Translations under genes and position numbers: made by a program
DNA from: a virus
Taxonomy: Duplodnaviria > Caudoviricetes
IMG/VR virus record: IMGVR_UViG_3300031974_003279
Coordinates: 1 to 58,025 of that record
Length of the DNA stretch: 58,025 nucleotides
Reading direction: 5' to 3' (one strand)
Shown: positions 1 through 58,025 of the stretch, in pieces
Layout: every line of letters starts with the position of its first letter
Position numbering within the stretch: the first letter of the stretch is position 1
Notes under the pieces: generated by a model
Seen by the model: only the letters and a program-made list of their open reading frames with translations
Told to the model about the DNA's origin: nothing
Databases searched by the model: none

Positions 1-1460
1 CAGACTACAAGAGACTGCTGCCAAATCAGTATGGTGGTTCAAGCTATGCAGATAGATCTCGTAATCAGTATGTAGTTGCAAGTAGATACTTCGACATTGA
101 AGAAAGTCTTACGACTGTTGATTACACTAGGGATGTAACATTTGGGGACTCGTTTACTACGGTACATCACTATCAAAGAAGCTATCCTGCTGTTACAGAC
201 ATTACAACTAAGTCTGGTCACAGAGACCTCTATCAGTACTACAGTGAGAGTCAGGTAGCAGAACCCTTGCGTGTCTATGCTGGTACAGTCACTCGAAAGC
301 CTACTCTAAAGTTTGAAGAGTCTGAGATATACAATGCAGCGTACGACAGAAAGCACGATGCTCGTGTATTCTTTGCAGAGCCTTTGACGGTTATTGATAC
401 TACAGATAAGTTCAATGAGGTTAAGTACTCTGATGCAAAAATTCCTGGTGAGTCTGTTGACTCTTGGCTTAATTACGGCGAAGGCAATGTAGGGTACTTG
501 GATGGTGGCCTTGGGGAAATAACAGCTATTCATACTGGGCCAAAAGATGACCTTTGGATTTGGCAGCAGCATGGTTACGGTGCATATGCAATCAACCCAT
601 CGGTAATACAGCCAGACACTGCAGGTAATGCTGTGTTTATGGGAACCGGTACAGTTCTTCAAAAGTTTGCATACGTATCAAGAATAACAGGTCTTCAACA
701 TACTCGAGCAATAGTTCAGAATCCCTACGGATTTATTTGGTATGATGCTGCAAGAAAAGCCATACAGTCCGTATCTAACGATCGTAAAGAAATTGATCTA
801 TTAGGAATCAATAGCTACATTAATAGTTTGGGTACGTTTTCAAATAACCCCGTCACAGGATCTGGTGTTGTGGCTTCTTATTGTAGTGAGACTAATGAAG
901 CAACTCTGTTTTTTAATTCTTCGACGACTACTGGTGATGGTGTAGTTTACAACTACATTAAGCAAGCCTGGTCTCATTTTGTAGATGGTCAACCAAGCAT
1001 GCATATTGACTACCATGGTCTTCCTATACTACCTAAAGCTGGAAGCAGAGAAGTCTACAGATTTGGTGATGGTGATCAAGGGTCAATGTTTGGAACGGTC
1101 TACCCATCTTCGGTAACTGTAATTATTTCAGATCCACCGGGTGTAGTTAAGTTCCTTGACAACCTTTTTTGGAACTCTGAGTGTTACAACACAGCTGGTG
1201 TAGATCAGGCTGATAAGACTGTCAATAAGATACGTATCTACAATGATCACCAAGACTCTGGGTTGATTGACCTTGGTCGTCCCGATCTCGTAAGACTGCT
1301 TAGGGAATGGCGTTATGTTGTACCAGATGCTGGTAGACTTGAGAGATTCCAGAGTCAGTATTTCTTTGTTCAGCTATATACTGACAACGCAGAGAATCTA
1401 AAGTTGATCTTACAAAGTCTAAGATACAGGTATAGGTTACACCCTATGCCGTTCATGTAA
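1..1460 (+). CDS. Tail stabilization protein-like, 5'-truncated by the window edge
   Basis: The frame is open from nt 3 (DYKRLLPNQYGGSS...FGDSF) through the listed 267..1460 ORF, so the TTG start is artefactual. Beta-rich sequence (GEITAI, FIWYD, YNY..QAWSHF, W-R tail) and position just before the cargo genes match crAss-like stabilization proteins. Confidence 0.7.
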   Translation, partial: DYKRLLPNQYGGSSYADRSRNQYVVASRYFDIEESLTTVDYTRDVTFGDSFTTVHHYQRSYPAVTDITTKSGHRDLYQYYSESQVAEPLRVYAGTVTRKPTLKFEESEIYNAAYDRKHDARVFFAEPLTVIDTTDKFNEVKYSDAKIPGESVDSWLNYGEGNVGYLDGGLGEITAIHTGPKDDLWIWQQHGYGAYAINPSVIQPDTAGNAVFMGTGTVLQKFAYVSRITGLQHTRAIVQNPYGFIWYDAARKAIQSVSNDRKEIDLLGINSYINSLGTFSNNPVTGSGVVASYCSETNEATLFFNSSTTTGDGVVYNYIKQAWSHFVDGQPSMHIDYHGLPILPKAGSREVYRFGDGDQGSMFGTVYPSSVTVIISDPPGVVKFLDNLFWNSECYNTAGVDQADKTVNKIRIYNDHQDSGLIDLGRPDLVRLLREWRYVVPDAGRLERFQSQYFFVQLYTDNAENLKLILQSLRYRYRLHPMPFM

Positions 1461-1474
1461 TCGTTACTTTTTTT

Positions 1475-1508
1475 GTTAGACTGACCTATACTAAAAGGCA
1501 TATCTTTG
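1475..1508 (+). promoter_or_regulatory. Putative late promoter GTTAGA-N20-TATCTTTG
   Basis: Bacteroidota -7 consensus TAnnTTTG at 1501-1508 in the intergenic gap before the cargo operon; same architecture as the 32071-32104 element. Confidence 0.6.
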
Positions 1509-1540
1509 GTATACAGTAGGTACCTATTACAAAAAACGTA

Positions 1541-4360
1541 ATGAAGAAAAAGCCATCCTTTAAAGATCTGACTTTTGATGAGGACGGTACATTTGGTTTT
1601 CCAGATGTCACTGTAAACTATATGCTTACCGGCGGTATGGTTGATCCCATGGCAGAAGACGACGCTATGCTCGAAGGACGTCTTCGTGAAGAACGTCAAA
1701 GAATCAAAGATGAGCGTAATGCCGCTATAAAAACAGGCATTGGTATCGTTGGCGGTCTTGCAGGAGCTGCGGCTGGTATTCCTGGAGTTGGTTCTGCTGT
1801 AGGTAAGTTCTTTAACTCAGACAGTGAAGATCCTGCTGCATTGGGTTCTGGTATCTTAGGTGGCTTTAGTGCACTTACCGGAATGGTTGCTGAGATGGGT
1901 GGTAAGGTAAAAGGTAGCTATTCTAAAACAGGACTCTTAGAACTTAACGGAGACTCCCATGACGAACCCTCTGGTGGCATTGATATGACTGAACCAGGGT
2001 CATCGACATATACTCTTGTTGAGGGTGGTGAGACCATGTTCAATGATTTTGTTTATACCAATAGCAGAGCTGTAGGTAAGGGTACGGCTAAACGATTTAA
2101 GCTACCTAAGTTTATTGAGGGCTTGACGTTTGCTGATGCAAGTAAAAAGCTTGCCGAGGATTTCAACATGAATCCCAATAACCCTAATTCCAAGAAGTCA
2201 TTTGAACAGATGATGGCTCGTTTGGAAGAGGCACATTTGGCCGACGTTCCTGAATCACGTCCAGAAAACCAGGCGGCATCTGTAGCTAACTCTACTATCC
2301 AAAATGCAGCTGCGTTTAGGTATGGTGGCGATTATACAATGTTGGCAAATGGTGGTACCGTAGATCCCGAGATGAAGTTCCGGAATAAGTACAATACCGA
2401 TCTGACAAAATCAGAGCAAACGGCTTTTAACAAATGGGCTCAAGAAGAGTCTGAGCGTCAAGGTAGGGACATCCTTATGGATAAAGGTGCTTATGATGTC
2501 CAAGGCTTTTGGAAATCTGGAGACTACAAAAACATTGATAAAGACGGTCACGGCACTGACAAATGGAAGAAACCAAATCATCCAACCTTTAGTAATGAAT
2601 CGATCTACCACAATGTAGATGGATATGTTGGAGGTGTGTGGGGCAAAGATGGTTCTTATATGCCTTCAGCACATACTAGCGGAATGTACGGTGCTGACTA
2701 TTATGATAGGATGTTTTCAAGTGAAGCCGATAGACCCGAGCATTTACATCCGTTTTCAAAACAACAGATGACGGGTTCCAAGGTCAAAGGTATGATGCTT
2801 GAGAATGGAGGTGATACCGATCCACCAGAGCCGCCTCATAATGAAATAATGAAGCGTCAGATCTATGCTGAGTCTCGGTTTGACCCAAAGGCTAAGTCAC
2901 CTGCAGATGCTAAAGGGCTCGCTCAATTTAGAGACATTACTGTTGAAGAATTAAAGCGACTAAAAATTGCTGACGATTCATTTGATCCTTATGATGTGGA
3001 TGACGCAATCATGGGTCATAAAGCCTATATGGCCAATCTTGAAGGAAGACCTTGGATAGCTAAAGGAGACTCCGAAGCTCAGATTGCAAAAGCCTTGGCT
3101 GCATATAACTTAGGACCTAAGGCAACGCTTAAAGAGCTAGAGCGGATCAAAAAGAAAGGTATAGATATTTACAAAGGCAGTGATTGGTCTAAGGAGCTCA
3201 ATAAAGAAACTCGTGACTACATCCAGAGAGCGTTGGGTTATGATGAAGACTTTAATAAAGAGTACGAACAAGCTGTAAAGAGCGATAAGTTTAAGGACAT
3301 CGTAGATAAGATCGATTACCAGTTTGGTGGTAATAAATACAATGTTCTTAGAGAGCAGTATTCTAAAGCAATGTCAAATGTACCTGGGACAATAAACCCA
3401 ATGGGCGAACTTACCCGGGAAGCATATACTGACTTTAGCAAATCATTTGATCCAATTACTCAGCTTTCAGAAGAGATGACAGGAAGACCTGTTCCCAAAA
3501 TGGGTTCCGGTAAAACAAGCGGGTTTACTCCTATACCAGAAAATCTTTTAAACGCAGACATCCCTCTTCCTGATGAGGCAGAAGACAAATCAGTAATTCC
3601 CCGAGCAATTCTTTCTGAGGATATGATTGACGACTCTGAAGCTATGAAAAAGCTTCAGCAAGCTGATGAAGCTAGTGCTGAACCAGGACCTAAGCCATTG
3701 AAAAAAACTGAAGAGTCAAATAAGTTCCTTGAGAACTTAAGGTATGCTCCATTACTAGGCTCTTTAATTCAGACAGGGAAAACTCTTTTTGATCGTCCAA
3801 CTAAGAAGGATACTTATAAGTATGACATTCAGAGTACTGACAAGGCCAACACTATAAATGTAGATCCTATGATTGCATCTATTCAGGAAGGTCAGTCAAC
3901 TACCGAGCAGGCACTCAAGAGTCAGCTGTCCGATCCTTCACAACTTATGGCCTCATTGATTTCTTTGGGAGCAACAGCTATGGGTAGTCGATCTGATGTT
4001 GCAATGAAGAAGCAGATGTTTGATATTTCTCAGGAAGACAGAGCTGCAGAAATGGATCTCAAAGCAGACATGTCTAATCAAAAAGCACGCATGGAAACTG
4101 ATTTCCAAAGCGATGCAGATATGGCAGCTTATTCTGATCTGAGTAATCAGGCAATGACTGCTTTGTTTGAAAACATTGGTGCAGTTGGCCAGGAGGCAAG
4201 TAACAAAGCTCTTATCGAAAAAATGAACCCATTCGATGACGAGGGTAGAGTTGTTAAACCAGAGCTACTGCCTTACATGCCATTCATTCAATCATTGATG
4301 GCACTACAACAGAATCCTACCGGGGCTACTAAGACTTCTAGCTCTAAAACGACATCTTAA
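1541..4360 (+). CDS. Putative virion cargo/ejection protein with internal soluble lytic transglycosylase (SLT) domain
   Basis: Gly/Ala-rich hydrophobic N-terminal segment; GDSHD..GGI / VEGGE motif; SLT motifs AES, GLAQF, ALAAYNLG, ETRDY (about 2846-3240); recurring xxxGG linkers. Confidence 0.7.
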   Translation: MKKKPSFKDLTFDEDGTFGFPDVTVNYMLTGGMVDPMAEDDAMLEGRLREERQRIKDERNAAIKTGIGIVGGLAGAAAGIPGVGSAVGKFFNSDSEDPAALGSGILGGFSALTGMVAEMGGKVKGSYSKTGLLELNGDSHDEPSGGIDMTEPGSSTYTLVEGGETMFNDFVYTNSRAVGKGTAKRFKLPKFIEGLTFADASKKLAEDFNMNPNNPNSKKSFEQMMARLEEAHLADVPESRPENQAASVANSTIQNAAAFRYGGDYTMLANGGTVDPEMKFRNKYNTDLTKSEQTAFNKWAQEESERQGRDILMDKGAYDVQGFWKSGDYKNIDKDGHGTDKWKKPNHPTFSNESIYHNVDGYVGGVWGKDGSYMPSAHTSGMYGADYYDRMFSSEADRPEHLHPFSKQQMTGSKVKGMMLENGGDTDPPEPPHNEIMKRQIYAESRFDPKAKSPADAKGLAQFRDITVEELKRLKIADDSFDPYDVDDAIMGHKAYMANLEGRPWIAKGDSEAQIAKALAAYNLGPKATLKELERIKKKGIDIYKGSDWSKELNKETRDYIQRALGYDEDFNKEYEQAVKSDKFKDIVDKIDYQFGGNKYNVLREQYSKAMSNVPGTINPMGELTREAYTDFSKSFDPITQLSEEMTGRPVPKMGSGKTSGFTPIPENLLNADIPLPDEAEDKSVIPRAILSEDMIDDSEAMKKLQQADEASAEPGPKPLKKTEESNKFLENLRYAPLLGSLIQTGKTLFDRPTKKDTYKYDIQSTDKANTINVDPMIASIQEGQSTTEQALKSQLSDPSQLMASLISLGATAMGSRSDVAMKKQMFDISQEDRAAEMDLKADMSNQKARMETDFQSDADMAAYSDLSNQAMTALFENIGAVGQEASNKALIEKMNPFDDEGRVVKPELLPYMPFIQSLMALQQNPTGATKTSSSKTTS

Positions 4361-4362
4361 CA

Positions 4363-7188
4363 ATGGCAATCAATCGTTTTTCCAAGGGACGAACCTTTGC
4401 AAGGTTTACTCCAGACACTCTGGAGAAAATGTCCATACTTCCAAACTTTTACTCTGGACTTTATAGTCAGAGAGAGCAAACTAAAGGGTTGTTAAGAAAC
4501 TTAGGTATTCGCCCTGCAGCAATGGATGCAGAGGCAGCTAATAAGATCACATCTGATTTTAGCGATAAGCTTCAGGAAGATTCAAAACAGTTTTTGAAAA
4601 CTGGTTTTTCTGACCCGTCCAGTCGGGAAATGATCTCTACTCTTGTTTCTGACTATCAAGATTTGCAGAAGGGTGATATTTTTCATATCAACGCTCGCGG
4701 TGATTACTTTAGGAATGTCAACGAACAGTTTAAAAAGTACAAAGAAGACGCAGATAGTGCCGGTGAGTTAAGTTGGATTGAAGACCAACAAAGTGACTGG
4801 ATGAATCAGTCTATGAAGACAAGCCTTAAGGACGAAGAAGGTAATTACTTAGATCTACCGACTCCGGATTACACTGGTTATGTTGATCTCTACGAAAAGT
4901 TTTCAGAGATGGCTGAAGATGTCGATGTCCTCAGCAACTATAAAATTACTGAAGATGGTATAGTAACTATAGAAGAGCGTCCCGAGAATGCTTTTAACTC
5001 TATGCTTTTTGCATTCTTGGGTGACCGCGGTAACATGGAGTACATTCAGAAGTACGAAAAGCTTTATGGTAATAGCGGTATTGCAGAGACTGAGGATAAA
5101 ACGGGTTATGAGTTTTTAAATAAGGACGGTAGTTTTGACACTAGTACTCTTATTGGAGGTATTGCTCAGCAAGTTTTTAATGCAAAGTTTGGACGAAGTA
5201 CATCTCTAACTCAGTTCAAAGGGGGTGACTCTTCCTCGTTTGGTCCAAACGGCTCTTTTGCTAGCGCACCTTTGTTTGATATAAGTGAGTCCAAGGATGA
5301 TGAGACCAGGTTTTACAATTCTATGGAAGTATTCCAAAATGGTCTTAATGAACAACGTCTTGCATATAAGGTAGCAGATGAGGCTCTTACCAGGTCTACT
5401 ATGCCTGCAATTGAACAGGTTAAAAATAATTCTAACGTAGATATATCAAATACAGTTAAGACAGAAGAGTATCCTGAGTTTTTATCTGACATATCATCAA
5501 ATCTTAAATTAGCACCTAAGGACCAGTTGGCAGCTATTACAAAAACTCTTAAAGATTATGGTTTTTCTGAAAGCGATGCTAACACTTTAAAAGCAGCTCT
5601 TTTATCAGAAGACTTGCAGTCTCGTCAACTTCGAGGAGCTGTTGGTCAATGGGGTATTTTGAACGATGAAAAAAATCAAAAGCTTGATGTTCTGACCGCT
5701 ACAGAAAATGCTAGTGGTGCATTGCTTAGAAAAGTTGATGAAAAGTGGGTACCAATATCTGTTAACACTCCTGGTTATTTTGGTGAAGGTGAGGTTACTT
5801 ACAATAATGTCATTGATCTAGAAAAGCATAAGGCTGACGCAAGTTCTCAGTTTGTGCAACATCTTAGAGAGGCATACTTAGAAGGTGGTAGGGCTAGTGT
5901 TGAAGCACAAATGTTTAAAGCAGAGCCTCCCAATGAAGAAGCCTTTGAAAAAGAGCTTTATAAACTAGAAAATGCTCTTAACAGTCTTGTATGGAATTTA
6001 GATTACTCTAAAGACTCTGCTCCAGACATTAACGATGTTCGATTAGCTATTGAGGAGATTAGTTTAGGGTTGGACTACATAAACTTAGAACCTTATAGCA
6101 GTGGTATGGGGTTGGCTTTTGGATCTACAATTGGCACTTTATTTCAAGATTATGCTGGACCATTTTTTAGATCGCTTTTAGAAACACCAAAAAGAATGAT
6201 TCTTGGTGAAGAAGGTCCTTCACAAGCTGACTTGGAGTTAGGAGCGTTGATAGAAGGTAGAAAAGGTGCAAACATGGCCTTTAGAGATCTGATCTATCCT
6301 ACAAAATATGCGGCTGAAGCAATTTATAAAAATCAAGAAGCCGCTCAAGTTGTAGGAGATAACTACTATGTAAAGAGTGCTCTTATAACTGTTCAAGATA
6401 CACCTGGTGGAAAAAAATTGAACGAAGCTCTTAGTGGATTTAAGAATGCATTTCTTCAGCAAATATCTCCTGAGATGATGGTTAACTTACAAACTGTCAA
6501 TGGAACTTCTTATTTGCAAGAGTTAGAGAAAAAAGGTATCGGTATAGCTAATATTAACGAAATTGATATTAGCGAAGCTACTGTACAACTAGGGGCTCAT
6601 ACCGGTACCGATGGTTTTCCAGTAACAACTCTTGTGGTTAGCGGTAGTGTAAATGTTGCTCAAACAGGTGCTGGTACAAAGAAGAAAACTCTTCCTCAGG
6701 TGCACTTTGATCTTTCTGAATTACCTGTTTACAATCAGCAATTGGATGCACTCAACAGTTTAATTTGGCTTACATCAAACAAAGCTGCTTCAAAAGGGTC
6801 GACTTTAGGTACAAAGTTCGATCAAGGTCAGGCACAAGTTGCATCATTCTACAATCAAATGGTTGGAAAAGATGTGATTCAGAATAATGCAGTTATTCAA
6901 AAAAGATTGACAACGCCACCCGAAAACAAAGATTCTTACTTTAACGTAGAGCTTGACGCTGGTGAGTATTATCCCAATTTCCAAATGCCGAGTCTTCAAG
7001 TTTATGCTGTACCGCTACTAGAAAGAAACGAAAAAGGTAAGTTGGTTCGAGTTCCTGATAAATATACTTGGAATGTTCTTGGAGCAGGAGCCCTAGGATC
7101 TGCTGGGTCTACATCAGTTGAGCAACTCTCTGCTCTTTATGGACAAATTGGAAAGTATCTTTACGACAATACGCACGGACGCAAATAA
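4363..7188 (+). CDS. Putative virion cargo protein (941 aa)
   Basis: Long ORF tightly coupled between the first cargo gene and the virion RNAP; no catalytic motif recognised. Confidence 0.55.
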   Translation: MAINRFSKGRTFARFTPDTLEKMSILPNFYSGLYSQREQTKGLLRNLGIRPAAMDAEAANKITSDFSDKLQEDSKQFLKTGFSDPSSREMISTLVSDYQDLQKGDIFHINARGDYFRNVNEQFKKYKEDADSAGELSWIEDQQSDWMNQSMKTSLKDEEGNYLDLPTPDYTGYVDLYEKFSEMAEDVDVLSNYKITEDGIVTIEERPENAFNSMLFAFLGDRGNMEYIQKYEKLYGNSGIAETEDKTGYEFLNKDGSFDTSTLIGGIAQQVFNAKFGRSTSLTQFKGGDSSSFGPNGSFASAPLFDISESKDDETRFYNSMEVFQNGLNEQRLAYKVADEALTRSTMPAIEQVKNNSNVDISNTVKTEEYPEFLSDISSNLKLAPKDQLAAITKTLKDYGFSESDANTLKAALLSEDLQSRQLRGAVGQWGILNDEKNQKLDVLTATENASGALLRKVDEKWVPISVNTPGYFGEGEVTYNNVIDLEKHKADASSQFVQHLREAYLEGGRASVEAQMFKAEPPNEEAFEKELYKLENALNSLVWNLDYSKDSAPDINDVRLAIEEISLGLDYINLEPYSSGMGLAFGSTIGTLFQDYAGPFFRSLLETPKRMILGEEGPSQADLELGALIEGRKGANMAFRDLIYPTKYAAEAIYKNQEAAQVVGDNYYVKSALITVQDTPGGKKLNEALSGFKNAFLQQISPEMMVNLQTVNGTSYLQELEKKGIGIANINEIDISEATVQLGAHTGTDGFPVTTLVVSGSVNVAQTGAGTKKKTLPQVHFDLSELPVYNQQLDALNSLIWLTSNKAASKGSTLGTKFDQGQAQVASFYNQMVGKDVIQNNAVIQKRLTTPPENKDSYFNVELDAGEYYPNFQMPSLQVYAVPLLERNEKGKLVRVPDKYTWNVLGAGALGSAGSTSVEQLSALYGQIGKYLYDNTHGRK

Positions 7189-7199
7189 AGCGCACAACA

Positions 7200-10100
7200 A
7201 TGGCTAAGAAAGTTCTTGACTCTCTCAACGAATTACTGAATGAAGGAGCTGTTACTCAAACTAACAAGGTTCCTAACCGAGAAACAGATCAGCAAGATCC
7301 TGTATACTCTGGACCACTTTTAGAAGTTCCATCCACACCGGCAATCTCTCCGGTAACCATTGATGTAAAAAAAGTTTTTCAGTTTGCTCCGGATGAGTTC
7401 AAACAAGTTCCGCTTTACTCAACTGACAAATATCTTCAAGATCTAGGTGCTGCCTACCAAGGCAACTTTAAAAGAAACATGTACGCTATTCCTAGGATTG
7501 TAGGAACGGCTCTTACCGAAATGGGTCAGTTTTTAGCCGCCCCTTTAGATTGGGTAATTGGAACTGGTGGTGCTGCTTTTGGGGTTGAAAACGATCCTTA
7601 TGCAGAAAACCAAAACATGATCAGCTTTTCAAAAGCTCTTCGTGATGCTCAAGAATGGTCCAATGATCTTTTTCCAATAATTCATAGAAGTGATTTTCAC
7701 TCAAAGCCTTTCCATGAGCAGATAACATCTTCTGAGTTTGTTGGAGAAGAGGTTGCTCAAGGTATTGGATTTTTTGGAGGCATGTTGATACCAGGTGCAG
7801 CTCTTAGTAAGATGGGTAAGTTTGCTGCCTTTAGCCGTGGTATTAGAAAGGCAAACTATGCAACCATTGAGGCAGCTAAGAAGAGTCCGGTTCTTCGAAA
7901 GCTTATGGAAAAGACCCGTGGTGTTGATCGTAAGAATTGGATGCTTACTAAGGAGTCAGGGGACGCTCTTTCTTTAAACACATTTACAGCTTACCAGACT
8001 TTAATCGAAGCAAACGCAGAGGCTTCTTTTGCTAAGCAAGAGGCTTACGATAAGTTGTACGCTCTCTATAAAGATGGTGAAATCAATCCTACTACTGGAC
8101 AACCTTGGACAATGGATGAGGTTCGAGAGTCTGTAGATCAGATTGGTAAGGATATTTATTACTACAACATTGGTATTCTAGGTATTTCAAATACCATTAT
8201 GAATAATATGTTGTTTGGTGCTCACAAGCCATCTGGAGCACGCCTTGCTGCTTTGACAAGAGGTACATCTAAAGCAGACTTGTCTAAAGCCAGGCGTGTA
8301 TACAATAGATCTAAAAAGATTGCTTCTGGTGCAGGTAAGGGTATTGCTAGCGAAGGTTTCTTTGAAGAAGGTTCTCAAACTGCAGGTGAGTTAGCTGCTC
8401 AAGCTAATCTCCTTAAGGACAACGACAAAGATGTATTTGATCTTTTCACAGGTTACTTCCGTAACTATGACAAGATGCTTACAACTACCGAAGGTCAGAA
8501 AGCAATTTTGCTTGGTAGTCTTTTGGGTGCACCATCTTCAATGTACTCATCATGGAAAGAATCAAAACAAGCCGACAGTGTATACGAAGCAATTAGAGAC
8601 GCTAGAAACAATGCCGTAAATACTGTTCTTAAGCCACTCATTGGTGATCTTTATGAAAGGAACGAAGACGGTTCCTACAAGAGAGTTCTTAATAAAAAGA
8701 CTGGTAAGAACGAGCTTGTACCTAAGATATCTGGACTACTTGCAAACAGTAGAGGTTTGGCTCATTTGCAAAAGCTTTCTTCTGAGTTACAAGAACTTGC
8801 TGTAACAGATCCAGAACTCTTTACTGAAGTAGTCAAAGAAGAGGTTATACCTCAGCTTATAAAGTCATACGTAAAGTTTGATCAAACTATGGAGGTCTTG
8901 TTCGAAGACCTTTCTAGAGAGCTCAAGCTTATCCGAGAGAAATACTCTGACTTTAATTATATAGTTACGCTTGAGGACATTAAGGAGATTGCTAAGCAAA
9001 TGAGTAATGATCGCAAGGGTATTCAACCTATTGCTGATCTGTACACATTTTCTGAAACTGCAATGTCAGATCTTGAGGCCGTGGACTCCAAGGGTGAGCC
9101 GGATCTCAACACGCGTCAAAAGGTTACTATGTTTCAAGAAGAGGTCATTTTTGATGGCTACTTGAATCAAACCAATAGACTTCGTGCAGCAAAAAAGGCG
9201 TTGGCTAAAGCTGAGGAAGAGGGTGCTTCTGAAAAACAGATTGAAAGTATTAAGAAGCAGATTGAGATCATTGAGTCGAACATTGCTCTCTTTACTAACA
9301 TGTCTCGCGAAGAGTATGATAAGCTCTACCAGCAATACCGGGAGGACTCTAATAAAAGAGTTCGTTTGCAGGAGATTGAGGCAATTCAATTCCAAGAAGC
9401 TGGGGAAGAGACTGCTGCAAAGACTACGCTTACCGAAGATGCTCAGAAGTTTTGGAATCAACACCATACCTATGATGTATACGGTCGTCCTTCGCAGGAA
9501 CAAGGTCAGGACGATTCTAAACCTGCAATTCTAACTACATCTTCATTCAAGCTTGTTGATGAGAGCGGTAAGACTATTGAGACGTCTTTGGAGTTGTTAC
9601 CTCCAACCGATAATGGCACAGGTACGGACCAACCATTGGTTCTTCAGTCTCCTACCGGTCAGCAGTACGGAGTAAAGTTTGTAAATGATAAGCCGGTTAT
9701 TACACGCTTGGATACCGGCAAGCCTGTTGGTGCAAGTCTTGTTGAAGAGATTGCAGATCTAGAAAGGCAAATTTCAGAGCTGGATGAACAAATCGATAAT
9801 GCCTCAGGTGTACCATCGATTCCACAAGAGGTCATTGATATACAAAATCAAATTCGTGACTTAAGGGATCCAGATGGGAGTGTACCTGACTCTAAATTAG
9901 CAGAGTTTAAAAGGCTTCAACGACTAAAAAACTTTGTTGAGTCTGGTAGTGTTGCTTACAGGTTTTTAAGAGCACTTGATTCTCTTAAAAAAGGACTGAG
10001 CCCCAAAGAGCTTGCGTATCTTGAGGCATATTCTCGCATTTCTAAAAGCTTTGAAGAGCTTATTACTAATCTAAATGAGAGCGGTAAATTTACTACTGAG

Positions 10101-13100
10101 TTAAAACCAAATGACTTTACCGAATGGTCAGATAAGCAAGGTCTTATTTTAAATGAGCAGTTAGATATTGCTCAGCAAGAAATAGATACAGATCGTGATA
10201 TAGGATCAGAGGCTGCTTTAAAAGATGCTGGGTTTGAAGATAAGGTTTCTTACTCGGCAGATGATCTAAATGACTATGTAGAGAAGCACGGATCAAAGCA
10301 AACCAAGTTTATATGGAGTCTGATAAAAGGTGTTGTTCAAAAATTAGGTGTTACAACTCAAATAAGGTTTAGGCCTGATTATGAAGGAGGTGACAATATT
10401 GGCTTTTATTCTCCAACCACTAATAGTATTCAACTAAGGGCTGAGTTATTCAAAAATCCAGAAACTGCTGCTCTAGTAATAGTTCATGAATTGGTTCATG
10501 GTGCTACTAATCGTATTCTGGAAGCTGTAAAAAAGAATAACTCTGAAGTCTTAAGTCTTCTAACTAAGAAACAGATCAATGCAGCTAAAAAGCTATCTAA
10601 GTTAGTAAAAGAACTACAGGCTGACCCAGACACAAAAGATTGGTACGGTTCTACCAATGAAGATGAACTTCTTGCTGAGTTAGCTAATTCAGGATTTGTA
10701 GATGCTATAAAGGCTAAAAAGGTAAAACCAAGTATTCTAAAAAGGTTTATAAACTTTTTAGCAGACCTCTTTGGATTTCCTAGAGCTGACGACACTGTCT
10801 ATAGTGAAGCTTTGCAGGCTCTGGAAGACCTTATTGCTAACCCTTTGGATTTTGAAGAATTAGGTTTAAAAACTTATGGTACAGGAGTAGCGAGTCAAAT
10901 GTCCCTCCCGTTTGGAGAACCTACAGGACAAGTTAATGAAGCTAAAGTAAAAGATTTAGAATCTTATTTTTCTGAGAATACTAGATCTACACGAGATTTT
11001 AGGTATAAGCCAGATTTAGATGGAGAGGGTGAGCTTGCTCTTAGGGAGCAAAGAGAAAAACTTATTGAGTTAGGTGCAGAAAGAATATCTGCCCATGGGA
11101 TGGCTAAGGGTAATATAGGAACTCAGTTTAAAGAGTTAATCCAATTACTTACAGAAGGTATAGATTCAACAAGAGGTGGCGGTATGCTTTATACCGCTCC
11201 TTTAGTTTTGTCAGATGAAGTAAAGAAAGCCGCTGAAGCTATAGGAACAGCTAGTGGTACTGCTTATATAGATGGTGGTTTTATAGTTTTAGCTAAACCA
11301 GGCGTCGATAGACTTACAAATGCTAACCAGATTGCAGGAGTTTTAGTAAATGAGGCAGTTGCAGATACATTACCAGAGTTTGTAAGTAAGCTACAAGAAG
11401 CATTTCCTGGTTTACAAATAGACTCTTATTCTAATGCCTCAAAAGTAGTTTCAGAGATAATGGCTTCTGGGCAAGCTGTTGAAACTAGGTCATTGGTTCC
11501 TGGTAAGCAAGAGCTTATTAAAAAACGTCAGGAGTTACAGGATAGACTTACTGAACTAAAGAACTCTGCCGGTAACCAAACCGCAGATCTAAGTAACGCT
11601 AATCTTATTCTTGATCAGACTTCAGAAAAGAGAGCTCTTCAAAATCGTCAAAACATTGCGAATACAGTAGCTGAACAGATGGCTACTGCATTTAGAGAAT
11701 ACCTTGTGTCTGTAGATCCGGGTGATACCGTTGAGGATCTTGAAGATAAAGTCAACAAGTTCATCAGTGAGTTCAGAAGCATTTCTAAAGATCTTGAGGA
11801 TGGAGTGGGTGCAAATGAACTTAAGCAGTTTCTTGAAAACATACTCAGTAAAAATGATGACTATAAGCAATTGACCATAAAGGCGTTTAGTCTTAGAGAA
11901 AGAGCCAGTCAGCTTCTAGATATAGTTCTTCAAACAACTGAAGCAAGCCCCGAAGAAAAAATAGACTTTAAGCAACGCATGCAAGCCGCTGAGACTTTTT
12001 CTTTTGCTGCAGTTGAAAACTTTGTAAACAAATATCCATTCTCAGGTCAGGAAGAATTAAATGATCTTGAAAAAGTATTTAATGAGTACTCAGATGTAGT
12101 CGATAAGCTGTATGAGTTTTCTATTGATGAGCGCATGAACTCTGCATTTTCCATACTAATGAGTGCAGTTGCTGAAAATGCTCAAAGAAATGACTTTGGA
12201 GTAATCGATGTCGAAAGCCTTCAAAAGATTGTAAAAGGGGTTGTTACTAAAGAAGAACTCGATGAATTCTTTAGTGGGCTTGGGGTTGAACCGCTTAACG
12301 ATCCTAGCAATCAAGAAATCATTGACGAAGGTCAGCGTAAAAGACGAGAGTTTTCAGAAAGCGCTAAACCGTTTATTGGAGATGACCCTGCTTCTGGGGA
12401 CAGTCTTATCAGACCAGGTTTGTCTGAGGAAGAGAACGAAGGAGACTTAAACCAGTATGAACGACGTTCTGGAAGTCTGCTTGATGAAGAACAAGGTCAT
12501 TTTGATTACTTGGTGAACGTAAGAGCGTTTCATGCCTTAATGCGTACTGACTACAGTATAACCAACAACGTTCATTTTATAAGCCCTAAAGGCTTTGAAA
12601 ACGGATCGATTGCTGAAAGGTTTGGAGATGACTTTGCAAGAGTTCTTAAGAGTCAGCTTTTGTTTTTCTACGGAAGTTTTAGAAAAGTTAGTAGGTCAGG
12701 ACAGAAAGAGGGCAAACCAATTCCTTTGTTTGCAACTCTTGACTACATTGAAAATACCTTTGGGAAGGACTCTAAGGAGTACAATGCAGCAATGAATGAC
12801 TATAAAATAGTCATGGTTGGTGACAACGTAATTGTAGAAAACAAAGAAAACCCCAAGGAAAAAGGCGCATTCCTATTTAAAGATCCAAGAAGGTTTGACG
12901 GAAGCAAGCACAAAGTAATTTATGCCAGTGCTGCCAGTATAAACGATCTTACAGGTTATCCCGGGAAACCAAGTTTTCTATACAAGCAGGTTGGAGATAA
13001 GCCTGTTGAAACCCGGTATAGAGATTTTGATGAGAGTCGTGTTGACGAGTATGTTAAGGCATATGCCAACATTCGTAAAAGCGCCGACAGAAGACCTCTA

Positions 13101-16100
13101 AGAATGACCTCGTCTTCACGTACGCCAGGACCACTGCGTGAAGCAAATAAGAATGACTCTAATCGTATTTCTTACGAAACTCTGTTTGAGGATCTTAACA
13201 CAGGAACAACTGTATCTAATTTCATTCAGGGTATTAATGAGATGCTTCCACCTGAGCATCAAGGAAAGAGCTTTTCCGAACTAAGGGAGGCTGGTATCAT
13301 TACGCTTACAAACAAAAGCGGTAAGGATCCAAGAGGTGTTGCTAAAGGTAAGCTTAAGCCCGGTTTTCATTACTTGACCATTCAAGGAGTGACAACTGTT
13401 CTAATGACAAAAAAGCTTTCTCCGGAAGACATCAATAAAATAGTTGACATCATTACTTGGATTGGTAAGAACCAAAAGACCGCTGATCCTGCAACAGTTG
13501 ACAACCTTATTGATTTCATTAGAAGTACGTTCCATGTTTCAAGCTTGGATGTTACGTTCGCAACGGCAGAGCAAGGCATTGAAAGAAATGATTTTAGTAT
13601 TGCAAGACCGTTTAGAGGATCTGATTATCAAGTAGCATGGTCTAATAAGTATGATCCAACAAATCCTAACTCTTGGATACTATCGCCAGAAGTTGTAGAA
13701 GACAAAGAGTTTCTTTCAAGTTTAAGGACATTCTTGGCCGGTAAAAACTACAGCTCACTTTATGCAGACAATTCAAAGACTGTTGTTTTTTACGATGATG
13801 TCGAGATTAAAGGTGACAAAGTAACATTTGGTAAAACCCTTAATCGTACGGAGTATGTAAATAAGATGGGAGACAGGCTTGTCACCATCTTTAAAAAACC
13901 AACTGGTACAAAGTACAGTGATCGCCTCATTACATATGAGGCCAGTGCTCAGTTTACCCCTGAAGTATCTGAAGAGTTTAGGGTTCGTCAAACTGATGAT
14001 CCTTCGGTTGAGAATACATCCGACCCTTCTGATGTTGCATCTCAAGAAGAAGCATTTCCAACTAATGTTGAGTCTAATAAACTTACCGAAGAAGATCTGG
14101 ACCGTATCATAGGTGCGTTTACTCCGGATCAGCTATTGGATATTCTTGATGACATTCTGGAAAACGATGTCTCTTCAGTAGAGTTGCCTGAGGTATCCTT
14201 TGACTTTTATGACTCTATTAAAAAGACGTCCGGATACATCGATCAGTCATATTTAAAGCATTTACACGAAGCCTATTTACTTATAGATAACCCTACTACA
14301 GAAAATGTAAAGGATTCGTTAAAGCTTATTCTCAAGAGCAGGTTTGCTAAGGGCACACCAACAGATCTGAATCTAAAACCTTACTCTTATCAAGGCGGTG
14401 TTCGTACTAGGGTTCTTCCAAAAGCACCTCTACCAGTCTATGTTGATGAAGCAATGGCCTGGTTCAAAGAGCGTCATCCTGATGCTGAGGTTACAATTAC
14501 TGAGGATGGTGAAACCTTAGGAGCCCTGCTTCAAGGAGGTAATGTTGTCTTTTCCAAAACAGAACCAGACGCTTTGTACCACGAAGCCTGGCACCGTACG
14601 TCCATGTATTTCTTGAGTCCGGAGCAAAGAGCTGCCGTGTACCAAGAGGTTCGTGAAAGACTTGGAGAAACTGTGGTACCCGTAAGTAGTCCATCGGGGG
14701 TTGTGTTTGTCAAGGGTACTGAAATGACGGACAAGCAAGCTGAGGAATACTTGGCCGATGAGTTCCGTAAGTATCGCATTTTTGGAGAGTTCTACAAGTT
14801 TCCACCAAAGGCTAAAAAGCAAAAGTCTTTGTTTGAGCGCATTGTAGACTTCTTTGTGAACATGATCAACTGGTTGACTGGTCAGCCAGGATCAACTATG
14901 GAAGATCTTTTCTTCTATGCAGACAACGGTGTATTTAAAAACGCCAAGGTAAAGACTCACATTGGTGAGTTCTTTATGATCCCAGGTATGAGTAGTAGCG
15001 AGACCCTGTTGACTATTTCTGAGTTCAACAGGATGTTTATGAAATATTCTTGGTCTCGAGCTAACCTTGAGAATGAAGAGCGTAGCATTATTGCTGCAGC
15101 ACAATCTACAGGAAAGTTACCTCTATCTGATTTTTGGGATGCTTACGAAGCGGGTCAAGTTCCAAGTGAGGATTTAGCGACTATAACAACAAGAATTCAA
15201 GCATCTCTTCAAAGACTAAGAAAAGCTCCTGAAGGCAGTGATCTTGAGTTCGAACAAGCCAAGGTAAATAATAATGAACTTAACTGGTTAATTTCTAAGA
15301 TCCGAGAGGAGCATGCAAACTACTTAACTGGTATTGGTTATAAAGTAATTACGGAGAAAAATAGCGTTGACGATGTTGAAGAAAGCGATGGTTTACAGGG
15401 TCTGCAAACTAATCTTGAAGACGCATCCGATCTAAACCCTGATCAACTTACTGAAGAGTTTACCAAAGACAAGGAGGTTGCTAAAAATTCAAACAACTGG
15501 AATCGATCCAAGAACGCGATCAAGACAACACCTCCATTAGTAAAAGCATTCTTTGAAGGACTTGTTACTATTGATGAGGTTAGAAGCATGGCTCAGTTTT
15601 CTTTGGAAGGCAATGCTTCAGAAATGATGAAAGCTGTTGTTCAGAAAGTTCATGGGTTACCTATGTCTGAGGTTGGGGTAGTTCTCCAAAAAATGTCATC
15701 CCAATCAAAGGTCTATGCTGAGATTAATCGAAGGTGGCGTGATTTAACAGCAGCAGCTCAAAACTCTAAGTCTGCAAATGTTGCCCTGAATTTGGTATAC
15801 ACTTCTTTAAAGCTTACCAAACAAGAGTTTGCAACAGTGTCTCCTACAAGCTTTGTTAATCAAGTGGCAGAAGCTCAGCGCAGAGATCACTTCAACACGT
15901 TCAACTCAATGTTTTTGAATTCGGATTTAATATCCGTAGACGAGGGTCTTTACGTTCTTGTCAATACTCCAGAAACATTTCAAAGTGAAAAGGTTGGTTT
16001 TGATAGAGTAGTTGACTACTTAGATACAGCTAGTCCTTCCCAGGTACTTGACTTTACAGAAAGACTCTTTGGACCAGTGCTTAGGGAATCTCTTGATGAC

Positions 16101-19100
16101 TCAATTGACTTTGGAGAAGTCGATCCGATCATTTCCCAACTTACTGGAATGTTGTTCGACCTTTTCGAAGACGCTCCTCGTAAGTATAAACTTGAGTCAG
16201 GAAGAATCAGCTTTGCTCAACTTCGTGGTACCAGAGAGTATATTTCTTTGATAAGCACTCTTGCTCACTACAAGTATGCTTACAGAAATTTAACTGGTGA
16301 CATGAGTGTTGCCCGCTTAAAGCAATCCGGTGAGGAAACCAGACAGCATGCAATCGGTGAAAATACTCACCTAACAAACATACTGAATGACATAGAGGGT
16401 ATTCAGAACTATGTGAACCTTGAAAGCGCTTACGAAAGATTTGTTGAAATCATGGTTGACCATGGGTTCTCTAACCCTAACGCTAGGGACAGTAATGGTA
16501 GGCCTGTGATCAGTATTCTTCCAGAGTTTGCCAATCACTTTCTAATAAATGAAATTGTCTTTGTAGTCAATCAATACCTTGAAAGCGGTGGAAGGATTCC
16601 ATATATGCTTACTGAGCGTATCATTAGTGGTAACAAGGACGAATCTGTAAATCACAGTAAAGCTTTTGAAGCATTGAGTCCGTCAGAACTCATAGCAACT
16701 CACATTAAAATCTTGACCCATGGTGACTTTTTAATGACCGGGTCGGGTGGAAGAAAGCGTGAGAGTACAATTGTACTAAGAAGTGGTGCTGACAAAGCGA
16801 CTCTTGAGAACGATCCTGAGTCAAGTCAATTTACAAGAAGATTCTTTTCTGTAAGTGACTCTCCAAATAGACCTTATGTAACCATAGAAGATCATCTAAA
16901 GGCTTTATTTGTTGATGAAACAGTTCGTGTATTGGAGCAAAGATTCCTGTATGAAGCTGGTCATCAATTGCCAAACTCAACTAGACAAAACATTGAGTCT
17001 TTTGGTGATAACTACAACTACGTTCATTACCAGGACATTTATGAATTGATTACTGAAGCAGATTCAGGATTCAATAAAAGCTTGGACGAAGCAGTAAAGG
17101 ATCTTATTAAGGATCCTGCAAGTATTTCAAATATTCAAAACATATCGAAAGGCTTGGTTTCTAAGTTTGAGAAAATTATTGATCTATCGATCAATCAAGT
17201 TCTTGATACTAGAGCAAAAAGCATTTTGTCTCGTCTACCAAAAGACTCTAAGCAAAGTCCTTACAACACGGTTATAGAAGATTTGATTTTCCTAGAAGAA
17301 GATCAGAATGCTTTTGCTCCAAGTTGGGTAATACTTACTCCGTTTGAAAATGTTGTTATCGATGACAAAGGCTTTTATTCTGAAAACGAGCCTACTGTTG
17401 ATGGAAAAGTAGCAACTCTAGACACATCAAGAATTTATTCTAAAAATTCAGAGGAGTTTTCTTTATTCCAAGAGCTGGCTGTTAACAGAGGTAAGTATGT
17501 AATAAACTCAGATCTATTTGGGTTTTCGGAAGATCAAGAAGAGAGCGATAATGCGCTTGACGCAGGCTCTGATAGATTTACTACGTTCATAGACCACGTT
17601 GCTGAAAAATATGGTTGGACTCCTGAAGATCTTTCGAATATAAAGGCAACTCTTCTTATTACTGAAGAGCAAGCTGTTCAAGTAATGAGAGAGGTTGTCG
17701 GTATGTTTAAGGTTTCAACTACCGAAATGGCTGCTTTCTCAATGGGTAGCTACTCAGTATTTAAATCTGTTGCAGATGCAACCAGACGTTTTGAGGTCAA
17801 CGGTTCTAACAAGAAACAAATCAATCTCGAGAATGCAATTGCAGATCGTTTTGATGGTCGTGTTAGAAATCCTAAGTATATGAGATTGAATGTCGTTGAA
17901 GACATCATATACGACAAGAGTCCTAGCAAAGTGTCAGGACCCGAAGAGTTGATCGGTAAAGACAAAAAAGGTGCCTTTAAGAACCTTAATTCACCGGAGA
18001 CAAAGCTGGCCCTAGACCGACTTCAAGAAAGAGTTAACAACCTTCCTAAAGACGATAAGTCTAAGAGAGCTGCTCAAAAACTAATGGATACCATTAGATC
18101 CATGCAAGATGGAGGTTTTGAAGGTACTGATGCACAATCTTTAATCAGTCTTGATTTTTATAGAGAGTTCTTGACAGTAGCTGGTTTGTGGGGACCTACT
18201 GATCTTGAGAAGATTTACGTTTCTCAAATGTATCACCTAGTCAACGAGGCTATTAAAGTAAACCAACTTGTACCAGAGGATGAAAAGTTAAAGATGCCTG
18301 ATGGAACTGTGGTAGACGAAGGTATTTTTAAAACACATCCTTTGTTTGTAAAGCATGGTGAACCAATGGTGGTTGATGGAATCTTTATCCCACAGTTCAA
18401 TGGAAGGCCGGTCAATATTAACTCCAACACTGGGTTTAAATCGTTGAAGCCTCAGGGCACCGGACGCCAATTAACTGGGGATCGAATTACATTCTATCTT
18501 TTGAAAACTGCACTTACTCCGATAATGCCTAGTGAGTACAGTATTCCAGCTAACGCCACTACTCCAGATGCAGAGAATGTAAACATGATCAAGTTTTTCT
18601 GGAAGAACACTATTGAGGAGCAAGCAGATATTATTGTATTTGAGTCTTCAAACAAAAGACTGCTTCCACTTGGTATCAACTCTGTGAACATGGTCAACTT
18701 TGGAATGCAGATTTCAGAGTCCTTTGATACAAACCAAGAGGCAGCTATTTCAAAACAGTTACTTGGTGTCTCTGGGATGGATGCTTTCCAAAACCAACTG
18801 TTTACTGAGCAAGAGACCGAGTTGTTTAAGAACCTCCACGATGTATTTGATAATACTGTAGACGCTCTTACAATAAACAATGCAGTTGCATACTTTATGA
18901 AGCTGGGACTTGGTGTTGACTTTGCAAACAAGAATCTTAAAGTCGTTGATGCTGAGCGATTTAGCACAGCTATGGCTAGCATGTCAGACGTTGGTAAGAT
19001 TGATAAAGGGTCCTTGGAGCAGATCAAGAGGTTTGTTACCAGCCCTGAAGAAAATCAGCACATTGATACTTTGATTCCAGGTACACAGTATAGAAATGTG

Positions 19101-22100
19101 TTTACGTCAGCTATTGAAAAGCATGTGATCACTTTGAGAGATCGTTCTGCAAAACAGATCGTACAAGAAGCTGACATCAGCCAAAGCCTTAAGTTCTGGA
19201 GAATTGAGAACGGTGAACTTAAACCACCTCAAATAAAACTACCTGTTCCTAAGTCATTACACGCTTGGATCATTGACACGTTTGGTAACAGTGACTTGGC
19301 TAATGCAGACCAAGAAGCCAAAAATCTGAATTTCTACATTGCTTTTTCAAAGTTCAGGGAGGCGTATAGAAACAACGACCCTAGGATACCTAAGCAAATC
19401 AGACAGAGTCTGATCAATCGTACTCCTATGGACAACCGTCACTCTGCTACACCTGTAGAGATAGTTGACTACTTGCTTCCTTGGGAAGGTCACAAGATAA
19501 CTGTGCCCATGGAGCTCGTGTTTATTTATGGTTTTGACTTTGACTACGATAAGTTGACATCTTACTATCAAACTCCGGTTTATGATAGAAAAAATAAGTC
19601 GTTGACTTTTGTTAAAGAGTTAGAGTCTGAGCAAGATCTCAAGGAAAGGATTTTAGAGGAGGCCAAAAAAGGTCGTTTCAAATTAGCCAATCAACTCTTG
19701 TTCAACTTACAGAGTATTAATGAGATTACTGCAGGGCAATTAAAGCATGCGATTAAGGTCTTTAAAAGAGCTCGTTCAAAAAGCCTTTCTGCTCAAAGTA
19801 AAAAACAACAACGTGCACTTAAGAAGGACGAACAGGATTTGGGTAAACGTATTTATGCTATAGATCAAAACATCGAAAAGTACACTAGAGCTCTTGATCA
19901 GGTAGCAAGCAAAGGTGGTGCTGAGCAGGCTATACAGAGGTATCAAAAAATGATCAATAAGCTTGAAGAACAAAAACTTCAAGCTGAGTTGGACTTAATA
20001 TCTGTTGCTTATGAGTTTGATGATATAAGTCAAATTAATCAACTAAGATCTGAGATTAGCTCAGCAGTTGATTTATACTTCAGCAATCAGCAGAATAACC
20101 CTTACCGCTTAGACATCTTTCAGGAAAAAACTACACTTACAAATAAGTTGTATGACAACCTGTATAAGATGATGATGGTTGAGCCAGCTGCAATGCTTTC
20201 GATGATTCCTACCGGAACATCTACTGTTGAAGAATTAGCTGAGCAATATCTAATTGAGTCAGAGTCAATGCCATCTGACAAGTGGTCAGATCTATTTGAT
20301 ATAGAAAAGAATGCTGTAAAGCGTTCCACAATCCTTGCCTCGGATCGCAGTATTGGAACTTTTGCATACGCCACTCCGATGTTTTCGAGACTTCAAAAAT
20401 CACCTGTTCGCTTTGATTCTAAGTACTCACTGCCTTTTGAAGGTATGGACGGTACAGTCATTATTGGAGGTATGTATGATACTGAGGGAGATATTGCTTC
20501 CCTGATGGGTTCAGAGTTTTTGAACACAGCGTTAGATTCATCTAAAAATCCAAAGCCTTTCTTTGCAGGTCTTGATGATTTTGCAGCATCGGTTATTTAT
20601 TCAATGCTGATGCTAGGTACTGAGAACCTTAACGGTACCATGAGAGGAAACATTAGCCCTAGTTTAATTATGGCTATGTTGAATCAACCTGCGGTAAAAA
20701 AGTTTCTAAAACTTTACAGAAGTAACGTTCAGAACAAAACCAAATACGCTTCTAAAAGAGAAGCCAGGAATGCTGCTTTCCATCAGGCACTGGCTCTACG
20801 AGGAGTTAGTTTACATGTTCATCACAATCCAGCTATGGGTGAAGCTGTATTACCAGTGGACCCTGCGCAGGAAAATCCAGTAGATGTGTTGGGATGGTCT
20901 GATGCTTTTTCAGGAGCTAGTGAGGAAGCAAGATTGACTCTTGCCGAAGAAGAATTCAATCTTCGCAGTCAGAGAATGTATGACACCTCAGACGAAACTG
21001 CTGACGTTGTACCATTCTTATTTCAGCTTGTACAAACCTCACTTTATCCTAGAGATATAGTTAAAGGAAGAACTCCTTGGGCTAGTCGACAAAGAGCTGT
21101 TAGACAAAATCAGGACTCTTACCTAAAAGCTATGCAAAGCATTACGAAGGTTTCTTCAAAAATGCTAAGAGCACCTAAGGATGAATCAGTTTCAACTACG
21201 TTTAATCAGCGAACTGACGAAGTAGCAATACTTGATGCATTTGTTACAATGATGGTTTATTCTGATAAGATGACTGACTTTATGCTTGCGTTTAGAAAAG
21301 ACTCAAGTCTTGCAAAAACTGTTCATCAGTTAACGCAGCATGAAGAAACTCGTAGAAAATTAATGGATCCTAAGAAGGGTGGGTTATTTCAAACTCAAGA
21401 TGTAGTAAACTTTTATAGGTCTAACTATCTAAAGTCCTTCATTTTAGTCAATGAGTTGACAAACTCCTTCTTGAAGACTAGAAGTTTGTTTTATGATCCT
21501 GAAATTTTTGACAGAGAAGATCACGAGTACTTCTTCAATATGTTTGGGTACCAAGTTACTTACGATGCAGTAGCAGAATACTTTCCGAGCTACTTGGTTC
21601 AGAAGTTCATTCCAGAAACAGACGATCTTGCAAGAACACTTTTGTTTCAAAAGCCGCAGTTCCAAGACAGTCTCTTAGGATTGTATAGAGAGTTTACAAG
21701 ACAGTTAAAGGAAGAGTACAAACGAGCCGGTGGTCAAAAACGATATGAAGATGACATAGTTATCAAAAACATTAAGGTCGTTCCTAATGCTAGAGACTAT
21801 GTGTTCAAGCAGACTCGAGATATTCAGTCACTCATTTTGACAAATCGAAGGATTCAAGGTAAAGACCTAGAGTTACTTCAAGAAAGAATTGCTCAGCTTA
21901 CTGATCCAAACGCTACTCTGAATCCAGATCTTGTTGCAGCAGCCAAAGAATTTTTTGATGCAGCATCGATTGCATCACTGTATCAAAATGCAAATAATCG
22001 ATTTAGTCAAGTTGGAAAGGCTTTGGTAAACTATCCTTTCTATAATGACATGCTTGAAAAAGCAGTTGCTCGTTTTAAGGAAGTTTCTAAAGGGCGACAG

Positions 22101-23387
22101 TTCAATAAGGCTATGTTCTTAAGAGAGTTTGCTCAGAGTGTAATCGTTGCAAATGCGACAGATCCAGATTATGTACCAGCTAAGGTTTCTTACAATAGTC
22201 TTCCTGCCTATGTTAAAAAGTCAATTCTTCCTGTTAGACGTAGTGAGGATGATGAGTTGATACAGAACAAACTAACTATTTCATTCGACAATCCCAACCA
22301 AGAACCAGGTAACTTAAGGTACATTAGAACTGGAGGAAACTACTTTGGTGACAACTATGTGGCTATAACCGTTCCTTTCTTGACACTAAGAGACTCTCTC
22401 AAGTCATTTAAGTCTAATAGAAGAGAGACAATGGGTGAGACTCAATTCATAAAACCAGATCCAGAAAGGGCCAATATTACCTTGATCTATAAGCGAGAAA
22501 AGCAATCCGGGGATGGTAACGGTTACAACTGGACTTATGTTGGAGGGCAACCCGTAGGTACTTTTTATGCGGTTAGACCAAACAACTTCATGAACCGTAG
22601 ATCTCAAGCTATTTCTGAAGAGTCTAGAAATACTAAAAGGGTTAGAGAGACTCTGGAAAAAATTGACGCAGGTGTTAAAAGAAAACGAGTTCTTCCTGGA
22701 GGTTACGACCCGAACTCAGGACAAGTTACTGATTTTGCAATGTTCAGTGATCGCTCAAAGCTTATTGCCGGTCTTAAAGCTTCTTTGACTCTTACGGTAG
22801 GTCAAAAGCCAGCCGAAAAGATTCTTAAGGACTTGACAGAAAGCGATATTGTCAGAGGTCTTAGTAAGATATTTGAGATAGCTAAGGATGATCTCTTAAT
22901 GCCAGAGTTTCCCCAGGATCCTAACCATCCTTTCAGAAAGATCCTTATGAAGATCGATGACATGCCAGCAAGTACTCCGACGTTCGATCTTTGGAGCCCT
23001 TATCGGAATGCCTTTGTACCTCACGCGGGTACAGCTGCTGCCAAGGCTGTTGAGATCTTCAATGCTACGGTTTCTCAAACAGGTAAGGGTACTATTATAG
23101 ATCCGGTTACAGGTAAAAAAGAAGACATACCTGTTCCAGTCTTTGAGAGAAATGAAGAAAAGCGTCTTATAAATCAAGATGAGCTCGCAGTCAATAAGAA
23201 TGCTTTAGTGGGTAAGTCCCAGGAAGATAAAGCCTTGTTCTCAGAGCAGGAATCTGCAGCAGTGGTGGATGCTTTTTATAACTTTGAAAAGTACTTCCCA
23301 GGAGTTTCATTCCCTAATAAGCGTTTGAGATTGGCATTCCTAAGAATGGTAGACAACGGAACGATTGAAATTAAATGTAGGATATAA
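7200..23387 (+). CDS. Giant virion-associated DNA-dependent RNA polymerase polyprotein (5395 aa)
   Basis: Catalytic GFDFDYDKL (DxDxD at 19536-19550) preceded by NRTP and EGTDAQSLIS, typical of crAss-like vRNAPs; two HExxH zincin motifs (HELVH 10485-10499, HEAWH 14580-14594). Confidence 0.9.
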   Translation: MAKKVLDSLNELLNEGAVTQTNKVPNRETDQQDPVYSGPLLEVPSTPAISPVTIDVKKVFQFAPDEFKQVPLYSTDKYLQDLGAAYQGNFKRNMYAIPRIVGTALTEMGQFLAAPLDWVIGTGGAAFGVENDPYAENQNMISFSKALRDAQEWSNDLFPIIHRSDFHSKPFHEQITSSEFVGEEVAQGIGFFGGMLIPGAALSKMGKFAAFSRGIRKANYATIEAAKKSPVLRKLMEKTRGVDRKNWMLTKESGDALSLNTFTAYQTLIEANAEASFAKQEAYDKLYALYKDGEINPTTGQPWTMDEVRESVDQIGKDIYYYNIGILGISNTIMNNMLFGAHKPSGARLAALTRGTSKADLSKARRVYNRSKKIASGAGKGIASEGFFEEGSQTAGELAAQANLLKDNDKDVFDLFTGYFRNYDKMLTTTEGQKAILLGSLLGAPSSMYSSWKESKQADSVYEAIRDARNNAVNTVLKPLIGDLYERNEDGSYKRVLNKKTGKNELVPKISGLLANSRGLAHLQKLSSELQELAVTDPELFTEVVKEEVIPQLIKSYVKFDQTMEVLFEDLSRELKLIREKYSDFNYIVTLEDIKEIAKQMSNDRKGIQPIADLYTFSETAMSDLEAVDSKGEPDLNTRQKVTMFQEEVIFDGYLNQTNRLRAAKKALAKAEEEGASEKQIESIKKQIEIIESNIALFTNMSREEYDKLYQQYREDSNKRVRLQEIEAIQFQEAGEETAAKTTLTEDAQKFWNQHHTYDVYGRPSQEQGQDDSKPAILTTSSFKLVDESGKTIETSLELLPPTDNGTGTDQPLVLQSPTGQQYGVKFVNDKPVITRLDTGKPVGASLVEEIADLERQISELDEQIDNASGVPSIPQEVIDIQNQIRDLRDPDGSVPDSKLAEFKRLQRLKNFVESGSVAYRFLRALDSLKKGLSPKELAYLEAYSRISKSFEELITNLNESGKFTTELKPNDFTEWSDKQGLILNEQLDIAQQEIDTDRDIGSEAALKDAGFEDKVSYSADDLNDYVEKHGSKQTKFIWSLIKGVVQKLGVTTQIRFRPDYEGGDNIGFYSPTTNSIQLRAELFKNPETAALVIVHELVHGATNRILEAVKKNNSEVLSLLTKKQINAAKKLSKLVKELQADPDTKDWYGSTNEDELLAELANSGFVDAIKAKKVKPSILKRFINFLADLFGFPRADDTVYSEALQALEDLIANPLDFEELGLKTYGTGVASQMSLPFGEPTGQVNEAKVKDLESYFSENTRSTRDFRYKPDLDGEGELALREQREKLIELGAERISAHGMAKGNIGTQFKELIQLLTEGIDSTRGGGMLYTAPLVLSDEVKKAAEAIGTASGTAYIDGGFIVLAKPGVDRLTNANQIAGVLVNEAVADTLPEFVSKLQEAFPGLQIDSYSNASKVVSEIMASGQAVETRSLVPGKQELIKKRQELQDRLTELKNSAGNQTADLSNANLILDQTSEKRALQNRQNIANTVAEQMATAFREYLVSVDPGDTVEDLEDKVNKFISEFRSISKDLEDGVGANELKQFLENILSKNDDYKQLTIKAFSLRERASQLLDIVLQTTEASPEEKIDFKQRMQAAETFSFAAVENFVNKYPFSGQEELNDLEKVFNEYSDVVDKLYEFSIDERMNSAFSILMSAVAENAQRNDFGVIDVESLQKIVKGVVTKEELDEFFSGLGVEPLNDPSNQEIIDEGQRKRREFSESAKPFIGDDPASGDSLIRPGLSEEENEGDLNQYERRSGSLLDEEQGHFDYLVNVRAFHALMRTDYSITNNVHFISPKGFENGSIAERFGDDFARVLKSQLLFFYGSFRKVSRSGQKEGKPIPLFATLDYIENTFGKDSKEYNAAMNDYKIVMVGDNVIVENKENPKEKGAFLFKDPRRFDGSKHKVIYASAASINDLTGYPGKPSFLYKQVGDKPVETRYRDFDESRVDEYVKAYANIRKSADRRPLRMTSSSRTPGPLREANKNDSNRISYETLFEDLNTGTTVSNFIQGINEMLPPEHQGKSFSELREAGIITLTNKSGKDPRGVAKGKLKPGFHYLTIQGVTTVLMTKKLSPEDINKIVDIITWIGKNQKTADPATVDNLIDFIRSTFHVSSLDVTFATAEQGIERNDFSIARPFRGSDYQVAWSNKYDPTNPNSWILSPEVVEDKEFLSSLRTFLAGKNYSSLYADNSKTVVFYDDVEIKGDKVTFGKTLNRTEYVNKMGDRLVTIFKKPTGTKYSDRLITYEASAQFTPEVSEEFRVRQTDDPSVENTSDPSDVASQEEAFPTNVESNKLTEEDLDRIIGAFTPDQLLDILDDILENDVSSVELPEVSFDFYDSIKKTSGYIDQSYLKHLHEAYLLIDNPTTENVKDSLKLILKSRFAKGTPTDLNLKPYSYQGGVRTRVLPKAPLPVYVDEAMAWFKERHPDAEVTITEDGETLGALLQGGNVVFSKTEPDALYHEAWHRTSMYFLSPEQRAAVYQEVRERLGETVVPVSSPSGVVFVKGTEMTDKQAEEYLADEFRKYRIFGEFYKFPPKAKKQKSLFERIVDFFVNMINWLTGQPGSTMEDLFFYADNGVFKNAKVKTHIGEFFMIPGMSSSETLLTISEFNRMFMKYSWSRANLENEERSIIAAAQSTGKLPLSDFWDAYEAGQVPSEDLATITTRIQASLQRLRKAPEGSDLEFEQAKVNNNELNWLISKIREEHANYLTGIGYKVITEKNSVDDVEESDGLQGLQTNLEDASDLNPDQLTEEFTKDKEVAKNSNNWNRSKNAIKTTPPLVKAFFEGLVTIDEVRSMAQFSLEGNASEMMKAVVQKVHGLPMSEVGVVLQKMSSQSKVYAEINRRWRDLTAAAQNSKSANVALNLVYTSLKLTKQEFATVSPTSFVNQVAEAQRRDHFNTFNSMFLNSDLISVDEGLYVLVNTPETFQSEKVGFDRVVDYLDTASPSQVLDFTERLFGPVLRESLDDSIDFGEVDPIISQLTGMLFDLFEDAPRKYKLESGRISFAQLRGTREYISLISTLAHYKYAYRNLTGDMSVARLKQSGEETRQHAIGENTHLTNILNDIEGIQNYVNLESAYERFVEIMVDHGFSNPNARDSNGRPVISILPEFANHFLINEIVFVVNQYLESGGRIPYMLTERIISGNKDESVNHSKAFEALSPSELIATHIKILTHGDFLMTGSGGRKRESTIVLRSGADKATLENDPESSQFTRRFFSVSDSPNRPYVTIEDHLKALFVDETVRVLEQRFLYEAGHQLPNSTRQNIESFGDNYNYVHYQDIYELITEADSGFNKSLDEAVKDLIKDPASISNIQNISKGLVSKFEKIIDLSINQVLDTRAKSILSRLPKDSKQSPYNTVIEDLIFLEEDQNAFAPSWVILTPFENVVIDDKGFYSENEPTVDGKVATLDTSRIYSKNSEEFSLFQELAVNRGKYVINSDLFGFSEDQEESDNALDAGSDRFTTFIDHVAEKYGWTPEDLSNIKATLLITEEQAVQVMREVVGMFKVSTTEMAAFSMGSYSVFKSVADATRRFEVNGSNKKQINLENAIADRFDGRVRNPKYMRLNVVEDIIYDKSPSKVSGPEELIGKDKKGAFKNLNSPETKLALDRLQERVNNLPKDDKSKRAAQKLMDTIRSMQDGGFEGTDAQSLISLDFYREFLTVAGLWGPTDLEKIYVSQMYHLVNEAIKVNQLVPEDEKLKMPDGTVVDEGIFKTHPLFVKHGEPMVVDGIFIPQFNGRPVNINSNTGFKSLKPQGTGRQLTGDRITFYLLKTALTPIMPSEYSIPANATTPDAENVNMIKFFWKNTIEEQADIIVFESSNKRLLPLGINSVNMVNFGMQISESFDTNQEAAISKQLLGVSGMDAFQNQLFTEQETELFKNLHDVFDNTVDALTINNAVAYFMKLGLGVDFANKNLKVVDAERFSTAMASMSDVGKIDKGSLEQIKRFVTSPEENQHIDTLIPGTQYRNVFTSAIEKHVITLRDRSAKQIVQEADISQSLKFWRIENGELKPPQIKLPVPKSLHAWIIDTFGNSDLANADQEAKNLNFYIAFSKFREAYRNNDPRIPKQIRQSLINRTPMDNRHSATPVEIVDYLLPWEGHKITVPMELVFIYGFDFDYDKLTSYYQTPVYDRKNKSLTFVKELESEQDLKERILEEAKKGRFKLANQLLFNLQSINEITAGQLKHAIKVFKRARSKSLSAQSKKQQRALKKDEQDLGKRIYAIDQNIEKYTRALDQVASKGGAEQAIQRYQKMINKLEEQKLQAELDLISVAYEFDDISQINQLRSEISSAVDLYFSNQQNNPYRLDIFQEKTTLTNKLYDNLYKMMMVEPAAMLSMIPTGTSTVEELAEQYLIESESMPSDKWSDLFDIEKNAVKRSTILASDRSIGTFAYATPMFSRLQKSPVRFDSKYSLPFEGMDGTVIIGGMYDTEGDIASLMGSEFLNTALDSSKNPKPFFAGLDDFAASVIYSMLMLGTENLNGTMRGNISPSLIMAMLNQPAVKKFLKLYRSNVQNKTKYASKREARNAAFHQALALRGVSLHVHHNPAMGEAVLPVDPAQENPVDVLGWSDAFSGASEEARLTLAEEEFNLRSQRMYDTSDETADVVPFLFQLVQTSLYPRDIVKGRTPWASRQRAVRQNQDSYLKAMQSITKVSSKMLRAPKDESVSTTFNQRTDEVAILDAFVTMMVYSDKMTDFMLAFRKDSSLAKTVHQLTQHEETRRKLMDPKKGGLFQTQDVVNFYRSNYLKSFILVNELTNSFLKTRSLFYDPEIFDREDHEYFFNMFGYQVTYDAVAEYFPSYLVQKFIPETDDLARTLLFQKPQFQDSLLGLYREFTRQLKEEYKRAGGQKRYEDDIVIKNIKVVPNARDYVFKQTRDIQSLILTNRRIQGKDLELLQERIAQLTDPNATLNPDLVAAAKEFFDAASIASLYQNANNRFSQVGKALVNYPFYNDMLEKAVARFKEVSKGRQFNKAMFLREFAQSVIVANATDPDYVPAKVSYNSLPAYVKKSILPVRRSEDDELIQNKLTISFDNPNQEPGNLRYIRTGGNYFGDNYVAITVPFLTLRDSLKSFKSNRRETMGETQFIKPDPERANITLIYKREKQSGDGNGYNWTYVGGQPVGTFYAVRPNNFMNRRSQAISEESRNTKRVRETLEKIDAGVKRKRVLPGGYDPNSGQVTDFAMFSDRSKLIAGLKASLTLTVGQKPAEKILKDLTESDIVRGLSKIFEIAKDDLLMPEFPQDPNHPFRKILMKIDDMPASTPTFDLWSPYRNAFVPHAGTAAAKAVEIFNATVSQTGKGTIIDPVTGKKEDIPVPVFERNEEKRLINQDELAVNKNALVGKSQEDKALFSEQESAAVVDAFYNFEKYFPGVSFPNKRLRLAFLRMVDNGTIEIKCRI

Positions 23388-26300
23388 TGAAGTGTAGTAT
23401 TCCAGAACTCAGTCAAGACGAACAAGATCAGCTGAGGAAAAACGCACAGAACCATCAGCACTTTTTTGGTCATCCAGATACGATGATAAAAAATACGCCT
23501 CTTGAAAAGGCGGCTGCGTTCATTCACTACATTAATGATATACCAGAGGTAGTATCGCGTCGTAAAGAAAAGAATGGGTTTGTAACTTATGTTAACAGAC
23601 TTGGCGTTGAGTTGGTGTCTGCATCTAAAAGTAACCGTAGACGTAGTGTTTTTGACAAAGGCACGGGTACAACAGCTTCTTCCTTAGAAGCGTCCCGGAA
23701 TATGCTTACCGGAGGTGCCTTTGATGACGTCCTCATGAGAGATGCATGGGGTTGGTTGATGAGACGTCTTTCTGATTTTACTGAGGTTTCTCAAAGAGGT
23801 GACTATAAGATCAACGAAAGACTTGATCCGGAAGGCAAGCCTTACTCTGGTGGCACCTATCAACTTGCCATGATACCTTCAGAGGTTTTACGTTTTTTGT
23901 TTACTGAGGAATCAGGTGCAGATTTTAATCTTAGAATCAACATATTCGGATTACCTGAGCTAGCAGAAGATGATGCTGTAGGTGATCCTAAAACAGGAAC
24001 ACTTTTATACTACTTGCTACAGCAAAGCAGGAATGGTCGTTACAAAAACATGAAGTACGACTTTGAAGCCGCTGGAGAAACGGCAACTGCTTCTTTGACC
24101 TTTGATGAAAAAGTATTTAGAGAGATTGCCGAGTATGTTCACATGACTTTTTATAGTACCCTGCGAACATTTTCTAAAACTGAGGCACCGTATAAGTCTC
24201 AGTCAAAGAGTGATCCAAAAGATCGAATTTTTTCTGACCTTATTATTGGTACTCAGGTCTTTACATTCTCACCTCAAAGAAATACTGGTGGTTTTGCAGA
24301 CTTGCTTTTTATGTATGGAGATAAGAAGCATACCATCATTACAGATTTTAAGACCAAGAGTATTCTTCTCAATGATAGAAAAGGCTCTGGCAGTCCTGTA
24401 AATAAATCAAACCAAACCAGATACAACCGACAAGTTCAAATGTATCTGGATGGTATTCGCTATGTTGGGGGTAATCCTTTGGTTGGTCAACTTGCACCGG
24501 CAACCATGCTTCTTACCAGAAGTAATATTGAAGCTAACGGTGAGTCTACCTTTATAGTAGGTGGTTTGATTCACGCTCAATCTGGAGAAAACGAACTATC
24601 GAAACGATACGGTATATCTGTCTCTCCATTTAGCTCTGCTTTAATTCCTCAGCTTGAGGAGCAAATGACAATTCTTTCTGACTTTATTGAACAGACTCAG
24701 TTAAGAACCAGTGAGACTCGAGCAACTCTTAAGTCAGCAACAATATCAGATGACCCTGAAGTAAGAAAAGATATTTGGGACAGAGTGCGTAGTAATGCAT
24801 TGCTTTTATCTAGCATTCGTGGACAAACTTCAGAGATCCACGAGCATGCATTTAAGCAGATGACTTTGCATTTTAACATTTCGTCTTACATGTCAGCGGC
24901 TTTGAATTTAGATGCCCAGATAGAACCTTTTCAGAATGACCTGGAGGAGTATATCGATACAACTCTTGTTGATCTTAGAAGAACCGTAAATCCCAAACAG
25001 TACTTAGAATCAATGCTTGATGAGTTTTTGATTTATCAAGACATGATGAAAGAGTATGACTTGGAGATCAATGCCCTTAAGGCTGTATTTAACTCTCAAG
25101 TCCAGAGTTATTATGTAGACGGCCTTATAAAAATGTTCAGCTATTTAGAAGGTACGTCAGGTTTAAAAATGCGTGACACTTTTGAGCAGATCTTAAAACA
25201 GATACCTTCAGAATATTATCCGAATCAACAGAAAGATGCATTCATCGACACATATTTTGACTTTATTGATGATAATGATATTCAAGGACTTATAGGCTTT
25301 ATAGATAACAAGTTCAGACCAATGTTTGAAGAGTACTATACGAGTATTTCTTCAAGGCTAGACGCCATTTCTACTCGCAACAGCGAACTTAATTCTGAGT
25401 TGGTCATTGCTTTAGTACCACCAACATCTGTTGAAAAGCAGACAGGTACTGCTAAAAAGAAACTTGTTGTAGAGTCACTTGGATTTTGGGATCGTTGGGC
25501 CACAAGATCAGAACTAATCGACAATCCTTTGTTCAAGATCTTCAATAAAGTAAAAGACTTCGCAGAGCAAAAAACTTTGAGGCAGTATGAAGAACGAATG
25601 AAGTCTTATCAAAAAACACACGATGACTTCTTGACTTATGTCAATAACTCAAAAATGAGTTATAAGGAGGCAGTGGGCTTACTGGTTGATACAGAAATTG
25701 GTATGCTTCACAAGCGTTTTGTTGATGATTTCTACGCTCGTAAAGAAGACGCTTTGCAAAATCAAGATGCTGCTTGGATGCGGGGGTATTACGAAATACG
25801 GGATAAAGCTGCTTGGCTCGAAGAGTACGAAGCCAAAAGAGATAATTACTTTCAATGGCTTGACTCTCAGGCAAAACTCTATGAAGACGAGTTAGCCGCC
25901 AACCCTGAATACTACCCTGACGTTGGAATTGATCCTAAGTTCGTTGAGCAAAGAAAAGACGAGTTTCTACAAGCTTACAACCTTAATGCTAAAGAGGGTA
26001 ATGCTTGGGTCAATCGCCGGAACTTAAAATATCTGGAGCCCAAGAAGGTTGTACACGAAAGGTTTGCCAGCGAAAAGTATGAAAAGATACGCTCTACGGA
26101 AGCTTTGTTCAATATGTATGAACAACTACGCAGTTTACCTTTAGAAGCAAAGTCTATCATAGGTCAAGGAAAAATGTATATTCCTGAAGACTTTTTTCCA
26201 AACATTGCAGCAACTACTGGTGAGTTGGCACTAAAAATACCTCAGACAGGTATACTTAGCACAGCTGGAAAAATGGTTGCTAATGAGTTTAGAATTGCAC

Positions 26301-28330
26301 CTATTGATGAAACCTTAGGGGTATATAATGAAGATACTTTTGGCAGGAACACCATTCCTTTTAGTGGAGTAGTTCCGTTGGTAAACCACGACGGGAATAT
26401 TTACTCTGAGGAAAACATAGAGATTCTTAAAAAGAACGCTATTTACAAAAGCTATGATCTCTATAAAGTCGGTAATGATTTTATCAATAGCATGTATACC
26501 TATTCAATGAATCAGTATACTGAACCCATGGTTGATGCTCTTATCAACTTTGCAAAAGATGAAGATCGTTATGTAGAAGAGAGAAAAATTCGTGGAGTTA
26601 CTGCTTTGACCAAGACAGGAACTACTCGCGTTAGAGGTGGTGATACTGAGTCTGCAAAACTGTTAGAAAAGTACATGCATGCCAACTGGTATCAGACTCG
26701 TTTTAAAGGTCTTGCTGATGGTACAACCCCTGATTTTGTTATACCTGGGCTTGAGGGCGATCCTTCAAAAGGTAAGGGTCCTGTTACTTTAGTATCTGCT
26801 ACGTTAGGACTTAGAAATGTTTGGTCAAGAAACATTCTGGGTCTTGCATTTATTCCTGGAGTAGCCGCAGGTCTTACTGGACTTACTAATGCTTTCATAA
26901 ACTCTATGGAAGGCTATTACTTTAGCAATAAAGCTTTTAGAAAGTCTTTTAAAAAGTATTTCAACGTAGTAAAAGATCGTCAAAGCAGAGGTATGATGCG
27001 TGCGCTTGCATTAAAATTTGATGCAGCGTCTATAAAAACTGCAAATTACAGAGGTATGAAAGGAGCTCGTCTTCAAACTAAAGCTGTTTCTGATTGGACT
27101 CTGTATGGACCTCTAAGATCCCCTGACATGGTCATCGGTGATATAATTACGGATTCAGTGGTAAACTCTTGGGGAATTCAGTCTACTGGAAATGATGCAG
27201 ATTCTAGAAAAGCTGCTGTAATAGCTAGACTAGAAGATCTTCCTGAAGGCGCAAAACCTTTATCAGAATTCATATTTATTGATCCAAGTACTAATGAAGT
27301 TACGTTTGATGAAAATGTAATTGGTCAGAATCAAGTAGGTCAAATTAGAGAGATCATTCGTAAAGGAATTGCTGAAACTTATGGACAGCTTCCTGAAGGT
27401 TCTTACATGGGTGCTCAACTTACTATAATAGGTACGCTTGCAACTACATTTATTAGCTGGATGCCAGCTATTATAAATAAACGTGTAGAACGAACAAAGG
27501 TTGCTGATATAGGTAGTCCAAAACTAAATTTCATGACCACTGGTCGCTGGAGATCTATTGTTACCTTGTTAACGAGTGACCGACTTAAAGTAAACGATGA
27601 CAATACAGTAGAAGCAACTATTGAGGATCTTGAACCTAAAGACATGCTTTCTACTATGAAACATGTTACAGGTAACATAATCAAGAACTTTGTATCTACC
27701 GCTTATTTTTTCTTACGATTTGCAGCGTTTTCAAAAAATGCTGATGAAAATATAAAAAGGCTAAAGACTGAGTTCTATAGATGGAAACTTGACAACCCTA
27801 AAGAAGTTGAAAAAATGGGTCGACCAGTCGAGTTTGCAGCAGAAGGTAAGGAGTCTGATTATGATGATTGGTTGTTTGATAAATGGGTTGAAAGTCAAAA
27901 AAGAGCACTTAAGTCAGCCACAGTTGAATTATGGACTCTTGCTACAGTAATGCTTCTTTTGGAGTCAGTAAGAAGCTTTGATTATGATGAAGATGGTGTG
28001 GCTGATTATAAGCAATACTGGGCTAGTAGACAGCTTGTAAAGCTTCTTGCTAAGACTCAAGCAGAACTTATTTTCATGCTTAACCCTTCTGAATGGGAGC
28101 GGTTCTTTACTCAACCAGTTGCAGTTACCGGTATGATCTCAGACCTAATAAAGGTTTTTGAGAACGGCTACGATGAAATAGTCACTGATCGCTTTGGGTA
28201 CAGAGAGAATTCTGCAAATGATAAAACTCCTTTGTTTTACTACTTTGCCAACTTTGCACCTGGCTTTAGACAACTTCGTAAAATAATAGAGCCGTTTGAG
28301 CAGGACAAGCAGAGAGGTATGTTAGATTAA
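23387..28330 (+). CDS. Large putative virion cargo protein with N-terminal PD-(D/E)xK (RecB/Cas4-like) nuclease domain
   Basis: GFADLLF...ITDFKTK...YNRQVQMY (about 24290-24450); TAATG overlap with the vRNAP stop; hydrophobic helical C-terminal half. Confidence 0.7.
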   Translation: MKCSIPELSQDEQDQLRKNAQNHQHFFGHPDTMIKNTPLEKAAAFIHYINDIPEVVSRRKEKNGFVTYVNRLGVELVSASKSNRRRSVFDKGTGTTASSLEASRNMLTGGAFDDVLMRDAWGWLMRRLSDFTEVSQRGDYKINERLDPEGKPYSGGTYQLAMIPSEVLRFLFTEESGADFNLRINIFGLPELAEDDAVGDPKTGTLLYYLLQQSRNGRYKNMKYDFEAAGETATASLTFDEKVFREIAEYVHMTFYSTLRTFSKTEAPYKSQSKSDPKDRIFSDLIIGTQVFTFSPQRNTGGFADLLFMYGDKKHTIITDFKTKSILLNDRKGSGSPVNKSNQTRYNRQVQMYLDGIRYVGGNPLVGQLAPATMLLTRSNIEANGESTFIVGGLIHAQSGENELSKRYGISVSPFSSALIPQLEEQMTILSDFIEQTQLRTSETRATLKSATISDDPEVRKDIWDRVRSNALLLSSIRGQTSEIHEHAFKQMTLHFNISSYMSAALNLDAQIEPFQNDLEEYIDTTLVDLRRTVNPKQYLESMLDEFLIYQDMMKEYDLEINALKAVFNSQVQSYYVDGLIKMFSYLEGTSGLKMRDTFEQILKQIPSEYYPNQQKDAFIDTYFDFIDDNDIQGLIGFIDNKFRPMFEEYYTSISSRLDAISTRNSELNSELVIALVPPTSVEKQTGTAKKKLVVESLGFWDRWATRSELIDNPLFKIFNKVKDFAEQKTLRQYEERMKSYQKTHDDFLTYVNNSKMSYKEAVGLLVDTEIGMLHKRFVDDFYARKEDALQNQDAAWMRGYYEIRDKAAWLEEYEAKRDNYFQWLDSQAKLYEDELAANPEYYPDVGIDPKFVEQRKDEFLQAYNLNAKEGNAWVNRRNLKYLEPKKVVHERFASEKYEKIRSTEALFNMYEQLRSLPLEAKSIIGQGKMYIPEDFFPNIAATTGELALKIPQTGILSTAGKMVANEFRIAPIDETLGVYNEDTFGRNTIPFSGVVPLVNHDGNIYSEENIEILKKNAIYKSYDLYKVGNDFINSMYTYSMNQYTEPMVDALINFAKDEDRYVEERKIRGVTALTKTGTTRVRGGDTESAKLLEKYMHANWYQTRFKGLADGTTPDFVIPGLEGDPSKGKGPVTLVSATLGLRNVWSRNILGLAFIPGVAAGLTGLTNAFINSMEGYYFSNKAFRKSFKKYFNVVKDRQSRGMMRALALKFDAASIKTANYRGMKGARLQTKAVSDWTLYGPLRSPDMVIGDIITDSVVNSWGIQSTGNDADSRKAAVIARLEDLPEGAKPLSEFIFIDPSTNEVTFDENVIGQNQVGQIREIIRKGIAETYGQLPEGSYMGAQLTIIGTLATTFISWMPAIINKRVERTKVADIGSPKLNFMTTGRWRSIVTLLTSDRLKVNDDNTVEATIEDLEPKDMLSTMKHVTGNIIKNFVSTAYFFLRFAAFSKNADENIKRLKTEFYRWKLDNPKEVEKMGRPVEFAAEGKESDYDDWLFDKWVESQKRALKSATVELWTLATVMLLLESVRSFDYDEDGVADYKQYWASRQLVKLLAKTQAELIFMLNPSEWERFFTQPVAVTGMISDLIKVFENGYDEIVTDRFGYRENSANDKTPLFYYFANFAPGFRQLRKIIEPFEQDKQRGMLD

Positions 28331-28334
28331 TTTG

Positions 28335-28415
28335 TACTTTTGTAAAACCATAGTGTGTTTGTTTGTTTGTTTTTTTAAGGTTGCTAGGCGCCCCATCATC
28401 GGGGCGCTTTGCGTT
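28335..28415 (+). ncRNA. Candidate small RNA: -7 box, CCAUAG-U/G-rich body, GC hairpin
   Basis: TACTTTTG at 28335-28342, then CCATAGTGTGTTTGTTTGTTTGTTTTTTTAAGGTTGC and hairpin GCGCCCC-ATCATC-GGGGCGC-TTTGCGTTT. Confidence 0.4.
28387..28410. terminator. Hairpin between the convergent modules, probable terminator
   Basis: GCGCCCC/GGGGCGC stem in the gap between convergent genes. Confidence 0.6.
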
Positions 28416-29248
28416 TAGAAGATGTACCGTATGGTATTTACTGGCCAGAAATCTGAGTAGGCCTGCTTGAACCAACGCACATACTCCCGCTTGTTTTCGA
28501 TAGGGTACCGCATGACACCCCGGTTGTCTTTTAACTCGTAGGCATACTTCATCAAGCTCTTGACTTTATCTGTAGCCTTAGCCATTTGCTTTTCGTGGTT
28601 GGTCATAAAGATCACCTCGCACTTAGTCGGCTTGCTGTGTAGCTGTACCTTGTGGAATAGATTCAGGTACTCTTCACCCCAGTTGTCTGCTACGACTACC
28701 GGTGAGTAGTTGATGTGTACCTCCCAACCAAGATCCATAAGTCGATTGATGTCTCTGATGCGACTCATTATGTCCTGCATCTTAGGTTCCAGCACGTCAG
28801 AGTATACCTGAGGCATAAGACTTACGCGTACCCGTGGTGGCTTGTTAAAGTCACGCACATCAAGGGTGAGTAACCCAGGGTACTTTGTAGCCATTGTAGA
28901 ATTGACTGTAGGATGATCGTCGTACATTTTGAGGTACGATCTCAAGCCTCCTGGTATGTGACGTTGCATAAGTACTAAATCGCTGTTACAAGCGATATCT
29001 ACCATCATCCATTTGGGATCTTGTTGGTCCGGTACCTTATGGTAGGTCTCAGCCCACCTGGCAACAGACGCAAAGATTTCTTCGACGTTGTGGTTTACGA
29101 ATACACGATTACCGTTATGTCGTGCCATGTAGCAGTAGCTGTCCAGACAACCTCCGAAGCATCCGTAGATAAGGTTGGGTGCGATAGCATTTGCGCTGTT
29201 ATCATTTGGTTTGGTCTTAAGGGTTTTAGTGTTTTGGTGTTTGATCAT
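28415..29248 (-). CDS. Spore photoproduct lyase-like radical SAM protein
   Basis: GCFGGCLDSYCY cluster motif, DIACNSD, ATKY, RVRVSLMP, RI..IN.L...GWEVHINYSPV and MRY motifs resemble SplB-family proteins. Confidence 0.75.
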   Translation of the reverse strand: MIKHQNTKTLKTKPNDNSANAIAPNLIYGCFGGCLDSYCYMARHNGNRVFVNHNVEEIFASVARWAETYHKVPDQQDPKWMMVDIACNSDLVLMQRHIPGGLRSYLKMYDDHPTVNSTMATKYPGLLTLDVRDFNKPPRVRVSLMPQVYSDVLEPKMQDIMSRIRDINRLMDLGWEVHINYSPVVVADNWGEEYLNLFHKVQLHSKPTKCEVIFMTNHEKQMAKATDKVKSLMKYAYELKDNRGVMRYPIENKREYVRWFKQAYSDFWPVNTIRYIF

Positions 29249-29267
29249 AGTGCTTATTTAAACATAC

Positions 29268-29293
29268 AAAAAAGCCCCACATAAGTGAGGCTT
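29268..29293 (-). terminator. Intrinsic terminator-like hairpin + U-tract
   Basis: + strand AAAAAA-GCCCCAC-ATAA-GTGAGGC-TT. Confidence 0.7.
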
Positions 29294-29327
29294 AGTTGCT
29301 GATTTATAGCTAACAAATATGATCACA

Positions 29328-30629
29328 TCAGCAAATGATCTGTAGGATTGTTTTACCAGGTTGAGTCTTCTTGGCACTCTTGGCATTGTATGCTTCCAAC
29401 TCAGAGTTGATATTGTACCCAGGGTAATTCTTTACATGTGCGTCCTGATGATCAAGGATCTGCACGAAGCGGCGTCCATCTTTTACAACGTAGGCATTTG
29501 CCTGCGCTCTACTAAAGAGACTTAGTGCTCTCTCATTGTACGTATTGGAACCGGACAGTGATCCAGCACGTGCCGCAAACCCGTGGGTATGAGATATATG
29601 AATGTGTCCGGCAATGATGTAGTCTATCGGGGTACCTTGGAGATGGAACCTACCAATAGTAGACTGAGTCTTGTGCTGGTTGTCTGTGATCTTGGCGATG
29701 TCGTGAGTAATCAACCAGTTCTGGTCATTTACTTTGACAACGACCTCCATCTGATCGATCGACTTAAAGTGAATACCGTCAATACCGGAGGCAGCAATGA
29801 TCTGCTTTACACCACCCATCACGATCAAATCATAGTTCTCTGAGGCAACCTCGTCTGAGAAGCCTAGCTCTTGACCGATGCGGGATTCATTACCAAGCAC
29901 GCTTACTATATCGATACTGAATCCATGGGTACGTATCTCTGTAAGCGCTTGCACAATGATGTGCTGCAGTAGCAGAGCTGCTTTGGATCTATTGGTAGCC
30001 TGGTTCAGCATTTCGTCCAGGCGCCTATCTGAATTCAAAAGGTCCCCAGTGAAAGCACAGAGAACCTTTGATACGCGCATGGTCTTGAACCAATTGATAC
30101 AGTCGTGTACATACTGTCGTAATCTACTCGACAAGACATTGAAGTCATACTTGTTGTGCGGTAGATTGATCAGCTCGTTGGCATGTATGTCCGTAAACTG
30201 CATGATACCTATCCCAGTATGATCCGGATCATCTTCTATGACTCCGAACTCAGGAAGGTTTTGAGCAAGCTTGGTACCGTAGTCTTCGTAGACTTCTATA
30301 AGAGCGCTTGAGAATTCACCAATGGCATTCTCTAAACGAGCGTGCTCACGAAATGTCTTGTTGGCTATCCGGTTTTGGTCCCGGGCTTTTTGCAGCTTGG
30401 TCTCGGACTTGACGATCTGCTCACGGTACTCTTTGTCTACCTGACGATCCTGAAGAACCATGCGCACGATCCGCTTAATGGACTCGTACGAAGCTTTGTC
30501 AAGCCAGTCCGGGTAATCGTCAATTAGCCTATCGGCAACCTCTACCATGGTCATAGTGAGAGGATCGTAGTGGTAATCGTCGATCTTCTCTCGTACGAAA
30601 CTGGTTATGGAGCCGCCGTGACTACCCAT
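29328..30629 (-). CDS. Calcineurin-like metallophosphoesterase with N-terminal helical/coiled-coil region
   Basis: Motifs FTDIH, TGDL, GNES, THD, GHIH. Confidence 0.75.
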   Translation of the reverse strand: MGSHGGSITSFVREKIDDYHYDPLTMTMVEVADRLIDDYPDWLDKASYESIKRIVRMVLQDRQVDKEYREQIVKSETKLQKARDQNRIANKTFREHARLENAIGEFSSALIEVYEDYGTKLAQNLPEFGVIEDDPDHTGIGIMQFTDIHANELINLPHNKYDFNVLSSRLRQYVHDCINWFKTMRVSKVLCAFTGDLLNSDRRLDEMLNQATNRSKAALLLQHIIVQALTEIRTHGFSIDIVSVLGNESRIGQELGFSDEVASENYDLIVMGGVKQIIAASGIDGIHFKSIDQMEVVVKVNDQNWLITHDIAKITDNQHKTQSTIGRFHLQGTPIDYIIAGHIHISHTHGFAARAGSLSGSNTYNERALSLFSRAQANAYVVKDGRRFVQILDHQDAHVKNYPGYNINSELEAYNAKSAKKTQPGKTILQIIC

Positions 30630-30802
30630 TAATTAGAGACTGGTTCTTTTCTTCTCCATTGAAATACAAGGCTCCATACCGCAATCTGAATACAGAACTC
30701 GTAAAGATCACCTTCTTCGTCTGGATGAGGTACAGCAGAAATGTCTACACCAACTCCAAAAATGCGGTAATCGTTATTGTCAATGTAAAATCTAAACAAC
30801 AT
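30629..30802 (-). CDS. Small hypothetical protein (57 aa; below the ORF-track cutoff)
   Basis: MLFRFYIDNNDYRIFGVGVDISAVPHPDEEGDLYEFCIQIAVWSLVFQWRRKEPVSN; fills the gap exactly, TAATG-coupled to the next gene. Confidence 0.65.
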   Translation of the reverse strand: MLFRFYIDNNDYRIFGVGVDISAVPHPDEEGDLYEFCIQIAVWSLVFQWRRKEPVSN

Positions 30803-30804
30803 AA

Positions 30805-31374
30805 CTACTTCATTATTAGGTTAAATACCCATAGTGCCATTACTACAAGTGATATAAACATAGTTAAAGTCAGCCAAGGAGGCAAACAATACCATGGTGA
30901 TCTTGTTACGTCGGACAATTGATTTTGTAGAGAATCTACCTCAGCTTTGTGGTAGTTTGTTACAGAGTCAAGCTTCAGTTGGAAGGTCTGATTCAGCTCT
31001 TTCTTGGACTCAAATACTCGTTCGTTGACCTGCTCTTGAGTAAAACCTTTTACCACAATGGTACCGTCTTGAACAGTGACTGCTACGCTTTTACTCTTGA
31101 GGTTTACGATCTCAGCATTCTTTGCCATAAGTACTGAGTCACACAATAGCTTGAGTGACAAACGGATCTCGTGCGTGTCTGCTTTTACAACGGTTCGCTC
31201 TACAAACACACTGTCTTCCTGGATAGAAACAATTGAGTCTTGCAGTTGCGTGATCAAAGTATTCTGCACAGAGTCTTGTGCTTCGTACTGTGATACAGTC
31301 GACTCAAACTTTTTCTTAGTTACGCAGGAGCTTACTGCCAGGTACGCCAGCAGCAATACAAAACGTCGTTTCAT
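30805..31374 (-). CDS. Putative unimolecular spanin (lipoprotein)
   Basis: N-terminal lipoprotein signal (MKRRFVLLLAYLAVSS-C) plus C-terminal transmembrane helix, directly downstream of holin and endolysin. Confidence 0.7.
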   Translation of the reverse strand: MKRRFVLLLAYLAVSSCVTKKKFESTVSQYEAQDSVQNTLITQLQDSIVSIQEDSVFVERTVVKADTHEIRLSLKLLCDSVLMAKNAEIVNLKSKSVAVTVQDGTIVVKGFTQEQVNERVFESKKELNQTFQLKLDSVTNYHKAEVDSLQNQLSDVTRSPWYCLPPWLTLTMFISLVVMALWVFNLIMK

Positions 31375-31649
31375 TAGGATACTTTCTTAGTGAACTTTTC
31401 AAATAGAACTTCAATAGTCTTCAAACCTCCGAACCCAATAAGGAATGCGGCACCATGGCCTGCAGAGTCAGGGAGTGATGCCCAGTCTAGAACCAATGGG
31501 GTCAAATAATTGGCTCCCATTGTACCACCCACTACGGATATGACTTGTTCTTTTAGACTTTTACCTTTTCGGGCTGTGATCAGTGATCCGAAAAAGCCGC
31601 TTATTACTAAGCCAATGTTTATACCGAATTGGGTGAGGTCGAACTTCAT
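31374..31649 (-). CDS. Putative holin
   Basis: About 91 aa with three hydrophobic segments and basic C-terminus; likely start MKFDL overlaps the amidase stop (ATGA). Confidence 0.7.
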   Translation of the reverse strand: MKFDLTQFGINIGLVISGFFGSLITARKGKSLKEQVISVVGGTMGANYLTPLVLDWASLPDSAGHGAAFLIGFGGLKTIEVLFEKFTKKVS

Positions 31650-32053
31650 AGCGTAAACTTGTCTGACACTTTGAAGCTTGGACAAGCTTTTGAGCTTACT
31701 TCATTATGTCCAATTAATTTTTCAATGGTTGGGTATGATTTCTTGAGTTCCAGAATCAAAGCTTGCATAGCAGCTTCTTGAGTTTCTGTAAGAGTATCCT
31801 TAGGATTTCCTTCGGAATCAGTACCTCCTATGTAGCAGATACCGATCGATTTCCGGTTGTAACCTTTAGCGTGTGCACCAATCTTTTCAATGGGTCTTCC
31901 AACGTTCATGGTACCATCCAGCGTAATAACAAAATGGTATCCTATGTCGCTCCAGCCCCTGGCTTTGTGCCACTTACGGATTTCTGAGACAGATACATCA
32001 CGTCCCTCCGGCGTTGCAGAGCAGTGAACAATGATCGTATCTACGGGTCTCAT
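31646..32053 (-). CDS. N-acetylmuramoyl-L-alanine amidase endolysin (T7 lysozyme/Amidase_2-like)
   Basis: IIVHCSAT, DIGYHF, GAHAKGYN, SIGICYIGG, GHNEVSSKACPSF zinc-amidase motifs. Confidence 0.93.
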   Translation of the reverse strand: MRPVDTIIVHCSATPEGRDVSVSEIRKWHKARGWSDIGYHFVITLDGTMNVGRPIEKIGAHAKGYNRKSIGICYIGGTDSEGNPKDTLTETQEAAMQALILELKKSYPTIEKLIGHNEVSSKACPSFKVSDKFTL

Positions 32054-32070
32054 TTTATCAAAAGGTTTAT

Positions 32071-32104
32071 CAAAAATACGACTATGTCACGTAGTCCATC
32101 TAAC
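32071..32104 (-). promoter_or_regulatory. Putative late promoter GTTAGA-N20-TATTTTTG for the lysis cassette
   Basis: - strand reads GTTAGA-TGGACTACGTGACATAGTCG-TATTTTTG, 17 nt before the amidase ATG and just after a terminator. Confidence 0.6.
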
Positions 32105-32116
32105 TAAAAATGTTAC

Positions 32117-32140
32117 AAAAAAGCCCTGTTTCCAGGGCTT
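32117..32140 (-). terminator. Intrinsic terminator-like hairpin + U-tract
   Basis: AAAAAA-GCCCTG-TTTC-CAGGGC-TT after UDG. Confidence 0.8.
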
Positions 32141-32147
32141 TAGTGCA

Positions 32148-32921
32148 TCAGAAGGGAGCTTCATCAGTTCCAACCAATTCTTCAGGTTGGTTTCGCATAT
32201 CGAAATGCCATTTGATTGGCTTACGATTTAGGTTGTAAGCAGGATCTGTCAGAACAGTATTAGCATGTACGAAACAGTCTGATCCAACGATACCTACGCC
32301 ATCGTGTTTAGCTCTTGCAGGGTGTGATGTTTCGATCACAGCTGTAAGAGATCTTGCATAATGGCTGATCGTGTTGCGTGCTACGGCACCCATAGCAATA
32401 ATTGGTATACCTGGGTTCATGTAAGCAATGCGATCAATAAGCATGCTGACAACAGGTTGCCACCAAACTAGGTGGCATTTACTGTTGTGGTAGCCTTGCA
32501 TTACAGTCATGGAAGAGTTGATGGGCAACACGCCTTGCATACACCAGGACTCAAGAGTCCAGTCAAGTGTAATACTTGCAAGGCATTCACCGCTGCGTTC
32601 TATCTCGTTCATGATGTTTTGCAGACTGAGAGTCATCCCAATAGACTCGGGTATACCAAAGGCAATACCTGTAGCCTGTTCGGTTTCAGGGTAAGGGTCC
32701 TGACCGATAACAATACAGTTGACTTCGCTGGGATTCATGAACTCAAATGGCTTCCATACATTACGAGGTCTAGGGCAGAACTTGTGCTCGCCGAATTCCA
32801 CATGGTCTCCTTTGAGTTTCTTGTCAAGCTCAGCCCAAGCAGCTGAATTGAATACATCTTGGAACAGTTCAGTCCACTTGATCATCCGGTCCGTCTGACC
32901 GTTCGGTAGAAATGGTGACAT
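32148..32921 (-). CDS. ung: Uracil-DNA glycosylase, family 1
   Basis: GQDPYP, ATGIAF, WCMQGVLPIN, SHP motifs. Confidence 0.88.
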   Translation of the reverse strand: MSPFLPNGQTDRMIKWTELFQDVFNSAAWAELDKKLKGDHVEFGEHKFCPRPRNVWKPFEFMNPSEVNCIVIGQDPYPETEQATGIAFGIPESIGMTLSLQNIMNEIERSGECLASITLDWTLESWCMQGVLPINSSMTVMQGYHNSKCHLVWWQPVVSMLIDRIAYMNPGIPIIAMGAVARNTISHYARSLTAVIETSHPARAKHDGVGIVGSDCFVHANTVLTDPAYNLNRKPIKWHFDMRNQPEELVGTDEAPF

Positions 32922-33768
32922 TGTCTTTAGGGTTTACTTTTTTAAGGTTTGGCATTTGTAATGTTTCGTCAAATGTCTCGTCTCCATTAGGAGCGTGACA
33001 TAGTTCTGCGTCTTTTGATATCTCCGTACCAATTTGCTCAGATAAAACCGCTCTAAGATTTTCTGATTTTTCGAAACGCATTTTCCATATATGTGCACGA
33101 TCTGTATTAGGTGCCCATTGATAAACTTTCTGTCTGTAATCCTCTGGGAACTCAGACCATTTACCAGATAGATACAATGAGAAGATATCATCATACTTTT
33201 CAGGTATCTTGAATACATACATGTCATGATATTCGTCAGCTTGAAAGTGTTCTACATAGTTTTCGTGCTTAGTAAGATTCAAGTACTTGTCGTTTGTACT
33301 TAGTAATCCATACACATCTTTGTTGAACATAGCCGTACGAAATAGTACATATATGTGACCGTACTTGATCTCATCAAGCTCTACTTTATGATAAATGTTA
33401 GCAAGACAGAGACCTACACCAAGCATAGTCTTGAGTCTGAAGGTTTCTGTAAGCAACATTGGACCTAAGATGTAATAGGCAAGACTTAGTCTATGAGATC
33501 TTATGTACCATAAGGACGCAGAAGGATTGTTCTTCGTTCTAATGCTAACACTCTCAATAGAGCCTGCCATATAGTAACGGGTTTTCCTAGAAGCATACTT
33601 GTTGATACTTTCATCTAGTATATAAACTTTGCCTTTCTCCATTTCATAAGGAGTACCGTTATTGTCAAAGACAATCTTAGATACTTCTCCTGTATGGGTA
33701 TACTCAATGCCAATTGGTGTGTCGTCAATAACAACACGAGTAAAGTCGGCATTAGGAATTATTCTCAT
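32869..33768 (-). CDS. Hypothetical protein
   Basis: 299-aa ORF coupled to its neighbours; no motif recognised. Confidence 0.6.
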   Translation of the reverse strand: MRIIPNADFTRVVIDDTPIGIEYTHTGEVSKIVFDNNGTPYEMEKGKVYILDESINKYASRKTRYYMAGSIESVSIRTKNNPSASLWYIRSHRLSLAYYILGPMLLTETFRLKTMLGVGLCLANIYHKVELDEIKYGHIYVLFRTAMFNKDVYGLLSTNDKYLNLTKHENYVEHFQADEYHDMYVFKIPEKYDDIFSLYLSGKWSEFPEDYRQKVYQWAPNTDRAHIWKMRFEKSENLRAVLSEQIGTEISKDAELCHAPNGDETFDETLQMPNLKKVNPKDNVTISTERSDGPDDQVD

Positions 33769-34889
33769 ACGATATGTCCGGTTTGATCGTTAGCCGTAAA
33801 CTGAGGATGCATTCTGTAGTCCTGCGTATTCTGCAAGTGAAGCATCTGAGCCATGATTGTTGGTACCGTAGGGAACTCTCTTGAGCCATGCTTACGAGAT
33901 AGTCCATGCATCATGCTGAACTTTATAAGCTTCTGTGATGGCACGATCCAACGTATTGGAGACTCTATGTTTTCACTCTGAACAACAAAGTCAAATGGAC
34001 TGTCCACCAACTTGTACTCGTCGCTGAGATTCTTTTCTGCAAGTACCTCATATAATGAAGACTGGATGAATTTGTACCCTGCATAGTAGTGGTAGTCCCA
34101 GCTGGTTGCATATACACTGTACTTTAGATCGACGATCTTTACAGTCTTTTCAACTGTGTTGACTATGACCATGTCAAGGATACCACGGATAGTGATTTCA
34201 TCATCTGGATTGAACTCGTAATCATATGATAACTGATCGACCAACACACCAAAGAGATTGGCCATAGTTGTAGTATGCTCCAATGGTACCTGCCAGTAGA
34301 CATGTACATTAGGATCGTCATCGATCTTATACCAGTGGTTAAGCATCCGACGAGTTTCTGTAGCACGATCTTCGATCTGATCTACTACAGCCTGCTCCAT
34401 AACAATACCGCCGTTTGCAAGCTTCTTTTCAATGGTCATGTTTTCCAACACAAACTCTCCGAAAGAATGATTCTCTGAGAAAGCAATGGCTTTCTTCATA
34501 CGACTCTCTTCTTTCTTGAGCTGACCAAAAAGCATCTTGCCCTCTGCATCCAATTGATTCATACAGTTCAGAGCATCCTGACCAGTCCAAGCTTCTTTAC
34601 CAAGAAGAGATAGCCTCTGAGCCAAGGTCAACTCTTGACCTGTCAGCATCTCGCACTTACGTACAACGACAAAGTCAGGCACTGCACCGTACTGAACGAT
34701 GTGTTCGAAGACATTACCTTTCTTGATGGACTGGTAGTCATCCATCTTGTCACGTTCTTCTTGAGCGGTATCTGGATCAAGTCGTCTAAGCTTACCTTCA
34801 GCTAAGCTTACAAGATCTGACTGGTGGATACCACCTTTTGGGTCCTCGCACACTGTGAGAGGCATCCCGGGAAATGAGTTTTTACTCAT
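33765..34889 (-). CDS. PD-(D/E)xK exonuclease-like protein
   Basis: KGNVFEH, RGILDMVIV, IVDLK, Y..Q..LY motifs. Confidence 0.75.
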   Translation of the reverse strand: MSKNSFPGMPLTVCEDPKGGIHQSDLVSLAEGKLRRLDPDTAQEERDKMDDYQSIKKGNVFEHIVQYGAVPDFVVVRKCEMLTGQELTLAQRLSLLGKEAWTGQDALNCMNQLDAEGKMLFGQLKKEESRMKKAIAFSENHSFGEFVLENMTIEKKLANGGIVMEQAVVDQIEDRATETRRMLNHWYKIDDDPNVHVYWQVPLEHTTTMANLFGVLVDQLSYDYEFNPDDEITIRGILDMVIVNTVEKTVKIVDLKYSVYATSWDYHYYAGYKFIQSSLYEVLAEKNLSDEYKLVDSPFDFVVQSENIESPIRWIVPSQKLIKFSMMHGLSRKHGSREFPTVPTIMAQMLHLQNTQDYRMHPQFTANDQTGHIV

Positions 34890-34910
34890 GGTTAAAATAT
34901 TTTGGTTAGT

Positions 34911-34935
34911 AAAAAAAGCCCCAGTTAAGGGGCTT
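34911..34935 (-). terminator. Intrinsic terminator-like hairpin + U-tract
   Basis: AAAAAAA-GCCCC-AGTTAA-GGGGC-TT. Confidence 0.75.
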
Positions 34936-34943
34936 TAGTTCGA

Positions 34944-36410
34944 TCAGAGAATGCTCTTACGAGACAGTACTTTGTCTCGAATGTTGAGCATCAGCTCTTT
35001 GATGTCTGCTTTGTTGAGTACTTGGTTGAACTGATAGTTAACCAATTCCTCAGCGCTGGTATTCTTGACCAAGTCTTTGATGTAATCCTTGGTTACTTGA
35101 CAGTAATCCTTGGACTGCTCAGACTCAAGCGTCATGTTGGGGCTGATGATCGCACCCTCTTTGTCGCGCTTGACCAGGTCAAATGGCAGGTACTCACATA
35201 CACGCATCTTGTAACCGGTACCATACTCATAAGGCACAGCCACAATGTTCTGCGGGTTGATCAGACACATGATCTGCTTGTCGCCGAAGCCTTGGATACC
35301 GAATCGTTCGGAACCAACATGCAATCCGCGAGAGCAGGATACGTTTGGATCTGCATCACAGTCCTGACGAGGCATGCTTACAGGTGTACGCATACGGATC
35401 GTCATAGTGTGAGTATGTGCGTCAGTGAATACTTCATTCTCTGCAGGACGCATCTTTGCATTGGACAAAGTCTCGAGCACATCGAAGTACGTACCTTCAT
35501 ACTGATAGCGAACCTCTTTAGATAAGGTTCTAACATACTCACTAGATGCATAAGAGTCGTGAGGCCTGTCGCCTACCATTTTATTGTACAACTTCTTAGC
35601 ATACTTTCTAACATTGCCGTACGAATTATTGATAGGATAGACGGTCTTGTATCTCTTGTACCGCAGCTGGCTTACAGATGGTGCACGAGTCTTGGAGTTG
35701 TTGATATACAACTGCTCCATACCATTGTCAAGAATGACACGCCATACATGCATCTGATGCTCGAACAGACCGTGACCACGGAAGTTTTCTTTCAGATCAT
35801 ACATTTGATCAAGAGTCTCCTCGAAGTCAATAGTAGGTGCTTTGTCCTCTGATTCAGTATGCTTGTGCACAACTGAACGATATGCTACGAAGAAACCTTC
35901 GGGAGTCAAACTCAAGTTCAGATCCGTGATAAATCTGAAGGCACCCTCGCGTGCCTCAGGGTCTGGGTTCAGGATCAGCCAGCGCCAGAAATTAAATAGA
36001 GACTGCATGTCTTCGTCTGTTTGACTACGACGAATGATCTCACGAATGATGACCTCCGGCATGGATACATCGATGCCATCAAGGCATACACGACCTTCGA
36101 TCAGACTGATCTCTGGATACCTGGCTTGGATTTGCTTGATCTTGGCCAGCAATGCAGACATCTCAACACTCTTCGAAATACCCTCTGACATCTCTACTGG
36201 AGAAATGTAAGTGGTGATCGTGTTTCTAAATATGTCTACATGATCCGGATCTATAGGATCAAGCGCATCAAACCATTGGACGAAATCATCGACTTCGTCC
36301 TGGTTATTCATTGTCAAACGATGCATTGGTTCAGAGGAGAAAGCTACTGTGATCTTGTCTCCTACAACGGTCAGCTTTTTACGCTGTTTTACTTCTGTCT
36401 TAATCGACAT
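34944..36410 (-). CDS. rIIB: rIIB-like protein
   Basis: NFWRWLILNP, TPEGFFVAYR, CSRGLHVG, INPQNIVAVP, KMRVCEY; adjacent to rIIA. Confidence 0.85.
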   Translation of the reverse strand: MSIKTEVKQRKKLTVVGDKITVAFSSEPMHRLTMNNQDEVDDFVQWFDALDPIDPDHVDIFRNTITTYISPVEMSEGISKSVEMSALLAKIKQIQARYPEISLIEGRVCLDGIDVSMPEVIIREIIRRSQTDEDMQSLFNFWRWLILNPDPEAREGAFRFITDLNLSLTPEGFFVAYRSVVHKHTESEDKAPTIDFEETLDQMYDLKENFRGHGLFEHQMHVWRVILDNGMEQLYINNSKTRAPSVSQLRYKRYKTVYPINNSYGNVRKYAKKLYNKMVGDRPHDSYASSEYVRTLSKEVRYQYEGTYFDVLETLSNAKMRPAENEVFTDAHTHTMTIRMRTPVSMPRQDCDADPNVSCSRGLHVGSERFGIQGFGDKQIMCLINPQNIVAVPYEYGTGYKMRVCEYLPFDLVKRDKEGAIISPNMTLESEQSKDYCQVTKDYIKDLVKNTSAEELVNYQFNQVLNKADIKELMLNIRDKVLSRKSIL

Positions 36411-38994
36411 CTTCTTGTTTGTTTAGGTTGTTAATTAAAGTTTCGATAGATTGTCCATCGCGGACATCTGTTCTAGACGTAAAGAACTCTTTACGGTACG
36501 GGCCATTGATGTACTTATATGGCTTTAGCTTAAGCATGATCAGGTCAAGATCATTCTTATTAAAGTGCATCTTGCGATCGTTATTAAAGATAAGACTTCC
36601 TGCAAGAAGTTCAAGCTGTTTTAACTTGAATATCAGATCAATATCGTGCTTGATCGCAGACTCTTCTGCAAGCCATTCAGGATGATACTTCTTGATACAC
36701 TCGACAATTATTTCACGTTTATTACTAAGGGTCTCAAATGGCTTTGAGTATCCATACTTTTTTGCGAAATAATTTTGGAAGATGTCATCCAAAGACTTTG
36801 ATGACTTAGTAACGATCAAATCATCTATATACTCTACAGAAGTTTGATCATTTATCAGTTGTCGAACAGCTAATACTTCCTTGTAAATAGGATGCTCTAT
36901 TACATAGCTGTAATAGTAGTACGTCAAGTATGCATTCTTGAATCGTTCTACTAACCGACCATTTGTACCGATAAGGTCATCGTAAGTCATGAAGCCTTCG
37001 CCAGGTGCAGCCTTATAGTTTTTGGTATCAACTTGTATCATAACCAAGTTATAAAAACCTAAGCTTTGCAGCGTACCTTCAAAAGCCCAACTATTTATAG
37101 GAACGTCTGCTTTTCTGTAGAACATTGCTATAGCACCTGTCTCTTCGCAAGCTTCTCTGAGTTTCCTGCATGAGAACCTGGTTTTCTTAGAGTCATATGT
37201 ACTTCTTGAATTGAATACAGACTGGATACGACCACTCGGTATTACAGTATTTCTAGGCTTAACATGACCCTGAAACACACCTTCGAGGAATGTATCCTTA
37301 TCAAATTTTACATCGTTGAGGTCAGGGTATTTGATCCCATAGTCATGAGCCAACAATGATGCAATATTGTAAGACGTAAGGAAAGCTCTTTTACTGAGTT
37401 TTATAGCAGTAAGAATGATCTCTTTAGCGTCTTCACACTCGACATCAAAAGACTTTTGCCACACGTCCATAAAGATGTGCTCAGGCATTACCATAGTAGC
37501 ATGATACCTATGCAAAGGATCTTTCCGAAGAGTGCTCTTACGTATCTCATCATCTGTTGAGATTTCAAGAAACATCTTCTGACTTTCTCTAAAGCGAAAA
37601 GTAGTAGTTGTGTGATAAGAATACCTGTGTTCTTTGTATGATGCCAGATTTACTAAGGTATCATTGACAGGGAAAGTCTGATTTCCTGACTCAAGTATCT
37701 GTGATACCTGACCAGTGTCTTTACTGCTGTACTGAATAAAGATACCTTTGCGATATCGGAAAGCATCTATCAAAGCTTCAGCAAAGTAAAGGTATCTGGA
37801 CTGCAGGTCTCTCAGACTTGTAGACCAATCAGAGCCTTCTATGCCAACCTGATTTCTTACACCAAATCCTGAGAGTGATGACTCAAATGGTTCATGCTTT
37901 TCAGTAATGAAATCAAGATCACCGACATAATACTTTACAAAAGTCATATCATCTATCTTCATGTTACCATCGATCTTAGACTCCGGCAATGACTTAAGCA
38001 GATACCTTTCAAAGTCCATATCAGTTTGAAGCCTGTATGGCTTCTGATCGGTTTCTCCGACAACTTTGTGGAACTCTTTCATACACTCATCAATACGATC
38101 GCGAATGATCTTCTTAGTACTGATGTTGTACTTAACACTCTCGCGAGTCAAAGTCACAGGTAACTCTCCGATCTTGAACTTAGCAGCAAGACTGAAATTA
38201 CCATTGAATGCAATTGGAGCCATGTCGATAGCTTTCCAATCGATAGGATATCGCACCTCACCAATGACCAGCTCGAGATCTGATCTCTTTGTAATGGCGT
38301 CATCGTCACGACGAAAGATGAAGTTCTTACCCTCAACGATCTTAAAGTCATTAAGCCGACCAAGGTTCATGACCTGCGAGTTATCTACCACATACAGATG
38401 TGAGAAATACTTTAGCTGGTTGTGAATACCTTTCTCGAACAGCACCAAGTCGTCGATAGATGCAATGAACATCTTGACTGTGGTACCATTGCGCTCTGAT
38501 GTAGGCATCGGATCATCCAACGGGTCGAGTACAGGAAAGCCGTCGTCACCCTTGCGGATCATGTACTGATACTCTATACCATCGTACCGAGTGGTGAGAT
38601 AGTACTCATCGACATAAGACAGCGGTGACTTTGAACCGATACCGAAGTAACCGACCAGGTCATTGGTGTCTGTCTTAGTTGACTTGAGATACTTTGTGTA
38701 CACATTCTTGATACGGTCAGGGCTCATACCTATGCCGTTGTCAACAAAGCTTACAGAGTAGCCTTCTGAAGGAGTGTAGTCGAACATAACCATGATGGGT
38801 TCTTCGACACCAGCCTCCTTGTGAGCATCCCAACTATTGGTAGCTGTCTCGCGGATGATCGATTCGATCGGGTTTGAGTACGGTGACTGCAACAAGTCGA
38901 ACAACTTGTGCTGATCAGTCTGACTGATCTCCATACGTGTTGACTCATCATCACCGATCGTTACGATGTTGAGGTCTGTTTTTATCTCTTTCAT
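36400..38994 (-). CDS. rIIA: rIIA-like protein with GHKL/HATPase N-terminal domain
   Basis: YSNPIESIIRE..NSWDAH, DNGIGMS, STKT, GYFGIGSKSPLSY; likely start MKEIK at 38994 (ATGA overlap with upstream gene). Confidence 0.85.
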   Translation of the reverse strand: MKEIKTDLNIVTIGDDESTRMEISQTDQHKLFDLLQSPYSNPIESIIRETATNSWDAHKEAGVEEPIMVMFDYTPSEGYSVSFVDNGIGMSPDRIKNVYTKYLKSTKTDTNDLVGYFGIGSKSPLSYVDEYYLTTRYDGIEYQYMIRKGDDGFPVLDPLDDPMPTSERNGTTVKMFIASIDDLVLFEKGIHNQLKYFSHLYVVDNSQVMNLGRLNDFKIVEGKNFIFRRDDDAITKRSDLELVIGEVRYPIDWKAIDMAPIAFNGNFSLAAKFKIGELPVTLTRESVKYNISTKKIIRDRIDECMKEFHKVVGETDQKPYRLQTDMDFERYLLKSLPESKIDGNMKIDDMTFVKYYVGDLDFITEKHEPFESSLSGFGVRNQVGIEGSDWSTSLRDLQSRYLYFAEALIDAFRYRKGIFIQYSSKDTGQVSQILESGNQTFPVNDTLVNLASYKEHRYSYHTTTTFRFRESQKMFLEISTDDEIRKSTLRKDPLHRYHATMVMPEHIFMDVWQKSFDVECEDAKEIILTAIKLSKRAFLTSYNIASLLAHDYGIKYPDLNDVKFDKDTFLEGVFQGHVKPRNTVIPSGRIQSVFNSRSTYDSKKTRFSCRKLREACEETGAIAMFYRKADVPINSWAFEGTLQSLGFYNLVMIQVDTKNYKAAPGEGFMTYDDLIGTNGRLVERFKNAYLTYYYYSYVIEHPIYKEVLAVRQLINDQTSVEYIDDLIVTKSSKSLDDIFQNYFAKKYGYSKPFETLSNKREIIVECIKKYHPEWLAEESAIKHDIDLIFKLKQLELLAGSLIFNNDRKMHFNKNDLDLIMLKLKPYKYINGPYRKEFFTSRTDVRDGQSIETLINNLNKQEDVD

Positions 38995-39464
38995 TCTAAG
39001 ACAATTAAGGATTTGATTTGGCCTTTGAAAGTCATTGGTACGACTTGCATAGTGCATGCATCATCGACGCTATCAGAAGCACTGATCAATACCTCTGACA
39101 TTATTTGATGACTGATTGCTCGCGTCTTATAGATACGAGATCGAAAGTCACTTTTGATCATAGCATCAGTTGCATTGTAGATAAGCAGTGCTTTACTAAA
39201 TGATCGACGAGCTTCGATCAGACTTTCGTCTTCATCATTTACGTATTTGTTTGTTAGTGTACCAGTAAATGAATTTGACAGCAGTGTTGGTATCAACTGC
39301 AGACTGAAAGAAATGAAGGCTTTGTCTTCTTTACCAAGCTCCAGAAAGTCATATGCTTTCTGACTCAATTTGATTTTATCACCGTTTACTGACAGTGAAT
39401 AATCGCCGGCATCATTCTCGGGCTTGGTTGCCGAGGTCTTGCCGACTCCGTAGGATAACTCCAT
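38991..39464 (-). CDS. Hypothetical protein
   Basis: 157-aa ORF; N-terminus (MELSYGVGKT) loosely resembles that of 41273..41833 (MELNFGAKT). Confidence 0.55.
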   Translation of the reverse strand: MELSYGVGKTSATKPENDAGDYSLSVNGDKIKLSQKAYDFLELGKEDKAFISFSLQLIPTLLSNSFTGTLTNKYVNDEDESLIEARRSFSKALLIYNATDAMIKSDFRSRIYKTRAISHQIMSEVLISASDSVDDACTMQVVPMTFKGQIKSLIVLE

Positions 39465-40443
39465 GTGCGTTTAAGGATTTAATTAAGGTTCTGGTTTCGC
39501 CATACCAACAGAATGAAGACGGATCCTTGATCCTGTCATCGTCCATCCTTGGCAGTATGATTTGTTTGTAGCCTCGTTGGCTTGATAGTTCTGCAGACGC
39601 CTCAACACCGCTGGTGTCTGTGTCGAACAGAATAAAGATCTCGTCAAATCGTTTCTCGAAGTCATCTAGTTTACTGGCCGGGAACGGTGCGGTCTCGCTG
39701 TTAGGTGCGACACCTGGTATACCGGTCCAGCTTTCTACACAGAGACTGTCTTTGAGACTTGACTGGAGTATGAGTTGACCACCTTTCTCAGGCAATCGGG
39801 ATTCGTTCTGCAACCAATCGTTATTGGTTGAGCTACGCCATTTGTATTTCTTACTTGCAAATGGTTGGTAGAATTTGACATGAGGCCCATGGGTGTGCCA
39901 TATGTATGCAAACTTGTGCGTTGGAAACGCTTTACCTGCTACATACAGTTTACCGGCTGATTGAATACCAGCCTCTGACACAAGTCCAAGGTTACAACCA
40001 GATCTTAGCCAGTACCAACTGTCTTCATTTGTCCAGCCACGTAGTGTGTACTGCAAATGAATCTGTAGTGACGGCTCAGCTACAGGTTTCTCTCTCTCCA
40101 TCATAACGATGTGAGATTTATTATCTGTAACGTTCTGTGAACCAGCACCAAGGTTCAGGCAAAAATCTCTGTTGATTCTCGCAAGTGCGTTTGGGAAATT
40201 CTCGTTGTGCAAGTACATCACGAGATCGAAACAGTCACCGGATACAGATCGACTACCATAGTCTTTGAAATAGATACTACCATCCTGCCGGACAATGGTC
40301 CAGAACGATGGGTTCTTCTCGCCAAAGGGCGATATTATGGTTACGTTAGGTCGAAAGTCTGTTACATAGCGACGGAATATCTCGAGCGGACTAATGCGTT
40401 TGAGAATGTTTTCTTTGCTTAACTCGTAGTAGGTTCCATACAT
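39412..40443 (-). CDS. DNA primase (Toprim), crAss-like
   Basis: SPF.EKNPSF, FKDYG, GDCFD N-terminal domain; SSLKD, PNSE, FDTDTSG Toprim motifs. Confidence 0.85.
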   Translation of the reverse strand: MYGTYYELSKENILKRISPLEIFRRYVTDFRPNVTIISPFGEKNPSFWTIVRQDGSIYFKDYGSRSVSGDCFDLVMYLHNENFPNALARINRDFCLNLGAGSQNVTDNKSHIVMMEREKPVAEPSLQIHLQYTLRGWTNEDSWYWLRSGCNLGLVSEAGIQSAGKLYVAGKAFPTHKFAYIWHTHGPHVKFYQPFASKKYKWRSSTNNDWLQNESRLPEKGGQLILQSSLKDSLCVESWTGIPGVAPNSETAPFPASKLDDFEKRFDEIFILFDTDTSGVEASAELSSQRGYKQIILPRMDDDRIKDPSSFCWYGETRTLIKSLNAHGVILRSRQDLGNQARE

Positions 40444-40458
40444 GATAATAGATTAGAC

Positions 40459-40484
40459 AAAAAAGCCCCGAATTAACGGGGCTT
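40459..40484 (-). terminator. Intrinsic terminator-like hairpin + U-tract
   Basis: AAAAAA-GCCCCG-AATTAA-CGGGGC-TT. Confidence 0.8.
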
Positions 40485-40503
40485 AGTTAAACCGACTGCT
40501 TTG

Positions 40504-41259
40504 TTAAGCAGTTGGCGGGGTTGGGGGTGCCGGTGCAGAGGGCACTGCAGGCGGCGGTGGAGCGGCTGATGCTCCGGGTGCAGCAGGTGCGGGCGGCGCA
40601 GGGGCAGGCCCGCTAGAACCAGCTGCGGTATTGCTTTGGCCGACATTTGCAACCATTCGCAATTTGTTTTCATCCAACCGACTTGCCTCACGAGCAATGG
40701 TCATTGGTTCGATGAACAATCCATACCGAGGGATCTCCGTATAAGGACCCTCAGTCTTGTAAGTCAACGCAACACGAACAGGTACGTCCTTGTGGTCTGC
40801 CAATTTCTTGACAACCGCTTGAGCGTACTCAGCGTAGCTATTTACACCGGTAATGTAGGTCTCCTGCTCTGGAAGGAAAGCACCCATAACGTGCTTGATC
40901 CGAGAGTTGAACTCATTAAAGGCATTCTGTACAGCTACATCGGGAGGCATGACCTCGCCTTTGTTGACAGTGACTGCTTTACCGTCAGCCATAGTCACGG
41001 TGCGCTTGTACCGCAGTGGTGCGGTGTTGCGCATCTTGACTTGCTCAGGGTTCACAGGCCAGAGAACCTCACGATTCTCACTGCTCACTGTGGCATTGCC
41101 AGCTTGCACAGTCTTACGAATATACAGCATTAGCAAGGAATCTTTGTCCTCGCTAAGCTTTTCGAAAACTGCTTCAACTGTGCAGTTGTCATGTACACCG
41201 GCTTTGAACTGCTCAGTGGATTTACCCGCGTCTTGGGTATTCTGGTTTATACCATACAT
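40504..41259 (-). CDS. Putative ssDNA-binding protein with Pro/Ala-rich tail
   Basis: Position between AAA ATPase and primase; globular N-domain plus low-complexity PAPPAPAAP tail. Confidence 0.45.
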   Translation of the reverse strand: MYGINQNTQDAGKSTEQFKAGVHDNCTVEAVFEKLSEDKDSLLMLYIRKTVQAGNATVSSENREVLWPVNPEQVKMRNTAPLRYKRTVTMADGKAVTVNKGEVMPPDVAVQNAFNEFNSRIKHVMGAFLPEQETYITGVNSYAEYAQAVVKKLADHKDVPVRVALTYKTEGPYTEIPRYGLFIEPMTIAREASRLDENKLRMVANVGQSNTAAGSSGPAPAPPAPAAPGASAAPPPPAVPSAPAPPTPPTA

Positions 41260-41272
41260 AGATCAGATAGAT

Positions 41273-41833
41273 TTAGGGATTGATTACTGTTTCTGGCTCA
41301 GGCTCAGGCAAGATAGGCAGATCGTCTACCTCTTTCTCAGCATAAGGATCACTGCTCATAACAGGTGCATCCTCTGCTTCACGCATAACGCCTGATAGCT
41401 GCAGTACTCCGTCGAATGGAGTCTGGATGTCTGTTGAAGACAGCTCGATCTCTACAGCTTCTGTGAACTCTCCGAGGTTGAAGAAGTCTACAAGCAGCTC
41501 GTAGAACATCTTGTTGGAGATAACACCATTCTTCTTGAACTGAATAGTAGCTTTCTCATCAACTACGTCCAGTTTACCTGTGCAGTTAGCAAGGAAGATA
41601 GCTTTGATCTGACCATCTTCTTCACCACGGATAGGAAGAACGTACTCTACAACGTCCTTTGCATCCTTGGCTTTGAGACCAAGAAGCTCTTGACATTTTT
41701 TGTTCAGCTCGATACGAGCGCCTGAACGCTTTCCTTCACGTGCGTGCATTGTCATAACAGGGGTGTCCGGATACTTATCCGACTTACGCTTTACACCATA
41801 GCCACCTGTTTTGGCTCCGAAATTAAGCTCCAT
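41273..41833 (-). CDS. Hypothetical protein with acidic C-terminus
   Basis: 186-aa ORF with A-rich leader. Confidence 0.6.
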   Translation of the reverse strand: MELNFGAKTGGYGVKRKSDKYPDTPVMTMHAREGKRSGARIELNKKCQELLGLKAKDAKDVVEYVLPIRGEEDGQIKAIFLANCTGKLDVVDEKATIQFKKNGVISNKMFYELLVDFFNLGEFTEAVEIELSSTDIQTPFDGVLQLSGVMREAEDAPVMSSDPYAEKEVDDLPILPEPEPETVINP

Positions 41834-41901
41834 AGCTTATTTAGTTGTTTAATGCCGCCCTAGCGGAAGGACGGCGAAGTTAAGAAAATACAGATATCCG
41901 C

Positions 41902-42624
41902 TTATCCGTTGAGTTCGAAGTCGTTGATCGATTCTAACAACGCTTTCATGTCGTTAGGTACAGTCTCGATGTCCTCGTCGAATACACCGGGAGGCATCTT
42001 GGCTGGAGAGTAACCGTCATTGCAGATACGAAACTTGAAGCGATCTGACTTAGCTGTCTCTGCTTTCGTAGATACCTCTGTGTATACTACGTAGCTGAAG
42101 TAAGACGGCAAGTCAACCTTCTCGTCAAGCATTCTGCCTGCGGTTATACGAATCTTACGCTGAGGTCCGACGTTGGTCTCGACAGTGTCATCGTGGAATA
42201 CGTAGATAAGCCATAGGTCGTCACGCATGTACGGAGTCTTACCAAACAATGATTGGTAGACGTCTGCTGCGAACTGCTCGAAACGCGAGTAGGCTTGCTT
42301 ACCGTTTGCTTTACCACGAAAATCACCTGACATCAGGTAGTTCGTCATGTAGTGTGAGTAATCTTCGATGATCACATACTTGATATGCGACCAGTCATTT
42401 GCTGCACCAAGCCAGGTAGGCAGAGTACCAAGATCTGGTACCATCCAAAAGTTACCGTTGGGGTTAGTGCTTTGATCGAACTTGGTATAGTTCTTCTTAG
42501 CTCCACCGAAAGACAAGTTCATCTTGTACGGTGAAATGATCACAGTCTCCTCAGGAGGTAGATTTCTGAAGGAGTAGGTTTTGCCGGAGCCAGATGCCCC
42601 GACCAAAGCAATTGAGTTTGCCAT
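41902..42624 (-). CDS. AAA/P-loop ATPase (Sak4/AAA_24-like)
   Basis: GASGSGKT Walker A, IIED Walker B, AKMPPGVF; likely start MANSIAL at 42624. Confidence 0.8.
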   Translation of the reverse strand: MANSIALVGASGSGKTYSFRNLPPEETVIISPYKMNLSFGGAKKNYTKFDQSTNPNGNFWMVPDLGTLPTWLGAANDWSHIKYVIIEDYSHYMTNYLMSGDFRGKANGKQAYSRFEQFAADVYQSLFGKTPYMRDDLWLIYVFHDDTVETNVGPQRKIRITAGRMLDEKVDLPSYFSYVVYTEVSTKAETAKSDRFKFRICNDGYSPAKMPPGVFDEDIETVPNDMKALLESINDFELNG

Positions 42625-42634
42625 AGATGTTGAT

Positions 42635-43774
42635 TTAGATTTCGATGGGTAATGACTTGGCAATCTGATACCAAGCGTCTTGGTTGACATCCTTTGACAG
42701 ATGCCAAAAACATTCTGTAGTACCGTCGTAGAACAGACCTGTTGTAATGTTCGACACACCGTAGCGAGACTTAAGAATACTCAACTCTCTGAACCGAGGG
42801 TTGATCTTCTTCATGTCCCAGCCGAGGCAGAAGTCTTCTTTAGCACGAGCCGGATCGAACAAGCCAAGGATGTAGTCGACGTCACGACCAACGGCTTTGT
42901 TGTCACCGAGACCAGATAGTGTAGGACGCATGAAGTTATCTTTTGCTTCCTGACTGGAACTCTGCTGTTGTACTGAGAATAAGCTTGGGCCAAACATGTT
43001 ACGGATCGTCAACAGATGTATTGACAATTGCTCCATAGCTTCACGCTTGTCCTTGTGCTTACCTTGGGATATCAATGCTTTGTGGTCAAGGATACCGATC
43101 ACATAGCCATCTTTCCATTCGTCAGTAAACTCGTAGTAGTCAAAGACTTGTTTCTCAGTAACGACAAACTCGCCTTTAGACTCGTCAAAGTCTTGACTTT
43201 CCACGGTCTTGTATACATTCTTACCGATCTCAGGATTCTGGTAGAAATCGTACAAGGTCTTGTATACACCGTAAGGAGAAACCTTGCTGGTCAATATCTC
43301 TACATGCTTGTAGAACCAATCAAAGTATTCCTCGAATGACTTAAGCAACTCCAGCTGTGTGCTGTTGATACGCTTACTCTCAAAGATGCTGAGCATTGTT
43401 TTCATACCGATACGAGGCGCAGTGAATCCAACAGATGGATCGTAGCCACCAGACGATACGAATAGATGGTGTGCAAGTATCTGCAAAGCTTTTACCTCTG
43501 CAGCCATCTCCAAAGACCAATAGAATATCTTCAGCTTTGGAGGTTTTTCGTCGTTGCGTTTGCTGTAAGCCCACTCGATGGCGTTGTGTAGCACAAGCCA
43601 GTCAGTGAACTGAGACTTACCGACACCAGAGTTAGCAGTCACAATAGTGTATGTCTGTCGCTCGATACCGGGTAGGTAGAACTGCATGTCGCCATTGAAC
43701 TGGAACGGTATGCAGTTGTGTTCTTTGGTGAGGTTGTCCTCAACACGTCGTATGGCACGTTGATATGGATTCAT
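42635..43774 (-). CDS. DnaB-like replicative helicase
   Basis: ANSGVGKS, WSLEM, ILDH, VQQQ, LKSRYG motifs. Confidence 0.85.
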   Translation of the reverse strand: MNPYQRAIRRVEDNLTKEHNCIPFQFNGDMQFYLPGIERQTYTIVTANSGVGKSQFTDWLVLHNAIEWAYSKRNDEKPPKLKIFYWSLEMAAEVKALQILAHHLFVSSGGYDPSVGFTAPRIGMKTMLSIFESKRINSTQLELLKSFEEYFDWFYKHVEILTSKVSPYGVYKTLYDFYQNPEIGKNVYKTVESQDFDESKGEFVVTEKQVFDYYEFTDEWKDGYVIGILDHKALISQGKHKDKREAMEQLSIHLLTIRNMFGPSLFSVQQQSSSQEAKDNFMRPTLSGLGDNKAVGRDVDYILGLFDPARAKEDFCLGWDMKKINPRFRELSILKSRYGVSNITTGLFYDGTTECFWHLSKDVNQDAWYQIAKSLPIEI

Positions 43775-44319
43775 TACACTTGAGTTTCAAAGTCGTTACG
43801 CCTTGAACTATCGCCATTGCGGAACTCTTGTTGAACTGTGTAGACCCAACCTACAAGCATGCTGTCGTAGTCAGTACTGATACCGTCTGTCTCACGAATG
43901 AAACGCGATAGCCGCTTGATGTAACGACTATCACTAACAGAGTCCAAATACTTACGACTGGCTTCCAGTATTGTGTCACCATTTACCTCAGGGTTCTCTC
44001 TAACATACCATTCGAGAAGATTCTTGACGTGTGCTTCCGGTGACATCTTACCTGGATACTTTGCCCACATACCTACCATTACCTGAGCAATGGTTTGAAT
44101 GTCGTCGTATGCAGGAGACAATGTCGATAGACCTTTAGATGTAATATCCAAGTTATCGTCAATGTAATCTTCATCAACAAGTGTGTTGATCTTGAGAGCT
44201 TTTGCGTTTATCATACCGAGGTACTCCTCACCACCTTGCGCAATCAATGCAAGGGCTAAGAATTCATCGGCTGATAGGTTTGACTCGATGAGTTGATTTA
44301 CATCTATCCTTATAATCAT
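43774..44319 (-). CDS. Putative replication initiator/helicase-loader-like protein
   Basis: wHTH-like N-terminus, WAKYP and YIKRLSRFI motifs, directly upstream of the helicase. Confidence 0.45.
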   Translation of the reverse strand: MIIRIDVNQLIESNLSADEFLALALIAQGGEEYLGMINAKALKINTLVDEDYIDDNLDITSKGLSTLSPAYDDIQTIAQVMVGMWAKYPGKMSPEAHVKNLLEWYVRENPEVNGDTILEASRKYLDSVSDSRYIKRLSRFIRETDGISTDYDSMLVGWVYTVQQEFRNGDSSRRNDFETQV

Positions 44320-44337
44320 AGGGTTTAAGGTTGCGGT

Positions 44338-44631
44338 TTATTGTAACACATCTAAGACTGCGATCACACGTCGGATCTCGTAATAGATGCCTGTTTGTTC
44401 TTGACTACGAGTTCGGTTTATCAAACTCTCTGTGTTAAAGTCCTTAATAAACTCCTGGATTTGCTTTGGATCTGTCCAAGTGGCTTTGATCCACTTGGCT
44501 TTCAACGTTGCCACCTGTACGTCATCTTCATCGTCTAAGATTTTGATTGCTCCGATGAGTGAGGATAGGTAAGAGCGCCAATATGTACGCCGCTCCTCCA
44601 AGGAGTAGTATTTATAAGGCCTAATGTCCAT
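44338..44631 (-). CDS. Hypothetical protein
   Basis: 97-aa ORF with typical leader. Confidence 0.6.
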   Translation of the reverse strand: MDIRPYKYYSLEERRTYWRSYLSSLIGAIKILDDEDDVQVATLKAKWIKATWTDPKQIQEFIKDFNTESLINRTRSQEQTGIYYEIRRVIAVLDVLQ

Positions 44632-44652
44632 AGTGTTAGATAGTTAAGATAC

Positions 44653-44677
44653 AAAAAATACCCCAATTAAGGGGTAT
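44653..44677 (-). terminator. Intrinsic terminator-like hairpin + U-tract (helicase stop codon lies in the loop)
   Basis: AAAAAA-TACCCC-AATTAA-GGGGTA. Confidence 0.75.
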
Positions 44678-45917
44678 CTCTGTTCATTAAATTGTCGACC
44701 GATCCTTGCGGTAAGGCCTCAATATTTTTCTTCAAGTAGACTGCGTCTGCTGAATTCGGGAGCACAATGATAAAGATCTCTGGGAAATCAGAACGCATGC
44801 CACGACCCATCTTTTGAATCATAGTGAGCGATTCTTTGTCAAGCTGTGCGATAATCACGTAGTCAATACCTACCAGGTTCATGCCCTCGACGAGCATCTT
44901 GTTGACATACAGTGTATCGATCTCACGTTCTTGGAACTGCTCAATACGTTCGTTTCTTTCCTTGGTCTTGATCTTTGAGTGCACTGCAGCTTTGCCACCG
45001 ATGCGGTCAGCTTGTGCTACAGAACTGCAGAAGACTATCCCGCGTTTGCCGGACATCTTGTTGACCAGTGACTTGATCTCGTAGTCCTTGGAATCACCAA
45101 TGAACTGTTTGCGTGCACCACCGGCTCTCTGCCATTTGACAAGCGCCCACTTTTGTTTCTGAGCATAGTAGATCTGTTCGTTGTAATCTACTTGTTGCTG
45201 CAGGTGAGTAAGCTTCTCGAATGGAGTAGCCTTGACGGCAAGCTTGATGACCTTCACACCTTTCAGGTATGCAAAGTGTTGACCATAGTTACAGACCACG
45301 GTCTCCATGTTTTCAAGCTTTTGCTTAGGGCCCTTGGTGATTTCAATGATTTCACTGCGTGTGTAGTTGTCAAGGTCAGAGTTGACGATCCAGATCTTTG
45401 GCTCTGGTAACACAGAGTCATTGATGGCTTTTGCAATGTCATACTTGATGCGCATTGGTCGATACCGAGTGAGAATCTTACTGTATCTCTTGGGTGGCAT
45501 GGTCGCAGTCAGCAAGACAGCACGATGGATGTACTTGTCAACGTCAGGCCAGATGGTAGGCATCAGCATGTGGTGAGCTTCGTCGAATATCATCAGGTAC
45601 TTTGACTCAGCATCTTGGTTACCTAGATGTTTCATCAGAGAAGCGTACGTTACAAGCGTGATCTTATCGATCATACCCGAGTCGTCCCACTTTTCAAACT
45701 CGTCCAACCAGTTTTGTTTGTGCGCTACCTCCCAGTATACCAGTATGACTGGTAACTTATCTGTACCGAAGGCCTTGAGACAATCAATAGCTTGCTTGGA
45801 TTTACCTACACCGGTAGCGTATTCAAACAGAGTGTATTTTTCTTCACCCTGAATGAACTTGTCAACGCCTTTGGAATGTAAATCTTTGAGCCTTTCTACA
45901 TTCTTAACGAAACTCAT
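44667..45917 (-). CDS. Superfamily 2 (DExH) helicase
   Basis: ATGVGKS, FDEAH, LTAT, EGMNL, QKMGRGMR. Confidence 0.9.
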   Translation of the reverse strand: MSFVKNVERLKDLHSKGVDKFIQGEEKYTLFEYATGVGKSKQAIDCLKAFGTDKLPVILVYWEVAHKQNWLDEFEKWDDSGMIDKITLVTYASLMKHLGNQDAESKYLMIFDEAHHMLMPTIWPDVDKYIHRAVLLTATMPPKRYSKILTRYRPMRIKYDIAKAINDSVLPEPKIWIVNSDLDNYTRSEIIEITKGPKQKLENMETVVCNYGQHFAYLKGVKVIKLAVKATPFEKLTHLQQQVDYNEQIYYAQKQKWALVKWQRAGGARKQFIGDSKDYEIKSLVNKMSGKRGIVFCSSVAQADRIGGKAAVHSKIKTKERNERIEQFQEREIDTLYVNKMLVEGMNLVGIDYVIIAQLDKESLTMIQKMGRGMRSDFPEIFIIVLPNSADAVYLKKNIEALPQGSVDNLMNRDTP

Positions 45918-46069
45918 TTGTCTTTGAGCTCCTTAAGAAGTTTCTCCATACCCTCGATCTGGGTCTTCTGGTTCTTGATGACCTCGTCGATTCGTAACAT
46001 CCATGATCCGAATAGTCTTCCAATCATGAGAGCTACACCTAAGATAAAGGCATATATAGCTAGTTCCAT
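45914..46069 (-). CDS. Small membrane protein (51 aa; below the ORF-track cutoff)
   Basis: MELAIYAFILGVALMIGRLFGSWMLRIDEVIKNQKTQIEGMEKLLKELKDK; TM helix + coiled coil; ATGA overlap with the helicase. Confidence 0.7.
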   Translation of the reverse strand: MELAIYAFILGVALMIGRLFGSWMLRIDEVIKNQKTQIEGMEKLLKELKDK

Positions 46070-46089
46070 AGTTAAAGTGTTTATGATTC

Positions 46090-46114
46090 AAAAAAAGAAC
46101 CCCGAAGGGTTCTT
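46090..46114 (-). terminator. Intrinsic terminator-like hairpin + U-tract
   Basis: AAAAAAA-GAACCC-CGAA-GGGTTC-TT (UUCG loop on - strand). Confidence 0.8.
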
Positions 46115-46355
46115 ATACTATCGACTGATGATAGTTGCAGTATACCCGATCATCGTCATCGAGATCTATGGGTAAAGGTTTTCGAGGTCTGTCTTCACTA
46201 CAGCACTCCCATGCAGCAGAGTCAAACAAACGGCAGGTACCACAACCTCTGGTATTGGGGTTGTAAGCACATACACTTTCATGAGCTTCGATTTCTTTGC
46301 GTCGTTCACTGAAGACTTGCTCGCAGTGTTCGCAGATCATTACAATCTTACTCAT
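46113..46355 (-). CDS. Cys-rich small protein, putative zinc finger
   Basis: CEHC..HESVC, CGTC, CC, YCNYH. Confidence 0.65.
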   Translation of the reverse strand: MSKIVMICEHCEQVFSERRKEIEAHESVCAYNPNTRGCGTCRLFDSAAWECCSEDRPRKPLPIDLDDDDRVYCNYHQSIV

Positions 46356-46531
46356 GTGTGAGACATCTTAACAACCTTGTACGTGCAGTTGTGGTTAGAG
46401 TTTGCTGTAAATATATCAGCCATCTTTTGAGCAGCAGCTTCTGTATCATACTCCATAGGTATACCTTCGGAGTCGTTCACCAGGACAGTGCATTGCGCCA
46501 TCGGGTTGAACTTTAGAATAACGAACCGCAT
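46352..46531 (-). CDS. Hypothetical protein
   Basis: Likely start MRFVIL (TGATG overlap); ATGA overlap downstream. Confidence 0.55.
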   Translation of the reverse strand: MRFVILKFNPMAQCTVLVNDSEGIPMEYDTEAAAQKMADIFTANSNHNCTYKVVKMSHT

Positions 46532-47283
46532 CAGATGTTGTTGTGGATCTTGAACCAATACTTGAATGGCACTGCATTCTTACATTGAGATGGCAACATG
46601 ACCTTTGAGTAAGCCCAAGAGTTCAGACAGATGGTATACTTAGACAGCATAGCAAGACCGCTGGATTTCCACATAACATGTCTTGACTTGATCACACCGG
46701 TGTAGTTACGAGTATAAATACCATAGTCATGTGTAACTTCATATGGTACCAGTGCTCCAGACACACGGTTGGATTCATTGGTCAAGCCTTCTTTAACGTA
46801 ACCTTCTCGTACAAGAGACGCTCTCAAAGTATGCTTATCAGAAAACCCAATAGCTTCGTAACATATTCCGTCTTCATCAGACAATCCGAACAGTATGTTG
46901 ATAGTACCTTCAGTTAATGGATACGAGTAGTTTTCTGTATCGTAAGCATAACAAATACCTTCGCCCTCTTCGTACACAAAATCTGCTGCCATGGATTTAG
47001 GCTCCATCAAAATCAGGCTGGCTAGTCTTTGCCATTTCAACGAGATATACACATAGATGATCGCAAAGAGATTAGGTAGCTTACTGTTCTTGATGAACCG
47101 TACTTGACAACCTCGCTCTTTGTACACAGTGTACATCAGCCAAACGTAGAATGCCCACAGACCTATCGTACCGATGTAGGCAGTAGGGAACATTATGGTA
47201 GCTACGGTCAAGCCAATAGGTACAAGCTCTTGTAGTCCGAAGAGCGCTCTGATATCCCAGAGCAGTTGTTTAGGTTTTTTCAT
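46531..47283 (-). CDS. Hypothetical membrane protein
   Basis: N-terminal hydrophobic helices; TAATG-coupled to PolB. Confidence 0.6.
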   Translation of the reverse strand: MKKPKQLLWDIRALFGLQELVPIGLTVATIMFPTAYIGTIGLWAFYVWLMYTVYKERGCQVRFIKNSKLPNLFAIIYVYISLKWQRLASLILMEPKSMAADFVYEEGEGICYAYDTENYSYPLTEGTINILFGLSDEDGICYEAIGFSDKHTLRASLVREGYVKEGLTNESNRVSGALVPYEVTHDYGIYTRNYTGVIKSRHVMWKSSGLAMLSKYTICLNSWAYSKVMLPSQCKNAVPFKYWFKIHNNI

Positions 47284-49199
47284 TAGAATAGCTGTGTTTG
47301 CTGGTTAAATAAACTCATCAAGCGCCTTGCTTGACCAAGGTAATAGTTATAATTGATTTCAGCTGAGCTGGTATCAAAGTTTTCGTCAAGATCATTTATC
47401 AGTCTTACCTCTGATAAACTCAGCATGTTGTGCAGACTACCTTGTCTGTTCTTGTAGAGTCTACCACCCTTACCTATCTTGCATGCATAGAAACGGTTTT
47501 CTTTCTGAGTTTTCTCAACTGCCTGTACAGGCATGCCGTCTTGCATCTTGATGTAGTGGTACTCACCGGTCTGTGCTCCGCCAATCTTCTGAGAGATCGC
47601 GTAGTCAAAGATGTCATCAGATGAGCGTATTGCTTGCTCCAATGGGATACCATTGTAGAAGTGCTCATGAATAGCCTTGGCTACGATCTGCTGCGTAGGT
47701 CGCTTACCTATTGGAACGCTACGCTTGAACTCACCCTTTTCTTTAAAGTGTGGTCCATCAGGTGATTCAGAAACAAACATGGTGTAGTTGTTCACATCAC
47801 GCATGAGTGCTTTCTCAATGCTTGCAAACTCTAGGATAAGACCAAAGGTTTGTTGCCACTGGTCACAGATCTGGTTGTAGCTATCCACTGTGTCAGGTGT
47901 GAGCCATACAGTTACACCGTCAGTGTTTGCATAGAACACTTGGATACCTGCTTCTTCGAACTGTTCGATCAGCATGCACAACAGCAGTTGACCGTTGATG
48001 GTCGTACGATACAGACACATTCGATCATAGAAGGCTTCTTTGTCAGAGCCCATCTTACCGAAGATAGCATTAGCTGCAATCTTAAGTGCATACTTTTCGA
48101 TCTTGTCCTTGGATGCCATACGCTGTTCAACTACTCGAGTGTATACATCAAGGAATGTCCTACCCAAATGCTTTGGATAAGTCTGCATCTTGATGATCAT
48201 GTTCGGGTAGTACGACTTTACGTCGGCATCATACATCCAACGATCCGGTGTTGACAAGAGCATCTCTGATGTTGGGTGTTCTGAGTGCAAACCGCCCATA
48301 GCAAATGTGTACCTGGTCTTACCGAACATAAACTTATAGGTGAACTTGACGTCTTGCTTAGCAATGTCAGATCCATCTGAAGCTTTGAATGTAGTTCCTG
48401 TAAGCATGTCGTACAGCCTTCTGAATTTGGGAGTCACAAACGAGATGTCTTTACTGACAACATCAGCCATCTGAATCTCACGGTAGTACGTACGGCCCTC
48501 GTCAAACTCTCTGCGTGTCATACCGGATGCTTTGCAGTACATGTCTCGTATGAGACTGGCACCCATGACAGACTGAGATGCATTGTACACATGAATGTTG
48601 TACTTAGCAGATACATTGTAACGTTGCTGTACTTCACCATACATCTTGTTGTACAGAGCTGCAGTTATGTCACAGTCGTTGAGGTTGTATGACCGGAGCA
48701 AAGTGTCCATCTGATCTTCGGGTACATCTTCGTACGGACTGAACGGCAGGTCAAGTATCAAAGGCCAATTCAATGATATTGCAATGGCTTTGAGGCTTAC
48801 CCTGTCGACAGTGTTGAAGATCTTCAGCAGATCGTATGACTTCATTGTTCCGAACTTCCGTAAGAACCTGAGCTCTTCCTGAATGTCTTCGTTACGAATG
48901 ATACTCTGAGCAAACTCCCACACTTCATGTACTGTAGGGTCTTTCAGCAGTATGTAGTTGATCACATGGTCGTCGAAACCATGGCCATTGTACGATATCC
49001 ATTGAACAATATCATAGTTTACATTCCTGCCATTAGAAAAGCCGGTATCAATGTCATGAAGAAATTCTTTGAGTCCTTGCTTAGGTCTTGAATCGCGACC
49101 CTTGCATCGGTACCACATCTGTTCTTCTTTGTCTACACGTGACACACCCATGGAGAACACGTTCATGAATGTCTCTACGTCATATGCTAGTCCTACCAT
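47283..49199 (-). CDS. DNA polymerase family B with 3'-5' exonuclease domain
   Basis: YDVET, YNGHGFD, YNLND (Exo I-III); DVKSYYP, KIAANAIFGK, YANTDG (Pol A-C). Confidence 0.93.
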   Translation of the reverse strand: MVGLAYDVETFMNVFSMGVSRVDKEEQMWYRCKGRDSRPKQGLKEFLHDIDTGFSNGRNVNYDIVQWISYNGHGFDDHVINYILLKDPTVHEVWEFAQSIIRNEDIQEELRFLRKFGTMKSYDLLKIFNTVDRVSLKAIAISLNWPLILDLPFSPYEDVPEDQMDTLLRSYNLNDCDITAALYNKMYGEVQQRYNVSAKYNIHVYNASQSVMGASLIRDMYCKASGMTRREFDEGRTYYREIQMADVVSKDISFVTPKFRRLYDMLTGTTFKASDGSDIAKQDVKFTYKFMFGKTRYTFAMGGLHSEHPTSEMLLSTPDRWMYDADVKSYYPNMIIKMQTYPKHLGRTFLDVYTRVVEQRMASKDKIEKYALKIAANAIFGKMGSDKEAFYDRMCLYRTTINGQLLLCMLIEQFEEAGIQVFYANTDGVTVWLTPDTVDSYNQICDQWQQTFGLILEFASIEKALMRDVNNYTMFVSESPDGPHFKEKGEFKRSVPIGKRPTQQIVAKAIHEHFYNGIPLEQAIRSSDDIFDYAISQKIGGAQTGEYHYIKMQDGMPVQAVEKTQKENRFYACKIGKGGRLYKNRQGSLHNMLSLSEVRLINDLDENFDTSSAEINYNYYLGQARRLMSLFNQQTQLF

Positions 49200-49215
49200 A
49201 GAATATTTTTTAGTT

Positions 49216-49240
49216 AAAAAAGCCCCGCGTGAGCAGGGCT
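49216..49240 (-). terminator. Intrinsic terminator-like hairpin + U-tract
   Basis: AAAAAA-GCCCCGC-GTGA-GCAGGGC-T. Confidence 0.7.
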
Positions 49241-49246
49241 GTCGGT

Positions 49247-49930
49247 TTACATTTCCAAGACCATCATGATCGATTCTGCAATCTTACGAATCTCATCTTT
49301 ATGTTCCTGAGAATCTTTGTCCTTGTCGTTCAAGTACAAAACATCGTAAGGTATTGAATACACTTCGTGTTCTGTCCTGTGACTGTATGGTTCTAGGTGT
49401 ATACCAGGTCGTTCGAGACGAACAGTATACTCTCTACCACCAATTGACTTGATCCATTTTGTGATATGCGTATGTTCTTCTACAAGTCTGCAGTCTGGCA
49501 GGAACACGATGCAATCTCTTGCGTACGGTGCTGCAAAAGCTTCAGTGATGCGACCGATCGTAAGGAACCAAGGATTGAACTGATCATGTACTGCGTCACT
49601 CAAATAGATAAGCAATTCACGCACAGTTGGATTCAATCTGTCCTTGAACATGTACGTCTTCTTTACAAGATCGTTGACATGCGGGACGTAGTTCTTGGCA
49701 GGAGAGTTCTTGACTTCCTGATCTTCGAGATCCAAACGTTGAACAGGTTGGAAGAACTCCATAAAGAGATTCTTCAGCCATTGAGAATACCTTACGGTTC
49801 TCATTACTGTGTTTGGATGACCTTCTTCGCCACGCTCTTTGTAGATTTCTTCGAGCTGTTCAGCGATTGATCTTGCGATCACGTCTTTACCGGTGCCTTT
49901 CAGGCCCGATATGTTTACTACCATTTTCAT
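49247..49930 (-). CDS. Deoxynucleoside monophosphate kinase-like
   Basis: SGLKGTGKD P-loop, TVRELL, PDCR..E, SH.TE motifs. Confidence 0.8.
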   Translation of the reverse strand: MKMVVNISGLKGTGKDVIARSIAEQLEEIYKERGEEGHPNTVMRTVRYSQWLKNLFMEFFQPVQRLDLEDQEVKNSPAKNYVPHVNDLVKKTYMFKDRLNPTVRELLIYLSDAVHDQFNPWFLTIGRITEAFAAPYARDCIVFLPDCRLVEEHTHITKWIKSIGGREYTVRLERPGIHLEPYSHRTEHEVYSIPYDVLYLNDKDKDSQEHKDEIRKIAESIMMVLEM

Positions 49931-49956
49931 AGGCGGTTGTTTGATTTTAGAGTTTA

Positions 49957-50112
49957 CTAGTTAAAGTCTGATATGATATCCACTGCTGCAGCCATCTGAC
50001 AACTCACTGAACAGTAAGCTGATATTATCTGTGGATGGATAGGATCACCACAGTAATGGCATTTTCTTGGATCGTCGGGCGTTTTGCCCAAATCAGATTG
50101 CATGTTTTGCAT
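49957..50112 (-). CDS. Small zinc-finger protein (51 aa; below the ORF-track cutoff)
   Basis: MQNMQSDLGKTPDDPRKCHYCGDPIHPQIISAYCSVSCQMAAAVDIISDFN; CxxC..YCSxxC treble-clef pattern. Confidence 0.7.
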   Translation of the reverse strand: MQNMQSDLGKTPDDPRKCHYCGDPIHPQIISAYCSVSCQMAAAVDIISDFN

Positions 50113-50133
50113 GACTTTGGTTTTTGATTAGAC

Positions 50134-50159
50134 AAAAAAACCCCCAATGAAGGGGGTTT
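50134..50159 (-). terminator. Intrinsic terminator-like hairpin + U-tract
   Basis: AAAAAAA-CCCCC-AATGAA-GGGGG-TTT. Confidence 0.8.
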
Positions 50160-50281
50160 AGGCCGTTTTCTACTATTGAGATATGAAACACTGTTTGACC
50201 ACAGAGGGTTGGAGTCTCGCGCATAGCAGACTTTGTTATTTCCCACAACCGACGGCAAACCGGCAAAGGGTCAATACCAAC

Positions 50282-50821
50282 CTACATAATCTTACCGTGC
50301 TTTTTACTGCGGGTTGTATTTCGTAAAGCAATCAATGCTACCAGCACATCGAAACCATGCTCATCACCATAGTCTTCCTTGGTTGCTTTGGCTTGAAGCC
50401 ATCCGACTGTGTCAAGCACGCGAATGATAACATCACCGAGCTCCCATAAGATACCATCCTTGATGACTTTGATCTTTTCGTGAACTATGGGATTCTCCAA
50501 AGTCTCAGTAATAGGTATACCTACGTTCTGATCTTTCTTGATTGCATCTTCGATGTCAGATATCATAGATAGTTCTGCTCGAATCCTGTACTCAATAGAT
50601 TCTCCGGGTGTACTGAACTCAAGTACCTCTATGTTGCGAAGAGCTTCAAGGCATTCTGATACTTCGCTGGTCATCAGTGCCAGATTGGTTGCAAGACGTT
50701 CGGGTGTAAGTTCATCACGAACACCATGATAGAAGCCATTGGCTTTTGATGTAGCGTAACAAACTTTGGCACTCATGCCATCTTCCAAAATGTCTTTTCG
50801 GATTTGATCTTTAGATATCAT
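50282..50821 (-). CDS. MazG-like nucleotide pyrophosphohydrolase
   Basis: GFY, LALMTSEVSECLEALR ... ELGDVIIRVLD, R...HGK, with an insertion between the two halves. Confidence 0.75.
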   Translation of the reverse strand: MISKDQIRKDILEDGMSAKVCYATSKANGFYHGVRDELTPERLATNLALMTSEVSECLEALRNIEVLEFSTPGESIEYRIRAELSMISDIEDAIKKDQNVGIPITETLENPIVHEKIKVIKDGILWELGDVIIRVLDTVGWLQAKATKEDYGDEHGFDVLVALIALRNTTRSKKHGKIM

Positions 50822-50840
50822 AATGATATTGGTTTAGTTC

Positions 50841-50866
50841 AAAAAAACCCCACATGTAGTGGGGTT
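50841..50866 (-). terminator. Intrinsic terminator-like hairpin + U-tract
   Basis: AAAAAAA-CCCCAC-ATGTA-GTGGGG-TT. Confidence 0.8.
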
Positions 50867-50872
50867 ATGAGA

Positions 50873-51217
50873 TCACTCTTCGATCTCTACTTCAGTGCCA
50901 AACCACTCATCGTGACGGTCTTCAGCAATTTCGAGTTCGATTCTAGCAAGTCGAAGATCAACTTGTGCTCTGTGAATCTTCTCGATCATCTCAGTTGCAT
51001 TCTCGTTTGAGCTTGCAACAGTCAGGTCAAGAGTATTCGTTGGTCCGAAGTCGAGCATCTGCTCGATGATCAGCTCTTTGTCACTGACCTCTGCACGACA
51101 GCGTGTGAGGTGTGCTTCAGATGCATTGCGGACTGCGCTACCAAACCGGCTTGCGCGATCTGCTCTTACTTCGGTGTTTGTGCGGACGATGCCGGCTACG
51201 AAAGGACTTACCTTCAT
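50873..51217 (-). CDS. Hypothetical coiled-coil protein
   Basis: 114-aa helical ORF with A-rich leader. Confidence 0.65.
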   Translation of the reverse strand: MKVSPFVAGIVRTNTEVRADRASRFGSAVRNASEAHLTRCRAEVSDKELIIEQMLDFGPTNTLDLTVASSNENATEMIEKIHRAQVDLRLARIELEIAEDRHDEWFGTEVEIEE

Positions 51218-51299
51218 GGGATATTTGTTTAAGGTTGTTCGGTTAATTTACTGGTGTGCTTAACGAATCTGTAAGGTTACAGATTACGTGGTAGGAAGA

Positions 51300-51330
51300 T
51301 AAAGATACACCTTTTTATCTGTTAATCAAA
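51300..51330 (-). promoter_or_regulatory. Putative host sigma-type promoter TTTG-N19-TATCTTTA
   Basis: Matches the Bacteroidota -33/-7 consensus (TTTG-N19-21-TAnnTTTG) with one mismatch, in an intergenic gap. Confidence 0.6.
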
Positions 51331-51412
51331 GAGTTATGCGACTTTAGTAGTGTGTTTGGACCTCAACTGGTCAATGTAAGTCGGCTTAACTGATTAGGCG
51401 AATTGGTGTTTC

Positions 51413-51595
51413 TTACAGAGTTTGTAATTGCTTACTTGATCGTATCATATTCTGCATACGCTCAAGCTTTGTAATTTTCTGTTGGATCCGAATAACGGTC
51501 GGGTGAGAATTACAGAGCTTTCTCTTGGCTACAGACAATCTGTTGTAGCAGTTCTGAATTGATACTTGAGTTCTGCGCAAACATCTCTCTTGCAT
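51413..51595 (-). CDS. Small basic coiled-coil protein
   Basis: 60 aa; typical leader after a terminator hairpin. Confidence 0.55.
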   Translation of the reverse strand: MQERCLRRTQVSIQNCYNRLSVAKRKLCNSHPTVIRIQQKITKLERMQNMIRSSKQLQTL

Positions 51596-51621
51596 GACTT
51601 AAGGTTTTAAATGATTAGACT

Positions 51622-51650
51622 AAAAAAGAACCCTCATTCATTTGAGGGTC
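51622..51650 (-). terminator. Intrinsic terminator-like hairpin + U-tract
   Basis: AAAAAAGA-ACCCTCA-TTCATT-TGAGGGT. Confidence 0.7.
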
Positions 51651-51891
51651 CTGGAGGGAAACCAAAGTCTTCAAGTTTGTACCTGATTCTGTAGTCATTC
51701 CAAGCGTCTCCAACTGGATACAGTCTGAAGAAGTCTTCCAAGGACAGCTTAGCGTACTTGTACTTTTCTTCAAGTGATTTGTTGTACTCTTTCTCAACGT
51801 CATGCCATACATAGCAGGGCATGCCATTGTCTTTGAGCTTTACAACATATCCTATCTTATGAAGATCCAGCTGAGATTCGTCGTCTGTCAT
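51634..51891 (-). CDS. Hypothetical protein
   Basis: 85-aa ORF ending inside the hairpin. Confidence 0.55.
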   Translation of the reverse strand: MTDDESQLDLHKIGYVVKLKDNGMPCYVWHDVEKEYNKSLEEKYKYAKLSLEDFFRLYPVGDAWNDYRIRYKLEDFGFPPGPSNE

Positions 51892-52054
51892 CTTTGACCT
51901 GTTGTAAAAGGTTCAGCTTGAACTTAGAAACTATCTCTGTGTAACGAGATATCTCACCATCCGCCATCACCTTGAGGTTAGCTTCTTCTTTGATGAGTTC
52001 TTCCTTGGTCAACGTAGTTAGCCAAGTCTTGTACTCTTCGCCGATTATATCCAT
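51857..52054 (-). CDS. Hypothetical protein
   Basis: 65-aa ORF with TCTAACATG leader. Confidence 0.55.
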   Translation of the reverse strand: MDIIGEEYKTWLTTLTKEELIKEEANLKVMADGEISRYTEIVSKFKLNLLQQVKDDRRRISAGSS

Positions 52055-52063
52055 GTTAGAATC

Positions 52064-52369
52064 TTATAATCCATAGAGGTAACGATGAGGATGTTCATCT
52101 GATTCGATAAACTCCTCATAGTACTCTTCATCTGCTTTAATCTTGGCTTCACGAAACTTAGCTTCGATGTTACCAGGCTTGAAAGCATCTTTTTCTAAGA
52201 TAGGATATTCTCTCAACTTGATGATCTCCTCGACACACTCCCTGAGTTTGCTTTTAGGAATGGTTTTCAAGAACATTCGTACGATGCATTCCAAGTGGAA
52301 GTCATCGAGATCGTTTACTGGAATGCGTTCACCATCACGCGTTTTCCAAAGCAGTTGTGTTGTTTCCAT
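52064..52369 (-). CDS. Hypothetical phage protein (WKTRDG..I...DD.HL..I motif)
   Basis: Likely start METTQ; motif typical of small phage proteins. Confidence 0.6.
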   Translation of the reverse strand: METTQLLWKTRDGERIPVNDLDDFHLECIVRMFLKTIPKSKLRECVEEIIKLREYPILEKDAFKPGNIEAKFREAKIKADEEYYEEFIESDEHPHRYLYGL

Positions 52370-52464
52370 AGGCTTGATGTTTATTTCCGTCTTTAAGGCT
52401 TGTTTGGTTCGATAGTGATGCACTTATGCATCATCTCTATTTAAGATTTTACCCTATTGCTTAA

Positions 52465-52719
52465 TTAAGGTGCCTTCTTGTTAAAGATTGCTGACTTGAT
52501 CTCGTCATGTGTCATGTTCCGGTTGGATATGACTACAAGCTTACCACCATGTTTGCTATCACGTATCCCTCTGATGCGAAATTTGTGATTCTTACAGTCT
52601 GTCTGCAGTGCACCACCTTTGAAAGGCACTGCCCAGCCGCCAAGTATGTTCAACTTCGTCTCGTACAAGAAAGAGTGTATGTCTTTCTTTGGCGATATAC
52701 GCAAATAATAAACTCCCAT
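52465..52719 (-). CDS. Hypothetical protein
   Basis: Likely start MGVYY, 19 nt after a terminator hairpin. Confidence 0.55.
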   Translation of the reverse strand: MGVYYLRISPKKDIHSFLYETKLNILGGWAVPFKGGALQTDCKNHKFRIRGIRDSKHGGKLVVISNRNMTHDEIKSAIFNKKAP

Positions 52720-52738
52720 TTGATTGGTTTTATGGTTC

Positions 52739-52763
52739 AAAAAAAGCCCTAATTAAAGGGCTT
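52739..52763 (-). terminator. Intrinsic terminator-like hairpin + U-tract
   Basis: AAAAAAA-GCCCT-AATTAA-AGGGC-TT. Confidence 0.8.
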
Positions 52764-52788
52764 CTTCATGACATTAACCGCTCGTTGT

Positions 52789-53052
52789 CTAATCCTTGCG
52801 GTCAATATTATTGCGTACTACATAATCGTAGACTTGCAGATAACTTTTGTTTCTGCATTTCTCGATTGCTTCGTACAGATCTGAGTTACGAACCTTGGCT
52901 TTGAACCTGTAGGTTCCTGTCTCTACTCTGATGATTAGCTTGAGATCAAACAGACATGTTACCATCAAGCTGTTGTATGGTACATTGTAATGCTTGAACG
53001 TGTCTCTGCTGGTAGCGTAACGCTTCAGCTTTATGAAGGTCTTATTGCTCAT
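52789..53052 (-). CDS. Hypothetical basic protein, possible winged helix
   Basis: 87 aa; LIIRVETGTYRF wing-like motif; overlaps the XRE gene stop. Confidence 0.55.
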   Translation of the reverse strand: MSNKTFIKLKRYATSRDTFKHYNVPYNSLMVTCLFDLKLIIRVETGTYRFKAKVRNSDLYEAIEKCRNKSYLQVYDYVVRNNIDRKD

Positions 53053-53308
53053 CTCTCAAGGTAGTTTTAGGACGCTTCTTACGTAAGATGAATTCATAAC
53101 CAAGTGCTTGAAAAATTCGAAACATGCTTGGAGTCCATATGCTGTGAGTGTAGCGCTCCCAGTCACCGATCGTAGATGCAGCTACTCCGGACATTTCACC
53201 AAGTTTTTTCTGAGTGAGTCCCTTGAGGCATCTAGCGGTACGCATCACATCAGCGATTTGTTCCGCATCTGTGATCCGTTTTTCATCGAGGTTGAATAGA
53301 TCATTCAT
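53042..53308 (-). CDS. XRE-family helix-turn-helix regulator
   Basis: ARCLKGLTQKKLGEMSGVAASTIGDWER...IFQALG; likely start MNDLF. Confidence 0.85.
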   Translation of the reverse strand: MNDLFNLDEKRITDAEQIADVMRTARCLKGLTQKKLGEMSGVAASTIGDWERYTHSIWTPSMFRIFQALGYEFILRKKRPKTTLRDEQ

Positions 53309-53326
53309 AGGTTTAAATTTTAGTTC

Positions 53327-53358
53327 AAAAAAGGCCCCGAGTGTCATGTCTCAGGGCC
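53327..53358 (-). terminator. Intrinsic terminator-like hairpin + U-tract
   Basis: AAAAAA-GGCCCCGAG-TGTCATGT-CTCAGGGCC. Confidence 0.7.
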
Positions 53359-53398
53359 AGGGTGTAAACAGTAAAACCTATCTAAAACCGCTGTCTAC

Positions 53399-53419
53399 AA
53401 AAAAAGCCCCGAAGGGCTT
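53399..53419 (-). terminator. Intrinsic terminator-like hairpin + U-tract
   Basis: AAAAAAA-GCCC-CGAA-GGGC-TT (UUCG loop). Confidence 0.8.
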
Positions 53420-53422
53420 GTA

Positions 53423-53659
53423 TCACTTGAAGAAGTGAAGTAGTGCGATACCGATGGCAAACATCAGATACGTGATCATGTACGGAAAGCTTTTCAAGAA
53501 GTAATGAGTAGCTTCATGTAAGCTTCTTTTAGTCCTTGAAACTCCTCGTGCATAGTAATCAAAGACTGCAACCTGATGCAGTATACGAATACCGCTCATG
53601 ATGATCAGCATCAAGCCGATGTACTGCAGGATTGTTTTGTGTTCGAAGTGCTCTAACAT
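53423..53659 (-). CDS. Small two-TM membrane protein
   Basis: Two hydrophobic helices in 78 aa. Confidence 0.6.
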   Translation of the reverse strand: MLEHFEHKTILQYIGLMLIIMSGIRILHQVAVFDYYARGVSRTKRSLHEATHYFLKSFPYMITYLMFAIGIALLHFFK

Positions 53660-53668
53660 GTCGAAGAA

Positions 53669-54001
53669 TTAATCAATGATTATTTTCATCACGTCAACCG
53701 AAGCTTCTTCACATACGTCATGCTTTGACAATGTTAGAACTATTTTAGTCAAAAGATCTCTTCGCAACACTTTCTTAGATACTAATGTACCTATTGCAAA
53801 TGATGCGAAAGCAACTTTACGCTCAAATTGACTTGGCTCAATTTCAACACCATGTGTTTCTAATTGAACCATGTTGATCATTTTAAGCATTGCTTCTGCA
53901 ATACCGTCTTCATCATCAAGAGCGGTTTTTACAGAACGTTGCAGGTTATTAACCCACTCGTCTTGAAGACCTAGGACTTCTGAAATTGATACGTTTTCCA
54001 T
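53669..54001 (-). CDS. Hypothetical protein
   Basis: 110-aa ORF with typical leader. Confidence 0.6.
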   Translation of the reverse strand: MENVSISEVLGLQDEWVNNLQRSVKTALDDEDGIAEAMLKMINMVQLETHGVEIEPSQFERKVAFASFAIGTLVSKKVLRRDLLTKIVLTLSKHDVCEEASVDVMKIIID

Positions 54002-54027
54002 AACTGTTTAATTAAGATTGGTTATAC

Positions 54028-54052
54028 AAAAAAACCCCAATTGCTTGGGGTT
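54028..54052 (-). terminator. Intrinsic terminator-like hairpin + U-tract
   Basis: AAAAAAA-CCCCAA-TTGC-TTGGGG-TT. Confidence 0.8.
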
Positions 54053-54057
54053 GTGGT

Positions 54058-54945
54058 TCACTCAGGGTAGATGTTTGAAAGAGTCAGTCGAAGGCAATCT
54101 AAGTTTGGATAAGATGCCAGAAACTTCGAAGCATGCAAGAAGCTGTGGTTTACACTGTGTGCTTCACTGATCGGATACTTCTTTGAGTCTCTGCTGATCA
54201 ATGTATAACCGGGACCTCTTGAGTTTTCAGTTACAAAATAGTGAAACTTGCTTGGTACGATCTCTTGCCATGGACCATCCAATGGAAGGAAGTCACGCAT
54301 GCATGCAACCGAAGGATATCTGTTATCGAAAGTAATACCATCGGTCAACCATTGGTCTTTAGCTTTTCTAATTCCCAATGCAATGTGCATGAATGGTATC
54401 ACCCAGTCTTGAGTCACTTTGAATACAGCATCATCGAAATCCATTCTGATACTGTTCCAAGAACGTATCTGTGCATTCAGTGTAGGAACACCATACATCA
54501 TGTCTCTTGGTGACTTGTCTTTTGTAAGACCGATGTCAACCTTTGACACATAGCTACAGATGTGTGTCTGCAAATACTGCACTGCTTCCAACATTGAGGA
54601 ATACAATCCATATCTTGGACTGTGCTTGTCTTCCATCCATATCGTTAGCTGCTCAATTGCATAGTTTGTAATGAGCATGCAGGTGGCAGGAACGTCTATA
54701 CTCTGATGATGATCAAAGTTCATGTAGCTTCTGTCATGTTGGTTACCAATGTCAAGAACAAGAACCTCTTTAGATTTGAGCTCAATCGGGGTTACCTTGG
54801 CAACTCTCTTTACAGGTAATGGTGGGAATCCCTTAGCATCTTCCAAAAGAGACATGCGCAGTTGATTGACAATTGCTACTGAGAGGACGTCATCTGCATG
54901 ATATCTTCCCTTGTGAGTTACTATGTACTCGATGTCTTTAAACAT
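54058..54945 (-). CDS. MYG1-family (DHH-like) metal-dependent hydrolase/exonuclease
   Basis: THKGRYHADDV, LDIG, FDHHQ, FLHASKF; likely start MFKDIE. Confidence 0.8.
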   Translation of the reverse strand: MFKDIEYIVTHKGRYHADDVLSVAIVNQLRMSLLEDAKGFPPLPVKRVAKVTPIELKSKEVLVLDIGNQHDRSYMNFDHHQSIDVPATCMLITNYAIEQLTIWMEDKHSPRYGLYSSMLEAVQYLQTHICSYVSKVDIGLTKDKSPRDMMYGVPTLNAQIRSWNSIRMDFDDAVFKVTQDWVIPFMHIALGIRKAKDQWLTDGITFDNRYPSVACMRDFLPLDGPWQEIVPSKFHYFVTENSRGPGYTLISRDSKKYPISEAHSVNHSFLHASKFLASYPNLDCLRLTLSNIYPE

Positions 54946-54964
54946 GTTGAATAGGTTTTGATTC

Positions 54965-54990
54965 AAAAAATAACCCCACCGAAGTGGGGC
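54965..54990 (-). terminator. Intrinsic terminator-like hairpin + U-tract
   Basis: AAAAAATAA-CCCCAC-CGAA-GTGGGG (UUCG loop). Confidence 0.75.
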
Positions 54991-54995
54991 ATACA

Positions 54996-55217
54996 TCAGA
55001 GTTCTAAATCCAATTGTTTTGATGGTTCAACTACCTCAATGAGGTTTAACACGTGGCTCATTAGATGACACTTGTAGACAAGAGTGTATCCGTAGTTTGG
55101 ATCGGATTTATCCACTACACGGCATGTTATCTTGTACTGATTATTCTCATCAACTTTCGTTTGGCCAATGAACTCAAGACGTTTTTGATTACACCTTTCA
55201 AATTGCGATTGTTCCAT
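54996..55217 (-). CDS. Small protein ending in a clamp-binding-like motif (QLDLEL)
   Basis: 73-aa ORF flanked by two terminator hairpins. Confidence 0.6.
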   Translation of the reverse strand: MEQSQFERCNQKRLEFIGQTKVDENNQYKITCRVVDKSDPNYGYTLVYKCHLMSHVLNLIEVVEPSKQLDLEL

Positions 55218-55237
55218 GTTAGATAGGGTTTAGGTAC

Positions 55238-55278
55238 AAAAAAACCCCCTACTAACTGCAATAGTTAGATAGGAGGTT
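55238..55278 (-). terminator. Long intrinsic terminator-like hairpin + U-tract
   Basis: AAAAAAA-CCCCCTACTAACT-GCAAT-AGTTAGATAGGAGG-TT. Confidence 0.75.
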
Positions 55279-55372
55279 CGGGTTGACACACACACCAACA
55301 AATAGTGTAACGTCTATACCACTCCGGTATAGGTATAGTATGGGCTTTTAGAGTGTTTTGATTACGCGAGAT

Positions 55373-55430
55373 TACTGACTAAAGCGTAAAACGACCCAGT
55401 ATATACTGACTAGAAGCGAAACAACTGAGT
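55373..55430. repeat. Imperfect tandem direct repeat (two copies, about 28 bp)
   Basis: TACTGACTAAAGCGTAAAACGACCCAGT / TACTGACTAGAAGCGAAACAACTGAGT, joined by palindrome CAGTATATACTG. Confidence 0.7.
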
Positions 55431-55436
55431 GAGCGG

Positions 55437-55467
55437 CTAAGTTAGTAGTCGTTTGTTATAAAGTCAA
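55437..55467 (-). promoter_or_regulatory. Putative host-type promoter TTG-N20-TAACTTAG
   Basis: One mismatch to the Bacteroidota -7 box with suitable spacing, in a 360-bp intergenic region. Confidence 0.45.
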
Positions 55468-55542
55468 GTGTTTACGTAAACTTTTTCTACCCAAACAACT
55501 TAAACTGCTCTGTAGATGCATGTTACGCCTCTGGCGTCGAGC

Positions 55543-55569
55543 AAAAAAAACCCCGTGTGTACGGGGTTT
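55543..55569 (-). terminator. Intrinsic terminator-like hairpin + U-tract
   Basis: AAAAAAAA-CCCCGT-GTGT-ACGGGG-TTT. Confidence 0.85.
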
Positions 55570-55576
55570 AGGGGTG

Positions 55577-56401
55577 TTACGGCTGCAGTAGGTTGCCCAT
55601 AGCAGGCATTGGCATTGACCCAGATTGTACCTGAGGTGTTGCCGTTTGCTGCGCAGCTGGAGCTACACCAAGCCTGTTACGGTTTGTCAGTTGCTGACGT
55701 ACTCCGCGACCACGACGAGGCTCACTCTCAGCTGCTACACCTGCGCTGCTATTCTGCCTGGCTTCGATGCCTGACATGGTGTACTCGTCACCGTACTCAG
55801 CGAATGGTGCCCAACTGACGAGTGGGACTTTTTGCTGAAGGGTGTCGAATGACAGAGAGTTGTTGATGTACTTGTTCAACTTGTCTTCTGTCAGAGGGCC
55901 TTCGCCGTCCATCCACACACCGTTGTTATCATCATAGTAGGTGCGGAAGTGCTCCTGAATCTCAGCCTGAATGACCTCGGGCTTGCGCTCGATTTGCACA
56001 AACTTTACGGCATACAAGTCATAACCATTGATGTGGTGGTCAGCTTGAACTGGCCACTTACACATTACACCCTTGATTGCAGGACTAATTTCCATGTAAT
56101 CCTTGGGTGCATCAGTGTCTGCTCCGAAAATACGGAACGAACCATCAGCCTCCATGACTCGAATCCCAAGCTGCGCACCTCGACTGCCTTTGTAGAAGAT
56201 GGGTTCAGGAAATGTTACAAGCATGTGCTGTATAAGCTCCTTACCACCAAAATCACTGTTGGCACGTCTGACTGCAATCTGATGATTGGTTGCAGCTAGC
56301 GCTTCTGGGTTGACCGTAAAGTATTTTGCAAGTGGGTCATTCACCTGCTGTTGGCTGTTCTTGTTAGCGGTAGCCTTACCGCTGTCGGCTTTTCCTGCCA
56401 T
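55577..56401 (-). CDS. Hypothetical early protein with disordered Arg/Gln-rich C-terminus
   Basis: Likely start MAGKAD at 56401; the listed upstream extension runs through a terminator. Confidence 0.65.
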   Translation of the reverse strand: MAGKADSGKATANKNSQQQVNDPLAKYFTVNPEALAATNHQIAVRRANSDFGGKELIQHMLVTFPEPIFYKGSRGAQLGIRVMEADGSFRIFGADTDAPKDYMEISPAIKGVMCKWPVQADHHINGYDLYAVKFVQIERKPEVIQAEIQEHFRTYYDDNNGVWMDGEGPLTEDKLNKYINNSLSFDTLQQKVPLVSWAPFAEYGDEYTMSGIEARQNSSAGVAAESEPRRGRGVRQQLTNRNRLGVAPAAQQTATPQVQSGSMPMPAMGNLLQP

Positions 56402-56457
56402 AGCTATATATTTATTTGTTAGCAACACTGTTACAAGATGGGCGGGGTAAAACTTTG

Positions 56458-56489
56458 AAAAAAAAAGCCCAACACTAATATGTTGGGCT
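56458..56489 (-). terminator. Intrinsic terminator-like hairpin + U-tract
   Basis: AAAAAAAAA-GCCCAACA-CTAATA-TGTTGGGC-T. Confidence 0.85.
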
Positions 56490-56503
56490 GTAAGGTGCAA
56501 ACC

Positions 56504-56932
56504 TTATGACTGCAGCAAGTTGCTGCCACCAGGCTTACGAGAGAATCTGCGCTTACGGTTGCTATTGCCACCAGCAGCACGAATCTCGTTAAGGTGACGA
56601 CCTCTCTCAGTAGCGGCCTTCTTTCCTTCAAGAACGCTGTTGAAAACATCAAGCATTGCGGCATCTTCTTCACCAACCTTATGTAGACGAGCCTCGCCGT
56701 CATCACCAAAGGTTACAGTAAGAACACCGTCAGGCATCTTGAAAGGCGATGTTAGTTCGCCATGCTCCTCAATATACTTTTGCATAGCATCACGTATCGC
56801 TATAGTGACAAACTCAGAAATGCCATTTTCAATTTTGTAGCGATCTCTGCCATACTTGACTTTGACTACTGCATTTGCTTCTGACGTTTGTGTTGCACTC
56901 TCGATATAGAGAGCTTTGATCTTATCTGACAT
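56504..56932 (-). CDS. Hypothetical early protein with basic C-terminal tail
   Basis: 142 aa; NRKRRFSRK tail; AC-rich leader. Confidence 0.65.
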   Translation of the reverse strand: MSDKIKALYIESATQTSEANAVVKVKYGRDRYKIENGISEFVTIAIRDAMQKYIEEHGELTSPFKMPDGVLTVTFGDDGEARLHKVGEEDAAMLDVFNSVLEGKKAATERGRHLNEIRAAGGNSNRKRRFSRKPGGSNLLQS

Positions 56933-56963
56933 GGTATGTGTGTGTTTGTTATGTGTCAGTTAT

Positions 56964-57143
56964 TGCACAAGTCCCGCCTTGTGCCGTGCGGTTAGGGTCT
57001 CAGTTTTTATCCAGGATTAACCCATTACCTTAGCCTGGCAATCTAGAGAACCGTGACCCTTCCGTTAGGTTGGGAATCGGGTTCTCCCGTATGTAGTGCC
57101 CATGCACGCCACGCGGCATGTAACAGTCTCAGACCCATGGGCT
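56964..57143 (-). ncRNA. Candidate structured RNA (four consecutive stems)
   Basis: GCCCATG/CATGGGC, GAGAACC/GGTTCTC, CCAGG/CCTGG and GCACAAG/CTTGTGC pairings in a GC-richer intergenic gap. Confidence 0.4.
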
Positions 57144-57149
57144 AGAGGA

Positions 57150-57677
57150 TTACTTGGACAAATGTTCAAGTTCACTCGCTCGTTTCCTGGCTTCATGCAA
57201 TGCAGGACTCTGTCCTGTACAATCACCAATGGGATGTAGGAAACCACTTAGATTATCTCCAGGCGTATCACTAAATCTAGCAATAACTGTCGTTATATCA
57301 TAGTCTGTGTCTGTACAGGTGTACAGATCATAGTTATTGTCTTTGAAGCTAAACTGACCTAGGAATACACAATTATCACAATCGTGTTCGTACTGAGGTA
57401 GATATCCAAGCTTGATTGCCCTTCGTTTAGCCTCGAGCAAATTGGGATGGCCGTACTTACCTTCTACTGCGAGACGCAAACCACTAGTATACTCGTAACC
57501 CTTATTTCCGAATCTGGATATCACTGTTTCATCACCGATCTCCTGCTTACAGAAATACAGATCAAATACGGTTGTTTTGTAGCGTTTGCTTGTCTCGTTG
57601 TCTTTAGGTAAAGTCAGAGTCCCGAGGAACTTACAGCAATCACAATCGTGCTCGAAACGAGGCTTTTCTTTTGCCAT
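57150..57677 (-). CDS. Protein with two tandem HDCxxC-containing repeats
   Basis: EHDCDCCKFLG..DLYFC..TVISRF..SG..L.EAKRRA and EHDCDNCVFLG..DLYTC..TVIARF..SG..LHEARKRA. Confidence 0.7.
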   Translation of the reverse strand: MAKEKPRFEHDCDCCKFLGTLTLPKDNETSKRYKTTVFDLYFCKQEIGDETVISRFGNKGYEYTSGLRLAVEGKYGHPNLLEAKRRAIKLGYLPQYEHDCDNCVFLGQFSFKDNNYDLYTCTDTDYDITTVIARFSDTPGDNLSGFLHPIGDCTGQSPALHEARKRASELEHLSK

Positions 57678-57745
57678 GTGTGTGTTGTTTAGTTATGACA
57701 TTAGAACTTTGGCATTTTGATCAGGTAGATTGCCTACTACCATAG

Positions 57746-57801
57746 TGCAACGCCAGGATTCGAACCTGAAGGGCCCCGAAGGGCCCAGCCGGTATCGCTG
57801 C
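57746..57801 (-). ncRNA. tRNA-like mini-structure (acceptor stem + UUCG hairpin + T-arm; no D or anticodon arm)
   Basis: - strand GCAGCG-ATACCGGCT-GGGCCC-TTCG-GGGCCC-T-TCAGG-TTCGAAT-CCTGG-CGTTGC-A. Confidence 0.55.
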
Positions 57802-57804
57802 GGT

Positions 57805-57906
57805 TCATTCTTCATCACCCAGTGCACTGACAGCAGCTGCCATGCAAACCAGGAAGAATATGGCGCGAGCACCAATATTCAGAAGAATCATGATGGTTTC
57901 ATTCAT
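57805..57906 (-). CDS. Small hydrophobic peptide (33 aa)
   Basis: MNETIMILLNIGARAIFFLVCMAAAVSALGDEE, with A-rich leader. Confidence 0.45.
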   Translation of the reverse strand: MNETIMILLNIGARAIFFLVCMAAAVSALGDEE

Positions 57907-57921
57907 GATGGTTGATTTTGG

Positions 57922-58025
57922 TTATACGTCTTCTATCATTATCCTAATTCTAACGGTATCACCGTTGGTCTTCCAGATGGTAATCTTCTCAGCGTACCAG
58001 CCTTCATAATATCGAGTGTGAACAA
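57922..58025 (-). CDS. 3' end of a gene truncated by the window edge
   Basis: Open frame ..VHTRYYEGWYAEKITIWKTNGDTVRIRIMIEDV-stop. Confidence 0.4.
   Translation of the reverse strand, partial: VHTRYYEGWYAEKITIWKTNGDTVRIRIMIEDV

Follow-up and report, generated by a model that had tools for sequence, protein, structure and literature searches.

The window, by which we mean the whole stretch of 58,025 nt that was analysed, belongs to a distant crAss-like phage. Its plus-strand module consists of five very long open reading frames (ORFs) with only four junctions, so that it offers few sites for a terminator. A giant ORF on this strand, which converges on the minus-strand module, probably encodes the virion RNA polymerase, as suggested by weak homology and synteny and in line with the sequence-only reading of this DNA, which had assumed a crAss-like phage with such an enzyme. 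The minus-strand module carries the replication genes and, by analogy, would be the early module. The main features are:

1541 to 4360, plus strand: Crassvirus cargo protein 1 domain and SLT transglycosylase (PF25725, E 8.7e-14, 52.2 bits against a cut-off of 27)
7200 to 23387, plus strand: giant ORF of 5395 aa, with DFDYD at residue 4113
28388 to 28407: hairpin of seven G-C pairs, read from the sequence, in the 84-nt gap between the converging modules
28415 to 58025, minus strand: replication module of about 42 genes, exonucleases among them
34944 to 39057, minus strand: RIIA/RIIB-like genes
39412 to 40443, minus strand: primase
42635 to 43774, minus strand: DnaB-like protein
44667 to 45917, minus strand: helicase
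47283 to 49199, minus strand: PolB

The replication module is punctuated by 18 elements, all on the minus strand between 29268 and 56489, each of which, folded alone, gives a hairpin (minimum free energy from −9.4 to −19.7 kcal/mol) with T6 to T9 directly 3′ of it. They had already been listed in the sequence-only reading, and every one of them was recovered at its position. The hairpin 5′ end, by which an element is also referred to below, is the higher coordinate of each line, with a range of 55272–55279 for element 3 and of 44679–44681 for element 14:

56458 to 56489, minus strand: element 1, 10-pair hairpin and T9, −15.8 kcal/mol; ATG 56401 after 56 nt
55543 to 55569, minus strand: element 2, 9-pair hairpin and T8, −13.2 kcal/mol; stop codon 7 nt upstream; followed by a 330-nt non-coding stretch with no ATG nearby
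55238 to 55279, minus strand: element 3, long bulged hairpin (15-pair stem) and T7, −19.7 kcal/mol, at the end of that stretch; ATG 55217 after 20 nt
54965 to 54990, minus strand: element 4, 7-pair UUCG hairpin and the interrupted run TTATTTTTT; ATG 54945 (revised start) after 19 nt
54028 to 54052, minus strand: element 5, 8-pair hairpin and T7; ATG 54001 after 26 nt
53399 to 53419, minus strand: element 6, 6-pair UUCG hairpin and T7, first of a tandem pair; 51 nt to the next ATG, reaching into the hairpin of element 7
53327 to 53358, minus strand: element 7, 9-pair hairpin (seven G-C pairs) and T6, second of the tandem pair; ATG 53308 (HTH_3 protein) after 18 nt
52739 to 52764, minus strand: element 8, hairpin and T7; ATG 52719 after 19 nt
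51622 to 51652, minus strand: element 9, 10-pair hairpin over the upstream stop codon and T6; ATG 51595 after 26 nt
50841 to 50866, minus strand: element 10, 8-pair hairpin and T7; ATG 50821 after 19 nt
50134 to 50159, minus strand: element 11, 8-pair hairpin and T7; ATG 50112 after 21 nt
49216 to 49240, minus strand: element 12, 8-pair hairpin and T6; PolB ATG 49199 after 16 nt
46090 to 46114, minus strand: element 13, 8-pair UUCG hairpin and T7; ATG 46069 after 20 nt
44653 to 44681, minus strand: element 14, hairpin over the helicase stop codon and T6; ATG 44631 after 21 nt
40459 to 40484, minus strand: element 15, 8-pair hairpin and T6; primase ATG 40443 after 15 nt
34911 to 34936, minus strand: element 16, 8-pair hairpin and T7, 3′ of the RIIB-like gene; ATG 34889 after 21 nt
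32117 to 32141, minus strand: element 17, 9-pair GNRA-type hairpin and T6; amidase ATG 32053 after 63 nt
29268 to 29293, minus strand: element 18, 9-pair hairpin and T6; ATG 29248 (last gene of the module) after 19 nt

The loops are 4–8 nt long and variable in sequence, with the stable UUCG in three elements and a GNRA-type loop in two, and elements 6 and 7 form a tandem pair 45 nt apart without a gene in between. A strict scan of the module sense strand found 15 elements, against 0.43 ± 0.67 (maximum 3) in 30 dinucleotide shuffles; a looser scan yielded 22 sites versus 13.7 ± 3.8 in shuffles, and 34 versus 14.3 ± 4.0. A scan anchored on T-runs, which misses the two imperfect elements at 54990 (interrupted run) and 55272 (bulged stem), returned 16 sense and one antisense site in the minus module and no sense and three antisense sites in the plus module, so that the earlier statement that the plus module lacks such elements holds for its sense strand, with the proviso of its four junctions. 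All 18 runs of at least six T on the module sense strand lie inside elements, the other nine T-runs being exactly T5. The resulting density is 5.4–6.1 elements per 10 kb (18 in 28 kb, 12 of these in 7.3 kb), and is 3–10 times lower in 12 replication stretches from other crAss-like phages.

For sixteen elements an upstream open frame of 40 codons or more ends close by, the hairpin starting from 19 nt ahead of that end to 34 nt past it. At 53358 and 40484 this frame is probably spurious, and the true stop codon before 40484 lies 20 nt upstream of the hairpin; the last two elements, 55272 and 50159, stand at the end of non-coding stretches. The next ATG follows the T-run by 15–26 nt in 14 elements, with the same set of distances as originally listed, and four have no gene close behind. 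Two of the spacings rest on revised starts (54945 rather than 54996, 53308 rather than 53347), the former being favoured because the shorter protein matches Pfam MYG1 from its residue 8 onwards. As previously pointed out, essential genes sit behind elements (PolB at 16 nt, primase at 15 nt). The gap of about 20 nt is not special: the composition of the spacers (A 0.44, G 0.06) is that of positions −20 to −1 in 12 genes that have no hairpin before them, and a Shine–Dalgarno-like motif is found at only one of 42 starts. The base after the U-run is a purine in 17 of 18 elements and G in 14 (P = 4e-5 for G), and G occupies position −10 in 16. Multisubunit polymerases pause at a G-10/Y-1/G+1 consensus, which the G at −10 together with the G after the U-run fits.

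The suggestion that the spacers are too short for a host promoter was borne out. On the module sense strand TAnnTTTG occurs twice (7.6 ± 2.6 in shuffles) and TTG-N17-21-TAnnTTTG never, and no k-mer or motif recurs among the 80-nt stretches that precede the hairpins (best uncorrected p 0.002). The elements themselves are the sole motif shared by the regions upstream of these genes. The only intergenic TAnnTTTG on the module strand lies in the 63-nt gap before the amidase gene, which contains TATTTTTG (32071–32078); the longer gaps, of 56 and 63 nt, are places where a new promoter is plausible. Since no recognisable host-type promoter is present in the spacers, the genes behind the hairpins need read-through, antitermination or another kind of initiation; with the next gene almost directly behind each terminator hairpin, most genes need a polymerase that reads through.

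Comparison with a relative sharing 92–95% identical DNA (L001, average divergence 5.2%) revealed one difference in 180 stem positions, none in 51 of the T-runs, one in 165 of the 15-nt spacers and four in 59 of the loops. Stems, T-runs and spacers are thus better conserved than loops (Fisher P = 0.014 for stems against loops), and at 5.2% divergence at most one difference in 180 stem positions has a chance of 7e-4. In a more distant relative (L002, PolB 54% identical) five such elements are found in 14 kb, with ATG gaps of 17–29 nt; four of five matching junctions keep a hairpin, with stem sequences that differ from those of the window, and small unrelated genes stand directly behind the matching hairpins.

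The 18 elements have every sequence feature of intrinsic (hairpin plus U-run) terminators, and the U-run, the stable tetraloops and the tandem pair all point to termination. We infer, with somewhat better than even confidence, that they are leaky terminators, and at the same time 3′-end stabilisers, which act on the polymerase that transcribes the module, whatever its identity. Judging from the crAss-like phage phi14:2, the injected virion RNA polymerase is the probable enzyme: in the available text of that work, the early (replication) module is read by the virion polymerase gp66 (bioRxiv 10.1101/2020.03.07.982082), converges, as here, on giant polymerase genes, and has no host-type promoter motif before its genes and long non-coding stretches near its start. 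Leaky terminators are common in phages. For the Pseudomonas phage LUZ7, which injects a virion polymerase, the part of the report consulted describes more than 60% of mapped termination sites as letting transcripts continue, with stepwise read-through (PMC9163698), and these stops resemble the elements: they lie on the sense strand where genes end, consist of a G+C-rich hairpin and a U-run, are numerous in the genome and precede genes that lack a promoter of their own. As far as the LUZ7 description goes, the elements differ in their more regular density and uniform 15–26-nt distance to the ATG, in the two-barrel crAss type of the likely polymerase and in that their function is a prediction. 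Against leakiness, the energies and U-runs make the elements look strong rather than weak, and 18 in series at 50% efficiency would leave about 4e-6 of the transcripts at the far end, so that internal starts or antitermination may be needed. It would also be odd, if U-run hairpins are the stop signal, that the very end of the module has none on the minus strand: the convergence hairpin lacks a U-run there and carries UUUGCGUUU on the plus strand. Moreover, the 41-kb early module of phi14:2 contains only 2–4 such elements (0.5–1.0 per 10 kb), and the accessible part of the preprint says nothing on termination by the virion polymerase. One RNA run provided only short contigs at a depth of 2–3, possibly with DNA included, and transcript ends were not observed.

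The earlier interpretation is partly supported. Under its proposal of a module locked against the host, the elements would be efficient terminators for host RNA polymerase but would be ignored by the injected polymerase, or by a complex that a phage factor has rendered resistant to termination, and expression of the module would depend on the activity of that polymerase. The apparent strength of the elements and their match to the pause signature would suit it, as would the lack of host-type promoters between them, the essential genes behind them and the missing U-run terminator at the module's own end; the reading of the matching phi14:2 module by a rifampicin-resistant virion polymerase, in the portion of that study available, also stands in its favour. 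However, a terminator-blind polymerase and a leaky terminator would look the same in these data, and if the module has no host promoters the host enzyme would hardly be present, leaving a lock with little to prevent. Searches with Pfam (30 module proteins), PHROGs (10 module proteins) and Rfam (no matches) revealed no antiterminator, and other crAss-like phages, phi14:2 included, manage without such a density. We consider a lock unlikely. The proposal that each hairpin is a start site for the virion polymerase, or that the enzyme halts within the U-run and begins anew at the purine that follows, which would yield mRNAs the size of a gene, each with a leader of about 20 nt, draws on the purine after the U-run, on the position of the elements as the only shared upstream motif and on a G at 14–17 nt from the hairpin centre (hand count), close to the 13–15 nt of LUZ7 promoters; the phi14:2 polymerase is moreover described, in the text available, as acting on single-stranded DNA without a known promoter motif. 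The resemblance to N4-type promoters extends to short G+C-rich hairpins upstream of early genes, an injected polymerase favouring single-stranded templates and a G as possible start about 15 nt from the hairpin centre (PMC4496689, PMC9163698, as far as consulted). Yet N4 and LUZ7 early promoters are described there with a conserved 3-nt loop, conserved stem bases, no U-run and a T7-like polymerase, whereas here loops vary, the U-run, which a promoter does not need, is invariant, the candidate polymerase has the DFDxD two-barrel motif and no T7-like polymerase was seen in the phage. With four elements lacking a nearby gene, a hairpin-to-G distance that simply follows from an 8-pair stem plus U7, and early 5′ ends of phi14:2 that share no motif in the part of the preprint available, starting or restarting in general is very improbable, and the features that set N4-type promoters apart are absent.

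Were long read-through transcripts merely cut, the hairpins protecting the new 3′ (or 5′) ends without any termination, the stability of the hairpins, their position exactly at gene ends and their conserved stems would agree with it; the invariant U6–9, the G after it and the confinement of runs of at least six T to the elements are hallmarks of termination that protection does not require, which leaves this reading less probable still. Least probable of all is a role as recombination linkers, advanced earlier as boundaries of exchangeable cassettes. Among the direct repeats of the module, the elements make up the largest families (9, 7, 5, 5 and 4 copies of 23–36 nt), elements 11 and 15 being 86% alike over 36 nt, and the unrelated genes behind matching hairpins in the distant relative would agree with swapping. 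They recall the PeSL of T4-like phages, stem-loops repeated between genes where small genes abound, which serve as terminators or attenuators and end right at the start signals of the next gene; these, in the parts of the reports consulted, span about 100 bp and overlap a strong sigma-70-type promoter (PMC2839356, PMC4122927), unlike the short, promoterless repeats of the window. The alignment with relatives that had been called for supplied one breakpoint in a hairpin-to-ATG spacer, 20 nt past element 5, from a recent deletion whose two ends both lie in start regions and share 4 nt of microhomology, but neither of the two recent indels relative to L001 breaks inside a hairpin, and the other, a 545-bp insertion, lies at a junction without an element.

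The elements split the replication module into about 17 units of one to six genes each. If they are leaky terminators, a fraction of the polymerases would halt at each element and the remainder would continue into the following gene, whose A-rich, G-poor start region, devoid of a Shine–Dalgarno sequence, would simply account for the 20 nt or so past the U-run, its closeness to the terminator being due to the compactness of the genome. The transcripts would share a common 5′ end, whereas their 3′ ends would be staggered, with a hairpin protecting each of them, and the outcome may be an expression graded along the module, with stabilised mRNAs.

All 18 hairpin and U-run units claimed by the sequence-only reading were located on the - strand between positions 29268 and 56489 of the window, and are numbered here from high coordinates downward. 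Folded alone, each gives a stem of 6-15 pairs closed by a loop of 4-8 nt, with energies of -9.4 to -19.7 kcal/mol; a T6-T9 run stands directly 3' of every stem, one of these runs being interrupted (TTATTTTTT). On the sense strand of the - module a strict scan returned 15 elements versus 0.43 ± 0.67 in 30 dinucleotide shuffles, and a scan anchored on T-runs, which misses two elements (owing to the interrupted U-run and to a bulged stem), returned 16 on the sense versus 1 on the antisense strand; chance was excluded as their source. A repeat finder blind to structure recovered the elements as its five largest families, and all 18 runs of at least six T on the sense strand lie inside them, nine other T-runs being exactly five long. 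Avoidance of T-runs inside genes was considered as evidence and dropped, homopolymers being depleted generally (runs of at least six A: 6 versus 14.1 expected). The + module, in which none had been noticed, gave 0 sense and 3 antisense sites in the T-run-anchored scan; the contrast is genuine but weak because the five very long open reading frames of that half leave only four gene junctions.

Sixteen of the elements begin within a zone that reaches from 19 nt ahead of the end of an upstream open frame (40 codons or longer) to 34 nt past it; that frame is probably spurious for two of these 16, and the remaining two elements close non-coding stretches. The gaps from U-run to next ATG reported for 14 elements were recovered as the same multiset, all of 15-26 nt, while the other four are followed by an interval of 56 nt, one of 63 nt, the next hairpin of a tandem pair, and a 330-nt non-coding stretch. 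Essential genes do lie behind such elements, with the PolB start 16 nt and the primase start 15 nt after the U-run. A G+C-rich stem with a short loop, a U-run on its 3' side and sense orientation at gene ends are the sequence features of intrinsic terminators, and, judged on these, the elements are very probably of the terminator type.

Elements 15 (40451-40486) and 11 (50126-50161) are 86% identical over 36 nt, including GTCTAATC after the U-run, and the same eight letters are found in element 9; this likeness suggests either copying of a terminator and leader as a unit or a shared constraint. The 330-nt non-coding stretch (55218-55547, - strand), which has element 2 on one side and element 3 on the other, is a candidate for a small RNA ending at element 3. 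It has no match in Rfam, and recalls the abundant early intergenic RNAs mentioned for phage phi14:2 in the available part of a preprint (bioRxiv 10.1101/2020.03.07.982082). Further long gaps are found at 56933-57064 and 51218-51412.

The elements persist in relatives. L001, whose DNA is 92-95% identical over 17 kb, keeps all 11 elements of the shared stretch. Differences occur at 1 of 180 stem positions (a one-base length change at a T-run), 0 of 51 T-run positions and 4 of 59 loop positions; outside the elements, one was counted among 165 positions covering the first 15 nt of each spacer and five among the 165 covering the 15 nt on the upstream side. Stems differ from loops (Fisher P = 0.014), and at most one change in 180 stem positions is improbable at the average divergence of 5.2% (P = 7e-4). 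In L002, a relative with a 54% identical PolB and DNA of 30% G+C versus 44% in the window, a 14-kb stretch contains five elements, and the next ATG follows after 17-29 nt. Four of these occupy junctions that match those of window elements 11, 13, 14 and 15 with different stem sequences; element 12 has no L002 counterpart and one L002 element has none in the window. Because elements persist in both relatives while the L002 stems differ, structure and place are kept as sequence drifts, two relatives being too few to count covariation base by base.

With the same scan, the density of elements is 5.4 per 10 kb in the window, 6.5 in L001 and 3.6 in L002, versus 0-1.8 in 12 other crAss-like replication stretches (phi14:2, 0.5; Rudgehvirus, 1.0; cr52_1, 0), a gap that persists when the G+C demand is relaxed. 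One of the few hairpin and U-run sites of phi14:2 lies 31 nt ahead of its PolB gene. In the distant relatives, too, the next ATG is often 10-32 nt from an element. Since these genomes show similar ATG gaps and fewer elements, the layout is, by sequence comparison, common, and the density particular to this lineage. In the limited literature collection searched for crAss phages together with terminators, no paper on terminators in Crassvirales was found.

The region between hairpin and start codon has no composition of its own. The spacers (280 nt in total) contain 44% A and 6% G, and the same values were obtained for the 20 nt before 12 genes that lack a hairpin. A Shine-Dalgarno-like motif is present at only 1 of 42 starts, which fits a Bacteroidota host, given what is known of the phylum. 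Downstream of the U-runs, enrichment was seen for CTAA, TAAAC and AAACC; by eye, these also precede most of the 12 hairpin-less genes, so that they are read as part of the start region rather than of the element. With composition and motifs both matching those of hairpin-less genes, the approximately 20 nt after the U-run are therefore an ordinary start region that directly adjoins the hairpin, and no special distance is kept. CTAA flanking some hairpins was also considered as the target-site duplication of a mobile element and rejected, as it precedes the hairpin in only 6 of 18 cases and is explained by the A-tract and the make-up of the start region. Only one position goes with the element itself: the base following the U-run, a G in 14 of 18 cases (P = 4e-5). 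Counting back ten bases from the last U, a G is found in 16 of 18. Multisubunit polymerases have G-10/Y-1/G+1 as their consensus pause signal.

The claim that host promoters are absent from the short gaps stands. Sigma-70-like sites are fewer than expected (23 and 26 versus 37 ± 6.5 in shuffles) and none falls at an element. TAnnTTTG, the Bacteroidota -7 box, occurs twice on the sense strand versus 7.6 ± 2.6 times in shuffles; no full -33/-7 pair was found, nor any k-mer common to the 80 nt upstream of the hairpins. The T-run with its following G is unlikely to act as a -7 box, the A at position 2 being missing and no -33 TTG preceding the hairpins. Lack of room would not by itself argue against a promoter because, in the available part of the report on the PeSL promoter-terminator cassettes of T4-like phages, a promoter can straddle the stem-loop (PMC2839356); the window elements differ in that no recognizable host-type promoter overlaps them. 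The only intergenic TAnnTTTG of the - strand (32071-32078) lies in the 63-nt gap before an Amidase_2 (lysis) gene (31646-32053, - strand), which stands behind element 17 within the replication-strand module. A new promoter would make sense there, and the amidase gene may be a separate late unit read by the host enzyme.

The window consists of two converging halves, + from 1 to 28330 and - from 58025 to 28415. The - half has approximately 42 genes, including those for PolB, two helicases, a primase, RIIA/RIIB-like proteins and exonucleases; one open reading frame of the + half combines a Crassvirus cargo protein 1 domain with a transglycosylase (PF25725, 52.2 bits), and another is the following:

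7200-23387, + strand: open reading frame of the probable virion RNA polymerase, 5395 residues, DFDYD at residue 4113

The DFDYD block aligns weakly with the catalytic DFDID block of gp66, the virion RNA polymerase of phi14:2 (BLASTP E 0.002, with a second colinear piece; hhalign, profile against sequence, E 0.0016, probability 16%). The match is a weak one, drawn from pairwise and profile alignments of the DFDxD block only, and nothing significant was returned for this frame by PHROGs, Pfam, a PDB sequence search or tblastn against phages. The frame is longer than the annotated crAss polymerases compared (phi14:2, 2180 residues; Rudgehvirus, a gene of 12.3 kb; cr52_1, one of 13.4 kb), and five homologues of 4569-5032 residues were found in metagenomes. 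Among the 25 best PolB matches to named phages, ranked by cover times identity, the top ranks are mostly Crassvirales (26.6-29.5% identity), and other phage groups score about equally (27-28%). A replication module converging on giant polymerase genes is a layout that the window shares with phi14:2, Rudgehvirus jaberico and cr52_1. Given its cargo proteins and the convergence of a giant DFDxD polymerase gene on the PolB replication module, the window is probably part of a phage that is crAss-like, though distant, and that has a probable virion polymerase. No capsid, portal or terminase genes are present in the 58-kb stretch. A megablast search of the phage collection with 10 kb found no close relative; in IMG/VR, PolB alone gave no match, and an alignment used as query gave only relatives at 34% identity or less.

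The replication module also contains RIIA-like and RIIB-like genes (34944-39057, - strand), a radical SAM gene similar to spore photoproduct lyase (28415-29248, - strand), a MYG1-like exonuclease gene (54058-54945, - strand) and, directly behind tandem hairpins 6 and 7, the gene of a small HTH_3 (Xre-type) protein (53042-53308, - strand). A tRNA scan found no tRNA gene in the window. Contigs of two sequencing runs, X2 and X3, diverge from it at 57088, 57750 and 57918 into letters that resemble tRNA T-arms, as read from these loose ends, and close variants may thus carry tRNA genes near the module start.

In the available part of the phi14:2 preprint, the whole replication module is assigned to the early class and is made despite rifampicin by gp66, which is active on single-stranded or denatured DNA, and no motif is common to the early 5' ends (bioRxiv 10.1101/2020.03.07.982082). 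By analogy, the - module of the window would be read by the virion polymerase. The best single reading of the elements, held with moderate confidence, is that they are leaky stops that also protect 3' ends. It requires nothing new and has a precedent: in LUZ7, a Pseudomonas phage with an injected virion polymerase, more than 60% of the mapped termination sites permit read-through and transcripts lengthen stepwise, according to the available part of that study (PMC9163698). This is the nearest documented behaviour, although the LUZ7 enzyme is unrelated to the crAss type. However, the elements have the look of strong terminators, and with 18 in a row little transcript would reach the distal genes unless read-through were high; furthermore, at the module's own end the hairpin lacks a U-run on the - strand. 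The same two features keep alive the reading by which the module is locked against host polymerase or read by one blind to terminators, which is considered unlikely overall. No antiterminator protein (N, Q) or RNA (put, nut) was recognized by Pfam (30 module proteins), PHROGs (10) or Rfam (0 matches), most of the small proteins having no family. A role purely in processing or stability explains fewer features than leaky termination and is very doubtful. The hairpin between the converging modules (28388-28407) has 7 G-C pairs and a U-rich tail on the + strand only; the module that it terminates may be the polymerase/cargo one instead of the replication one. A single RNA run (share of words 0.10, with two more runs of unknown kind) was compared with 38026-58025 and gave only short contigs of depth 2-3, unable to reveal transcript ends and possibly DNA.

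The proposal that the hairpins are promoters of the N4 type is not supported. Such promoters have, in the available parts of two reports (PMC4496689, PMC9163698), a conserved loop of 3 nt centred on a purine and conserved stem bases, whereas none of the 18 elements has a 3-nt loop and both loop and stem sequences vary. An N4-type system also needs a T7-like polymerase; no T7-like single-subunit virion polymerase was recognized within the window, which is part of a genome, and its candidate instead carries DFDYD, aligned with the catalytic block of gp66. By hand count, 14 of the 18 elements do have a G at 14-17 nt from the centre of the hairpin, where an N4-type start would be a G 13-15 nt away, but the spacing follows from the lengths of stem and U-run. 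That the elements serve in some other way as start or restart signals would account for the G after the U-run and draws on the absence of any other shared motif, but the U-run is invariant, the loops vary between 4 and 8 nt, four elements have no nearby gene and phi14:2 manages without them, so that this is judged distinctly improbable. There is, in particular, only a slim chance that the hairpin-U7-G junctions are stop-restart signals, at which the injected two-barrel polymerase would release its RNA in the U-run and restart at the next purine on the still-open template, much as at the gene-end/gene-start junctions of mononegaviruses. If true, a single entry point would serve approximately 17 units without promoters, and the lack of a known crAss early motif, the need for single-stranded DNA, the G in 14 of 18 and the uniform leaders of approximately 20 nt would be explained.

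The suggestion that the hairpins bound exchangeable gene cassettes, so that breakpoints of gene gain and loss would fall on them, is not supported by alignment with L001. Two gene-sized differences were found. Neither L001 nor a contig of run X2 has the gene at 53669-54001 (region 53665-54007). The deletion extends from a point 6 nt ahead of one ATG to a point 5 nt ahead of the following one, with a 4-nt microhomology, and its left end lies in the spacer, 20 nt after element 5. Conversely, L001 has approximately 545 extra bases (L001 1363-1943) at window 52443-52478, where the junction has no element. PeSL cassettes would have breakpoints within the repeat; in neither case here (0 of 2) does one fall in a hairpin, and one lies in a spacer. 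In L002, small unrelated genes stand directly behind matching hairpins, a hint that new genes settle behind terminators but no sign of the hairpins being the recombination sites. As recombination linkers explain fewer features than leaky stops, they are the least probable of the readings.

A regular early module with 18 near-identical stop-like signals, each abutting the next gene, is unusual. If the elements are merely leaky terminators, the design is that of an ordinary phage operon at high density. Templates carrying them could show whether the host polymerase of Bacteroidota stops there and how strong each element is, and the set could then yield a graded terminator series for Bacteroidota genetics. 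They could also show whether a polymerase of the crAss type obeys, ignores or restarts after bacterial terminators, and the arrangement is thus relevant to how the crAss virion RNA polymerase chooses its starts and stops.
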